From Asterias rubens (lineage: Eukaryota), in assembly GCF_902459465.1 (NCBI RefSeq), contig NC_047080.1, positions 11,222,001-11,286,000 of the forward strand: 64,000 nucleotides of DNA. Reading direction: 5' to 3'. The stretch's first letter is position 1, and each line of letters begins with the position of its first letter. The translations under genes were made by a program, and so were the position numbers. The notes beneath the pieces were generated by a model. It was not told the DNA's origin. It saw nothing but the letters and a program-made list of their open reading frames with translations, and searched no databases. Shown one piece after another: positions 1 through 64,000 of this stretch.

Positions 1-97
1 TTTTAGTGTGCTTACGATTAGCAGCACTCATGAAGTGGAAAATTGCGCAGTAGGCACAAAAACAGCTGTTAAGCGGCTCTATGAAATTGGGCCCAAG
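1..97. mobile_element. Right end of GGCCCAATTTCAT-family MITE (Harbinger-like)
   Basis: Ends ..gctctatgaaattgggcc like other copies in the window. Confidence 0.7.
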
Positions 98-323
98 TGA
101 ATTTCCCAGAGAATGCTGAGCTGCATTTTGGTTGACTACTACATTCACCCATGTCAACCCTGGAAAGTTCTCACCAAAGCTACCCCTTTTTTTGAGCACA
201 GGTAGTTGTAATATTTTCTCTTTGATTACTTTATGTTATTTATTAATATATTTTATTACAGGAATGAACAAAAATTAAATCATAATTTTAAAAGGAAATA
301 ATGTAATCTTCACCCCCTCCCAG

Positions 324-399
324 CTGAAGGCATTCATCGGACATTGAATACTGTGTATATTCGAGCTTTCAAACTCTTTGACCCTTGGCACCTTGGACG
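324..399 (+). CDS. TTF1: TTF1-like internal exon
   Basis: ctcccag|CT acceptor, CG|gtaagt donor; EGIHRTLNTVYIRAFKLFDPWHLG. Confidence 0.85.
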
Positions 400-3300
400 G
401 TAAGTAACCAACTCTAAGTTCAGAAATTGATATTTATCTTTTATTCATAAATACCTCAGACAGTTTTGCTATTCCTATTGGTGGAGAGCGTGTCACGTGG
501 GTGTGTATAAACCTTTGTTTGTGACCGGTAAAAAGTGTTAATTCATGGGCGTGACACGCGACCTTGCACCTGTTCTTATAAGACAGTTTCTTCATTTCTA
601 TTGGTCGAGAGAACAGCTTAAACAGTTGTGCCACATCACCCGATACGCGCGACGCCCACAGCATTCCCTTAAAAGGAGTTGTTTACCAAAGGGCGGCGGA
701 GGGCTTTACCATTTCATAGCTGGAGGGGTGTTGTGTTGAAAGAAATCATTTAACAATTAAAATGTTTGCATTTATTTTACTTTTTGACCAAAAAGTGATG
801 ATGTTTTTGACCGAAAAGGTATTTATGAATGGGAATTAAAGTGTGTTGAATCGGTTTTCAACTAGTGGTTTAAACCCGCCGAGGCCTGGTTCTTGATATT
901 ATTTACCTCGACTTCATCTCGGTAAAATTATCAAGAACCAGGCCTCATTGGGATTAAACCACAAGTTGAAAACCTCTTCACCACACATTGATTCCCTTAG
1001 TCAAATAAAATAAGCTGTTGAAATTTATAACCAAAAGGATATGGGATTTAAGGCATTGCATGTTGAGGTATCAATATATATTTGGTTGCACTGTGTGGTA
1101 ACACTGTGTGTGTGTCATAATCTACTTACTGGGTAGATTTAGTTCTTTTGAGAACTTGTCTTGCTTTAAAGGCAGTGGACACTATTGGTAATTGCTCAAA
1201 ATAATTATTAGCATAAAACCTTAATTGGTAACAAGTAATGGGGAGTTGTTGATAGCATGAAACATTGCGAAAAACAGCTCCCTCTGAAGAAACAAAGTCT
1301 TTGAGATAGAAGTAATTTTCCATGAATTTGATTTCAAGACCTCAGATTAAGAGTTTGAGGTCTATAAATCAAGCATCTGAAAGCACACAACTTTGTGTGA
1401 CAAGGTTGTTTTTTCTTTCACTATTATCTCGCAACTTCAACGACTGATTGAGCTCAAATTTTTACAAGTTTGTTATTTTATGCTTATGTTGAGATACACC
1501 AAGTGAGAAGACTGGTCTTAGACATTTACCAATACATTGTATTGGCCAATGTCTTTAAATTCTACTACCGCAGTGGAGAGATTTTTGGAATTCAAAAGAA
1601 CTGTCCTGCTCTTCAATTTATGCCTGAGCGGAAGGTAGGAAAAGGGCACAGACTACCACTGTTTTAAAGGCAGTGGACACTAATGGTAATTACTCAAAAT
1701 AATTATTAGCATAAAACGTTACTTGGTGACGAGTAATGGGGAGAGGTTGATGGCATAAAACATTGTGAGAAACGACTCCCTCTGAAGTGACATAGTTTTC
1801 GAGAAAGAAATAATTTTCCACGAATTTGATTTTGAGACCTCAGATTTAGAATTTGAGGTCTCGAAATCAACCTTCTAAATGCACACAACTTCGTGTGACA
1901 AGGGTGTTTTTTCTTTCATTATTATCACGCAACTTCGACGAACAATTGAGCTCAAATTTTCACAGGTTTGTTACTTTATGCATATGTTAAGAAACTCTAA
2001 GTGAGAAGACTGGTCTTTGACAATTGCCAATAGTGTCCAGTATCTTTAATGGATTGAGGGGACATCTCATTAATAACTTCACTACTGTGGAGTGAGTTCT
2101 TTAAAATTGGTCTCCTCGTCAGGACCTGTGGTATAAATGCAGTTGTCTTTTGCAATTTCAGCTTTTCTAAAAAGGAGCGAAATAAAGTGATACGGCTGGA
2201 GAAGAAGTATGGACATAATTGGCAATATATTGGAAACAGGGTACAGCGGTCAAATGAATGCGTCCGGTATCTATGGAAGAACTATGGAGGGCGTGAGTAA
2301 ACAAGTCCACCATTATAAGAATTTCTGAGTTGGGTCACAAAAACATGGAAATAATGCATTAAATTTACTAATCAAACGCGTTGCCCCGCAACTAGTCCCA
2401 ACTACGATACTGATTGGGACTAATTTTTAATTCCAAGATGCATTGCAGCATCAGCCGGTAAACAAAACGAAAACAGAAAATTTGTCTGGATTTTTGGCCA
2501 GTGCTCTGAATATGTGTAACAGGCTTTGTACTGCAGCAAGTGTGTTAAAAACATTGATTTACTTGGGTCAATAAACTTAATGCTAAAATAATTTTCGTCT
2601 GATTTGTGTGAAATTGTTTTATAAACTCATTTCTCAAAAACTACAGCACCTCAGAAAGTAACATTGTAAGGGAAGCTTTCTACCATCAGTATCTTTAAAC
2701 TGCGTAAGTTTTATGTAAATCTGTTAATACATTTGTGTTTTCTGTCGTACCACAGTACCAAAACTCTTTAAAGGAACACGTTGCCTTGGATCGGCTGAGT
2801 TGGTCTATAAAAAGCGATTGAAACCGTTTGTTATGAAATGCATATGGTTAGAAAGATGTTTTAAAAGTAGAATATAATGATCCACACATCACTCAAAATT
2901 GCACGGTTTTTCTTTTACGTCGTGAACTAACACTTATGCAAGTCAAAAATTTGACTCCCATAACTGGCCGGCCGTTTTAGTCGACGAGGTAAAATGAAAA
3001 CCACGCAATTTCGAGGCATATTTGTGTAGATCACTGTGTTCTATTTTTACAACATCTTTCTAATCATATTTATAACAAACGGTTACAGAACGCTTTTCAA
3101 AGACCAACTCGGCCGATCCAAGGCAATGTGTTCCTTTAAAGATTGGTCCTTATAAATACTCTATGGTTCATACTACTCACTCAGGGAAAGGTAAATGGTT
3201 GAAATTTGAAGAGAAACAACTTTACGATGCTGTAATGGAGATTACGGCACACTTGGAAGGACGTATCGACAGGTTTGTCGGAGTCCCATGGAAGAAAGTG

Positions 3301-5892
3301 GCAGAGAAGGTTCCAACGCGAAATTCTGTTTGTTGCTGCAATAAATGGTGAGAGCTTCTTGTACATGAGGGTGTAGTGTTGTTTTGGGTATTTTTGTCCA
3401 GTTGTGTCAATAACAAACTTTCTAAAGACCATGTCACCTTATTGAAATAAGAAAAAGAAAAAAAAGACACAACTATGTAGCACCTTATAAGGGTTTAAAA
3501 GTGCTACGGCGCATTCAGCAGCCACAGCCAGGAACATCGGGGCGAACCCCTTCTCTTCGCTTCATTTTGGTCAGCAACGACTGTCACCTCCACCCTACAC
3601 ACATTGCTTCCACGTGCTCTCATTGGTATGTTCTCAACACTTGAGCATAATCTCAAAGAAGATTGAAGTTGAATCTTATTTTTGGTTTTGTTTTTTGTTT
3701 TGGCAGGAATAGTTCTTTGGGCTGGCGATTCAAGGAAAGGAAAAAGCATAAGTGGCAGGCGAATGATTATATTGAGTTACTTGAATTGTAAGTCCAGGTA
3801 CCAGACTGTTCTCGGTTTAAAAGCGTTCTCCTCGACATGCATCACATTTCATTACTCGGCCGGATGTGTGTTGATCGTTTCTTTTATTTATTTTTGCATC
3901 CTTTAAAGATTAAATTTAATTTTGTGATCAACTCATTTTTCAATTGATAGAGTCCTTATGAAAATGGAGGAAAATTACAAGTCTCTAACCTCCCATGAAA
4001 GGAACCGGACACTATTGGTAATTACTCAAAATAATTGTTGGCATAAAAACTTAATTGAAAGGAGCAATGGAGAGTTGTTGATAGTATAACACATTTTGAG
4101 AAACTCCTCTATCTGAAGTAACATGGTTTTTGAGAAAGAAGTAATTTCTCACTAGAATATTTGAATCGATGTTCCAGACCTCAGCCAAGGTTTCGAATTC
4201 AAGCATCTGAAAGAACACAACTTGTGTGACAAGGGTTTTTTTCGTCCATTATTTTCTCGCAACGTCGACAACCAACTGAGTTCACATTTTCATAGGTTTG
4301 TTATTTGATGCATATGTTGAGATACACCAATTGAGAAGACTGGTCTTTAAAATTACCAAAGGTGTCCAGTGTCTTTAAAATGGTCAAATACAAAGAGAAG
4401 TGTAATTTCAGGCTTGAGCTTCAGTTTGTCAGTCTAGTTTCATTATTCGATTTCATTAGTTAAAGGGTCTATGTAACTTTTGTAAGACAAAAAACACAAT
4501 GTTCACAGATTTACACTAAACTCACACAGTTTCTAGATAATGATAGTAGAAAGCTTCCCTGAAAATATTACGTGCTGAGGTGCTGTAGTTTTGGGGAAAT
4601 GAGTAAAAACATTGATATGAAAATAATTTTCGTCTCATGAGACAAAAATTATTTTAATAATTTACAAACGTATTTTCTTGACATTGTTTTACTCATTTCT
4701 CAAAAACTACCACACCTCAGTAAGTAATATTTGAAGGGAAGCTTTCCACTATCATTATCTTCAAACCCAGTAAGTTTAATGTAAATCTATGGACATTTTG
4801 AAAAAGTACCCAAATCCTTTAATTTTTGTGAATTTTTTTTTTCAGGGTGGATGCTTCAAATGTGAGAGAGGAGTTTGAAATAGACTGGTCGAGCATTTTA
4901 GAGAAGCTCAGTGACCGGTAAGTTTGTCATTCACCAGCAACCACCAATATTACTCCATATTTTCCTTTTCTAGCCTGAAAACAAATTTTTCACCCCGCAC
5001 AACCGGCACAAGGAAGCTATGACAATACAAAACCAAGAGAACAAAGTATACCTTGGAATAAAATGTATACAGTTTTACAGAAAGGTAGGTTGTTGAATTA
5101 TGTAGCACCTTATAAGGGTTTACAAGGTGCTACGGCGCATTCAGCAGCCACAGCCAGGAACGTCAGGGTGAACCCCTTCCCTTTTCGGTAAGTGCACTGG
5201 TTTTTTTCCACTTGCATTACACAACACATGGAACCAATGGCTTTACGTCCCATCTGAAGGACAAAGCAATGGTAAAGTGTCTTGCTTAAGGACACAAGTG
5301 TCACGGCTGGGGATTCGAACCCACACTCTGCTGATCAGAAACACCAGAGGTTGAATTCGGTGCTCTTAACCACTCGGCCAAGATGCTTCAATAAAACAAT
5401 AATAAAGCCATGACTTAGTTTTTTTTTTCTTCAGAATAACTTATTTAAAAACTCTCTGGTCTTTGATCCAACTTGATCCATCTTCTCGTTTGCTTCTCCA
5501 GGGTCTGTAGTAGGATGCAACTAAAGACTTTGTGGCATAAACTTAAGATGAAGTATGCACCCAACAACTTCTTCATGGAGTATTGCGGTAAGCAGAGAGC
5601 TTAAATAATTAATTTTTGTAAAGCCCAATTTGACGTGTTTTTGGTGGTCGCTAGTGACCACCTTGTGCACCAAAGAGTTAAAAAGACGGAGACGTTGGTG
5701 TAACATTTTGTCTTTGTTTATCCCCCAGACATTTTAGACACTTTGTTTGAGAAAGCTCTTCCTGCTTTGAAAGTGGCTGCTGCTGAGCATGAGGAAGTCA
5801 TGGCCAAAAGGGCTGCAAAACAGCAGAAAAAAAACTCTAAAGTCTATATTATCTTGGATTCAGATGAAGACTCCGCTGACGATTGGATGTAA
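324..5892 (+). CDS. TTF1: TTF1-like (RNA polymerase I transcription termination factor 1, Myb/SANT repeats), 5'-partial spliced CDS: join 324-399, 2162-2292, 3185-3347, 3707-3787, 4846-4917, 5502-5587, 5729-5892
   Basis: Seven GT-AG exons splice in continuous phase to EGIHRTLNTVYIRAFKLFDPWHLGRFSKKE..YGHNWQYIG..KGKWLKFEEKQL..VPWKKVAEKVPTRN..NKW..EIDWSSIL..DILDTLFEKALPALK..DSDEDS..*. This follows the TTF1 C-terminal Myb region as I recall it (YYRAKKMFD, GNDWKTIG, ISWVEVEAKVQTRN, EIDWEDL, IIDYLYETTLPLLK, acidic tail). The paralogue DMTF1 fits the C-terminus less well. Confidence 0.85.
816..1000. repeat. Imperfect palindrome, probably part of a non-autonomous element
   Basis: Arms ggttttcaact..gaggcctggttcttgata / tatcaagaaccaggcctc..agttgaaaacc. 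Confidence 0.65.
1170..1554 (+). mobile_element. Family A MITE (about 380 bp, TTAA-flanked, Kolobok-like)
   Basis: TTAA|AGGCAGTGGACACTATTGGTAATT left end; TTAA on both sides. Confidence 0.85.
1668..2045 (+). mobile_element. Family A MITE
   Basis: Full TIRs, TTAA both sides, internal GAGACC/GGTCTC hairpin. Confidence 0.9.
2162..2292 (+). CDS. TTF1: TTF1-like internal exon (Myb repeat)
   Basis: tttcag|C acceptor, C|gtgagt donor; FSKKERNKVIRLEKKYGHNWQYIGNRVQRSNECVRYLWKNYGG. Confidence 0.9.
2590..2767. mobile_element. Right half of family B MITE
   Basis: Matches the right half of 4464-4818; ends at TTAA 2768-2771. Confidence 0.7.
2772..3135. mobile_element. Family C MITE (364 bp, TTAA TSD)
   Basis: TIR AGGAACACGTTGCCTTGGATCGGCTGAGTTGGTCT / AGACCAACTCGGCCGATCCAAGGCAATGTGTTCCT; TTAA both sides. 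Confidence 0.9.
3185..3347 (+). CDS. TTF1: TTF1-like internal exon (Myb repeat)
   Basis: cactcag|GG acceptor, TG|gtgag donor; KGKWLKFEEKQLYDAV..VPWKKVAEKVPTRNSVCCCNK. Confidence 0.9.
3476..3630 (-). mobile_element. 3' fragment of tRNA-derived SINE
   Basis: Same tail as 5101-5380, including the GTAGCACCTT..AAGGTGCTAC-type hairpin. Confidence 0.75.
3707..3787 (+). CDS. TTF1: TTF1-like internal exon
   Basis: ttttggcag|G acceptor, TT|gtaagt donor; NSSLGWRFKERKKHKWQANDYIELLE; phase matches both neighbours. Confidence 0.85.
4000..4374 (+). mobile_element. Family A MITE (subfamily lacking the internal hairpin)
   Basis: ggacactattggtaattactc..aattaccaaaggtgtccagtgtct|ttaa. Confidence 0.85.
4464..4818. 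mobile_element. Family B MITE (TTAA TSD, long internal inverted arms)
   Basis: TTAA|AGGG..TCCT|TTAA; arms such as gtagaaagcttccc / gggaagctttccac and atgagtaaaaac / gtttttactcat. Confidence 0.8.
4846..4917 (+). CDS. TTF1: TTF1-like internal exon
   Basis: ttttttcag|G acceptor, CG|gtaagt donor; VDASNVREEFEIDWSSILEKLSD. Confidence 0.88.
5101..5380 (-). mobile_element. tRNA-derived SINE, near full length
   Basis: Minus strand: GGCCGAG A-box region, GGTTCGAATCC B box, CORE-like TGTCCTTAAGCAAGACACTT, 3' hairpin; second copy at 12307-12572. Confidence 0.85.
5502..5587 (+). CDS. TTF1: TTF1-like internal exon
   Basis: cttctccag|G acceptor, G|gtaagc donor; VCSRMQLKTLWHKLKMKYAPNNFFMEYC. Confidence 0.88.
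5729..5892 (+). CDS. TTF1: TTF1-like terminal coding exon
   Basis: tcccccag|AC acceptor; DILDTLFEKALPALK..IILDSDEDSADDWM*; AATAAA near 6096. Confidence 0.88.
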
Positions 5893-6674
5893 AGAGACGA
5901 CTTTATTTTGTGAAGGTGATGAGGGATGTGGCAGTGGCCAGGAGGACTAGCTTGGTGTAAATTAGTCTTGAACACAACCACTTACCATCTAGTAAATGTT
6001 TGTGTATTAACAGAGGAGGTTTATAGACAGAAGTTGCAGCTTGAAAAGAGACTAACATGTTTCAGATTAGTCTCTGAAACAAACGCTTATTATCAAATAA
6101 ATGTTTGTGAATGGATACTGAATGGAGATTTCACCTCCAGTCTCTATTGGTAACAACACTGTTTTTGTGCATTGTGCATCTCGTTTTTTTTTTAACAAAG
6201 ATGTTATCATGTTACTTTGGTACAATTATATATTATACATACACTTTGAAATGTACAAAATTTGTAAATGGTTGCTGGGGTGGCCAGGGGTAGCATTTAA
6301 AGGGAGGGGGGGGGGGTTGTTCCATGTGGGCTTGTAGCTCAAAAGACTTACCGAACCAAAATGTTTGTCAAATAAGACCAGAATCAAAGTGAGAAGAAAA
6401 ACTATTTAAACTGTTTTTTTTTAATATTGTTGGTGATACTTCCATACTCGATGGAATTTATAGATATTTTATTGGAGTTAGAGTCAAAATGTGAACATCA
6501 TTTAAAAAAGTTAAATATGAGTGATGGTATTGTTATTGAAAAACACAAAACGGCCAATATAGACTAACATGGTTTAAATAGGTATGAAGCTTTCACTTGT
6601 TTATCTGTCTCCATTCTTTTAACTTTGGAGGACACAATATCACACAAAACTCTGCAATTTCCGTTATCAACCCG

Positions 6675-6964
6675 GGCCCAATTTCATAAAATGTGTAAGC
6701 TGCCATTTTGTGCTTACGGAGCGTTCCTTAGCAGAATTTCTATTTCATAAAGCTGTGTTTACTGTAAGCAAGGGTAAATGCTGGCTAACCCGCGGTAAGC
6801 ACACTAGTGACTTAACAATGCAAATCCACGGTGGACATACATGCGCACCTAATGTTCCGCTCATTTGAGAAATCATAGTGAGATACGCTTATGTTTTACG
6901 CACATTTTTCTGCAACAGTAATAAGTACAAGAATTTGCTTACGAGTCGATATGAAATTGTGGCC
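6675..6964. mobile_element. GGCCCAATTTCAT-family MITE (Harbinger-like)
   Basis: GGCCCAATTTCATA..TATGAAATTGTGGCC termini. Confidence 0.75.
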
Positions 6965-7559
6965 CAGCTAGGTAAGTTTTTACAACCGTTTTAACTTTGT
7001 TTTGTCAATGAATTTCACTTCATTTCTATCACCCTCTGTTAAAAATGTGTACAATTTATGAGGGATAAGGTATCAGTTTTTAAACACTTTTGAAGTATTT
7101 TATTATGATTTTAGCGCTACATGTACTTGTAAATATTAAACATTCATTGCACAAGGTATGATCATACAAAATAGTTATTTCACTGAAATAGGTTGTCATT
7201 TATGTTTACTGATAGTTTTACGACTTATGGAGAACATTTTTTGTAATCATAGAGTGCATTCTTTGAAATTTATGTGATTAATAATGTTGTCAAATTTATA
7301 TGTTTGAAAACCACTCTCGGCAAAAAACTTGAATTAAACAAATTTGAATAATTTTAATCCTTGCTCCAGATGTCTATGTTTTGACTTTGAGTTATTATTT
7401 TGTTTCAACATTATTTTTTAAAGGATTAGTAAATGATAAGCTTAAACAGAAACATTTAATTTCAATTATGGGTAATGTGGTGTAATTCAAATCCTTATAA
7501 ACTTGTTTCGATGGTATTATTTTTAGGTTATTCCTCTCTTGTATTTGCTCGTATGTAGT

Positions 7560-7721
7560 CCCTTTAAACAAAACCTACAAATATTTATGGTCAATAGAGG
7601 GCGCTATGACAGCCACATGTTTCGTTTCGGCGTGGAGGCCGAGATTGTCAAAACGTAAACAGGGTCAGTACGTGAGTTGCTATTTTCACTCATTTTGACT
7701 TTTTACACGTAAATTTTCACG
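7560..7721 (+). promoter_or_regulatory. Probable DDX31 proximal promoter / 5' UTR
   Basis: CpG-containing island immediately upstream of the ATG, with TCAATAGAGGGCGC (CTCF-like, 7591-7604) and TTTCGGCG (E2F-like). Confidence 0.5.
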
Positions 7722-7781
7722 ATGGGAGAGGAAGATTCAGGGCTGATGCTGAACCTGGATTACTCGGGGAAGCGAAATAAG
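7722..7781 (+). CDS. DDX31: DDX31 exon 1
   Basis: [20 protein letters not shown] resembles the Dbp7 N-terminus (MSDEDSMLLN); AAG|gtattt donor. Confidence 0.8.
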
Positions 7782-10700
7782 GTATTTTATAGTTTTTTGG
7801 TTGAGTAAATCGAATTAATCTCTCACAATTTCTGTGTCGTCAGGTCGCGTAGAAAACGTGAAAATGTTATTTTCAGAATTAAAAACAGGCAGTGACAACT
7901 CGTGGTGAACTTGTTTCAATTTTGTCATGTTTGTTAATTAATTTTCTGTTATTTGAATACAAGTTGATAAGAAATTGATTTTTAATCAGAAGTCCTACCT
8001 AGTCGAATGACACCAGGTCCCATTGCCTAATTTATTGGCTCACGATCACGGATTCACGGTTCTACTAAAAGCCGACAACTCGCCGACAACGCCGACAACT
8101 CGTCCAGAGCGCCGACGGCGTTGTCGGCGAGTTGTCGGCTTTTAGTAGGACCCCACGATCACGGTAAGAAAAGAATTGGTGTTACACTTTCAAATTCAAA
8201 GAGTCCGACAGGGAATTCTGTACTTACTTGGGAAAAGTTTCCGTATAGCGCTTACCCCCCCCCCCCCCCCCCCCCCGATGTTCTTATATCTTACTTACAG
8301 TTACACTGTACTTACGACCCGGCTGGGATAACTTTCTGTATCACGCCACCACTTGTTAACTCATTTTTACAAAAAGGGATATTTCATTCATTGAGGTAAA
8401 TTAGATACTATTATTTCATATCGAGTGAAAAAGTGGTGGCGTGATAAACTGATATACAGAAACTTTTCCACGACCTGTGATACTGATGGCTTCCTCTTAA
8501 AAACGTATATTTATTCACACATAAGCGGGAATGTTTCATGTTTGCTTCGCTGTGCCTCATATGTTTACTCAGCTAATACTAGTATACAGAAATTCGTCAC
8601 TTGCCCTGAAACTGAACTGACATGACTGAAGCGAAGTATGGGGGTCCTACTACTTGCCGTCAACTCGCCGTCAACTTACTTGCGCCGTCAACTCCTCCAA
8701 TCATTTAAAATCCACAAAAGAAGCATAGAACTGTAAAGTATCAGCTCAAAGAGAATTCGCGTAATTTTGAGGTCATATTTCGGAATAAAAATTGAGTTTT
8801 TTTTCTCTTGAAACAATTATCTCGAAGCAGCAAAACCGTCGGCCGCCATCTTGCTTTTTTTACATTGATTAGTCTCAGCCCAAGATGTCAATGATTGGTA
8901 CTTTTTTTTTATCAACACAAAGTCGTTTTTGTGAATGAATTTTTACCGAAAACCATGAGAAATATGTAGTTTAGCCCAGACTTAACACTTACGTGCCCCT
9001 TTTATAGATTTTTCATGTAAAATTTAATGAGTTGACGGCATGAAAATGAGTTGACAGCAAGTTGATGGCAAGTCGGCGAGTTGACGGCAAGTAGTAGGAC
9101 CGAAGTATGGTGATTGCAAGTGCACAAATCGGCTGTAAGCAGAGCTATTGTTAGTTCATAGGTCGCAGGTTCAAATCCAGGGCCCAATTTCATGGCTCTG
9201 CTTACCGCCGAATTCTGCGCTTATGATCGCGATTCCCCGCTTACGTGCAAGTGCCGAATTTCTGTGATAGCCTTGTAAGGTAGAATGCCTAGTAACATGA
9301 AGTACGCACGCGCAGAAGCCGAAATTCGCTGCTAATCCGTGAAATACGCTTGCCGTAAGCACAGAGTTCCCTGCTTTCGTAAGCACCGATTCTGTGCTTA
9401 CTGTAAGCAGAGCCATGAAATTGGGCCCTGCTCTTATCAATTTTTAATTTGTTCACCTAATGATTTTTTGCAAACCAATTTTCCTGAAAATGTCCAGAGG
9501 AAACATTTTCAAGAAACACGTAAAGAGGTTCTGCAGAGACTGAGAGCACCAAAACCAGACGACGAACCACCACAACAAAAGTTTCTTCAACCAAGACCGT
9601 CCACAGCGCAACCAAGAACTGACGATGCTAACACTACAGGGGCAACACAAGGAGCAGCTGAGAGCATGGGGAAGCCCAGAGGTCAAGGTGCGGCCAATAG
9701 GTCAAAGGGGACTGGTTCATCAGGTCATGGCAAGGTCATCTCATCACTGTTCAGAAACAATCCCATGATACCAGAGGTACAAATGTGAGTATAGAAACAA
9801 GATGTGTTCATGGAAAACTAGATGTTGTTGTCAGTTGGTGACACCATGTGCACGGCTACGGCTACGGCTGTTGCTAGGGGTATTGCTAAGGACATTGTAT
9901 ACTTCAACACATGGTGACATGGCAATCCAACTGTAGCCACAAACTGGACACGGCTTGGATCTCTTTTTGGAAGACGGTAAACTGTTAAGTTCTGAGTGGT
10001 TCAGTTTCATTGTTTTGACTAACTTGAGAATTTAACAAGTCGAATGAAAACTCAAACTGGCAGATTTAAAATTTGATGAGAAGTGTTTCGTTTCATAAAG
10101 TTTATTTTTGTTTATCCCACACAGGGTGAAAGTGAAGTCAGGAAAGGAGGCAGTCTTCTCAGCCAAATCATTTCATGATCTTCCCCTCCATCCACACCTG
10201 GTAAGTTCTGGAACCAATTTCATTTAGCTGCTTAGCAGCTGATTTTATGCTTACTGTTAGCGCTGTTAACTCTAAGCCTTCCGATGCTAACTGTATGAAA
10301 ATGAATAATGCAAATCCATGGTGATTGCTCAAACTGTGAAATGCACTTACGCAAAAATTGCACACAAATTTGCTGACCGTTAAGCTGAGTTTGGCCCAAT
10401 GTCTGAATTGAGCGGTTTTTGTAAGTTTACAGAGACGTAAACATCAACTCTTTTGTGTGTTAACTGTGTTTGTCTGTAGTAGCAAATTTAACATCAGTAA
10501 TGCATTACACAGTGTATCCCTAATGTATTTTCAGATTTCTACACTTGAGAAGTCTCTAGAGTTCAGTCACATGACCAGCGTTCAACAGCGAGCAATTCCT
10601 TACATTCTAAACGGCAGAGACACGATGGTCAAATCACAAACTGGGTCGGGTAAGTACTATCATCTGCATTCTCTTCCGACTAGCCAAAAACAACTCTACA

Positions 10701-13700
10701 ATTGGTAGATATGTCCATAATTTTTCTACACATTCTTTATGTTTTGAAAACATTTTCTCGTCTTTTGCAGGAAAAACCCTTGCCTACGCTGTACCCATTG
10801 TCAACTCACTTCAGGGTCGTGACCCCAAGGTTCAAAGGTCAGATGGACCCTACGTGCTCATTCTTGTACCAACGAGAGAGGTATGTTCATTAAAATGTCT
10901 TGACGCTAGTGAACCGTTTGTCTGCAGTAGTCTGATGCATATTTAACATCAATAGTGCATTACACACTAAAGTGCTAAACATTTAAGCTAGCACTCTGAT
11001 CTTGGACAATGTGCTTTTGTCCGAGCTTTTTTTTTACCCCTGTGAACTGACTGTACTTATGATGTTTGATGCACCAATGCGGTGAGTGTGTGTGGTGGAA
11101 AGTTTGTCTGACATCCAGGTATTTTAAGTGAAAGTGACATCATGAGTGCAAAGTGCTGATTGAAAGATTTAGGATAGACTTCAGTTTTCGGTTCTCTTTC
11201 AGCTTCAGTTCTCTTTTGTGTTTCCCTTTTTTTCTTTTTCAGCTAGCCTTACAAAGCTTTGCTACACTTCAGAAAGTCTGCAAGGTACGTAACTGACTTA
11301 AGAAAGAAGAAGGACTTTGAATTGGATTCATTTGTCAAGTATTGTACAGAACATCTTTTAATAGAATTCTCTACATACCCTAGTATAAAACTGTGTTGAT
11401 AGTATAAAACTTGAACATATTTTTCAAGAAAGAAGAAATTTTCTAAGAATTTGATTTTGAGACCTCAGAATTAGATTTTAACCACAACAATTCCCTATCT
11501 TATTGTAGCCATTTGTGTGGATAGTACCCGGCTACCTGATGGGTGGTGAAAAGATGAAATCTGAGAAGGCGCGGTTAAGGCGTGGCATCAACATCCTGGT
11601 GGCAACACCCGGCCGTCTCTTGGATCACATTAAGAACACGGGGACGCTGAAACTAGACAAGGTGCAATGGCTGGTCATGGATGAAGCAGATAGGTAAGAC
11701 ATTAATTTGAAGAAAATTGTGAAATGTCAAATTGTTTCTATGGTATTCTTTGATTAAAGGCAGTGGACACTATTGGTAACTCCTCAAAATAATTATAAGC
11801 ATAAAACCTTACTTGGTAATGAGTAATGGGGAGCTGTTGATAGTATAAAACATTGTGAAAAACGGCTCCTTCTGAAGTAACATTTTTTTTCAAGAAAGAA
11901 GTAATTTTCCACGATTTTGATTTCGAGACCTCAGAATTAGATTTTTAAGGTTCAAAATCAAGCATCTGAAAGCACACAACTTCGTGTGACAAGGGTGTTC
12001 TTTCTTTCATTATTGTCTCCCAACATTGCAACCAATTGAGCTCAAATTGTCACAGGTTTGTTATTTTATGCATATGTTGAGATACACCCAGTGAGAAGAC
12101 TGGTCTTTGACAATTACCAATAGTGTCCAGTGTCTCGTTAGCTTCACTGCAGAAGTGGGTTTACACAGAGAAATCCTACATAGTCTACCTAATATCGAAG
12201 TCTTATATAGCGCACGTATCTACCAAACAAGGTACTTAAGGCGTTGGGTGTATACAAACCTTTAGAAAGATAGGTTATTGCATTGATGGATTCTGAGACC
12301 CAATTATGTAGGTTTACAAGGTGCTAGAGCGCATGGAGCAGCCACAGCCAAGAACACCGGGCGAACCCCTTCTCTTTGTGATAAGTGCACTGGGTTCTTT
12401 TACATGCGTTACACAACACATGGGACCAATGGCTTTACGTCCCAACTGAAGGACGAAGCAATGGTTAAGTGCCTTGCTTAAGGACACAAGTGTCACGGCT
12501 GGGGATTCGAACCCACACTCTGCTGATCAGAAACACCAGAGTTTGAATTCGGTGCTCTTAACCGCTCGGCCACACACTTCTACATAGCCTAGGGCCCAAT
12601 TTCATGTCTACCCAGCACATCTATGGTCGGCCCACGGACCAATGGAATCCCTGTCAATAAACTGTCTCTGTTTATTTATTTATTTTTTTTCCATTAATGT
12701 TTTTAGGTTACTGGACATGGGATATGATCGGGATGTATCCCTCATTCTCAACGCGCTGAATGAGAAATGCCCTCAACGCCAAAATATATTCCTGTCGGCC
12801 ACTCTCTCAGAAGGTATGTTTCAGTGAGACACCACAATGGAAAGTGGGTAAATTTGTTCAAGATTGACTGTTGCAAGCGCTTTTGTTAAAAGTACGACTC
12901 CAGAAGTGATAGTCGGCACTAGTTTTAACCATACCACGAGTAAAAGCAGTCAATATTTGTTTTATAGCACCCCCAACCTATATTGTAGATTAGGTACCAA
13001 GAAGGTGATGTTACTATGGGTGTGGTATGTGGGTTGCTGTGGGATGTTTCTTTGGTTGCTATGGGTATAGTACCAAGTATGGCGTGTGTACATCCCTTGG
13101 CACGTCATTGGCACGTTGTTTTAGTTAAGATAAGACACATCATGTGACGCATAATCTGAAACAAAAATTCAGAATCCTTGGTAACAACTCAAATAATAGG
13201 TAATGCCTGGACACTTTGACCCTAGTACAGAACCTTCGAGAAAGACTCTGCTAGGGTCAAACCGCCAGACCATTAACTGTTTTTTAGCATAAAAAACTCA
13301 TGCCAGATTCTGTTTTCTTTCCCTAGGCGTTGAACGACTTGCAGACATGACTCTAAACGATCCTGTCGTCATTGATATGGCGAAAGAGAAACAATCAGCG
13401 AGGGCGGTAGAACCATTCCCAGACCATCTCCAAGAGGAACCGACTGAAGGAACCGACAATAAGAACGGGAGTGGAGTCGCAGAGGATGATACCAAGGTGG
13501 ACTTTACCACTCCGGACGGACTCCAGCAATTTTTTGTTATTGTCCCCAGTAAACTGAGACTTGTATCTCTGGCTGCGTTCATTTTGAAACGAGCTCAGGT
13601 AAATATTTATCACTTTTTGCCTTTTTAAAAAATGGTTTTTGTCAACATAATGCTGCATTATAGAAAAAAGTTACAAAGATACAAGACAAATGTGAAAGTT

Positions 13701-16700
13701 TCAGCTGAACACAGTGTCTACTTGCTGAGAAAACAGCTTATAAATGTCAAGGTATTTTCACCAAAACGTTAAATTAATCCACACTAAGGTGACAGTTGGT
13801 ACTAACTCCATCTTTTGCGGCAGCATTTGCAAATGGACACCATCCCACAGAAATCGGAGAAACAGTTCATGCATTAGTCATTTCTCAGATTGAAATGTTT
13901 GAGGGTCAACAATTATCTAAACCATATTAGTTTAAAGGGGAATTATTTCTCTAAAAGTTTATACTGGAGTAAAAAATTTGGTTCTAAAATTATGGACAAC
14001 TTCACATTCTCGAGACATATTTGTGTGCATCATTACATTCTACTTTTACGTCTTTCCAACCATACTAATTTCATTGCGTTGCCTTTATAGCAATGTGCCC
14101 GTTTAACATGATGGTTTCTCTGGAGGATTTACACTGGTTGGTTACTTTATAATCAGCAAGTTTTCAGATTGAATTTATCAATTTTTTCAAGTGGCATACT
14201 TTGTCTTTAACCATCATTTGCTTCTGACGATCACAGACTACCGGTGACTGTAAGATGTTAGTCTTTCTCTCAAGCCGTGACTCGGTTGAGTTCCACTACA
14301 CACTATTCAAAGAAGGCATCAAGACAGTAGTGGCCAATCTGAACCTGCTTGTATTGAGACTACACGGGAGCATGACACAAGAGGTAAACTGCTGGATGTT
14401 TGAAACCTTGTCTTTTTCATTTATTTTCAAATCTATAATTTTTGTATCTGACTATTTTGTTTTGTACATTTTCTATAGAAAAAAACATCAACATGAGTGT
14501 AAAATTGAGAGCAAACTGTTTTGTGCTGGTAATAAAAATAATAGTTAGTTTTTATAAAGCGTTTTTCACCCCCGAAGGGCGTCCCAAAGCGCTTGACATT
14601 ATTACCCCTGGTCACTGTGCCTTATATCATTCCTTAAACCATCTCAGCTCCCTGGGGAGTATACAGCCTTGTGCAACAAATATGCACTACTCTGCCCTCA
14701 CAGGCATCCATTTACCCCTGAAGCTTATGGTATTGCTTAAGGACACAAGTGTCACAACCAGCATTCAAATCCAACACTCTGATGATCAAACACCAGAACT
14801 ACAAGCTCAGTTTGAATTTGGCACTCCTAAACGCTTGACACCCCATGGTTAGAGTGGCATCACATGAACCCAGAGGTCGCAGCTTCAAACCCTGATCAAG
14901 TGACTTTGTCTCTGCTCCTCCAAACATATTCTTGGTTCAAGACTCCTGGATTTGTCACAAGAGGTCGCGCTATCACCCCCAACGCGCTATCAACCACGAA
15001 CCGCTATCACCCGAGAACTGCTATCACAGGAGAGTCTTGGCACATTCGTTAAATCTCTCCCCAAATGAAGGGGCGGGCTCTACTGGAAACGTACGCACGC
15101 GCATTATGTTTCCCCTCGATTTTGGGGGGAAATTTAACGAATGTGCCAAGACTCTCCTGTGATAGCGGTTCTCGGTTGATAGCCCGTTGGGGGTGATAGC
15201 GCGCCCTTTTGTTACAAATCCAGGAGTGTCTTGAACCAAGACTACTCCAAACATTGGATGAAAACTCTATTTCTCTTGTGGTTAATTACTTAATATGATT
15301 TTGTTTCTTTACAGGAGCGAACTGAGGTATTTCACAAATTTCAAGAAGCGCCGTCTGGTATACTTTTATGCACGGTGAGTAATGTGTATTATTTGACTTT
15401 GGGTGTACTGCCCAGTTTGGTAATTGTTTTTCAACCCTTAGTGTAGATACAGTAAAATTTACTAGAGGATGCACAATTAACAGAAATTCATGTTTGGTTT
15501 TTTCCCGTCAGGATGTCGCAGCTCGTGGGTTAGACTTGCCCAAAGTCAAGTGGATTGTCCAGGTAGGTGAACAGAAAACACAGATATGAAAAAAAACTAG
15601 CGGCTTACACTTGCGTACTGGTGGTTAAGTCATCAGGGTGTGGGTTCCAATCCCGGTCGTTATGCTTCACTTTAATTGCTTTTCTTTACCCAGGGGAGTA
15701 AATGGATACCTGCAAGGATAGAGGTTGATTTTGTATTTAGAAAAGCCTTTTAAGCTGTATACTCCCCAGGAGCTAAGAAATGTTACAGGGAGTATAATTA
15801 GCCCAATGACTAGGGCATTTAGTAAAGTGCATTGATATATATTGTAAAATACACTATATTATAAGACAAATTTATTATTATTAATAATAATACCAGCTCT
15901 TCTATTGCGCATTTCCAATATTATTAATATATCTGTCCAACCTCATCCTTATTAAAACTGAGAAATACTGTATCCTCTTACACAAATTTTCTTTAGTATA
16001 ACACGCCGGGTTCGCCAGAGGACTACGTTCATCGTGTCGGCAGGACAGCCAGGATCGGCGCGAAGGGGCAGTCGCTACTCTTCCTTACCCCAGCTGAAGT
16101 CCAGTACCTAGAGACGCTTAGCCATCATAAAATCAAGTAAGCTAATCATGCACTTATTCGCTGAGGACACAAGCAACCGCCGCAGTACACATTGAGTTTG
16201 ATTGAGCCCATTTCACATGACAGTAAATTAGCAGGGGTCCCTTGCTTAATTTTTAGTATGGTTGTGAAGTTTTACAAACTACACTTCTTGCGAAACGAAC
16301 AGTTCTTATTGTGAAATCTCAAACTTGCTGTCCTTTGAACCCAGTATAAATCTTGTTGTCCTTTCATAGGAGGTGTAATTTCACAACCTTGCTAAAATTA
16401 AACAAGGGACCCGTGCTAAACGGCTGTCGTCTGAAAAGGGCTTTGTTGGTATCAGCTTCAAGTGCCGTGTTTATTAAACCATGTCACACAACATGGGTTA
16501 GCGTCCCCAGTTACAACCTGGGAAATGTGCAAAGACAATTTGGCAAAGACCCAACTGGACAGAAGATCGTTGGTTCAAATCCTGCTCTAATAAGTTTTTC
16601 TTTCTCCAACCCCAAATTGCTTTAAAAAAGATTCCCTTACGTCAAAATATTTTTTCTTTTTCTTCCTCAGCGTTCGGGAGATAAACTCTGATAGTTTACT

Positions 16701-19700
16701 CTCCACCCTCCTGACTGTAAACCTCTCGTCCTCCGCACCAGCTGCAGGGAACCATCACTACCAGCCTATACGGAATGCACAGGAGGCAGCCGGTGCCCTG
16801 CAGCGGGTGTTTGAGGAGTTTGTGAATAATGATAAGGCTCACTCCGTGTTGGCCGTTAAAGGTGGGTAGTCCTCTTAATAGTGTTGCACAATACACTGAA
16901 TAAAACTCAGAGAGATTTTATCTGTTACATTATTAATTTATTGCTTAAAATAATTCAGCAATTTACATCAAATAATTCCCACGATTAATAAGGTCTCAAA
17001 CTTGAGGTCAGTATGACTAGTACACTAATTCAAAATCCAAACATTGATTCCAACTGGTTGACAAAATAAGAGTTTACACTCAGAATATTTACTAGTGTTT
17101 TTGAACTCCACTCAAGAAAGAAATAAAAGTTCAACAAAGGGACCTGAAACCTTCTAACATTTTATTAATAAACATCCTTGAAAATAAAAATACCCATAGC
17201 AAGTTGTTATGAATGTAAACTTAATCACTGCACCCAATGGACAGAAGACACAGAAGGAAGTTTCAGTTATTAAAATGATTTACTGTTTGTTTCTTCCATC
17301 AGCGTTCCAGTCTTTTGTCCGTGCCTACGCTACGTACCCAACGGCCTTTAAACACATCTTCCACACCAAGAAACTCCACCTCGGCCACACGGCCAAGAGC
17401 TTCGGGCTTAGAGAAGCGCCCTCACACATCACCGTTGGGCTAGTCAACCAGCAACCTGGAGGAAAACGAAAACCAAAAGGAAAAAGGTAAGAACGCTTTT
17501 TCAAACTTCTTTCAATCTCGCTCATTCTTCTTTGGAAGGACTGGTCGGAAAAGTTTCCAAAAGGGGCCAGCACTTTTTCATTCATTATCAATCAAAATAG
17601 TATCATATTTAATCAATTAAGATATTGTTTTTAGCGACAGCGAGTGAAAAGCGGTGGCTGGATACAGAAATTTTCCAAGTAGTCGGGTGTGGTTGTATGG
17701 TTTTGGACATTAAACTCCAGTTTTGAAGACTGAACCATTGGGGTGTGGGTTTAGAATCATGGTCCAAACTTCTTAGAGCTGGTTAAGCATAACAAGTATC
17801 TCAGCACAACAGAAGTATGCTTAGCAGAATAAGGTTACCAGCCAAAATACCATTTGACATGTACAGCCTGTGATTGGCATACTGCTTTTTTTTGCTTAGC
17901 ATTTTTTTATTATGTGTAAGCAGCTTTATGAAATTAGGCCCTGCAAAGCCTGTGAGGTTAAAATCTTGATAAGCACAACAAAAATCTTTCCTTACAGCTG
18001 ATGCCCACTCATTTTGCATCGCAGTATTCGCTGCTGAACAGTTTTATAACATTGGACCCTGGTAGTTTGTCTTTTGTCCTTGGGCAAGACACTTAACGGA
18101 AATTGTTTTAAGAAGAAGAGATGAATTATTTGGGAGTCGGTGAGAGTAAAAAGTTAACCTCGTTGCTGTGTTTAATGGAGGGTCCTTTGGCAATTACTCC
18201 TTCAAAATTAATGAGCATAAAAAGGTACTGAAAGAGCACTGGCGAGCTGTTGGTGTTATAAAACTTTGTAAGAAATAACCCCCTTTGAAGTAATGTAGTT
18301 TAAAGACACTGGACACTGTTGGTAATTACTCAAACTAATTGTGACCCGCTCCAACGAAATGAGGAATGTCTAGTAAAGTTTCATTTCGTGTAATTTGACA
18401 CCGAACATAATCATAACAAACAATTAATGAAAATTATTGAATTTTTTAATTTTTTTATTACTACACTTTTAGGTTGCCTAAATCTTGATTAAACTTACAA
18501 TGGTCTTACCTTTTCGTCAAAAGATTACTAAAGATGTAAAAACAGACGATTTCTGAGCCATGTTCTTGACGTAATTATCCAAAAATGTTCCAAATCCCAC
18601 GGGACAGACAGCGAACATTCATTGAAAACACCAAATTTGGCGAGCGTCGCAAAACTTTTCACACAACTTGCATAGCGCCACCAAGAGTACCATTGGAAAG
18701 CCAAAGATTAGAGGTGTCTAAATATAGCCACCAAAAACATGTGTCAACACTGAAAGGGGTTCAAAGGTCACCAAAGGCAAACCCTGTTTTATCAGCGATG
18801 ACATCTCCCATTCATAAATCCGCGTCGCGAGATTTAGTATGGCTCACAGACCGAGGCGTTGTTTATCCATGCAGCGTGAGAGTCCGATCACCCGACCCGG
18901 TCTTGTTGCCATAGCTAGTTGCAGCGCTGGTAATACGACAATGTACACACGAAGACTGCGCGGGTACCATGCACAAACTTTGCTACACGTACGACGTATG
19001 GAACAGTGGAATGTTTATCGAACGTTGGGAAAACAGTGTCTAATTTCCATCATTGTTTTGTGGTTTTTCAAGGTTGAATTGTTCCAAACCAAAATAATTC
19101 TGAATGTTAAAGGAATAATCTTTCAGTTAAACTTCATGCTGGGTAAGAAATTTCGCTAAAATCATGAGAAACATGCACGGGGAAATTGCGAATGTTCCCG
19201 GGTCTTCAAGCCGAGTATACCCGTGGGGATTGATGCTATGCGCTGAGTGACAGCTGTCTTTACAATGTTTTGACTTGACGGAACAAAACTCGCATTTCAA
19301 GTTGGAAATATCAACGCAAATTGCTCTAAAATTTCAGGTAAACATTGTCAAACTTATTGGTGAAATTGTCTACACATTATAATCTAACTTCTCGTTGAGT
19401 TGTTTGTTCATTTTGGTAATTTTGTTTGCCTGACTACGGGGGGTTAAAAATTGATGTTTTCATTATCGTAAACAAAAATATTAATATTATTTTAATGAGT
19501 GTGTGAGACGTCGCGTTTTTTCAAATTAATTTTTATGGAGTTTGTGTTTTCCAAAACGGGTCGTAAAATTAAGCGTCAAGGGCGTCGAAAATTCCACATT
19601 GGTTCAGACAGGAAGGTCGTATGATCTTGATTTTTATTTCATTTAAAATATTAAGATTTGCTTGTTTGGAATATTATGAAATATGCAAATGTGAAATTCA

Positions 19701-22700
19701 CTAGACATTCCTCATTTCGTTAGAGCGGGTCACAATTGTTAGCGTAAAAAAGTTACTTGGTAACGAGTAATGGAGAGCTGTTGATAGTATAAAACATTGT
19801 GAGAAACGGCTCCCTCTAAGATAACAAAGTTTTTGAGAACAAGATGTAATTTCTCACTCAAATATTTGAAGACTTCAGGATGAAGCCCTTATTAGGCATC
19901 TGAAAGCACACACATTTGTGCAACAAGGGTGTTTTCTTTCATTATTCTCTCGAACTTCTACGACCAATTGAGTCAAAATGTTCACAGGTTTGTTATTAGG
20001 GTGGCATGGTTTGCGTGTGCGTAAAGCGCTCGCCTCTCACCAAGGTGACCCCGGTTCGATTCCCAGCCGGGGCCATATGTGAGTTGAGTTGTGCGTTGTT
20101 TGCTCTGCTGTGCACGAGGGTTTTTCAGACCATCCGATTTTCCTCCCTCAGGAAAAATCAAACACTTACGATCTTGGCTGTGCTCCGTGGTCATAATGGG
20201 TTGATGTGTCTGGTAGCCAGAGGCGCCCTTGCATGCCTGCTTCTCGAACACGTTGTAGCCGTGTCCTTCACAATTCAGCTCTTAGCTGCGAGTAAGGATG
20301 ATTACCCCCCCAAATTATTATTATAATTATTATTTTATGCATGTGTTCGGATACTGGTTTTTGACAATTACCAAAGTTTATCCTACCTTTAACTTTGATA
20401 ATGGTCTTTGTTAACCTTGAACTTGTAAAAAAGTTGTTTTATTTATCTACATTATCGGGCCGAGCCCATCTGACGTTGGCTGCAACTGCCACATCTCTTT
20501 CTTTGCTTACCTGGCCTAATGCTCGTTAGTCAACTCATGCATGTCGCTAATTAGGTAACGAGTCATTTAGCTGTATAAGACTATTGAGGGTAGAATGACA
20601 TTAGCCTCCCCCTTCTTTGTTATAACTAAGCTCATCATCACCATTCTCTGTGTGTCTACTGTGGTGTCACTTAGAACCCAAGGTTCTCCAACATGATGTG
20701 CACATGATGTGCATAGTGTACATCGTTTTGTTGTTTTTGTATATTTTTTATGAGAGATCGCCTAACGTCACAAGGCCACGGACGGCCACTTTAAGGCAAG
20801 GGCTACACTTAAGTGACTTGGGTTATCGGCCCAAATCAACTGCCACCAGGGGCGATGTTGCCACCTACTCCTTGGGCTGAAACAGGGTTAACCCCTTCAC
20901 AGTCTGTAAGGATGTAGGCATGGGTATCATCCACTAGGAGCCACCTACTCCTGTGCTGAAACAGGGTTAACCCCTTCACAGTCTGTACGGATGTAGGCAT
21001 GGGTGTCATCCACTAGAAGCCACCTACTCCTGGGGCTGAAACAGGGTTACCCCCTTCACAGTCTGTAAGGATGTAGGCATGGGTATCATCCACTAGGAGC
21101 CACCTACTCCTGGGGCTGAAACAGGGTTAACACCTTCACAGTCTGTACGGATGTAGGGATGCCATTACAACATTCGAAATGCGACCTCGGTTCTCAAAAC
21201 GTAGACCTCTTGTATGTAGCCTGCCACTGCGATTAAACGGTAGAAACACGCAAGTGTGCGTAAATGCCACATGCAACGCTCAGCCAGTGATAGGTCTTCT
21301 TCAGATCCCAGTGAGGGCGCTGTCTTAACTTCTAACATACGCAAGAGGCCCGTTCAACACCAATGCTTTACTAAAACTTTAGTTTTACCGCAAAGGACAA
21401 ACTTTTTCAAAATAAACCCAGGGCCAATCACAATGGTGCAATAAAAAGCATTTAACCTTGAGAGCTTCTTTTAACTTTGTATATTTTTAAACTGTTTTTT
21501 AATAATGTATTTATTGCTGGTGGACAAACGAGCATGCCATGTAAACATTATCGGTCTTAGTGCTTACTTAATTGAGACATAAAAAGTGCAAAAACCTTTG
21601 TTTTCCCATGTTGTCTGATGGGAATATAGAGTGTGCGCACTATTTCAAGAAAAATGCTTAGCTAGTTTCCTATTGTGGCTCAGTCACACCAATGAAACTT
21701 CTTGATATTTTGGGCATAAAAACCCATATCCGCTTACTAAGTTTTCTTTCCAAGCTCAGCATTTCATTTAAACACTTGCTGGATGGCTTATCGAGATATG
21801 GCCATCATGTCTAGCAAAACAAACAGTCACTTTTAGAAACTATCAAATTAGGTTTTGTTTGTTAGCATTGCTGGAACCACCTCAGGCATAAGGTTACATA
21901 CAATTGCTGCAAAAGACAGCAAAGGCAGTTGTCTGTATTTTCAATAGAGGGCAGTATACAGCTTGACCATTAAGTGGCTTGCAATGAGAGTTCAGTTGTT
22001 AATTAAGCAACAAAAGATAACTCTTGTGAATGTAGCTTGGGTTGAAACTGGTCGTTAATACAATATATTTTTTACTACTTCTAATCTTTGTGATCATTAA
22101 AAAGCATTTGGTCTTTTTCAAACTGCTTAGACATTTTGGACCTCCCCACTTGATTTACCAAGGTTCGAACAATCACTTTCTTACAATTTGCTAGGAAGGT
22201 AAATGGCCTGACGTTTCGACCCTTGCCAAGCCTCCAAAGGCTTACAGCTTGCTGACCCCAATTCATAATATTGAACAATTTTCTAAATAATGTTTACTTC
22301 TGAGCAATCAATTATTAAGAAAACTGTCTTTTAAATTGTTTTGTTTCTGTAAAAACAAGTTCACATCCCACAAGGCTTGTTTGCAACGGGAGGAAAACAA
22401 CTTGAACTGGTCAATCGACCTCAAACGCAGGTCATCCTTTCGACCCAGCAATACAAATTAGAGGGCAGTTGCCTTGAAATGCACAACTCTGTAATCATTC
22501 ACTAAAAAAAAAAAAAAAAAAAAAAGACTTACACAAAAAGTCTTTTATAGAGTCTTTTTATCTAGTCATGTAATTCCGTAGCAGTAAATATTTGAACAAC
22601 CCACTTGGTTAATTCGCCCTGGCAATTTCCCTCATGAATTTTTCATACCTGTACTCGTTGGATATTTTGTTTATTATCTGGAAATTAAGGGATTATAAAG

Positions 22701-25700
22701 AACCATTTCTAGACAATTAGGTGCACTTATGTATTATGGACATTTCTCTGCCTGAATTCCAAAGATAAAAGAGAGAGTGGACGGGGGGGGGGGGGGGGGG
22801 GGGGGGGGGTTGGATTTGCATCAGTCATTATTAATGTCGGACATCATAATAATGCATTGAACTGGTTGGCGACCACTCAAACATGACAACTCCCCGAGTT
22901 CGCACTGGGTTGTATTATTCATGCGCGTTTGTCGTTTGCTCGATTGTGTATTTATGAGTTGTACATGTGAGCGAGTTACTTCTAGACCATTTAGCCACTA
23001 ATCCCCTGTTTGTAATACAGAATGCATTAAATTGCTAATGAGACGAACATAATGCCTGGTTTTTATTTATTTTATTTTTTTTTTAAACCTTTTTTTTATG
23101 GGTGGTAGTTAGTCTTACTTTACATGAGTCAAAAACCTTTTTCAGTAAACACGCGGTTATATTTGGTTTGCCGTAACACCATGTGTTCATCTACTTGCCA
23201 GGTAGTGTTTATTCTTTATTGTATATGTAGATGTACAGTATACAATTAAAATTGATAAGTGAAAATACATTTCAAAATGTGGATTGGGTTTTCAGTCCCT
23301 ACCTGACTGTGTGTGGGTTTTCCTTGGGATAACTCTCTCGGGTTTTTCCTCCCACATTTTAAACTGAAACTTCCTTGTATTCTCTGCAAGACCCGTTGAA
23401 GTACGCCCAAAGTCCGCGGGGTAAGCGTTTGGTCATGCAGATTAGTTTTGTTTGGGCTAATGGTCTTACAGGAGACCCCCTTTTGTTCTAGCGCATAAGA
23501 AGATGCAATGATTTAAAAAAAAAGTTCCACTTTGTCGCAGCTCGGTTAGGAGCAACACCATTTTATTGTAAGTTTATTTTTAGTTTGGGGTATAAGTGAG
23601 CATGACTTCAACAAAAACCAATATATGACGCTACCTTTAAACTTTAAATGAAAAAAAAAATACATTTACACAAATTTGACTTTGAGGTTTACCTGTACTA
23701 TTAATGGCATAAGAAATACCCATTAGCCGTCGCCACTCTACTAGTACTGTCAGTAATTCTTTCAAACATATTGGTCACATGGCGCTTGATTACATTCAAG
23801 ACAATTCGCTAGCGGACAACTACAGATGGCAAAATTGGACATCAGTCCCAGAAAAGTGCAGTGGTGGTTTTTTTTTTCTTCATCAAATCTTTAGGAAACA
23901 CTGGCCGGTAGAACGTTTTTATAAGTCTGAAATGAAGAGAAAAGAGTTTGACAATATTATTCGCCGTGTTGAGAGATCATCATGATAGTTAGATAATAAT
24001 TAATCTTGGAGGCGTAGAACGTCTTGAAGAAGTTTTGTTTGGCAAGAATATATAAAATATGTCATACTCAGTAATTTCGAAGCAATTAATTTTCATATCA
24101 AATAATATAGGATTTGTGGCATTGCATGGTGAGGTATCAATATATATTTGGTTTGCGGTAACACCATGTGTATTTTTTGCCAGGTAGAGTTTGTTCTTAG
24201 AGAAATGTCTTGCTTAATTTTACTACTACCGCGGAGTAGATTGTTCGGGTGTTCGGGAGACTTCTCACTCCTGAAAAGAACTGTCCTGCCTATTAACTAT
24301 TACCTGGGCGGATGGTAAAGAAATAGGCTGGGACTACTACTTTAGCTTATAGGATTGTAATTAAGTGTACTACTGCGGAGTCAGTTCTTGGGTTGGTCTC
24401 AACGTTTCGACTAGCTTGCTCTACATAAATCATGCTTTATGATGTACTTTGCTGGTGCTGAGGCAGTTCCCAAAAGCTCCTTATAAAATATAACTCACAC
24501 TCTGTGTTATAAAAATGAGGAAATGATGCCAATTAAATTTACAATGTTGGCCTACTGCCTCAGAGACGGATCTTGGTTACGGACTGTTTTGTCAGCTGTG
24601 ACTTCAATCCCTGTTCTTTCATTTCTGAGTTTTCTTAGCATTTTTTGTAATCGTTTTGTTTTAATGGTAAATGCTGTAGGATCCTGCCGTCGATTTCACA
24701 AAACTCTTCCTAACTTAAGACTAATCTTAGGACTTAGGACGAGTCCCAACCCTGCACTGTAGCATGCAGATCTTAAGATTAATCCTAAGTTAGGAAGAGT
24801 TACTCGTCCTAACTCAAGATAAGACGAGTCCTAACTCTTTAGTATTCTTAATCACTATTGTTTTTGTACGTATCATTGTTTTTCTGTGGCATTCTTTTAA
24901 AGAGCAAGTCTCCCTTGAATTGTCTTTTTGGTGCAATGAATAATAGCCAAGTAATAGCTGAAGCCATAACCAATACCCTAACAAATACCACGCCATAGCC
25001 TGGGCCCAACTTAAGAGATGCTAAGCACAAACATTTGCTAAGCATGAAATTTCTTCCCCAATAAAAACAGGATTACCAGCCAAATTTCCATTTGTTGCAT
25101 AATGATTGTTACTGGTATTCGGCTTTTGTTTGCTCATCCTGAAAATCACATGGAAATTTGGTTGGTAAACCTGTTTTTATCAAGGAAGAAATGTCATGCT
25201 TAGCAGCTCTATGAAATTGGGCCCTGATCACAGCTAAAGCCGTAGCCTGAGCTATAGCCAAATCATAGCCAAAACCAAACTGTTTCAAAAAGGACCTTTC
25301 ATATGTAATACATCTTCTATTTGATAAGAGAAATAGAACTGTTTTGCTCATTTAGGATGCAACCAGGTATGACCAATCTTTTGTGTTTTTTTCCATCTGG
25401 AATTCACCCATCAATCCCTTGACTAACTGTCTAAAATGTCATCATTTCAGCTGGATGGTTTCCATCTTATGTCCGATACTTTCATCTTCTCTAATCAATT
25501 TGGACTTGAGGGGGTCGCCCAGAGGCCTCAGGTGTCCGCTCAGGCAGGGAGAGAGGGAGTTTTATTTTTAGCCGATTTTGTCACAATTAATAGCGGAGGC
25601 GTAGGCTCGAGTTGGTGGATCAAACTGACATGGTGACTTTTAGTATATTAATCAATTTGGGATTTCAGGAGTAACGATTATAAGCCTTGAGCCTTTGTTT

Positions 25701-28700
25701 ACATGTAGACTGCCCTCTATTGGAATCTTTTCAGCGGTGTGCGCGCAGTTCTTGTTTTGCAGTAGAGGCTCTATAACCTGTGACATCACTCTTGGGCCAG
25801 ATTGTATGCTTTTAAAACCTGATGCACCGCGCGCACACTGCCAGGATAAACCTGGTGTTTTGGTTTAACTGTGACATCAGAGAACACACATCATCTTTTC
25901 AGCGCAGCGCCTTACCCTTTTTTTTTGGGGGGGGGGGCGCAATTTTCAAGGGAATGTCCACGAGACTACCGGTCTTGTAGCTCAAAACTGCTGTACATAG
26001 CAAAATCATTTTGTACTTGTTGAGACTTGATAAACGCTAAACAAAAGGAATTGTTGTGGGGTTTACTGTTCTAAAAGTCACTTGCTCAAATCAATTGCAT
26101 TGTTCTCTCTTAGTTCATGTAGTTTGTTGGCAAATTTTTTCTGTCTCAGTGTTGAAAAGAACCCTTATTTAATATGAACTCTATGGACGAGTAGCAAAAG
26201 TTAGAAGAAAAAAGAATAACAAAATACTTGTTGGGCCTGGTGACAATAGGGATAAAGGCCCAATCTTAATAAAAAAGTCATTAACTATTCACTGTCAAAT
26301 AAAAATTAAAAGCAGCCATGAAAGTCATGAAGCCACAAAACCGAAAGTTAATAACCTTCAGAGCGCTAAAGCTTAAACAAACGGCGTTCCTCCCAAATAA
26401 AACAGAACAAAAAACAAAAACAGCAGTTAAATGTCCGCCTCTAAAAAAAAAAAATGTTTAATTTGAGAAACTGTTAAAGGTAATCCATCAAAAACGTCGG
26501 GTCCTTAAAACCGTCGATGTAAATATGAAAATGGTCACTCCAATTTATGTTAAGACTGGGAAAGCTGTATTGCGCTTCGGAAGGCTTTGTCGCGCATCCG
26601 AGTCAGGCGCACTCCATGTTTTTTTCTCTGGGTTAGCATGTGGGAGCCATTAGTCTCGGCTCATCGCACATTATTATTAACTGACATTTCTCGTCTGCTT
26701 TTCAGCTTAAGTCTCCACAATATCGTTTACCTCTCCCTTATTCGACCTAATCCCGCCATAATTCCCTTAATTCCTGTGACTTGCTATGTCTGAAAAACAG
26801 AAAAACAAAAGGTAAAGAGTTAAAAGTGAGGTGGGTGGAGTTGAAAAGCGACAGCTTTTAATTGAGCTTGGCATTGCGGATGAATCCTTCGTACAATTAT
26901 TGCAAACTGTTTTAGAGAAGCTGTGAAGTGGTGTGGGCGTCTAAATACCAGGGTTATGAAGTGATGAACAAAAAGCAGCAATTTATTAATTATTATGAAT
27001 TGTTTTCTTAAATATAATATTATATAGTAAAGGTTTGCGGTAACACCATGTAATAATAATCTTTAAATGAATTTGGGTGGTTCTGAAAATAACTGTTGGT
27101 TTCAACTCGACGTTTCAATCAGTATCCTCTGATCGTCTTCTGGAGAAAGCTGGACTCAGATGCTGCATGTAATCTGCATCATCAACAACCTTGAATGCCT
27201 TTTACCAAGGAGAAAACGCCCTGGTGCCCTTGCCCTGGTGCCCTTGCCCTGGTGCCCTTGCCCTTTCAACATCAAAGCACCCGGCCTATTTTCCAAATGG
27301 AAGTGCCCTTTGCACAATTTAAAATGGCCTCTCCTTCCCAAAGATCTCAAGTTCTAGGCCTCGGATATATGTAAATTCTCAAGGTCTCGGACATGAATAC
27401 TCCTTCATGTTGTTTTTCAACAACCTTGAGATTCTAGATTCGCGGGGTCTAATGTAATAGTCAAGTAGGATTATTTTGACTGCCCTCACTGATGCGCTTA
27501 AATCACGGAGCTGACGTTTGAAGCAGCTGGTTATCAATTCAAAACAAAGTTCATCTAACACCTGAACATTTTGATCTGTGTGTTTGTGGAGTACTAGGCA
27601 TGTGATTTCTAAAGATTTGTTTTTGTTTTTAGTATTTTCTCAAACTCTACGGAAAGTCTTGGGTTTAACCTTTTTCTCACAACATAAATGTGGATTATCT
27701 CTTTCAGAAACCTATTATCAGATTTATTTAAATTTCAATCAAAAACTTAATTGCACATTTCCAATAAAGACAAAAACAAATACAATAGTGTACACTCCTT
27801 AAAGAGAGAAAAGAACAAGAATTGATGACTGCTGCCCTCTATTGACCAAACTTATTACTTTATACCCAGTTCAATTTCTCATGAATCCCTTTTGATTAAT
27901 AGCCAAAACCATTCATATCCATTGGGGAATTTCAATCGGTTTGCTCCTTCACCAACAATTTTAACATTTTACTATTCAAAGCTCCTCGTACTTTTCCCAC
28001 CTTACACTTCTTTGCAAAATTTGTGTGGGAATTTTTTTTTTTGTTAGTCCCACCAGCTTTTAAAATCGGGAAAAAGTTTCACACAAGCGGCACTGAATGT
28101 TTATTCAGTAAGGTTTTGCCTAATGGAAGACTAAAGTCCCCGTGGGGAAATAATGACAGATTTCCCCACGGCATATTCTGCATTCTTGCCAAAAGGATCC
28201 AAGCAGATGTGGTGTGAAAAATAATATTTCTCTCCAAAACAACACTCTTTACTCCCCGTAATCCCTTTGGAATACCCCCCTTATTATCTTGGGTCACTAT
28301 ACCCATACTACCCCATTACCTGTGTCGCTGTATTAATACATGCAGGCCAAGAGGTACACAGAGGATACGGCCTCCGTTGCCCCATGTCTTGGCCTTGGTG
28401 CCCCTAGTGCCCTTAAAATTCCATACTACCCCATTACCTGTGTCGCTGTCGTAGTTCAATGTAGGCCTGGAATTATACAGAGGCCATGGCTTCTGTTGCC
28501 CCCGGCCATAGACTAGGTGCCCCTTCAAAAGTTTCCCATAGACTTCAGGATTGTCCAATGGAAGTGACCTTGAAATAAAAAGGGGCAGGCCTGTGTGCTT
28601 CGTTTTTGAAAGGGCAAGGGCACCAAGGCATTTTCTCTTTGGTAAAGGGCACACTATGAGGAAATTGTAAATGTCTACTTTGAGCATTTCAAGGGCACCA

Positions 28701-31700
28701 AGGCAATGACCAGGGGGCACGGAGGTAATCGCGTTCGTTGCCTCCGTGAAGAATCAGGCCTGAAATGGCCTCGCTCTCTTAAAGATGAAGTTCAATACTT
28801 CCACATTATCTGTAAGGCTGTCTGGTTCCATGTGTTCTTATAATCCTTTATGACTTGTGATAGCTATTTCACAAAGTACCAGGCTATTTGTTTGTCATCC
28901 AGCCTTGCGTTTGGCTGAAGACTGCATTCAAATATAGTACCTTTAGGGAGTTTATGGCTTTTGGCTGACAGCACATTGTTGCATTATTGGAACTTGGTGG
29001 CATTCTGGCTCTATAACCTACTGTCAAAACCACCAATTCGGACAGCCTTAATTTGATTGGAAATTTCTCCTTTCTTGTTTTTCAAGATGGTGGAATTGTG
29101 ATAGCAATTGAATCTCATGGTTGTTTTTCTGACCTAGTCTCATTTTTTTGAGAAAATAGAATTGGCTGTTGCAAACAACTTACCAGCAAAATGGACCAAG
29201 GGTATAAATGCAAAAAATAGCTATTGGCCTGACGTTTCGACCCAAGTAGAGTCTTTCTCAAGAAAATAGAATTGGCTGTTGCAAACAACTTACCAGCCAA
29301 ATGGACCTAAACAGAAACAAACAAACAAAGACGGCTTCAGGCCTGAAATTTCATCTTTTGAGATGGCAAGGTCATTTTCATTTTGCAAAGGGCACTTCCA
29401 ATAAAGAATATGGGAAACTTTTGAAGGGGCACCAAGGCCAAGACTAGGGCAACGGTGGCCAGAACTTGGCAATGGAGGCCATCGTGGCCTTCATGTGATT
29501 CCAGGCTAGCAACACTATGATAAAGGTCTCTCGACTTCTTCAATTCCCCCACATCTCAAAAAAATAAAACACAGTTATTCAAAGCGTCTTATTCATGCAC
29601 ATCCACGCAAAAAATTGAATGTGCCCTTTTTTTCTTCAACCCCTCCGTTGTGTCTCGCATCCCTCATTCCTGTTTTTTCCCCTTCTCTCCCCGAACAGTT
29701 AGAATAACAAGACAAGCGAGGGCTCCGCGGCCCGTCCGCTCCTGCTGTCACCACCCCATAATGGCATCATCAAATATTAAAAACGGATAATAATCCACTT
29801 CCAGTCATTTTTTCTTCTTCTTCTGATAAGCACTTTTTGAATTGCTCCCGTGCCATGTCGGGGAGCGCCATAATGGCATATTAAATATTCAGTGGTGTGA
29901 ATAATCGGTCTTAAGAGTAGTGAGCTCCACGGGGTGATTAGAAGCGAGGAAGGGGGGGCGGGTGATGTTGAGGAGGGGGGGAGTTGAGATGTTGAGAAGG
30001 GGGGTTAAAGCTGATGATAAAGTGGCCGTCTTACAATATGCGGTGAAAGAATCAAGTGCTCAAAGACAATGCCGTATTGTCTTTTTCTTTTTGATGGACT
30101 ATACTAGAATAAAGCGTGGAAGGGGGGGCGCCAAAGATGAACATGGTAAAGTTGGGGTCTTTACAATCTGTTGTGAATGATTCATGCGCTTAAAGACGAT
30201 GCTTGTATTGTGTTGTACTTTTTGGACGGACTGTAGTTTGAATGTATAGTTTGCTCACTGGGGTGATTAGTAGCGAGGAGGGGGTGGTGAAGTGGAGGAG
30301 GAAGGGAGGGGGGCAAAGGGTGAATAAGTTAAAGTTGCCGTCTTTCAAATATGCCTTGAATGTTTGATGTGCTTAAAGACAATACCGTATTGTCTTGTAT
30401 TCTTTTGACTTACTATACTTGAATACATGTATGGTTTGTTGTTTCATTGTGCAGCATAGGGCTTTAGATTAATCTTTCATCGGTATGGGATGAACTTCTT
30501 TGATTTGAGGAAATCAATTAATGAAATGGACAAATGAGATAGATCTCCCGCCAAAATTTACATTAGCTCAAAAAGATTATTTTGTGTTTTGATCACATAA
30601 AGACTCTTTGGAGTTATCAACATTCTGAAGAAGAAGAAGAAAAAAAAAAGGGGGAAAAAATCCATAGAGGGCGACATTTAAGCTGTGTACATAAACAGAG
30701 TCAATTGAGTTCATTGAGTTTTTGGGCCATATCAGCAGCAGTAAACCTGATGATGCTAATTGTTATTAGCAGCCAGCAGGCCTGTATGCTTCGTTTTTGA
30801 AAGGGCAAGGGCACCCTATGAGGAAATTGCAAAAAGGGCACCAAGGCAGTGAGCAAGGGACATGGAGGCAATGGGAGACTTTCCAACGCTACGTGGCAGC
30901 AGACTTACCGGTAAATTTCCATTGTTTACATAGTTCTGAGCATGCGCATAATTCTGAGAACAATGACTTTACCCGGTAAGTCTGCTGCCCTCTATCGACC
31001 CAGAAAGTCTCCTTTTGCCTCCGTTGCCTCGGTTAAGTATGGGCCGGAGCCAGTGTGCATGTAGTGATGTGGATTCAAGCTTTTAATTACCATTGAGGTT
31101 TGGGTGCCAGTTCCAATGCACCCATCTGAGTCCAATTTATTACCTCTGCTTACCTTCGTATTCTGCACCTGTAATTACAAATTCTTCGCTTACAAGTTAC
31201 CAATGAGGCTAAGCACTAGCTTCACAGGCCCTCAAGCAAAACGTCCTTGCTACTAACCTGTGAAATTTGCTTGGTATAAGCTGGTGTTCTCTTAATTCTT
31301 CCATAAATGGTGATTCTTTGCTTCACCCTGATAGCAGAGGCTTTTGGGCGGTGAAAGCTTACTGATTAGGTTTCCATTCCAATCAAATCCTCCAGGTTAA
31401 AATCTTAAAAACCTCAAAAGTTGACAGAATATCATTTATAGACAAACTCACCATTACTTTATTGATTGTTGAAATCCAAATACATAGAGACACAAAAGAC
31501 ATGTACAAACTCCCTGACAATATAAAGCGCTTTTCGTTGGTTTTTCCACCAGGACATGACCCGCTTATTTGAGGAAGCTTTCACAAGTGTGTTGAAATTA
31601 TGTGTTTATTTGTCAGAAATTATATCACCCATGTTTTACTAATTGATCGATAAATTTGTTTACTCTATTGCTTTGCTTGTCCCTGTCAGTCACAAGAGGG

Positions 31701-32170
31701 CGCTGTTTACCATTCTAGTCGCAATGCGTTGCACACTAAGTATTGCGATTTTCAGAGTTTGCTCATAAACGAGTACAAAACTGGTGCAGTTAAACATATT
31801 CCACGGCAACCGTGTTCGCTCAGGCGGTAAATCCATAAGTTCACAAAATAGTTATTATTAGCAACAAGAAAAATTAGAAACCTTGGGAAAGGGATTGCTT
31901 TCAATTCAGACATCCGTCTGCAATTAGCTTAAAAGCAAAATATTATGACGATTAGCGCCTTCAATATGTGATGTGGTTGTAATAAATTGTCAGTCGAAGG
32001 CCGCGTGCGATCACTTAACTTCTCATTTACGAGCTGCGGAGTTGTGATTAGAAAATGTCACAGTTGTAGGTTTGTTAAAGTGATCGGGAATGAAGGATGT
32101 TTCTACTCACTGTACAAATTAGGATTGTTGTTGTTGTCCGACTCTAAAGAATTTAAAGTTTTTTTTCTTC

Positions 32171-32204
<34 letters not shown>

Positions 32205-35200
32205 ACCGTTCTGTTTAATTTCCGACATGCTTTTGTGTCATGGTTGACTGGGAATAAAAGGTTTTATGCTGGGGATGATTTGGTGATCTTCAGAATAAAA
32301 AATTCTAAGCGCCGTTGGATGAGAATCCGTTTCCCAAGTTCATGAACAAATTGTTTTAGATTTTGTGATTTTTGAATTTTGAAGTATGGTTTGACCAGAC
32401 GGAGGATTTTGGAAACCTCATCTTAAAGTTGGTGCGAAAAAGAACGGATTCCGATTTTTTGGGGGAAATAATACAAGTTTTTTTTATTGTTATCTTTGTT
32501 GGCAGTGTCTGGCTTAGCTTGTTTGTCATTAGTCTGACCAAGGCCTGTATGCTTCGTTTTTGAAAGGGCAAGGGCACCAAGGCATTTTCTCCTCGGTAAA
32601 TTGCACCGGAATTTGTAAATTTCTACTGTAGCATTTCAGGGCACCAAAGCAATTACCAAAGGGCATCGCCTTTGCCTCCCTGAAGTACCAGGTTTGCTGA
32701 CCGCTTGTTAATTCTCCTATTTGTATGTTAAAAGATTTTCTATCGAGGAATATGTTTCAACTTTTAAAACAGAGGTAAACACCAAGTAGAAAACGTTCCG
32801 AAGACCTTGTTTCAATTCAGCGTCCTTCTGCCAAACTTCTAAAATTTGATCCAGAATACCTCACAGTTTTGAAGAAACCTGTGCAGAACACCTAAACTCA
32901 AAGTGCAGAGCATTTTGAATAAAGTATTTGATTGCACTATGTTCTCATAGCTGTAGTGTTTGAGTCTTTCAACAAATAACTCAACTTTTCACAACCAAGA
33001 TAACACCAAGTAGAAAACATTCCAAAGACCTTGTTGTACTTCAGCTTCTTCCGGCCAAAATCCAAAATGCCTCACAGTTTTGGACAACAAAAAAAACCCT
33101 TGACCCAAACTGCAGAGCATTTTAAAATAACAAATTTGATTGCATTATGCTCTCATAACTGTAGTAGCATTTCACTCTTTCGCTCTGTGCTCGTCATGTC
33201 AGAGCATCATCATTTCTTACCTCTCCAGAACAACGGTATATTGTTCAGCAACTCTGATATTAAATTCCTGAGATAATTTGTCCCTAATAGCATTTGTCTA
33301 ATAATAGCAAATAGGTAGTTGTGAATTTTCTTTTTTAATAAGATCTGTCTTGTAAATCGTCGTCAATTACCAAACACTTCTTGATGACTAAAGAAACCTT
33401 AAATCCATTTTAATAACTTAAGCAGCAAAGAAAATAAAGTACAGTTGGCCATTGTATTGCTATCACCAACTTCAGATAATCTTTTGGTTTTATAATACTT
33501 GATATTCATATAATCTTGTTACAAGAGCAATAAATGCTACTACATAACACTTTAGAATGGCAATACTTCTCCTATTGCGTTTTAATATTATTATAACCTC
33601 TTTTGAGTGGAATGATTATTTCTGTCTTTGTAAAGCTTGTCATAAACACCATTGTTGTCGTCTTACTGCTGCCTTGATTTTTCTCTCTCGGCGCTGAGAG
33701 GACGCTGTTAAATGCAAAGTCACTTTTTTTATTGTGGAACGATTTTGCGCGGACGAGTTGCTTTTCAAAAAGAAAAGTCTATCATCTTGATTGGTGCAGC
33801 GTGCAGTTTGGGGTCTGTATTGAAATGGGATGGCTATCACATCGTCCTAAGCCCATGCTGACCCTCTGTACTGAACATCTGCTCAATATAACGGGCGAAT
33901 TCCCTAACCAACCCCCCCCCCCCCTTCCGTCGGGCGGGCGAGAATCGTCTGCTCACAATCAGTCAAATGGATAAGACATTGTGGCAAAGTGACATGTTGT
34001 GTATGCAAATACTAACGCCACTTCTGTTTTCGTCGGCCGTATAACGGCCAGTTCTTCACTCTGGTCCAAGACCAATGTTGGAAGGAAATAACTAACACCC
34101 CCCCCCCCCTTGATGTCGTCATCTACATGTTGAGATATACAAGCAGCCGGGCATCTTGAGTTGACACAGTCCGTCATGTAGCTGGCGCTGTTAGGGGTGA
34201 CTCTGAACAATAGGTCGGAGTGGCGCTCCAGAGCGCTACGGTGTTTTCACTGTAATAATCAGCTCCGATCTATTGTCCCCCATTGTTTGCCTGTTTGTGT
34301 TCTGGAAGTACAACCGTCGTCTGCGGCCATTCAGGTTGGGTAGGGGATTATTGCTTCCTAGTCATGCGTGTGTTATGTTGACAGCCTTTTTCCTCTTAAT
34401 TTTTTTTCCCCCACTTTTTTTCCCCTTTTTTTTCTTCTCTCTTCTTCTTCTTGCTTATTTTTTTTATGGTTTCTTATAATATACCAGCGGGGGATCGCCT
34501 GTAAATTTATTCATGGTCTTGTAATTACCGTTTGTTTTGGCAATGGGGTTTTGATTACTTGCCAATCTGCTGTCCCTGTAAACGGCCAAAAACTACATTG
34601 GTAGGGACGGCCAGGGAAGAAAGAAATGTATGTTTAAGGGGCTCCTGTTTGGCTGGTTTGTTTGTTTTACATTATTTTTTATTTCCCTTTGGAGTATATC
34701 ATAAACATTTTAAAAGTCAAGAGACAGAGACAAAGTTTCTGATTGTATACCCAAAGCCCACACCCCATCACAAACGCACAAGCGTCACCTTCTTTCTCAA
34801 AAGCTTTTCTAACTGTCCGAAAAACAGACTGACTTTTTTCAGTTTAAAAGCTAACTTTGTGTGAAAATCTTTTGCACAACTTCTAAGCAGTCTCTTGTAT
34901 ATTGATATTAAAAAAAAACAAAAAAACACAATAATCTGGCTTGTTGAATGGTATCACATCATTGGTTTCTCTGGCCTTGAATTAACTCACAGCACCCACA
35001 GCAATTGCCATTGTGCCCTGTTCTTTTGCCATGGTGCCCTTTGCAAAGTTCCAATACAAACTTACATTTTCCTAATAGAAGTGACCCCTTACCAGAGAGA
35101 AATTACTGTTCCCCTTCAAGAGTGAAATTCAAGGCCTGGTTTCTGGGGGAAAAAGTTATTTCAATCCTTTTGTTTTCAGTAAATGCAATATTCAATCAGC

Positions 35201-38200
35201 CTGTGAAATTTCTCGCTGAATTTAGTGTTGCAGTTTTAGAAATATAGTTCATGTTGTGTTGGGGATTGTGTGCCTGTTTGTCGACATTCTTTTTTTCAAT
35301 TACGTGACAATCGAAATAAAAAAGCAATGGGGATTCGGGATGTCTTCCAATGCTATTTTCTTAACTCTGACAGAATTTCCGATTCACAGACCTTTCTCCC
35401 TGTCTGATTGTCACTGTGGTATATGTACAGGGAACCATTTTCATCCAGCAATTTTGCATAGAAAGAAATTAAGACTGGACTTTTTTTTTGTGCACACTGT
35501 ATGCTGATATTGAGTAGAAAATCCTGTTTCTATAGTAGCGATTGAAATAGTCTGTGTATCATTTTGCTCTGCTGTACAAGGGGAATCGTTCACTGTTGTG
35601 TAAGTTTTGATGTTTGTAATTTGTGAGGGTTTTTTCGTATTGAAGCTGAGGTGATCAATGTTCACTCCCGGCAATTACCAAACAGTGCACTTTGTCATTA
35701 GAGCGTCTGTTTTGTCTAATCTAATCTAATGATCATTTACGCTGAAAAGGTTGGTGACCTCACCTTAAGCACCAGTAATGAACGGTCATCCGGGCCCATT
35801 TATTAAAGCCAGTAAGAAGGGCCCAAATTCATAGAGCTAGTAAACATGTTTAAGCAGAAAAACGAGTATACTCAGACGAAATGAGCAGGATAACAGTAAA
35901 AAATTGAACATGTGACATGACTGCTTGGCTGGTAAGCTTATTCTGGTAAGCATAGTTTTGTTGTGCTGAGCCCTTTTTGTGCTTAAGTAGTTCTATGAAT
36001 GTTGGTCCCTGTTGTTTCCTATGGACTAGCATGTTACATACTAGCAGGCCTGTACGCTTTGTTTTTTGGAAGGGCAAGAGCACCAAGGCATTTTCTCCTT
36101 GGTGAAGGGCACCCTGTGGGGAAATTTCTTAATTTCTACTGGAGCATTTCAAGGGCACCAAGGCAATGACCAGGGGGCATGCAGGCAATCGACTTCGTTG
36201 TTGCCTTGGTAATGTATCAGACCTGTACTAGGCATTCTTTGCTTACACAGTTGTGCAGAAATTTGGCGCTTGTACAGTAAGCGGAGAATGGTGATCGTTA
36301 GCATAGAATTCGGCAGTAAGCAGAGCCAAGAAACTTGGCCCTGATCTGCTTCAAAACCCACATAATATTTTACTTTTGAAATACCTTTCAAGTTTTTATC
36401 AACTCCAGAAAAAGGAAAAAAATCTTTTGCCCAAAGCGCCCAACTCAAAGGCTACATGCTCCTTTAACGTTTGTAATCAAGTTTGGTTATATGGCTGTGT
36501 TACACCATGTAATTCTTATGAAGATAATTTAAGTGGTGAATCTTCGGGCAATTACTGCTACCACTCCTGGTTATAAATAAAACTTAAATTTAACAATTTA
36601 ACATATTTATTTAAAAGCTTCCCGAATTCCTTCATTTGATTTTCCACTTCAAGAAAATTCAAAGCCCATCCTAATGGGCGGGCTATGCTTCGAAGGATTT
36701 GACAAGAACTCTTAACAGGATTGCGTCTCTTTGTAACAAATAAAAGCTACAATTTTCTGTTCAACTGCTAACAAGTCATCCGTCGACTTTTTTATCATCG
36801 CTAAAATTTCCTCTCATAAACCTCGCTGTATAATAACATCTTTAATGCTTTTTACTTTTGGCGTCTTGGACATTTCCTCCTTTTGACGAAATATCGAACA
36901 CAACGAGCCGCTTCCCACAATTGGAGATGACATTTAATTCACCAAATGGACCGAAGCGCCTTTTGCCTCCCAATTGCTCCCTAACGCCTTCCAGCGCAGC
37001 TCTAAAATATCCGTCTTGCTTACCGAAGAAGAAGTGAAGGGGGGGGGGTTGGAGAGAGAACAGAAGAAAAAAAAAAACTTGAGTCTCTTCTTTGACGGTT
37101 TAACCGCTGGACTCTCTCTTTCTCTCTCTTGCGATATCAAAGTCAATATCTGTAATTGAGTGTTGCTTAGATGCGACATAAAACCAGCGCGATTGTTCCA
37201 GACTTTCCCCGCTGATCCCAAAAGGGACAAGGCAAGGGAGGGAAGAGGAAGAAGAAGGGAAAAAAAAAAAATGAAATTACAAACTCATCAATTTGCCAGT
37301 GACCGCTTTGAACCTTGGGGCTTACAATGGACGCCCTGGCAGTGACAATCACTCACTGTGTGCTCGTGGCAGCATGGGCGGCTAATCATGCCAACATTTA
37401 GTTCCCATTAGGTCCCCCTAACCGCCAGCTTTAGCATGGATCAATCCTCTTATTTCTCCCCCCAATTTTCCAAATTGGATAGCGTTTATTTGCGCAAACA
37501 GAGAACGGGTATTTTTTTTTTTTTATCTCCTCTCCAGGTTTAAGGGGGTTTTGCCTGTGTTACATACGACACACAAGTAATTATGAGCAATTTGCGTTAC
37601 GACCAACGAAAAAATCCTGTCTTGTCTTTGAAAGGGTACAAGTTGATGGGTGCGACTGGTGGCGGGGAGTTTTTTTGAAATATTATACAGCCTGAAAAAA
37701 AAAAAAAAGTAAAATCAAGCTTTGATTTTCAACACCAAGCTAGAAAATCAGTGAAGATGATGTGTACTCTGACTTGACTTGCCCGCAGGGCACTTGACTG
37801 GTAATACCCCTGTCTTGTGACAGTTTTCTTTCGTTTCTTGTATTATTGCGTTCCTGGTTTGCCGTTAGGCATAGAGGAAATTCTCCCCTGCATTCATGTC
37901 GATGAGGTGATCAGTTATCCGCTTTAGTGCCTACCCAATCAGCGTGATGGGGCAATCGGACAACTCACAAACAACACACAAACCCCAAAAAAAGCTTTCT
38001 CACTGTCCGAGGCAATCTAAGCATCTCAAATGAGCTATTGTGTTGACGAGACTAAGCATGCATCGGAGTAAAGAGAGAAAAGAGTAGAAAAGGCTAATGT
38101 GTGTTCCTCATCAAACGGTTGCGTGAATTGTATGTATGTGTGCAATGAGATCGATTGATGCATATGTCGTAATTTGTGTAAACCTATAATTGTAATGGGT

Positions 38201-41200
38201 TCCTGTTTGTTCATGTTGCCAGCGAAGTGTACAAATTTTTCGTCACTTTGCTAATGAGTATTTTTCTGACCTCCTTTGATTGGATTTAAAAAAAAAAAAT
38301 TATTTGTACAATTTTTTGTGCTGGGCTTATGTTTGTAGCATTATTTCATTAGTGTCGCTTTTACAGTTTTGTGTTTTAAGTTTTTATCTTTCACGAAGGT
38401 TATGAGTCCTTTTTTATGTTGGTATAAATTTTAAAAAGGACTACCGGGTAATTCTCCTAAGCAAAAATTGAGTGGGGCACCAGTCACAACAATGAGTAGT
38501 TTAACTTTGCTAAGTTATTTACATCTCTAATTTAAGAAACTTAAAAAACCTGGGTTTTTTTTAATCCTAAGAATAGTACAGCCATCCTAATTCTCTTGGT
38601 TTCAATAAACACACCACACAACCAACCTGTGAAGATTTTCATACTTCATGGAGGCAACGAGGGCAGTTGCCTCCGTGAAATTTCCTCATAGGGTGCCCTT
38701 TACCACAGAGAAAATGCCTTGGTGCCCTTGCCCTTTCAAAAACGAAGCATACAGGCCTGATAAGACTTGATCTATTTTTTTCAGAATGTTTTTCTTTTGA
38801 GTCAGTGACGGTGAATGTTTCTTATATTGACTTCGCAATTGCAACTATGTATTTGGAAGCACTTTCCTCCCACAGACTAGACACGAGTTGTTCTCAGGAC
38901 AATCAAAGTTTGTAAAGGTTGTCTCCAGAATAGAAATAAAAACGTCTACATTGACTTCAGTCATTCGCTATGTGATACAAAGTGCAACAACCTCACAATG
39001 ACATGTTACTTCATTGCACACAAAGATTGAGAACTGCTGAAAACAAGAAAGAAGCACCTTTTTTAATTTTAGTTCTGGCGCACACTTCCTTTCTCTTCAA
39101 TATGTCGTGTCGGATGCGAAAATTGCTCGCGCTCCCACGAAGTATCTTGGGAAATTAGTCAAGTTGTGATGCTAAGATGTAAAACTCCTTCGTTCCATTT
39201 TTGTAAATTTGAGGAAAGGGAAGATGGATATAGTTTGACTTTGGAGGTTTTTTCAGTGAGAGATCATCATAACTAGTTCTGTGTGAGTGACGATTCCTTT
39301 TTATTCGATTAGATAAATAAGATGTTTTGACAAACTGTGATTTCCCGTCGGGATCTTGGATAGTTTTAACTTTTTTTTGTGGCGGTTAAACGTCTCTGTG
39401 ACAGTTTTTGTTTGTTAATGGAGTAGCAGGCCTGGAGTTTCCTTTATGAGAGGGCAAGGCCATTTTCATTTTGTAAAGGGCACTTCCATTGGTAACCATC
39501 TTTAAAGGCAGTGGACACTATTGGTAATTACTCAAAATAATTATTACCACAAAACCTTACTTGGTATCGAGTAATGGGGGGAGGTTGATGGTATAACAAA
39601 TTGTGAGAAACGGCTCCCTCTGAAAGGCCATAATTTTCGAGAAAGAAGTTATTTTCCACGAATTTGATTTCGAGACCTCAGATTTAGAATTTGAGGTCTC
39701 GAAATCAACCTACAACTCTGTGTGACAAGGGTGTTTTTTCTTTCATTATTATCTCGCAACTTCGACGACCAATTGAGCTCAAATTTTCACAGGTTTGTTA
39801 GTTAGTTTATGCACATGTTGAGATACACCAAATGAGAAGACTGGTCTTTGACAATTACCAATAGTGTCCACTCTCTTAAAGCCAATGGTGCCTTTGAGAG
39901 GGCACCAAGGCCAAGACCAGGGGCAACGTGGGCCATGGTCTCTATGTTAGCTGTCTTGAGGGTGCCTGTCAGAAGCCATACAACCGTTAGCTACCGTGTA
40001 GCCAGGGATCACACCCAGGCTCTGATACAATCTTGAAAGTGGCTGCTGCTTATAAAGTAATAAATTATTTCTGTGATTTAGTCGTGTGATTCATTGTTCA
40101 CTCCGGTGAAGTCGCGTATGCGTAAATTTTCATCCTTTTAGTGTTTAAATTCATTATCAAAACCGCGCTTAAAGCGTGTTTAGACGCACATCTGTGACTG
40201 ACATTTGTCGGAGTCAGCGATTACGATTAATTCTTTCTCATCGTCCTCAAGCGCTGCGTTTTTCTTGGATGACAAAACATATCTCACGATTCTTATCAAG
40301 TATAGAAACATTGACAGACATTTTATCAGACGTATATTTAGCCGTTCATTATTGATAACTTGCGCACTTAACCACGGGGATCGAAGGACATAAAATCAAA
40401 TCAATTGTAGTCCTGCTACTTGAATCCTTCAATTATGCATTGATGGTGATAATATTTTCACTTTGTGAGGTTCTTTTTTTATTTCTTGGATGATGGAAGC
40501 CAGGCTTCTCACAGACCCATCTGTATTTTTTTGGAGGTATTATTAATTCTTTTAAGTCCACGTCTTAATAACAATGGCATTAATAAATACGTTTATAAAG
40601 CGCAAAAAACATATCCAACCTAGGGGTGCTCAAGACGCTTAAAAGAAGAGATGTTGTTAAAAATTGTGTGTCAAAAGGTGTGATTCCAGTTGGGTATTAA
40701 AATTATGGACCATATGTCCTCAATGAGATGGGGGGGGATTTGCCTCACAAGCGAGGAGCTGCGGAAGCACATGCTCAATCACCACGTGATTATTTGATTT
40801 TGTGAACTAGAGAACTGTCTTAGTGGTCTAAAGAGAATTTGATTCAAACCTTGTTCATGGCGTAGTTCTTTGTAGTCGTCTGTTTCTTAGGTAAGTAGGA
40901 ATCCAAGTAGGCTAGGCGTAAACGCTGTTCCAGAAAAAACATGAGATTATTTTGTGGGATGTCCTTCTAAGCACATTATCAAATTTCTTTTAACATTTTT
41001 GCTAGGTAGACTTGGTGTATGAGTTTTAGGAAAGAAGTCAAGTAAACATAGGTGTTGGTTATCATCAGTTTAGAAGTTGCCCTGTCTGTAATCCGTTATA
41101 AATCTGTCTGTAATTTTGACCAAGCTAAAAATGATATGGACAACTTTTACCTGCCCTGCTTTTTTTCTTTTGAAAGTTTTTCGGTGGAGCTCACACTCTG

Positions 41201-44200
41201 CGCTTGTTCCAGTGTCTTCATTATCCAATTTGTTCGGTAATGGTAACATTAGTGGTAACGCAACACCAGCCAAAAACGTCCAGTCTTATCAGTATCCGTT
41301 GTTTGCCTTGTGGCGAATTTTTAGTCGAATTGCTGTTCCGCTAACAGGCGGCGGGCAGCGATACCCCAACTAGAGAGTTGTTGATGGAGTATCAATGCCC
41401 ATCGCTTAAGGCCACTTGCTCTTTCGAGTGGTCGAGTCCACGCCACACAAAACACCAGCGCGTCCCCGGACACTCATCGCGAGATGCGTTTGCCGGATCG
41501 TGTTACGGAAGATCCTCTTTGTGTCATTCTGTAAATGTGGCATCGTTGGAAAAGTACAAAAAAGAAAAAAAAAATCACAAGAAAAGAGACGTAGATTTCT
41601 TGCACCACTTACATGACGGATTTCCCCCCTCTATTGTTGGTGTGAGAACTCGCTTGGGTATAGTCCCACACAGCAGCAACAATACAAGAGGGATGAAAAA
41701 AATGAAATAAGAAAAATGAGGCACAGACATTCATGTCTGTGATTTGATCGGAAAGTGAAGGGGCCCCCAGGCCCTTTTAATCCCAATCTTCATGCTGATT
41801 TTTCTGCTGGTCTCAAAAGCATTTTTTTTTTTTTTTGTGGCTTGCATGTGTGTGTGTCGAACAAAACAAAAAAAACTAGAGAGTGTCCGTGTGGTCTAGG
41901 GGATCAAGAAATGTAAAATTGTCTTGTTGGCGTCGTTTCTGACAATTGGGCTCTTACTGAAATTAGTGCAGACTTAGTATAGAAAGCTCCTTAGCTAAAT
42001 TGGACATGTACCGGTGGTGCGATGGTGTGGGGGGGGGGGGAGATGGGCCAGATAATGCTTTTATTGATCCCCCTGGCATATGGTGTACAAATCTGACGGT
42101 TAGATGTAGAGACGGTAATTGTAATTGCGCTGTGTTTTTTAGTTACCTTTGCTTAAGTACAGAACCCCCCCCCTCTCTCTATCTATCAAAAAATGAGAAC
42201 TAGGAGTCAAAACAGCTTTCTGACTTCATGGTGAGATGAACAGGTGGTCCTACATGAAGGTTTGAGCATTATTTACCTGTGCATTTGGTTTTATAAAAAT
42301 ACAGTCGACAATCATGGTTAAAGGCTCTTGACACTATTGGTAATTACTCAAGGCACTTGGTTTACAGGCAATGGAGAGCTGTTGATAATATAAAACATTG
42401 TGAGAAATGGCTCCCTCTGAAGTAACGTAGTTTTTGAGAAAGAGGTAACTTCTCCTTCAAGTCATAAAAGACTTAAGGGACAGCCCTATACACTGACACC
42501 CCAATGTTTCAACGATCCGTTTCAGGCGTGGATCCAGGATTTATTTTACTCGCACACACAGGATTATTGTGTTTAATATGGGGCTCCAAGAAACCTAACA
42601 GGTGGGGTCCAGGGGCCGTTCGTATGGCCGATCGAAAGTCTGAGCTTTTTGGTGTTTTGGAGACAAAAATAAAGCCTCAGTGTTCATATTAGAAGAATGG
42701 TATCACTTTTATCCATATTTCTGTAACGTCAGCGGACCCAAAGAAAATTTAAATCCCACAAACCACTTGAGCCTGGATTTTTTTCAATGATGTTTCTGCC
42801 TCTTGTAGTACAAACATTAGCGGCAAGAGTTGTTGTTTTAAGAACCGCCATTTCCTGCATATAAGATGTGCCGATTGGCTCAGTATGAGGCCCGCCCACC
42901 AATGAGGATAAAAAGCTACGGCCATTTCCCCATCTATTTTGAAATAATACATGTATTTTTCTTTAAAAAAATGTTTTTCCCTCCTTTTTTTTTTTTTTTG
43001 AGAAAACTTTTCACTAAAACGTATTTTACTCAGTCATCTCAAAGAGTTTTGTCACAAGATCTGGAAGGCTGTGTTTTTGTTTAATAATCAAGTTATTTTA
43101 ATTAGAATTCTTCAAACATCTCCAATTAATAGAAGAATTTCCTCTCCTTCAACTTCATTTTTAATTTACTGATTGCAAGTTTGGCTCGAAATTTGAGATA
43201 AGAATGGGCGAAGAAAAGCAAGAAAAAAAACCTAGACAAACAAAAGTTGAATTTCCAATCGACATATTACGGAACAGTTGCATTTATTAATCAACCCAAG
43301 GTTTTGTATTTAGAGGAAGAAGAAAAAGAAATGATGAAAAGAAGTCGCCTTTATTAAAAAAAAAATCATAAAAAATTCCCGGTTTGGTTGGGGAGCTTGT
43401 CCGTATTAAAAGCCTTCTCCATAAATATTGACGCGGATCGCTGAGACTTTTATAACTCCAAGGGCATGGCCAACTCATTGGCTAATTTGGTTAGAACGCT
43501 TTTGTAACGAATGAATTCAAGTTTTCTTAGCAGCGGTCTGGTTGAAGCCATGAAAAGGAAAAAGAAGAAAAGATTGAGAAAGACTCCTTTCAAATCAAAT
43601 TCCACATCTATCTTCAACGGGGGGGGGGGGGGGGGGGGGGGGGGAATAAATAAAATAAAAAAAGCCAATCTCTTCAAATTCTTTTGGGGGTTTGATCTTG
43701 ATCTTCAAGTTCGGCGTTTCTTTGAAAGATGATGTTCCTTTGTTACAGGCAAGATCATGATGCTTATTCCTCCATTTACTCCGGAAAAGATTGCGTTACT
43801 GGAGTTCTCCGCGGTCAGTCCTATATACATTATGGTTTCCGTTTGCTTTTGCCCTGTCGTTTGTTTTGTTGATTGCACAATAGAGGGCGGCTTTTGGGAA
43901 GAAAAATGGCCGACAATTGACAAGAAATTTTCATTGCGTGACAGCACCGGAAGTAAAGTGTTTCGGTTGTTTGGATTTTGTATTCTCCCAAGCGGCGAAG
44001 GGTAAGAAAAAATCCTTGGCGCGATTAAGTGATAAATCCCCAACAATGACATTGTTTCCCGCGTGCCGCTTACAATGGCTTAGCGTCATTTACCGTAGAC
44101 CCCCGTAATCGTCTTTGATGCGTAAGTCTAGTGATGTTGTGCCATGACTGTGATCATGTTTGCTTTACGCTGTTTACTTTCCCGCCACTTTGGTGTCCAT

Positions 44201-47200
44201 CACACACAAAGCTACCGCTTCTTCTTTATTATCTCTACTTCTTTTTTTTTTATCATCCTGTCGACTGCGCAAGGAGGGTTCCCTCGGGAGTCAGCCACTG
44301 TTAAGTGAACTCATCGGTATAGAATAGCGCTTCCTTGTGCCATGCTATGATGCGACGGATTCCAATGCGTTCTAATGGAGGCATGGGCTGTCTAATGGAA
44401 AATAAGTCTCGACAGCTAAACCTTATAGACTCGCTATTCCCCTGGTGCCCATTACTAATGCCTGTGTGTTTGTGTTATTCCGCTGCCTGGTATGTACCCA
44501 ACCTCTCCTTTCTCTTTCTCTCCCGAACTGTGTGTGTCTTTTTTTAAGTCGTTCCATCTCGCTTCGGAGCTCTTTTGCAAATTCAAAGCTGTAATCCCAT
44601 TCAAAAGGGAATCCCGTCGGGAAATGCTAAGGAATTGAAAGAGGAACAAATAATAATCATTTCAATGCTGATGTTATGTTTGTGTTTTGCGTTCTGACAC
44701 AAGGTAATAAATGGACCAGTTGTGAAATTTGTTTTTTTGTGTATCTTTGTTATTAGTTATTATTATATTTTTTTTCTCCCTTCTTCTTCTGGAGCGTTAG
44801 CTTTGCATGTCCTTGATGTGTCCGTGATAAGAGATTGCCTTTCTGATTGGAAAAGCCAATTATGCATTGCTTTTCATACAAACAAAATAAATAAATACTA
44901 AATACAACAATAACTCATTTGTCCTGCTTGCTACTGATATACTGGATTTGTGATTTAAATTTCTCAAATATATGCCATTCATGTATAGATTCCCCTACAG
45001 TATTTCGCAATCACCAAGCCACTTTTAAAAGTCAAAGCCTAATTAGATTGCACCATCGTTATTGTGAGTGAAGAAAAAGAAGTCTTATTTGTCAAGGATC
45101 AAGTTTTGGGTAGCCGCCCATTTGTGATGATTAATCGCTAGTGCAGTGTATTTGGCTAACAAGCCACTAGTGTAGTGTCTTTGGCTAACAAGCTACTAGT
45201 GTAGTGTCTTTGGCTCATTAGCCACTAGCGTAGTGTTTTTGGCTCATAAGCCAGTAGTGTTGTGTCTTTGGCTCATAAGCCACCAGTGTTGTGTCTTTGG
45301 CTAACAAGCCACCAGTGTTGTGTCTTTAGCTCATAAGCCACTAGTGTAGTGTACTTAGCTCATAAGCCAGTAGTGTAGTGTCTTTGACTCATAAACCACT
45401 AGTGTAGTGCTATACTTCGTAAGGCGCTAGTTTCTTTGACTCATAAGCCACTAGTGTAGTGTCTTTGGCTAGCGACACTAGTGGCTTACATGCTACCTCT
45501 GGATCCTCCAATATCCTCCAATATTCAAGGTAACTCATCACCCAACAAAGTTTGTGTCTACAAGTCATTTTTTTTGTTAGATAAGAATTTGGAGTCAGAG
45601 GCAAATGAGTGTCTATTTTATCCTTTACTGTAGACAAAATTCAACTGACAAGGATGTTTGCGTTATATAAAACAAATATTGAGAACATTTGTTGTTTCAC
45701 TCGTTGAAATCTGGCTTTTCTATTTCATTTGGATTCCCCTAGTACATGTACATGTACTAAAATGGAATAGTCCGGTATGAGTAACAATGCACTCACACTC
45801 ATCCAATGTTTGTATATAAATACTCTCCTCGCGCTTGTTTGAAAGCTAATATAATAATCATAATGTACACGTAGACATATAATGCAATGTCTTGCACATA
45901 GTGACACTCCGCGCGCAGACAAAAAACACCCTTTAAATAAACTGACATCTGAGAAGACGTCAAATATAAAGAAACAAAAGACGAGACATCTTATTGAAGG
46001 AAATAAGTTTTGACTTCCTTCTTGGGAGGGTGGGTTGTTATGTTCAGGACCCTATCCACCAAAATTAGAAAAACCAGGGGTCGATTTCACAAAGAGTTGG
46101 GACTAGTCCTAACTTTCATGTAGGACTAGTCCAAGGAGGTATACAAATTGGACAGTCCTAAGTTAGGACGAGTAACAGGTTCTAACTCAAGATAAGACTA
46201 GTCCTAACTCTTTGTGGAATCCACCCCAGGAGTAGGTTTTTAGAGGACTCGATTGTGCTGGTAGGATAACAGGTTTTGAATATTTTCTTTACACTAATTA
46301 ATTCTACTAAGTAGACCTTTTTGTTAATTGGTTGTACATAGACAAATTGACTTGAGCATGATTTGAACCAACAACATTTTGGATTAACGTGCCGGTGCTC
46401 TACCAACTGAGCTATCGTGTCGTATAAACCTACGGCACCCACAGCAATTACTGAGGTGCTCTGCTTTTGCTTGGGGTGCGTGCCCTTTGCAAAGTTCCAA
46501 GAAACAAATTTTAAATTTTGGTTACTAGAGGCAAATTGCTGTGCCCCTTGTGGTTACAGATACATTCCTTGAACTTCGCTCTTGAAGGGGTGCAGCAATT
46601 TTTCCCTTGCAGAGGGCACTACAGTAAAAGTACAGGGCACCACAGCGAAAGTACAGGGCACCACAGCGAAAGCATATGGCACCACAGCGAAAGTACAGGG
46701 CACCACAGCGAAAGTACAGGGCACCACAGCAAAAGCACAGGGCACCACAGCGAAAGTACAGGGCACCACAGCGAAAGTACAGGGCACTACAGTAAAAGTA
46801 CAGGGCACTACAGTAAAAGTACAGGGCACTACAGCGAAAGTACAGGGCACCACAGCGAAAGCAAAGGGCACCACAGCACAAGCAAAGGCCACTCTGGCAA
46901 TCGATTATTTCGAGGCTTATGGTTTAGTACTTGATATTTGAAATTCCAATCATGCGCACACCCTTCAAGTACAGCAGATAAATTTAGCAAGTCTGCTGCC
47001 ACCTTGTGTCCCTCCGGAACTCTCCCTATAATGATAAAAACAGTATTGTAAACAGAGTCTATCTTGAAGACTATCAAGACTGCTGAGGTGGAACGTGTAC
47101 ACGAACAGGTCCCCCGACCAAGGTAGTATTCTTCACCAGGTTCCCTCGATCGAGGTAGTATTCCTCACAACGAGCCCCAGGAGAAGTCCAAGCACTTGTG

Positions 47201-50200
47201 AATGTAACTCCCCCAAGAAAGTTGCGCCGTAACTGTATACGGTGCTTTTTTTCCTCTCACTGTGGTGAAATAAAAGCCACAAGCTGAATTTCTGCAGCTG
47301 GTTTTCCCGTCCGTCACGCCCGGCTAGCTGGCGAGAGCTTGCACAGCCTCCCTAATTCCCTATATATATATCAATATATCATGGTGCCTATCTACTGCTG
47401 GCAGATCTCATTTAGGACAGGAAATTCCTAAAAACAGTTAGGAAGTTAATATCTTAGTGTCATGGGAGGTAATTGCCATAAATTTTGGTTCTTTAATATT
47501 GCAAGACCTCCCTCGCTCGGAGAGCAGAGCCCGTTGGTGATGACGGTCAGGGATGGGCAAACATCGCTCAGACGTGAAATGCTGTTTTTAGTGGGAAATT
47601 AAAAACAGAGGGCTCGTCCATCACGTTTCTTGTCTCATTACGCGACGTGTGGGGAGACAGACACGGTGGGGGATGGGGTGGGGGAGGGGAGGGGGAATGA
47701 TGGTGACACATTGTTGGAAATTAGGTCATTGCGCATAGGTTAGTTTCGCAGAGTGTAGTTCAGTGTAGGTTGGTCTTGTGTATTTGTTGCTCATCATCTT
47801 GTTTGTCAAACTGCAGTCATTTTGATATTTAAAGATCTATTTTAGTGTCAGTTATATTGTCATTTTGAAGGCTAAAAAAGCCATTTAGAGTAAAGTGCAA
47901 CAATGGAAAACCTTTGCAGTCTATCTGCCATTCAACTTTATTCTGGATCAAAACATCTTACGAAACTGTGAGCCATAATGACTAGAAAAAGTGTTGTCTA
48001 GTTACTTAATCACACTTTCTTGACGTGTGTAATTCTTAATCACAGACGTTAAACCAATGTTTGTATGAGACAGATTGGCTGTTGATGGCTTGCCTTGGTG
48101 TTTATATCCCCTTGTGGGAGTTTGCCGAGTTCTCTTTGGCTGTTGATGGCTTGCCTTGGTGTTTATATCCCCTTGTGGGAGTTTGCCGAGTTCTCTTTGG
48201 CTGTTGATGGCTTGCCTTGGTGTTTATATCCCCTTGTGGGAGTTTGCCGAGTTCTCTTTGGCTGTTGATGGCTTGCCTTGGTATTTATATCCCCTTGTGG
48301 GAGTTTGCCTACTTCTCTTGTTGGGGAGATTGTCTAAACAAACAAACAAATTAGCTGAGACTTTCTCTGGATGCAGTGTTTGTACACAGCTCAAATTTCA
48401 ATGGAAGGGGTAGTAGTTGTTTCTTACAAATTCTACAACCTCATGATTTTGAAGAGATGTTGAACATCTTAATTCTTTTGCATCTTTTGTAAAAAATAGG
48501 CCCTATAAAATAACACAACGAAGAAAAGTTACTTATGTAAAACGCATCACAATAGCAAAGAATGGCAACGGAGAAATCACTTTATTATTCAGCGCGCTTT
48601 TAGAATCAAACTAATGATAATTGTCCTTTTTTATGACCACCATTTTGATATTTTACCTTTAATAACCGTAATATTTTCCATCCAGCATCATCCTTGAAAC
48701 CTGATCTAGTTGTCTATGTTTAATGATCTAAACGCCAATATATTGGCTGATAAGAGAATTTAAGCCACTCTAAGCTTCAAGAAATTGCCCTAATTTTGCG
48801 GTTACCCTGCCAAAGTACTACAATCGTTTGTTTGTTTATTCAGGACCTAATGACCGTGGAGGGAGGGAAAGCAGATACATCATCCCCCCCTCATAAAATA
48901 CATATAAAAAAAACCTGAGAAATGAACCCAAGGCAGCTGTTAGTGTTAGAGAAAGAGAAAAAAAAGAGACAGAGTTTGACGTGAGCTATTAAACCCCATT
49001 GCTCATTGTCTTGTAATTTTACCGCTCGTCCAATCATTGGTCGTGAATAATTGAAGAGTCCATTATGCCACTCGCTTCCCCACCACTTGTGTCCGAGCTC
49101 ACAGTAGAGCGCAGTAACACGGGCTAAAACAACGGCCTCTATGCTGCATGACGTTTTTTTTTTTTTGCTGGTTTTTTTTGGGTCCAGTGGTCCGGATCTT
49201 TGGCGGTGGAAAAAAAAAGGTCGCGAAGTAACACAGACTAAAACAACCGCCTCTTCTGCTCCACATTTTCTGTTTTTTGCTTTTTATTTGGTCCAGTGGT
49301 CTTGATCTTTGGAGCAGGGAAAGAAAGGTCGTGAAGTAACACTGGCTTAACACAATTTCTGGTTGTTTTATTTGGTCCAGTGCCCGGCCACTTTGGAGGC
49401 TGAGAAAGAAAGGGTTGTGTTTGACAGTCGAGGCGGGAGATATTTTTCCAGGGTGGGAAAGGGAGGTGGTGGGGGGAAAAGGACAAGTGTATGTATGGTA
49501 TTTTGGGAAGTACCATTTAGTGCATATTCCTTGTTATTGGTTCCCTTTAAATATTTTTGATAAGCAGATGGGCACGTGTTACCTTATGAGAAGCTTGGTA
49601 AACTGGAAACAGTTACTGGTGAGCAAGACTGTTTTGTGTTTAAAAGCAATTGTTTGAAAGAATAAACTAGAAATTAGTGAACTTCCGGATACAACCATGT
49701 AATAAATGTCTTTTGAGGGAGTGTTGGCTCTGAAAAGAGACGGTTTGGTCTTGACGTTTCAAACAGTATACTCTGCTCGTCTTCTGATAAAAAAAAATGA
49801 GCAGTTTGGTAAATGAATGGAGGGGTTGGATAAAGGAGGGTGGAGGGTTTGAGAAGGAGGGGGGGGAGTTAGAGAAACTGGATGTCAGCGATGAACCGTG
49901 TCTTTAAAGTTTTACAAGGGCTTTTCATCTTTCATCTGATGATAAGATGCCCCTAAGGCGGTCGTTGATGGGGATATTAACACCGCCAAATACAAAGCCT
50001 AGATTTCATTTTACGCATGGAGTGTCTCCAAATCGGATGATGACTGAATTAAAAGTTTCCGTGCCCTTTTTTCCCTCTTGCAATGATTACTGAAGTCCTT
50101 AAGAGGATTTTGAAGAGGAATTTACGCCGAGAGAGCAATTTTTGTCACCTTTGTGACTTAAGGTGGGCGCTTAAGTCTAACTGACATTCTTGACTTAACA

Positions 50201-53200
50201 AAATTAGCGCAACTTCACAGAAGATTGTTCTGGCCCTTGCTGAGTTATCGTTGGAAACATTAGCTTTTCAAGATGCAGTGGTGCCCCGATGACTCTGCAA
50301 GAGTTTTGGAGGTGAAAGGTTCGAATCCTGCCTAGAGGGTTATGCTGTGTCAATGACACCTTCTGCCCAGTTATCCCTCCCCATTATCATCCATACCACC
50401 CTAATCAGGGTATACTCCCACCCCAATCAATTCCTCTTCCTCTATGAGGGTATCCAAAATCCCCAATCGAGGGAAGCCAACGGATGTCAATTACACCTGC
50501 TGCCCAATTATTTCCTCCCGCTTTCATCCATACCACCCTAATCAGGGTATACTCCTACCCCAATCAATCTATCTACCCTAATGCAGGTATCCAAAGTCCC
50601 CAATCGGGGAAGCCAACGGATGTCAATGACACCTTCTACCCAATTATTCCGTCCTGTAACTCTCCCAAACCCATTAACAAGAAGACAAATCAATTAAGAA
50701 GTATCGCCAGAGGATGGCGTCTCTGTGACCCAGACGCTATCGTCACCATCTCATCCCCCTTCGCTTCTTTTCTGTCTTCCCATCTTCCCTCCGACCATCC
50801 ACTCCTCGAAGACGAGAAGAAAATAAAGAAGCTATGCAGATTGAATCCGACGTAGCATAAAATGAATTCGTGCGAGGTATCATCATCAGCGAGGCTGTAG
50901 CCCCCCTTCGCTGGCCTGTGTCCATTAACCTCCCTCGACTGCGACACGAAAGTGAGCATTAGAGACGACTTGTGTGATCATTAAGAAAAATGTGTTGTCA
51001 TTACGCTGTGATTAATTGTAATTGTCTGTCCTACAAGGGGCTCTAACCTAAGCACAACATCATCTAGCCCTGCTATTTCCCCCCCCCCCCCCCCCCCTCC
51101 ATTCACAAGTTAGCCTTGCTTCGTAGTTGCCGAGATGCAAAGAAAGAAAGTGACAATTTTTTAGGCATTGCATGGTGAGGTAATGTTTGGTTTGCAATTA
51201 CACCACGTGATTGTATTTATAATTGGTATTGGTTATTAATATTCCATTTATGACTACATCTCAAAACTTGGTGTTCAGCTGTTACCCGATGTTTCTTGAA
51301 TTATTATGGAATTTTATACACAAAATGTTAAAAGCTTCCCATATGACAAGCTTGCCTGCCAGGAAGGTCCTGGAATGTACAAGGACCCGCTTTTAGTAAA
51401 CAAAGGTTGCATGGTCTATAATGTTAAAGGAACATTACAGAATTGGTTTTGCTAACAAAACCGTTGCTGGCACTTTATGTAATCCACCATATACACCAAC
51501 TAACAAACCTGTAGAAGTTTGATACCAATTGGCAATGTGGGTCGCGAGAAAATCGATACACATTCTGCATTGCATTGATGCCAAAACAAAAAAGAATAAA
51601 ACGCTCACTGAGCAATAAACTCCAAACACGAAATTGGATTATTTATTTCTCATCAAATATGACATCTCAGACAGAAATATTTCAAGGGATGTTTTCTACT
51701 ATCATCATCATTAGACCGTGTAGAAGTGTTCAATTCTACATACAGAAAATATTTAACAAAATGAAGAGAACAATTCTAACCGTATAAATGCAAGCATGTA
51801 AGACCCCGTGCGCAATCGTCATACGAAACATGTAAGTCACACACAGCATTTTGGGAATCAACACATTAGCATGAAAAGGTGTTTGCTACAGATGTCCTGT
51901 TTGATGCAGCGATACATACATGTAGTTGTACATGTAGCCCGACTCACTATTGGATTGTGTTTGAATTAACGGCTTATGCAGTGGCTACGTCTATACAAAA
52001 GAACTATTCCTCAATGTTGCAGCCATTCTCAGTAGCCAAAGTCACTTCGTTTGGATGCTACCTAAGCATGCACTCCACCACTCACAACACTTGCATATTT
52101 CCAGCCCCGCGTTTCTCTCCAGAGGTTTGTGGCTTGTAACAAAGACTAGCTGTATCATCATCTGGACCCTACAGCAGAGCGTGATCAGATAAGCTATCCA
52201 CCCATACACCGGATGACAAAGGGGACTTGTTAATATTCCATTAATGGGGGCCCCACGTCTCTATCCAACCTTCTGCATCAATCAGAATCAGATTCTCACA
52301 GTTTCCTCGTTGCCGTTCTGGAACAGGAATTGGGCGAGAGCACTAGGAGGCCTGTAAAAGATTCATTGCAGAAAAGCTGAAAAAAGCACAAGTAGATCTC
52401 TCAAAATATTTCAGAAAGAGCACCATCTATTCCTCTCCTCAGGAATCTCCTTCATTTTATTTTTGATATAACTCCTTAATGTTGGCTTCTTATTTACGAT
52501 CTTATTTGGGTGAATTAGGGTCATTATTTCTATTTAAAAGTTTCAAAGGCGTACATGGATGTGAATATGGCATATTCTATCTTGGCCTGTTTAATTACAC
52601 TTCCTTATCATTTTGCTATAGAAGCGCCGCCCTGTACCCCAAGTGTTCTTTAAAGACACTGGACACTATTGGAAATTGTCAAAGACCAATTACCTATCAT
52701 ATGGACACATTAATTGTTTGTTCATTTTTGCAACTAGCGACCCCACAAAAGGCAGGTCAAAATAGCACCTTCAAGAGGCCTCTTTCCCATTCTGAAAACT
52801 GTGTGGTCGTGCAATCTTTATTTTTGGTTTTACAACTATTTCTCTGATGGGTTTTAAACCAAGCACGAGCAACCGGCCTTTGCTTGACAGAGTGTACCCT
52901 CTTCACGACAAATTTGCATCGAAAACAGAAAACATAGTCGTTGACAAAGACCCTTTGATGATGCTGTCGTAATCCTGCGATAAACTAACAAACATTCAAC
53001 CAGGGACCACACTTTGCGTCAAGATTTCCACTATCTGTTTGCATCTCTCTTGAATTTCATTCATTAAAATTCATACCTAATTAAACCGTAATCGGTATTT
53101 GTTGTTCATACAAACTCGATCAAACTGCACGCTGGTGGGTTCCTCCCTTGGTACGGTGTCTTAAGATGCTGAAATTGTATTTTGAAAGCCTTTTAACATC

Positions 53201-56200
53201 AAACTAACTGGCTCCTTGTACTCTCTTTAGTCTCTGAGAACCTGTTCCTAATCGGGCGATATCTCTCTAGAAATCAGTTGAGGTGTAACTGCACTTTTTC
53301 CAGAGCGATTGCTAAGTAGGGTTTTTCTTTTCTTCTGATGGCGATCGTAGTAAACTGATCGAAAGCGTTCCGCTTTTTTTTCCTTTACTTTTTTTTTACA
53401 ATACTGCTACGCATTAGAACCAGTACAATTCATTTAAGAGATTTTGTTTTTAATTTTGTGACTGCAAAGTATTTGAAATATTGCTGTATGTCAACTAGTC
53501 ATGTTAGCACGGGACTGGTGTTTCTGATCAGCAGAGTATGGGTTGGAGTCCTGGTCGTGGCACTTGTGTCCTTAAGCTAGATACTTTACCTTGAATGATT
53601 TGTCCTTCAGATGTGACATTAAACTGTAGGTCCCAGGTACTAGGAGTGGTAGTACACATAAAATAACACCCTGCAAGAGACTTGTTTACAGGTTTCCTCA
53701 GACCTGCAAGGCATTCTTAAGGTCATTACCAGAAATATATAGTACTTGTTGCTACAAAAGTACATACAGATACATAATACCAGTTAGTCATTAAAGGCAG
53801 TGGACACTATTGGTAATTGTCAAAGACTAGCCTTCACAGTTGGTGTATCTCAACATATGCATAAAATAACAAACCTGTGAAAATTTGAGCTCAATCGGTC
53901 ATCGAAGTTGCGAGACAATAATGAAAGGAAAAAACACCCATGTCACACGAAGTTGTGTACGTTTAGATGGTTGATTTCGAGACCTCAAGTTTAAAACTTG
54001 AGGTCTTGAAATCAAATTCGTGAAAAATTACTTCTTTCTCGAAAACTATGGCACTTCAGAGGGAGCAGTTTCTCACAATGTTTTATACCATCAACCTCTC
54101 CCCATTACTCGTCACTAAGAAAGGTTTTATGCTAATAATTATTTTGAGTAATTACCAAGAGTGTCAACTACCTTTAAAGTGCAACATTTTATTTTCCTCC
54201 CTGAAATATCTAATGAAAATAATTACCATAGGTTAATCTTACCATCCATAGAAATATTATTTGGACTTATCGATGGCAACACGTATAATTACCTGTTCTA
54301 TGCCCTGTAATACTTCTTGTTTGTGTGTGCGTCGGAGGGGGGGGGGGAGGTGAATAGTAGCCCATAACTGCGTTAGCAGCAAGATCAGATAAAAACGATT
54401 GTCGTGCATTGGTGACAAATGAGGCTTGTTAGTATGCCATTAACCGGGTTGCCCTGAATCATCCAGCTGCTCACTGCGCAGCGACTCATACCCCCTCAAA
54501 CTCCCCCGCTCTCCGATGACGACGCTTTCCCCTTCTTGGGGAGCAGAGGATCACCAGAATAGTTTCATTTTGATTCCATTTGTGATTAGACGTCGAGGAT
54601 GAGTTTGGGTGGCATTACCGTTGAAGGGCTGTTGTACTTTTAGCCCGGGCCCACGAGGGCGCTTCCCCATCAAAGACCCCCCCCCCCCCCTCACTCTCAG
54701 GCCCAGAGCCAGTTAATAATGTTGCAATCTTGTGAGATAACGATCGGTGGCACGTACACGTTTTTTAAGCCAGCGGGTGCTTGCTGGTCTTTGAAGAGTC
54801 TGTACTCCTCCTACATGGTGAATCATTTTTAGTTTGGAATTTATCAACCGAAAAAAAAGGTGGTATCTATACAGTTTTTATTGAGTCAATTTTGTATTCT
54901 TTTGGGTGGAAGTTGGCAATCACCAGGAACTTACTGTAAGAAGACCACATGGAATTGGGGCCAAAGAGAACATAGGCGGAAAGGGAACCATTTTTTTTTT
55001 TTTTTTTAAGAGAATAATAGCAAAATATATTTTCAATTTAATTCAAAATTAATGTTTAGGCCTATTTCCATACTTCATGACAATTTGTTTCAAATTTTTG
55101 TTTCTGGTCGGAAGCGAAAGGTCTGCATGTGAAAGAGTTAAAGGGACTGTGCTTAGTTCCCCCCCCCCCTCTCTCTCTGTGAACACATGTACTGTTTACA
55201 ATGTATACCATTGCCATTCTTGTGTGGTACCCAGACTGCCTGCAAAGACTAAGTTTTAAGAACAAGTTAAAGGCACCAGTCTCTTGTGAACACAGCCTCA
55301 GCTTGAATCCTTTACAGAATAGTGTATTCCGAAATCAACATGTCCAGCGATAACAAAATAAGGTTTATGATTCCGCAAAAAGTTGGACGTACTCTCCCCT
55401 CATCCTTTGATTATGTAATCCCCCTCCCATCATCCAAACTAAAAACAACAATTTCATCTGACTTTTAAAAAGAAATTCTCTCCGCAGACTTAAATTTCGT
55501 AAGCGTACTTCCTCAGTCTAATGTACTACTCTTGGAATCTCTGGTGAGGTATTCGTTCAGCCATACTTCCCCCTTCATCAAAAGGGAGTCCCAATTATTT
55601 GTCGTTGATCAAGTTCACATCTGTCGCCCCCATTAGGGAAGATTTCTTGTAAGGGCATAGGATATTGATACGGGTGGGTGATTGTGGGGTGGGGGGGGGG
55701 GGGTGGGGGGAGGTCATTCAGCATCACTATTCAATTGTAGTCCAATAGTTTTTGAGGAATTAGAAACACATTTGGTGATGAATTATTCACGAGGACAAGT
55801 GTGTTCACTTTAGCCGCTAAGCAGAAGTGGATTTGCTAAGCACAATTGAATTGAGAAGGGAGCCCTAGTTCTTCAAGCAACATTCAGTATTCTGTTCTGC
55901 AGAATTTATGAAGTCAGGTTGCTGCTTTAACATTTTGTTGAACACATTAATGATACTATTAAACCCTGTTAAAGATTCCAGTGAAAATGTTGAATATATC
56001 ATTAAACCTATTTTTACAAATATTATAAAACTATTAAACCCAGTAAAAGACACTGCTTAATCTGTTAAAAATACTATTAAACCTGTTGTTTATTGGTCAA
56101 ATTTTGCTGAAAGTCACATGATAAATGCTGTGACCCGAACTTTATCCCACTCTTGTCAGACATCAAAGTAAATTTTAAATCAACAACTTTTCAAGAGCTG

Positions 56201-58497
56201 TTAAGAAACTTGAAGACTACTTTTAAGAAAGTCCAGCCCAGAGGTTTGGTCATAAAGCTACACCTCATCTCATTTCACCCTTGAGTTGAGCTAAGATTGC
56301 CCAAAACAATCCCCTCTCAAGTATTTTCCAGATTTGACATTAAAAAGAAAAGTGATTCCCTATTTTCAGCGTAGGAAAGAAAGACAAAAAAAAAACATCA
56401 CTTCATCCCTCTAATAGAAAAAAAGAAAGAAAACATTTTAGAGAAAATTGAAAAATAAAAAACAAGCCCAGATTCTTTCTACCCCTCGTTTGGCGCACAT
56501 CTGTCGTCCCCCATTAGCACAGCGCACGAAATGCTAAGGCTTATTTTAGAGGAAGTATGAACTTCTCAAGTACTGGTGTCTACGGTGAGATTAGCCCATT
56601 ATATCATTTGATTCGTGCGACAGCATGTGTACTCAAAGCATAAAAGTCAATCTGTGGCCTAGGGCCATATTGCACTACTACACTCAAGCTCGACGGCCAC
56701 TCGTGGTCTTGCAAATAGCGTCTAGAGAAACCACAACTGACGGAAACAGAAGAATGATTTGAGGGGAAAAAATTTATCAGCAGAAAACATCGGTGTTGTT
56801 CTGTCACAGACATTGTTTCATTCAAGAGGTTTGGATATACTCTGAGCAATTACTCAATCTTACGTGGTTCTCAGTGGGGACCAGTCCGTTACCAATTCAT
56901 CCCCTCTCTCTCTCCGTCGCTCTCCCTCACCTTCTAACCTCCCTCTTCTTGTCTCCATCGCAACAAAAGAAATCTTGTGGATTCTGTATCTTGTCTGTGA
57001 TATATATTTGTGTGTTTGTACATATATTCAGGCCTGTATGCTTCAATTTTCAAAGGGCAAGGGCACCAAAGCATTTTCTCCTTGGTAAAGGGCACCCTAT
57101 GAACAATTTGTTTATATCTACTGGAGCATTACATTGGCACCAAGGCAATGACAAGGGGCATGGAGGCAATTGCCTTCGTGGCCTCCATGAAGTATCAGCC
57201 TGTATATTTAGATGTTTTTTCTATATATCGCTATTAAACGTGTTGTGATTGCGTTCTTTTATGGAGGTGTCTTGTGTAGGATCGGGTGACGAAAGTCAGT
57301 TGCCATTTTTCTGAGAGCGGTGCGGACAATTAAAGCTCCCACGGGGGTGCAGCGAGGGGGCCATTCAAACGTGGCAGCCATGGGGAATGAGAAAAACCTT
57401 TTAGAGGATTCGTATTGGACCTCCTGTTAAGGGTAGAGTCATTGTGAGCTCGGCAAAAGCTCATATGTTCCAGATGATTTGACCCTGTTGGCCAATGCAT
57501 GTTTAATTGCGGCAGCTACTTAGACCCCACTCTACTACGCCGCTCTCTACTTATAAACCTCTCCAATCAAGTATTGGATTTTTATTATCATTTTTTCAAT
57601 CCCCTCTTTCGGATTTCTTACAAGATAATGACAATCTAATGTTTGATAGTTTAGTTGATGGAGGGTTTTTTCCCTCCTGGTTTATTGAAGGAATTCTGGA
57701 GGTTTGGTCATAGGTGGCACAATCGTTGAAAACAGATGATTATTTATTTGGCCATTTCGATGGTGTAAAACACTTTAGTCAATATGAGAATGGTAGCCAA
57801 AGGCTGCCAGTCTTTATGAGTTGTTTCTAAATTAAAAGTGATGTTTTATACATACTCTTTTCCTTCCACTCTGTGCCTTTGATTATTGTATGTAAGGGGC
57901 GCAATATAAATTTTAAATAATATTATTATTATTATTATTATAATATAGAAAGGTAATGACTATCTCTAATGAGTTTTTATTTTATTTTTGTCTTTCCTCC
58001 AGAGTTGAAACCAACGGTTCTTTTCAGAACCACCCCAACTCATTAGAGATAGTCGTTACATGGTGTTAACGCAAACCTTTCTATATCGTATTTCCACCAT
58101 GCAAAGTTTCAAATCCTAATTATTATTATTATTACTTAAATTTTGGGTCATTTGTTTTGTTGCAGTCAATAAGAAATGCTGTCATTATTGAGGGTATACC
58201 ACAACAAAACCAAATTCAAAACCGTTACAAACTTCTTTTGTTGCAAATGTTAGCTCCAGTTAAAATTGTGTTCAGCTCTGCCTTTTTTCTTTCTTTCTGT
58301 TTATATTCATTTCTTCACTCATCTTTCCAAAATGCAGGACACACGAGGGCCGGTTACCGAGCGTTAAACAGCAGATTCTGGCGGAGTACTCCAGCGGTCT
58401 TGATGGGAGCTCAGGGAAGATGGCCAAACGCCCAAAGCTGTCACTGTCTAAGAGGAAAACCACACCCAAAAGACGATTGAAGGGGCGTCGACTATAA
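7722..58497 (+). CDS. DDX31: DDX31/Dbp7 DEAD-box RNA helicase, complete spliced CDS (16 exons, 728 aa): join 7722-7781, 9498-9784, 10125-10200, 10535-10649, 10771-10880, 11243-11284, 11509-11693, 12707-12813, 13327-13598, 14237-14383, 15315-15374, 15512-15562, 15997-16136, 16671-16861, 17303-17486, 58338-58497
   Basis: All junctions are GT-AG and phase-consistent (2187 nt). General helicase motifs: Q motif, [39 protein letters not shown]31-specific strings: [72 protein letters not shown]. Confidence 0.95.
8057..8155. mobile_element. About 100-bp foldback element (Mutator-like)
   Basis: Near-perfect arms ctactaaaagccgacaactcgccgacaacgccg / cggcgttgtcggcgagttgtcggcttttagtag; CACGATCACGG on both flanks. 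Confidence 0.75.
8642..9101. mobile_element. 460-bp MITE with 9-10 bp TSD (Mutator-like)
   Basis: TIR GGTCCTACTACTTGCCGTCAACTCGCCG with subterminal GCCGTCAACT repeats; GAAGTATGG on both flanks. Confidence 0.85.
9181..9427. mobile_element. GGCCCAATTTCAT-family MITE
   Basis: TIR GGCCCAATTTCATGGCTCTGCTTAC / GTAAGCAGAGCCATGAAATTGGGCC, CWG flanks. Confidence 0.85.
9498..9784 (+). CDS. DDX31: DDX31 exon 2
   Basis: Low-complexity N-terminal region ending [17 protein letters not shown]; AT|gtgagt donor; exact acceptor (gtccag|AGG) less certain. Confidence 0.8.
10125..10200 (+). CDS. DDX31: DDX31 exon 3
   Basis: [25 protein letters not shown]; cacag|G, CTG|gtaagt. Confidence 0.93.
10211..10396. mobile_element. 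Degenerate GGCCCAATTTCAT-family MITE
   Basis: gaaccaatttcatttagctgcttagc..gttaagctgagtttggcc; starts 10 nt after the exon 3 donor. Confidence 0.6.
10535..10649 (+). CDS. DDX31: DDX31 exon 4 (Q motif, motif I)
   Basis: [38 protein letters not shown]; tttcag|A, G|gtaagt. Confidence 0.96.
10771..10880 (+). CDS. DDX31: DDX31 exon 5
   Basis: [26 protein letters not shown]; ttgcag|G, GAG|gtatgt. Confidence 0.96.
11243..11284 (+). CDS. DDX31: DDX31 exon 6
   Basis: [14 protein letters not shown]; long polypyrimidine tract, AAG|gtacgt. Confidence 0.93.
11509..11693 (+). CDS. DDX31: DDX31 exon 7 (GG, TPGR, DEAD)
   Basis: [48 protein letters not shown]. Confidence 0.97.
11758..12135 (+). mobile_element. 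Family A MITE
   Basis: TTAA|AGGCAGTGGACAC..caattaccaatagtgtccagtgtct. Confidence 0.88.
12190..12572 (-). mobile_element. tRNA-derived SINE with extended 3' tail
   Basis: 12307-12572 is near-identical to 5101-5380; the extra tail is inferred. Confidence 0.8.
12707..12813 (+). CDS. DDX31: DDX31 exon 8 (SAT)
   Basis: [35 protein letters not shown]. Confidence 0.96.
13327..13598 (+). CDS. DDX31: DDX31 exon 9
   Basis: [42 protein letters not shown]. Confidence 0.95.
14237..14383 (+). CDS. DDX31: DDX31 exon 10
   Basis: [34 protein letters not shown]. Confidence 0.95.
14560..14850 (-). mobile_element. Degenerate SINE (second tail type)
   Basis: Shares the head (gcttaaggacacaagtgtcac..atcaaacaccag) with the SINE family; tail related to 15620-15870. 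Confidence 0.65.
14930..15241. mobile_element. 312-bp foldback MITE with long TIRs
   Basis: Arms from tcttggttcaagac..tcctggatttgt to ggagagtcttggcacattcgttaaat mirrored on the right; GCTATCA subterminal repeats. Confidence 0.88.
15315..15374 (+). CDS. DDX31: DDX31 exon 11
   Basis: [20 protein letters not shown]. Confidence 0.95.
15512..15562 (+). CDS. DDX31: DDX31 exon 12 (motif V)
   Basis: [17 protein letters not shown]. Confidence 0.96.
15620..15870 (+). mobile_element. Degenerate SINE (second tail type)
   Basis: gtaaatggatacctg and gctgtatactccccagg shared in opposite orientation with 14560-14850. Confidence 0.6.
15997..16136 (+). CDS. DDX31: DDX31 exon 13 (motif VI)
   Basis: [46 protein letters not shown]. 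Confidence 0.97.
16671..16861 (+). CDS. DDX31: DDX31 exon 14
   Basis: [31 protein letters not shown]; phases match. Confidence 0.92.
17303..17486 (+). CDS. DDX31: DDX31 exon 15 (C-terminal extension)
   Basis: [33 protein letters not shown]; AG|gtaaga donor, phase 2. Confidence 0.95.
17761..18058. mobile_element. GGCCCAATTTCAT-family MITE(s), degenerate or compound
   Basis: ggtccaaacttcttagagctg..tatgaaattaggcc..ttataacattggacc|ctg. Confidence 0.65.
18341..19733. mobile_element. 1393-bp non-autonomous DNA transposon with AATT TSD (Sola1-like)
   Basis: TIR GTGACCCGCTC(C/T)AACGAAATGAGGAATGTCTAGT; AATT at 18337-18340 and 19734-19737; no transposase ORF. Confidence 0.88.
19998..20329 (+). mobile_element. 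tRNA-derived SINE with (TTA)n tail
   Basis: B box GGTTCGATTCCC 20053-20064, central tatgtgagttgag..gagggtttttc..ttttcctccc block, TTATT duplication. Confidence 0.85.
20860..21157. repeat. Minisatellite, about 3.7 copies of 79-80 bp
   Basis: Units start at 20860, 20940, 21019, 21099 (gccacctactcc..ccactagga). Confidence 0.95.
22206..22241 (-). ncRNA. Decayed minimal hammerhead ribozyme (Penelope-associated type)
   Basis: Minus strand GCCU..GGGUC-GAAACGUC-AGGC: stem I intact, 5' core partly deleted; sister of 29227-29261. Confidence 0.45.
23285..23500 (+). mobile_element. SINE fragment with V-domain-like core
   Basis: gtgggttttccttggg..ggtttttcctcccaca resembles the V-SINE central domain (recalled). 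Confidence 0.45.
24117..24423 (-). mobile_element. Penelope-like short repeat ending in a hammerhead fragment
   Basis: Dispersed family (also 1050, 23150, 27030, 49690, 51165, 58001); terminal ctcaacgtttcgactagcttgctcta. Confidence 0.6.
24688..24840. mobile_element. TAGGAC/GTCCTA-repeat palindromic MITE (partial)
   Basis: Same family as 46078-46226. Confidence 0.7.
25003..25223. mobile_element. GGCCCAATTTCAT-family MITE with CTG TSD
   Basis: CTG|GGCCC..GGGCC|CTG. Confidence 0.85.
27106..27145 (-). ncRNA. Minimal hammerhead-like motif (non-canonical A at position 4)
   Basis: Minus strand CUC-CAGAAGA-C-GAUCAG-aggaua-CUGAUU-GAAACGUC-GAG. Confidence 0.5.
28586..28762 (+). mobile_element. CAGGCCTG-family MITE (about 180 bp)
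   Basis: caggcctg..gaaagggcaagggcaccaaggcattttctc..caggcctg; further fragments at 27200-27360 and 28340-28560. Confidence 0.85.
29227..29261 (-). ncRNA. Minimal hammerhead core with U3:A8 covariation
   Basis: Minus strand UUGAGAA-A-GACUC-uacuu-GGGUC-GAAACGUC-AGGC; 5' strand of stem I lost. Confidence 0.55.
29338..29508 (+). mobile_element. CAGGCCTG-family MITE, second subfamily
   Basis: Related to the split copy at 39428-39500 plus 39880-39945. Confidence 0.7.
29932..30423. repeat. Old degenerate tandem triplication (110-170 bp units)
   Basis: ggggtgattag(a/t)agcgagg and aaagac(a/g)at(g/a)c(c/t)gtattgt recur at about 29932, 30145 and 30260. Confidence 0.7.
30777..31047 (+). mobile_element. 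CAGGCCTG-family MITE with 6-bp TSD and a nested insertion
   Basis: AGCCAG at 30771-30776 and 31048-31053. Confidence 0.8.
30874..31012. mobile_element. 139-bp palindromic element nested in the CAGGCCTG MITE
   Basis: GGAGACTTTC / GAAAGTCTCC and GGCAGCAGACTTACCGG / CCGGTAAGTCTGCTGCC arms. Confidence 0.8.
32540..32696 (+). mobile_element. CAGGCCTG-family MITE with 6-bp TSD
   Basis: CTGACC at 32534-32539 and 32697-32702. Confidence 0.8.
32776..33166. repeat. Old tandem duplication (about 225-bp period)
   Basis: aacaccaagtagaaaac(g/a)ttcc(g/a)aagaccttgtt..tgcagagcatttt..tttgattgca at 32776 and 33001. Confidence 0.8.
35792..36345. mobile_element. Cluster of GGCCCAATTTCAT-family MITE pieces
   Basis: gggcccaaattcatagagc..ctatgaatgttggtccctg and gtaagcagagccaagaaacttggccctg. 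Confidence 0.65.
36045..36225 (+). mobile_element. CAGGCCTG-family MITE with 6-bp TSD
   Basis: TACTAG at 36039-36044 and 36226-36231. Confidence 0.88.
38642..38759 (-). mobile_element. CAGGCCTG-family MITE, internally deleted, reverse orientation
   Basis: ..ggtgcccttgccctttcaaaaacgaagcatacaggcctg. Confidence 0.8.
39506..39875 (+). mobile_element. Family A MITE inserted into a CAGGCCTG-family element
   Basis: Full TIRs, TTAA both sides; flanks join into the 29338-type consensus. Confidence 0.9.
42320..42470 (+). mobile_element. Family A MITE 5' fragment
   Basis: ttaaaggctcttgacactattggtaattactc..ctccctctgaagtaac. Confidence 0.75.
45139..45490. repeat. Minisatellite, about 11 copies of 29 bp
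   Basis: Unit ctagtgtagtgtctttggct(c/a)a(t/c)aagcca. Confidence 0.95.
46078..46226. mobile_element. TAGGAC/GTCCTA palindromic MITE with CAG TSD (Harbinger-like)
   Basis: CAG|GGGTCGATTTCACAAAGAGTT..AACTCTTTGTGGAATCCACCC|CAG. Confidence 0.85.
46340..46415 (-). mobile_element. tRNA-derived SINE head
   Basis: Minus strand TAGCTCAGTTGGTAGAGC A box and GGTTCAAATC B box; acceptor stem not formed. Confidence 0.65.
46613..46885. repeat. Minisatellite, 13 copies of 21 bp
   Basis: Unit agggcac(c/t)acag(c/t)(g/a)aaagtac; stop-free in several frames. Confidence 0.95.
48075..48318. repeat. Minisatellite, 4 copies of 61 bp, nearly identical
   Basis: Units start at 48075, 48136, 48197, 48258. Confidence 0.95.
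49100..49410. repeat. Degenerate triplication (about 110 bp)
   Basis: agtaacac..ggtccagtg..tttgg..aaagg three times. Confidence 0.7.
49750..49787 (-). ncRNA. Minimal hammerhead-like motif, sister of 27106-27145
   Basis: Minus strand CAGAAGA-C-GAGCAG-aguaua-CUGUUU-GAAACGUC. Confidence 0.4.
50349..50655. repeat. Tandem repeat, about 2.2 copies of 136-137 bp
   Basis: gtcaat(g/t)acacc at 50349, 50486, 50622. Confidence 0.9.
53510..53665 (+). mobile_element. tRNA-derived SINE fragment
   Basis: ctggtgtttctgatcagcagagt..cacttgtgtccttaagc. Confidence 0.75.
53795..54173 (-). mobile_element. Family A MITE, reverse orientation
   Basis: TTAA both sides; interior is the reverse complement of the consensus. 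Confidence 0.9.
57029..57202 (+). mobile_element. CAGGCCTG-family MITE with 6-bp TSD
   Basis: TATATT at 57023-57028 and 57203-57208. Confidence 0.88.
58338..58497 (+). CDS. DDX31: DDX31 terminal coding exon 16
   Basis: Long pyrimidine tract then tgcag|G; phase 2 continues in frame as (R)[52 protein letters not shown], matching the human ILRSEYSSGME motif (recalled) plus a basic tail. Missed by the ORF track because it has no upstream start codon. Confidence 0.88.
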
Positions 58498-59741
58498 GGT
58501 GTCCTTCCTCATTATGCACTTTTAGTTTATTTTTATCTTCTTTTTTTTCGGTTTGGTTTTTGTTGGAAGTATGGTGCAATTCACAGCAGACTCCTTGCAT
58601 ACGACTTAAACACATAGGTCAAGGAAGACCTATCATTGAATGAGAATTGTGGTGGTGCGTACCAACAAATTTTAACTACTATTAATAATGATAGTGAATT
58701 CATATACCCGCGCGCACATCCGCCACTCAGTGGCGCTCAAGGTGCTTCAACATTCAGTATTTTCCTGCAACGTATGAAGGACTACGTTTCAATTATGAGA
58801 TCTACTCCTTTTACATATTTTGGCGCAATATGCTGCCTATCTATTCAGGAACACTAGGGCGAACCCCTTTTCTTTTTGATAAGTGCACTGAGCTCTTTTA
58901 GGATATTCCGTTATATTATTCCTGATGCAAATTATTACATCTGTATCACTCTTGCAATCCGGAGAATTGACGTAGGCTCTTCTGAAAAACTACCTGTATT
59001 CCACCATCCCTGCCAGTAACAATACTGAACAATCTCTAAAGCGCTGCGTACAATTTCCCTGTCATGATTTAAGGAGCCAATCATAATGAACTTCAGTGGT
59101 CCCACTTCAACCCTCTATTGTCCCTGGGTATATAACCACTTGAAGCTGAAGTGCCTGCGGAGTACCGGGTCATTATTCAAGTGGGGGGGGGGGTCGCTGT
59201 TTCAAGTGGTGGGGGGGGGGGGTTTGGCGCTTCATCAGTCATATGCATCAATCAAGCATTAGAGCTCAATTTGATAAAGATGTTTGGTCCTTATCAAAAT
59301 AAACTTGGAGCAATTCTCACGTACTGACATTAATAGTATTTTGGCCAGTAATTTTTTTGTGATGACGGATAAATGCCCTATGCTAAGCATTTTTGTATTT
59401 TGCTGTTTGTGGTTAACAGCTTGCACTATGGCTAATAAAGATATTTGCCAAATTAACTGGGACCATTTATCAAGCACAGGAACTGTGTTTCGGTAGGCAG
59501 GACACAAATTGCTGCTTTTAAATATACTAAAAACAGATCTCTTCCCTCTGTCATATCATATCTAATAATAAAATAGTCAAATGAAAATTGTTGTTGTTCT
59601 TTGTTTTAATTTTTATTTGGTGGTGGTGTTGTTTTTCATCTTTTACATTTTTTAAACAGTTCTCTAATAAACAATATTTTGGATTTTCAAGTTTATTGAT
59701 AATTGCAGCTGTCTTATAGTTTACGATTCTGAATGAGTTAA

Positions 59742-60097
59742 AGGCAGTGGACACTATTGGTAATTACTCAAAATAATTATTAGCATAAAACCTTACTTGG
59801 TAACGAGTAATGGGAAGAGGTTGATAGTATAACACATTATGAGAAACGGCTCCCAGTGAAGTAACATAGTTTTCGAGAAAGAAGTAGTTTTCCATGATTT
59901 GATTCCGAGACCTCAGATTTAGCATCTGAAAGCACACAACTTCGTGTTACAAGGTTTTTTTCTTCTTTCATTTGTATCTCGCAACTTTGATGACCGATTG
60001 AGCTCAAATTTTCACAGGTTTGTTATTTTATGCATATATTGAGATATACCAACTGTGAAGAGTAGTCTTTGACAATTATCAATAGTGTCCAGTGTCT
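59742..60097 (+). mobile_element. Family A MITE
   Basis: TTAA|AGGCAGTGGACACTATTGG..aatagtgtccagtgtct. Confidence 0.9.
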
Positions 60098-62049
60098 TTA
60101 TAAGCAATATCATCATATTTTGTTATCAACACTTTTGTCATTTTCGTATTTCCCAATCAACACCTCAGTGTGCACTTATTCTGCCCCCTCCCCATTCTAT
60201 CTACGCACCCCCAATTCTCATTGACCCGCCCACACCCCCAAATCACCCAACCCTTTCTAGCACAATTGTAACTTCGTCTCCATGACATCCCATTATGCAC
60301 AAGTGACAAATATTTTCGTACAAAAATGTTACAAGTTTAACCGCGTCAAGACAGTCTTCACTTTTGCTGTATCTGTCTTTGAGTGTCCCCACCGGTCACA
60401 ATAAAAAAAAGGACTCAACGGCCAATAATTCACAATCAAAATCATCCTGTGCCTACAGCGAAACAATCTTCCTCGCTCATTGCCCTGAGACCAGTAGCAC
60501 TTTATTTTCCATTTGCGACTTTGTTTTAGTAAGTGTCAAAAAGCCGTCGGGCGGGTTTTCATTTTCATTCCAAGAAGAGTCTCCGTAAAAGTGGATACTT
60601 ATTAAAAGTATTGTCTAGTGATTGTGTTGTTCTGAAATGGAGACAGAATACAAAAAGAAACTTCCTAGAAAAATATTATTAGGTGGATTGTGTAGCCTTA
60701 TCACACAAGAGTTAACCACACGCAGGGAGAATGTGATTAAATCATACACGTAACAGCCGTCGTATCGATGGTTTTTGGCGGGAAGCGAATTCTTGCCGGG
60801 CGGATTTTATGGCGCGCTTCTGTCGTGCGAGTCACAAGTAGTTTGTGGTGAACGCTGGCTGCGCGCCTGGGGGGCTACAGGAAGAAGAATCGGCCCAGTG
60901 GGGGGCAAGAGAAATGGGTTTTTAATGGAGGGAAAGTTTGCCCTTGTTCATCGTCTCCCCAACCGCGGGCAATCTCCATCTCTCTCTCCGGCCTCTTCTT
61001 CTCATCCACGGTCCAAAAATACAAATACATCCCGGACAAAATGAAAAGAAGAAAAACATGGTTCGTTAATGGCTCCTTGAAGAGATATTTTCGCACGTCA
61101 GTTGTGTTTAGTTTTTTTTTTTAGCTTCAATAACCCTTACCATGACAGTGTACATTACTAATCCGGTATTAGCACCCAAAATGTCCCTTCCGTGGAAAAC
61201 CCCCCACCGCCTTTAGAAAAAAAAGCTTTCAAAATGACGCAAGGAAGAAGAACAAGGCAAATAACTAGAGGTTGTAGTGTGGTTGATCACAGCACCGCGC
61301 GATTTGCCCACCGCCTTAAGATGGGCATTTTGTGCTTTTGTTGAGGACAGCCCGATTTTTGTGGTTCGACTTTTAGTTTTTTTTTTTAATCCGTTTAAAT
61401 TCCCTGCTAAGGTTTTTTTCTCCTCCTACTTCTTCTCTTCTTAAAATTCATCCTCTTTTCTTGGCTTGGTTCACCGTCTCAAACCTGAGGTGCGGATCAA
61501 GCTCAACCAGCGATGCAACCCGTGAAAAGGTTGGACTGGCATTGTTAAAAAAAAAGTGTATCAAATTACCTCATTGCTTGGGCCCCATTGCAACCCTGTC
61601 AGTCTTAAATTGCCTTTTTTGATCATCTACACTTAATGGTGATGGCGTACTTTGTGGAGTATCAACCTTTATGTGTAATCAAAAAGAGTTCGAAACATCT
61701 AGACAAACTATGGGGTTACTTGTTATTTATTTTTTATATTTTTTATATGCAACTTAAATGTTTTCTGGTTAGGGTCGATGTTTTTACACACTAGAATGTG
61801 TGTGTTTCTTGCTTCTTCCTTTTTCTTGAAAATTGCGGGTGGATAAAAAAAATATATATAAATTGAGTTTTTGTTTTAAAAAAATACATGTATTATGAAC
61901 AAACTAAACAGAAGAAAATGACAGTTACCCACTGGCCAAGATCGACATCGTGTTTTACTAAAATTTACAAAGTCTAAAGATATTATTTACCAAGATAGGA
62001 AAAGCTATTGGAAACTTATATATTGGAGACATTTGATCTTAAAGACCTG

Positions 62050-62292
62050 GGCCCAATTTCATAGAGCTGCTAAGCACAACAATATGCTTAGCATGAAATT
62101 GTTGCCTTGATAAAAACAGGATTACCAAACAAGTTTCCATATGGTTTTCAGGATAAGCAAACAATGGCTGAAGACCAGTAATAAGCGATATGCAAGAAAT
62201 GGAAATTTGGTTGGTAATCCTGTTTTTTTTTTCAAGGAAGAAATTTCATGCTAAGCAAATTTTCGTGCTTAGCAGCTCTATGAAATTGGGCC
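62050..62292. mobile_element. GGCCCAATTTCAT-family MITE
   Basis: TIR GGCCCAATTTCATAGAGCTGCTAAGCAC / GTGCTTAGCAGCTCTATGAAATTGGGCC; left flank AAAGACCTG. Confidence 0.9.
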
Positions 62293-62614
62293 ATGGCTCA
62301 TTTGAGGCTTCATTTTGCCATTCATATAGTATGCATTATATTATAAAACTATTCAGTATTTAAAAATCGAAATGGGGGGTTGGTTGGTGGGTAAAAGCGA
62401 TTAAAAAAAAATCAAATTTCGGAGTGGTCCCTTAGGAATTAATAGATAATATAACTGGCCGATAGAGGGCACCATAATTCCCTTAGCATTGGAGGGCTCT
62501 GGCTGTACATCAAGCACAGTTTGTGCACTACGCAAGCAAATCCATTTCACCCATTTGTCAATGGATTCCCAATAAAAAATCCCCAATAAACATGCGTGTC
62601 TACACAAAGAACAC

Positions 62615-62969
62615 GTTTGGTAATTACGCAAAACAGATATTCACTTAAAAACTGACTTGGCAACAAGCATTGAAGAGCTGTTGATAGTATAAAACATTGT
62701 GGGAAACGACTCCCTCTAAAGTAACGTAATTTTTGAGAAAGGGGTAATTTCTCACTAAAATAATATAAGACTTCTAACTAGACGTCTTTTATTCCTATCT
62801 GAAAGCACACAAATTCGTCTAACAAGGGTGTTTTTCTTTCATCATTTTCTCGCGACTTCGATGACTAATTGAGCCCAAATTTTCACAGGCTTGTTATTTT
62901 ATGGTTATGATGGGATACACCACGTGAGAACACTTGTCTTTGACAATTACCAAACGTGTACAGTGTCTT
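62615..62969 (+). mobile_element. Family A MITE (diverged subfamily)
   Basis: ggtaattac..gagctgttgatagtataaaacattgtg..gacaattaccaaacgtgtacagtgtct. Confidence 0.8.
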
Positions 62970-64000
62970 CAAGAGCAAACATTTCCATCAGTTTAAGGGC
63001 CATGTCACACAAGGCAACCAGTTCCAGGCAATCTCCAAGAAAAAAAAGCCATTCACATTTGATTGTTCACATGTTATTCTTGATGATCGTAAAACATTGT
63101 TCGAAAAAAAATATATACATGTGCTACCAAAGTGGTCATGTAGAATGCACTGCAGTTGATTGCCTCCAAGTTGCCTGTAAAAGTTGCCTCGTGTGACGAC
63201 AAGGGCCTTACAATAAAATTATCGTACCTACAATAAAATACACCCTACGGTCATTTGATGTTTTCACCTGATTCTCTCCCACGCAATATAGACGTCTCTG
63301 ATTGCGCGGTGAATATTTTTGGCGGGCTTCAAAGTGAAATGTGCCGGTGCCGCAAAGTAATCTATGCTGCTGCTTCTGTTTTGCTTCAGTTTATTGAATT
63401 AACATCCCTAAACAACAAACCCGACTTTCAAATGTTGCGAACCTTTACATACTGCATGCATGATTGGAAAATGCCATTCGGTCTTTTGAGGGGGGGGGGG
63501 GGGGGCTGGAAGGGGTAGGAATACACTTGTTGGTTAAGTTTAATATTAATTTTTGAGTACATTTATCGGTCCATTTGCAACAGCTAATTGTTTATTTTCT
63601 CAAAAAAATTAAAACATACACCTTTAAGCAAAACTGAATAACTTGTCGATCATGGTGAATGACATCACAATTTTAGGACGCTGTTATTTTACCCAGTTCG
63701 TCCCTCTCCTTTACATGTAGCCGCAAAATAGGTAGCAACTCCCTCAAGTTTCATAGAAGAATTTAAAGAGCGGGTCCTGCGAAAACTATCTTTGAAATGT
63801 TAACGAACCCCTTAATTTATTGATAATCTTTCCTTTTACTTATCGAAGAGCCAGCAATGATTTGCAATCCTTCCCGGGGCCATAAAGATCGTGGTGATCA
63901 GGTAGTTTTCAAATGGAGGGGATGAGCTAAAGAAGACTATAAAAAAGATCGAGTATAATCTAGCCGTTGGGCATGAGCCGAATTTTTATCGCGCAGTTCC

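What the first reader, a model, noticed from the sequence alone, without database searches (positions are those of the whole stretch)
17487..58337. 40.9-kb last intron of DDX31: candidate ancient genomic regulatory block with DDX31 as bystander of an unseen BarH-like gene
Seen: the other 14 DDX31 introns are 121-1716 bp. The last is 40,851 bp and separates the helicase body from a 52-codon tail exon (AEYSSG). It contains no recognisable gene, but has several TE-poor, CpG-richer islands dense in developmental TF sites. Established: housekeeping genes whose introns host enhancers of a neighbouring developmental regulator define genomic regulatory blocks, and human DDX31 ends tail-to-tail with BARHL1. 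From recall, to be verified: the Drosophila orthologue CG8611 lies near B-H1/B-H2. Inference: this intron is a BarH/Barhl enhancer landscape, and a BarH homeobox gene lies shortly beyond 64000, probably on the minus strand.
Basis: partly seen in the sequence, partly recalled or inferred. Interest (0 to 1): 0.85.

Follow-up and report, generated by a model that had tools for sequence, protein, structure and literature searches.

The report
Conserved-element-rich last intron of starfish DDX31
The 40.9-kb last intron of the starfish DDX31 helicase gene is real and carries a string of non-coding elements conserved between distant starfish, which looks like a regulatory landscape for a neighbouring gene, but the proposed BarH target gene was not found within reach.

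Summary
The window is Asterias rubens LR699110.1:11,222,001-11,286,000. Splicing 16 GT-AG exons from the window reproduces the NCBI DDX31 protein (728 aa). The first 14 introns are 121-1716 bp and the last is 40,851 bp.

The tail exon carries the DDX31 C-terminal motif found across animals. mRNA contigs use the 17486 donor and continue about 400 nt with sequence that is not in the next 2.7 kb.

- The intron holds 10 colinear blocks (2.75 kb) conserved with the orthologous 35-kb intron of Acanthaster. They are repeat-free and non-coding. The first two are also present in Patiria. The other 14 introns have none.
- An oversized last intron recurs in sea urchin (20.9 kb), acorn worm (12.1 kb), amphioxus (14.2 kb) and a bird (9.5 kb), but not in Lingula (0.57 kb).
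- In the bird, a BARHL1-type homeobox gene lies tail-to-tail 5.6 kb beyond DDX31.

No homeobox exon lies in the window or 4.5 kb beyond it. None lies within 10 kb (7.6 kb in Lingula, where the contig ends) downstream of DDX31 in five other invertebrates. So "shortly beyond 64000" fails, and the BarH target stays untested. The first "island" (18.5-20 kb) is a transposon.

Verdict: a genomic-regulatory-block-like bystander intron, a new member of a known kind.

The parts
7722..58497 (+). DDX31 coding span: 16 exons, 728 codons plus stop
   Evidence: Exact reconstruction of NCBI protein P0275 from the window exons. Pfam DEAD, Helicase_C and CTE_SPB4 on the annotated product.
17303..17486 (+). Exon 15, the last exon of the helicase body (CTE_SPB4 region). 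The donor is GTAAGA at 17487.
   Evidence: mRNA contigs end their match at 17486/7 and continue elsewhere.
17487..58337 (+). Last intron, 40,851 bp, GT..AG
   Evidence: No annotated nested gene. At least 16% is in repeats that recur within the locus.
58338..58497 (+). Tail exon coding part: [23 protein letters not shown]... followed by a basic tail, stop TAA at 58495-58497.
   Evidence: It is 60% identical to the Acanthaster tail, E 9e-12.
26666..26771 (.). Conserved non-coding block 1 (Asterias, Acanthaster, Patiria)
29679..29951 (.). Conserved non-coding block 2 (Asterias, Acanthaster, Patiria). It contains a repeated ATAATGGCAT..AAATATT motif.
   Evidence: E 6e-31 against Acanthaster, 1e-40 against Patiria. 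All six reading frames carry stops.
36873..37502 (.). Conserved non-coding block 3
   Evidence: 643-bp alignment, 64%, E 5e-49. Repeat-free.
41207..42104 (.). Conserved non-coding block 4, the largest. It is CpG-rich and has long runs of near-identity broken by indels that are not multiples of three.
   Evidence: 981-bp alignment, 68.6%, E 8e-124. No preferred reading frame. The A. rubens RNA runs that hold DDX31 mRNA are not among the holders of this block, while DNA runs of a sister species hold 61-66% of its words.
43416..43527 (.). Conserved non-coding block 5
44019..44180 (.). Conserved non-coding block 6
44280..44487 (.). Conserved non-coding block 7
47430..47654 (.). Conserved non-coding block 8
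48975..49056 (.). Conserved non-coding block 9
56496..56551 (.). Conserved non-coding block 10 (weakest, E 3e-4)
60483..60535 (.). 53-bp element 2 kb downstream of DDX31, 96% identical between Asterias and Acanthaster, at the edge of a CpG-rich stretch. It shows that the conserved array runs past the 3' end of the gene.
   Evidence: No stable fold (z 0.85) and no Rfam family.
18341..19737 (.). Transposon-like insert with about 35-bp terminal inverted repeats, sitting inside a SINE-like repeat.
   Evidence: Inverted ends read. Contigs of other repeat copies skip 18334-19753. There is no match for it in Acanthaster.

Best explanation
The window holds the Asterias rubens DDX31 gene, a nucleolar DEAD-box helicase. 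Its final intron (17487-58337) separates the helicase body from a 52-codon conserved tail exon.

That intron, and at least the first few kb beyond the gene, carries an array of conserved non-coding elements. These are most likely long-range cis-regulatory elements (enhancers or silencers) of a developmentally regulated gene lying on the 3' side of DDX31. DDX31 would be a bystander, locked to that gene because the elements sit in its intron. This is a genomic-regulatory-block arrangement.

Shown:
- the intron itself;
- the conserved array, and that it is non-coding and repeat-free;
- its restriction to the last intron and the 3' flank;
- the recurrence of an oversized last intron in five deuterostome lineages;
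- the BARHL1 gene at the 3' end of DDX31 in vertebrates.

Inferred:
- that the elements are enhancers;
- that they serve a neighbour rather than DDX31;
- that the neighbour lies downstream.

The target is not identified. BarH is the leading candidate only by analogy with vertebrates (about 0.3).
For: - Gene model: exact reconstruction of the annotated protein, spliced mRNA contigs, and a tail motif conserved across animals.
- Conserved array: 10 colinear same-strand blocks totalling 2,752 bp against Acanthaster. The same search against the reversed subject gives 0 hits, against 32 real ones. The other 14 introns (about 7.7 kb) have no colinear non-exonic block.
- Patiria shares blocks 1 and 2, in the same order, within the only 10 kb of its intron that I could fetch.
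- The blocks are non-coding. tblastx scores are similar in all frames, with stops in each, and indels are not multiples of three.
- The blocks do not overlap repeats within the locus.
- Four of the intronic windows with CpG observed/expected of about 1 lie on blocks, in a gene body whose median is 0.62. This fits germline-unmethylated regulatory DNA.
- The 1-kb block is not held by the RNA runs that hold DDX31 mRNA.
- The array continues downstream of the gene, at 60483-60535 (96% identity) and at window-equivalent 64094-64180.
- Last-intron sizes: Asterias 40.9 kb, Acanthaster 35.3 kb, Lytechinus 20.9 kb, Ptychodera 12.1 kb, Branchiostoma 14.2 kb, tinamou 9.5 kb (its largest intron). Most other introns are below 2.5 kb.
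- Vertebrate DDX31/BARHL1 tail-to-tail adjacency (with 109), and the published BARHL1/DDX31 super-enhancer (PMC4911170, PMC12209359).
Against: - No developmental regulator gene was found. There is no homeobox within window-equivalent -2.3 to 68.5 kb, and none within 10 kb downstream of DDX31 in four other invertebrates or in the 7.6 kb left of the Lingula contig.
- Conservation was shown only within starfish. The blocks are not detectable in the sea urchin, acorn worm, Lingula, amphioxus or bird loci above control level.
- There are no chromatin, contact or reporter data.
- TAAT-core enrichment is marginal.
- Lingula has a 0.57-kb last intron, so the feature is not bilaterian-wide.
- The comparison rests on one full orthologous intron (Acanthaster) plus a 10-kb piece (Patiria).
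Confidence: 0.6

Rival explanations
1. The array is the BarH/Barhl enhancer landscape, conserved since the deuterostome (or bilaterian) ancestor, and a BarH gene lies just downstream of the window on the minus strand.
For: - The vertebrate arrangement is verified: a homeodomain gene tail-to-tail 5.6 kb from DDX31 in a tinamou, adjacent locus tags in two teleosts, and the human BARHL1/DDX31 super-enhancer (PMC4911170).
- The conserved blocks are skewed to the 3' part of DDX31 and run past its end.
- An enlarged last intron is shared by ambulacrarians, amphioxus and a bird.
Against: - There is no BarH exon or W[FY]QNRR signature up to window-equivalent 68,497, and no annotated gene in the 10 kb after the stop.
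- The same is true in Acanthaster, Lytechinus, Ptychodera and Branchiostoma.
- Lingula has a short last intron and no homeobox neighbour in the 7.6 kb left of its contig.
- I could not retrieve an echinoderm BarH protein, so its chromosome is unknown.
- The Drosophila linkage is unverified.
Confidence: 0.3
2. The conserved blocks serve DDX31 itself. They could be intronic splicing or recursive-splicing signals needed to remove a 41-kb intron, regulators of alternative 3' ends, or enhancers of DDX31 transcription.
For: - They lie inside DDX31.
- Amphioxus uses an alternative terminal exon inside the homologous intron (isoform X1).
- Acanthaster has a 679-aa isoform X3, shorter than the 728-aa isoform X1.
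Against: - Blocks of 0.3-0.9 kb with dense near-identity are far larger than splicing signals.
- Conserved elements also lie outside the gene, downstream.
- A housekeeping helicase is not expected to need an array of distal elements. That expectation is established knowledge of regulatory blocks, not something tested here.
Confidence: 0.1
3. The blocks are exons or promoters of an unannotated nested transcript (a long non-coding RNA or small-RNA host) inside the intron.
For: - The 41.2-42.1k block is CpG-rich, like a promoter.
- Some metatranscriptomic or RNA-labelled runs hold 9-14% of its words.
Against: - The A. rubens runs that contain DDX31 mRNA are not among the holders of this block.
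- No Rfam family is found in the intron apart from a repeat-borne histone stem-loop look-alike.
- There is no conserved reading frame and no annotated gene.
Confidence: 0.1
4. The long intron is neutral bloat from transposon accumulation, and the apparent conservation is incidental, for example shared old repeats or a locally slow mutation rate.
For: - At least 16% of the intron is repeats recurring within 70 kb, plus five tandem arrays.
- One 'island' is a transposon.
Against: - The blocks are single-copy, colinear and on the same strand in two or three species.
- The rest of the intron and all other introns do not align at all, and the reversed control gives nothing.
- The size excess of this particular intron recurs in lineages with unrelated repeat content.
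Confidence: 0.05

Closest known systems
Genomic regulatory blocks (GRBs): arrays of conserved non-coding elements around a developmental target gene, with unrelated bystander genes holding elements in their introns (Kikuta 2007 and Engstrom 2007 from recall; Irimia 2012, PMC3514665; Synorth, PMC2745767)
   Same: - A housekeeping gene has one hugely expanded intron.
- It holds a colinear array of conserved, non-coding, repeat-free elements confined to that intron and the adjacent flank.
- The size excess is kept over long evolutionary distances.
   Different: - The target gene has not been seen.
- Conservation is shown only between starfish orders, not across phyla.
- There is no functional or chromatin evidence.
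Vertebrate BARHL1/DDX31 locus (BARHL1 GRB; the BARHL1/DDX31 super-enhancer hijacked by GFI1B in medulloblastoma, PMC4911170, PMC12209359; BARHL1/2 GRBs in PMC2831330, PMC2745767)
   Same: - It involves the same bystander gene.
- The last intron, at the same position before a tail exon of about 52 codons, is the largest intron in the tinamou (9.5 kb).
- Regulatory DNA is attributed to the 3' part of DDX31.
   Different: - In vertebrates the homeobox gene lies 5.6 kb from the DDX31 stop. In the starfish nothing lies within 10 kb.
- No sequence similarity was found between the starfish blocks and the bird locus.
DDX31 / yeast Dbp7 family of nucleolar DEAD-box helicases
   Same: - The window gene is the annotated A. 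rubens DDX31.
- It has DEAD, Helicase_C and CTE_SPB4 domains and the conserved C-terminal SE[YF]SSG motif with a basic tail.
   Different: Nothing unusual in the protein. The interest is in the gene's architecture.

Membership tests
Genomic regulatory block | Cluster of conserved non-coding elements spanning the region | tested here: met
   10 colinear blocks (2,752 bp) in the last intron, and 2 more downstream, against Acanthaster. Two are shared with Patiria. The reversed control gives 0 hits. The blocks are non-coding and repeat-free. This holds only at within-Asteroidea depth.
Genomic regulatory block | A developmental regulator (target gene) inside or next to the element cluster | tested here: inconclusive
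   There is no transcription-factor gene in the 70.8 kb available. Sequence beyond window-equivalent 68,497 could not be fetched. The only gene called in the flanks is the upstream Myb-domain protein.
Genomic regulatory block | Bystander gene of unrelated, broadly expressed function, with elements in its introns | tested here: met
   DDX31 is a DEAD-box helicase whose mRNA is present in all four public runs laid. All intronic blocks lie in its last intron. That it is a housekeeping gene comes from knowledge of the family, not from a test here.
Genomic regulatory block | Synteny between bystander and target kept over long evolutionary distance | tested here: inconclusive
   DDX31/BARHL1 adjacency is seen in a tinamou and two teleosts. 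No homeobox lies within 10 kb of the DDX31 3' end in 2 starfish, a sea urchin, an acorn worm or amphioxus, or within the 7.6 kb left of the Lingula contig. Larger distances were not testable.
Genomic regulatory block | Elements act as long-range enhancers and contact the target promoter | not testable with these tools
   This needs ATAC-seq or H3K27ac, Hi-C or 4C, and reporter assays.
DDX31/Dbp7 DEAD-box helicase | DEAD and Helicase_C core plus the CTE_SPB4 C-terminal extension, and orthology to named DDX31 proteins | tested here: met
   Pfam families on the annotated product. The spliced window CDS equals NCBI 'probable ATP-dependent RNA helicase DDX31 [Asterias rubens]'. The best relatives are all named DDX31.
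Histone 3' UTR stem-loop (Rfam RF00032) | Stem-loop just downstream of a replication-dependent histone coding sequence | tested here: not met
   The hit at 58011-58056 scores 35.8 bits against a gathering score of 34. There is no histone ORF upstream. The hit is part of a 93-bp repeat with a second, inverted copy at 27016-27108.

The most novel reading that the evidence does not exclude
The oversized last intron of DDX31 is the invertebrate counterpart of the vertebrate BARHL1/DDX31 enhancer region. On this reading, BarH enhancers have sat in this one intron since the deuterostome ancestor. That would keep the intron large and keep DDX31 linked to BarH for more than 500 million years, and in starfish the BarH gene would lie some tens to hundreds of kb downstream of the window.
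Probability: 0.3. Interest if true: 0.7.

Novelty: new member of a known kind. Interest (0 to 1): 0.5.

Why it matters
If the blocks are enhancers of a neighbouring developmental gene, this is a clean invertebrate example of a bystander gene shaped by another gene's regulatory DNA. One intron out of fifteen is kept 10 to 100 times larger than the rest in starfish, sea urchin, acorn worm, amphioxus and bird.

It offers about a dozen short, well-delimited candidate enhancers. They can be tested in Patiria or Asterias embryos.

If the target proves to be BarH, the human BARHL1/DDX31 super-enhancer region known from medulloblastoma enhancer hijacking would have a deep evolutionary origin.

It also explains an annotation slip. 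The Patiria DDX31 model lacks the tail exon, probably because the intron is so long.

Tried and rejected
1. Nested genes. Pfam on ten intronic ORFs of 106-151 aa gave nothing, there are no tRNAs, and the only Rfam hit is a repeat-borne histone stem-loop look-alike.

2. A second DDX31-like piece at 63131-63268 (tblastn E 0.014). It contains a stop and has weak similarity, so I treat it as chance.

3. The contigs that all start at 18510 first looked like an exon of a nested gene. Reading the sequence shows a transposon with inverted ends inside a SINE-like repeat. The common start is a repeat boundary in the assembly graph.

4. Deep conservation of the blocks. nhmmer and sensitive blastn against the sea urchin, acorn worm, Lingula, amphioxus and bird loci gave nothing above the reversed control.

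5. The 53-bp 96% element as a small RNA. It has no stable fold and no Rfam family.

6. Finding BarH in A. rubens.
- The scan's own notes hold no BarH entry.
- The W[FY]QN[RK]R regex and tblastn with tinamou and amphioxus BarH found nothing in any invertebrate locus.
- The last protein search used a profile made of a carrier sequence plus the tinamou homeodomain exon. It returned mainly vertebrate BARHL proteins, many unnamed fragments, one Branchiostoma belcheri BarH and no named echinoderm.

7. A first DDX31 profile search was swamped by vertebrates. A second, built on sparsely sampled lineages plus the window exons, found the echinoderm proteins.

8. Identity of the upstream Myb-domain gene (is it TTF1-like?). 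The Atlas and PDB searches say only 'Myb-like'.

9. Literature on DDX31 with microsynteny or synteny, CG8611 with B-H1, and Barhl with sea urchin gave nothing relevant. Supplements of the two microsynteny papers are not held. Engstrom 2007 is not held.
Full report
**Where the window comes from.** The window is identical over all 64,000 bases to Asterias rubens (common starfish) GCA_902459465.3, record LR699110.1, positions 11,222,001-11,286,000. The fetched locus L003 adds 2,279 bases upstream and 4,497 downstream. Window coordinate equals L003 coordinate minus 2,279.

**Checking the observation.**
- A search with the last helicase-body exon found DDX31 relatives. A profile search built on sparsely sampled lineages plus the window's own exons then found the annotated A. 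rubens DDX31 protein P0275, 728 aa.
- P0275 matches the window exons, including residues 615-676 at 17302-17487 and 676-728 at 58336-58494.
- A script that joins exons at GT-AG sites reproduces P0275 exactly from 16 exons. The introns are 1716, 340, 334, 121, 362, 224, 1013, 513, 638, 931, 137, 434, 534, 441 and 40,851 bp.
- The tail exon is the only place in six frames of the window with the motif [SADT][ED][YF][SAGD]SG. That motif, followed by a basic tail, ends DDX31 in vertebrates, lamprey, tunicate, echinoderms, hemichordates, amphioxus, brachiopod, nemerteans and annelids. The Asterias and Acanthaster tails align at 60% identity, E 9e-12.
- Logan contigs of four public runs, laid on 14200-20199, show spliced mRNA joining exons 10-15. 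Contigs of 2,510, 2,532 and 280 nt run on for 394, 415 and 97 nt past 17486/7 without matching anything in 17488-20199. The runs hold 0.60 of the words of 17200-17486, and the exon makes up 0.64 of that stretch.
- This shows that the donor is used and that the next exon is more than 2.7 kb away. That the next exon is 58338 rests on the exact protein match and on homology. The single read-laying run could not span the intron.

**What is in the intron.**
- No gene is annotated inside it. Ten ORFs of 106-151 aa have no Pfam hit, and there are no tRNAs.
- At least 16% is made of repeats that recur within the 70-kb locus, including a roughly 390-bp SINE-like family with about ten copies in the window. 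There are also five tandem arrays.
Contigs from other copies of the repeat skip exactly this insert.
- The one Rfam hit, a histone 3' stem-loop at 58011-58056, has no histone ORF upstream. It belongs to a 93-bp repeat with an inverted copy at 27016-27108.

**Conserved non-coding elements.**
- I fetched the orthologous loci of Acanthaster planci (L008, whole gene) and Patiria miniata (L004; its model lacks the tail exon, so only 10 kb of the intron is held). These are distant relatives of Asterias: they belong to a different order (Valvatida against Forcipulatida, from my own knowledge).
- Sensitive blastn of the Asterias locus against Acanthaster gives 32 hits, and none against the reversed subject.
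- Besides the exons and a few non-colinear repeat hits, there are ten colinear, same-strand blocks in the last intron: 26666-26771, 29679-29951, 36873-37502, 41207-42104, 43416-43527, 44019-44180, 44280-44487, 47430-47654, 48975-49056 and 56496-56551. Together they make 2,752 bp, or 6.7% of the intron.
- Two more lie downstream of the gene: 60483-60535 (96% identity over 53 bp) and window-equivalent 64094-64180.
- The other 14 introns have no such block.
- Blocks 1 and 2 are also found in Patiria, in the same order.
- The blocks are not coding. tblastx gives similar scores in all six frames, with stops in each, and the alignments show indels of 1, 2, 4, 5 and 9 bases between runs of near-identity.
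- They do not overlap repeats.
- Four of the intronic windows with CpG observed/expected near 1 sit on blocks, against a window-wide median of 0.62.
- The largest block is not held by the A. rubens RNA runs that hold DDX31 mRNA. DNA runs of a sister species hold 61-66% of its 31-mers.
- The blocks are not detectable in sea urchin, acorn worm, Lingula, amphioxus or bird above control.
- TAAT-core density in them is only slightly above the rest of the intron. I do not lean on motif content.

**The same intron in other animals.** The intron between the CTE exon and the roughly 52-codon tail exon measures:

| Species | Last intron | Other introns |
|---|---|---|
| Asterias | 40.9 kb | 121-1716 bp |
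| Acanthaster | 35.3 kb | 1.7 kb or less |
| Lytechinus | 20.9 kb | mostly 0.8-2 kb |
| Ptychodera | 12.1 kb | 2.5 kb or less |
| Branchiostoma lanceolatum | 14.2 kb | one other of 14.1 kb, one of 2.4 kb, the rest 0.2-0.7 kb |
| Tinamou | 9.5 kb | none larger |
| Lingula | 0.57 kb | 0.18-1.0 kb |

In Patiria the tail exon is not within 10 kb. In Amphiura the gene spans 215 kb. The excess is thus shared by the deuterostomes sampled, but not by the one spiralian sampled.

**The BarH question.**
- In the tinamou, a 322-aa homeodomain gene lies on the opposite strand 5.6 kb past the DDX31 stop, and its exon reads as a BARHL1 homeodomain.
- In two teleosts, DDX31 and the BARHL1-type gene carry consecutive locus tags.
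- Papers describe a BARHL1/DDX31 super-enhancer in human and BARHL1/2 regulatory blocks in vertebrates.
- In the starfish, however, there is no W[FY]QN[RK]R signature and no tblastn match to tinamou or amphioxus BarH anywhere in L003. No gene is annotated in the 10 kb after the DDX31 stop.
- The same holds for Acanthaster, Lytechinus, Ptychodera, Branchiostoma and, over the 7.6 kb left of its contig, Lingula.
- I could not fetch sequence further out. My last protein search did not bring up an echinoderm BarH. Where BarH lies in A. rubens therefore remains open.

**Reading.**
- The best-supported explanation is a regulatory-block-type arrangement. The last intron and the 3' flank hold long-range regulatory elements of a gene on the 3' side, and DDX31 is the bystander. 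I put this at 0.6.
- The skew of the blocks to the 3' end, their continuation past the gene, and the vertebrate precedent make BarH the leading candidate. That step is analogy only, and I put it at about 0.3.
- Rivals are elements serving DDX31 splicing or 3'-end choice (0.1), an unannotated transcript (0.1) and neutral bloat (0.05).
- Compared with known regulatory blocks, the element cluster and the bystander are shown. The target, the deep synteny in invertebrates and the function are not.
- This is a new member of a known kind. The intron itself is already annotated. The conserved array, and the recurrence of the oversized last intron across deuterostomes, are what is worth following up.

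Noticed in passing
window 60483-60535 (and L008 62562-62614): A 53-bp element 2 kb downstream of DDX31 is 96% identical between Asterias and Acanthaster, far above the exons (75-83%). It ends in ...TTTTA|GTAAGTG, which looks like a splice donor, is preceded by a CCAAT-like GGCCAATAA, and lies at the edge of a CpG-rich stretch (60.5-61.25 kb). It could be a non-coding first exon or promoter of an unannotated downstream gene, or an ultraconserved enhancer core.
   Followed up: partly
window 58011-58056 and 27016-27108: An Rfam histone 3' stem-loop hit above the gathering score, with no histone gene upstream. It is part of a 93-bp repeat with a second, inverted copy in the same intron. A dispersed repeat in this genome seems to carry a histone-type stem-loop.
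   Followed up: partly
window 18341-19737: A 1.4-kb CpG-rich element with about 35-bp terminal inverted repeats, inserted in a SINE-like repeat. RNA-labelled runs hold it at depths similar to DDX31 mRNA. One 2,708-nt contig joins it to 1,713 nt from elsewhere, probably a longer copy of the element.
   Followed up: partly
window 1164-1534, 1663-2051, 3995-4378, 11754-12138, 19698-19997, 39500-39886, 42364-42474, 53789-54179, 59738-60108, 62598-62972: A roughly 390-bp SINE-like repeat family with about ten copies (60-90% alike) in 64 kb, on both strands. Word depths in public runs are very high.
   Followed up: no
L003 1-8171 (window up to about 5892), L004 1-7359, L008 4550-8117: The upstream neighbour of DDX31, on the same strand, is a Myb-domain protein in all three starfish. 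From memory, human TTF1 (a Myb-type protein) lies near BARHL1/DDX31 on 9q34. Whether the starfish gene is its orthologue could not be settled.
   Followed up: partly
L004 (Patiria miniata JADOBP010000030.1): The annotated Patiria DDX31 (668 aa) stops at the end of the helicase body and lacks the conserved tail. The tail exon is not within 10 kb downstream, so the model is probably truncated because of the long last intron.
   Followed up: partly
L010 39281-39412 (Branchiostoma lanceolatum): Amphioxus isoform X1 ends in an alternative terminal exon inside the homologous last intron and lacks the SEFSSG tail. Isoform X2 uses the conserved tail exon at 46407-46457.
   Followed up: no
L007 11382-13353 and 13731-15668 (Lingula anatina): The exons for DDX31 residues 152-302 occur twice in tandem in the Lingula scaffold, and an 862-aa protein version contains the duplication. 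This is either an assembly artefact or a real internal duplication.
   Followed up: no
window 20860-21161, 45138-45470, 46613-46877, 48075-48319, 50348-50654: Five tandem arrays in the intron, with periods of 80, 29, 21, 61 and 137 bp. The 21-bp array is open in several frames on both strands, which explains the overlapping ORFs at 46.5-46.9 kb.
   Followed up: no
one search run table: DNA runs of a sister species hold 61-66% of the 31-mers of the 41.15-42.16 kb block. RNA runs of that species held only 8-20% of the words of the exon-15 stretch, of which the exon makes up 64%. This hints that the block may be more constrained than the coding exon. The comparison is confounded by RNA coverage.
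   Followed up: no
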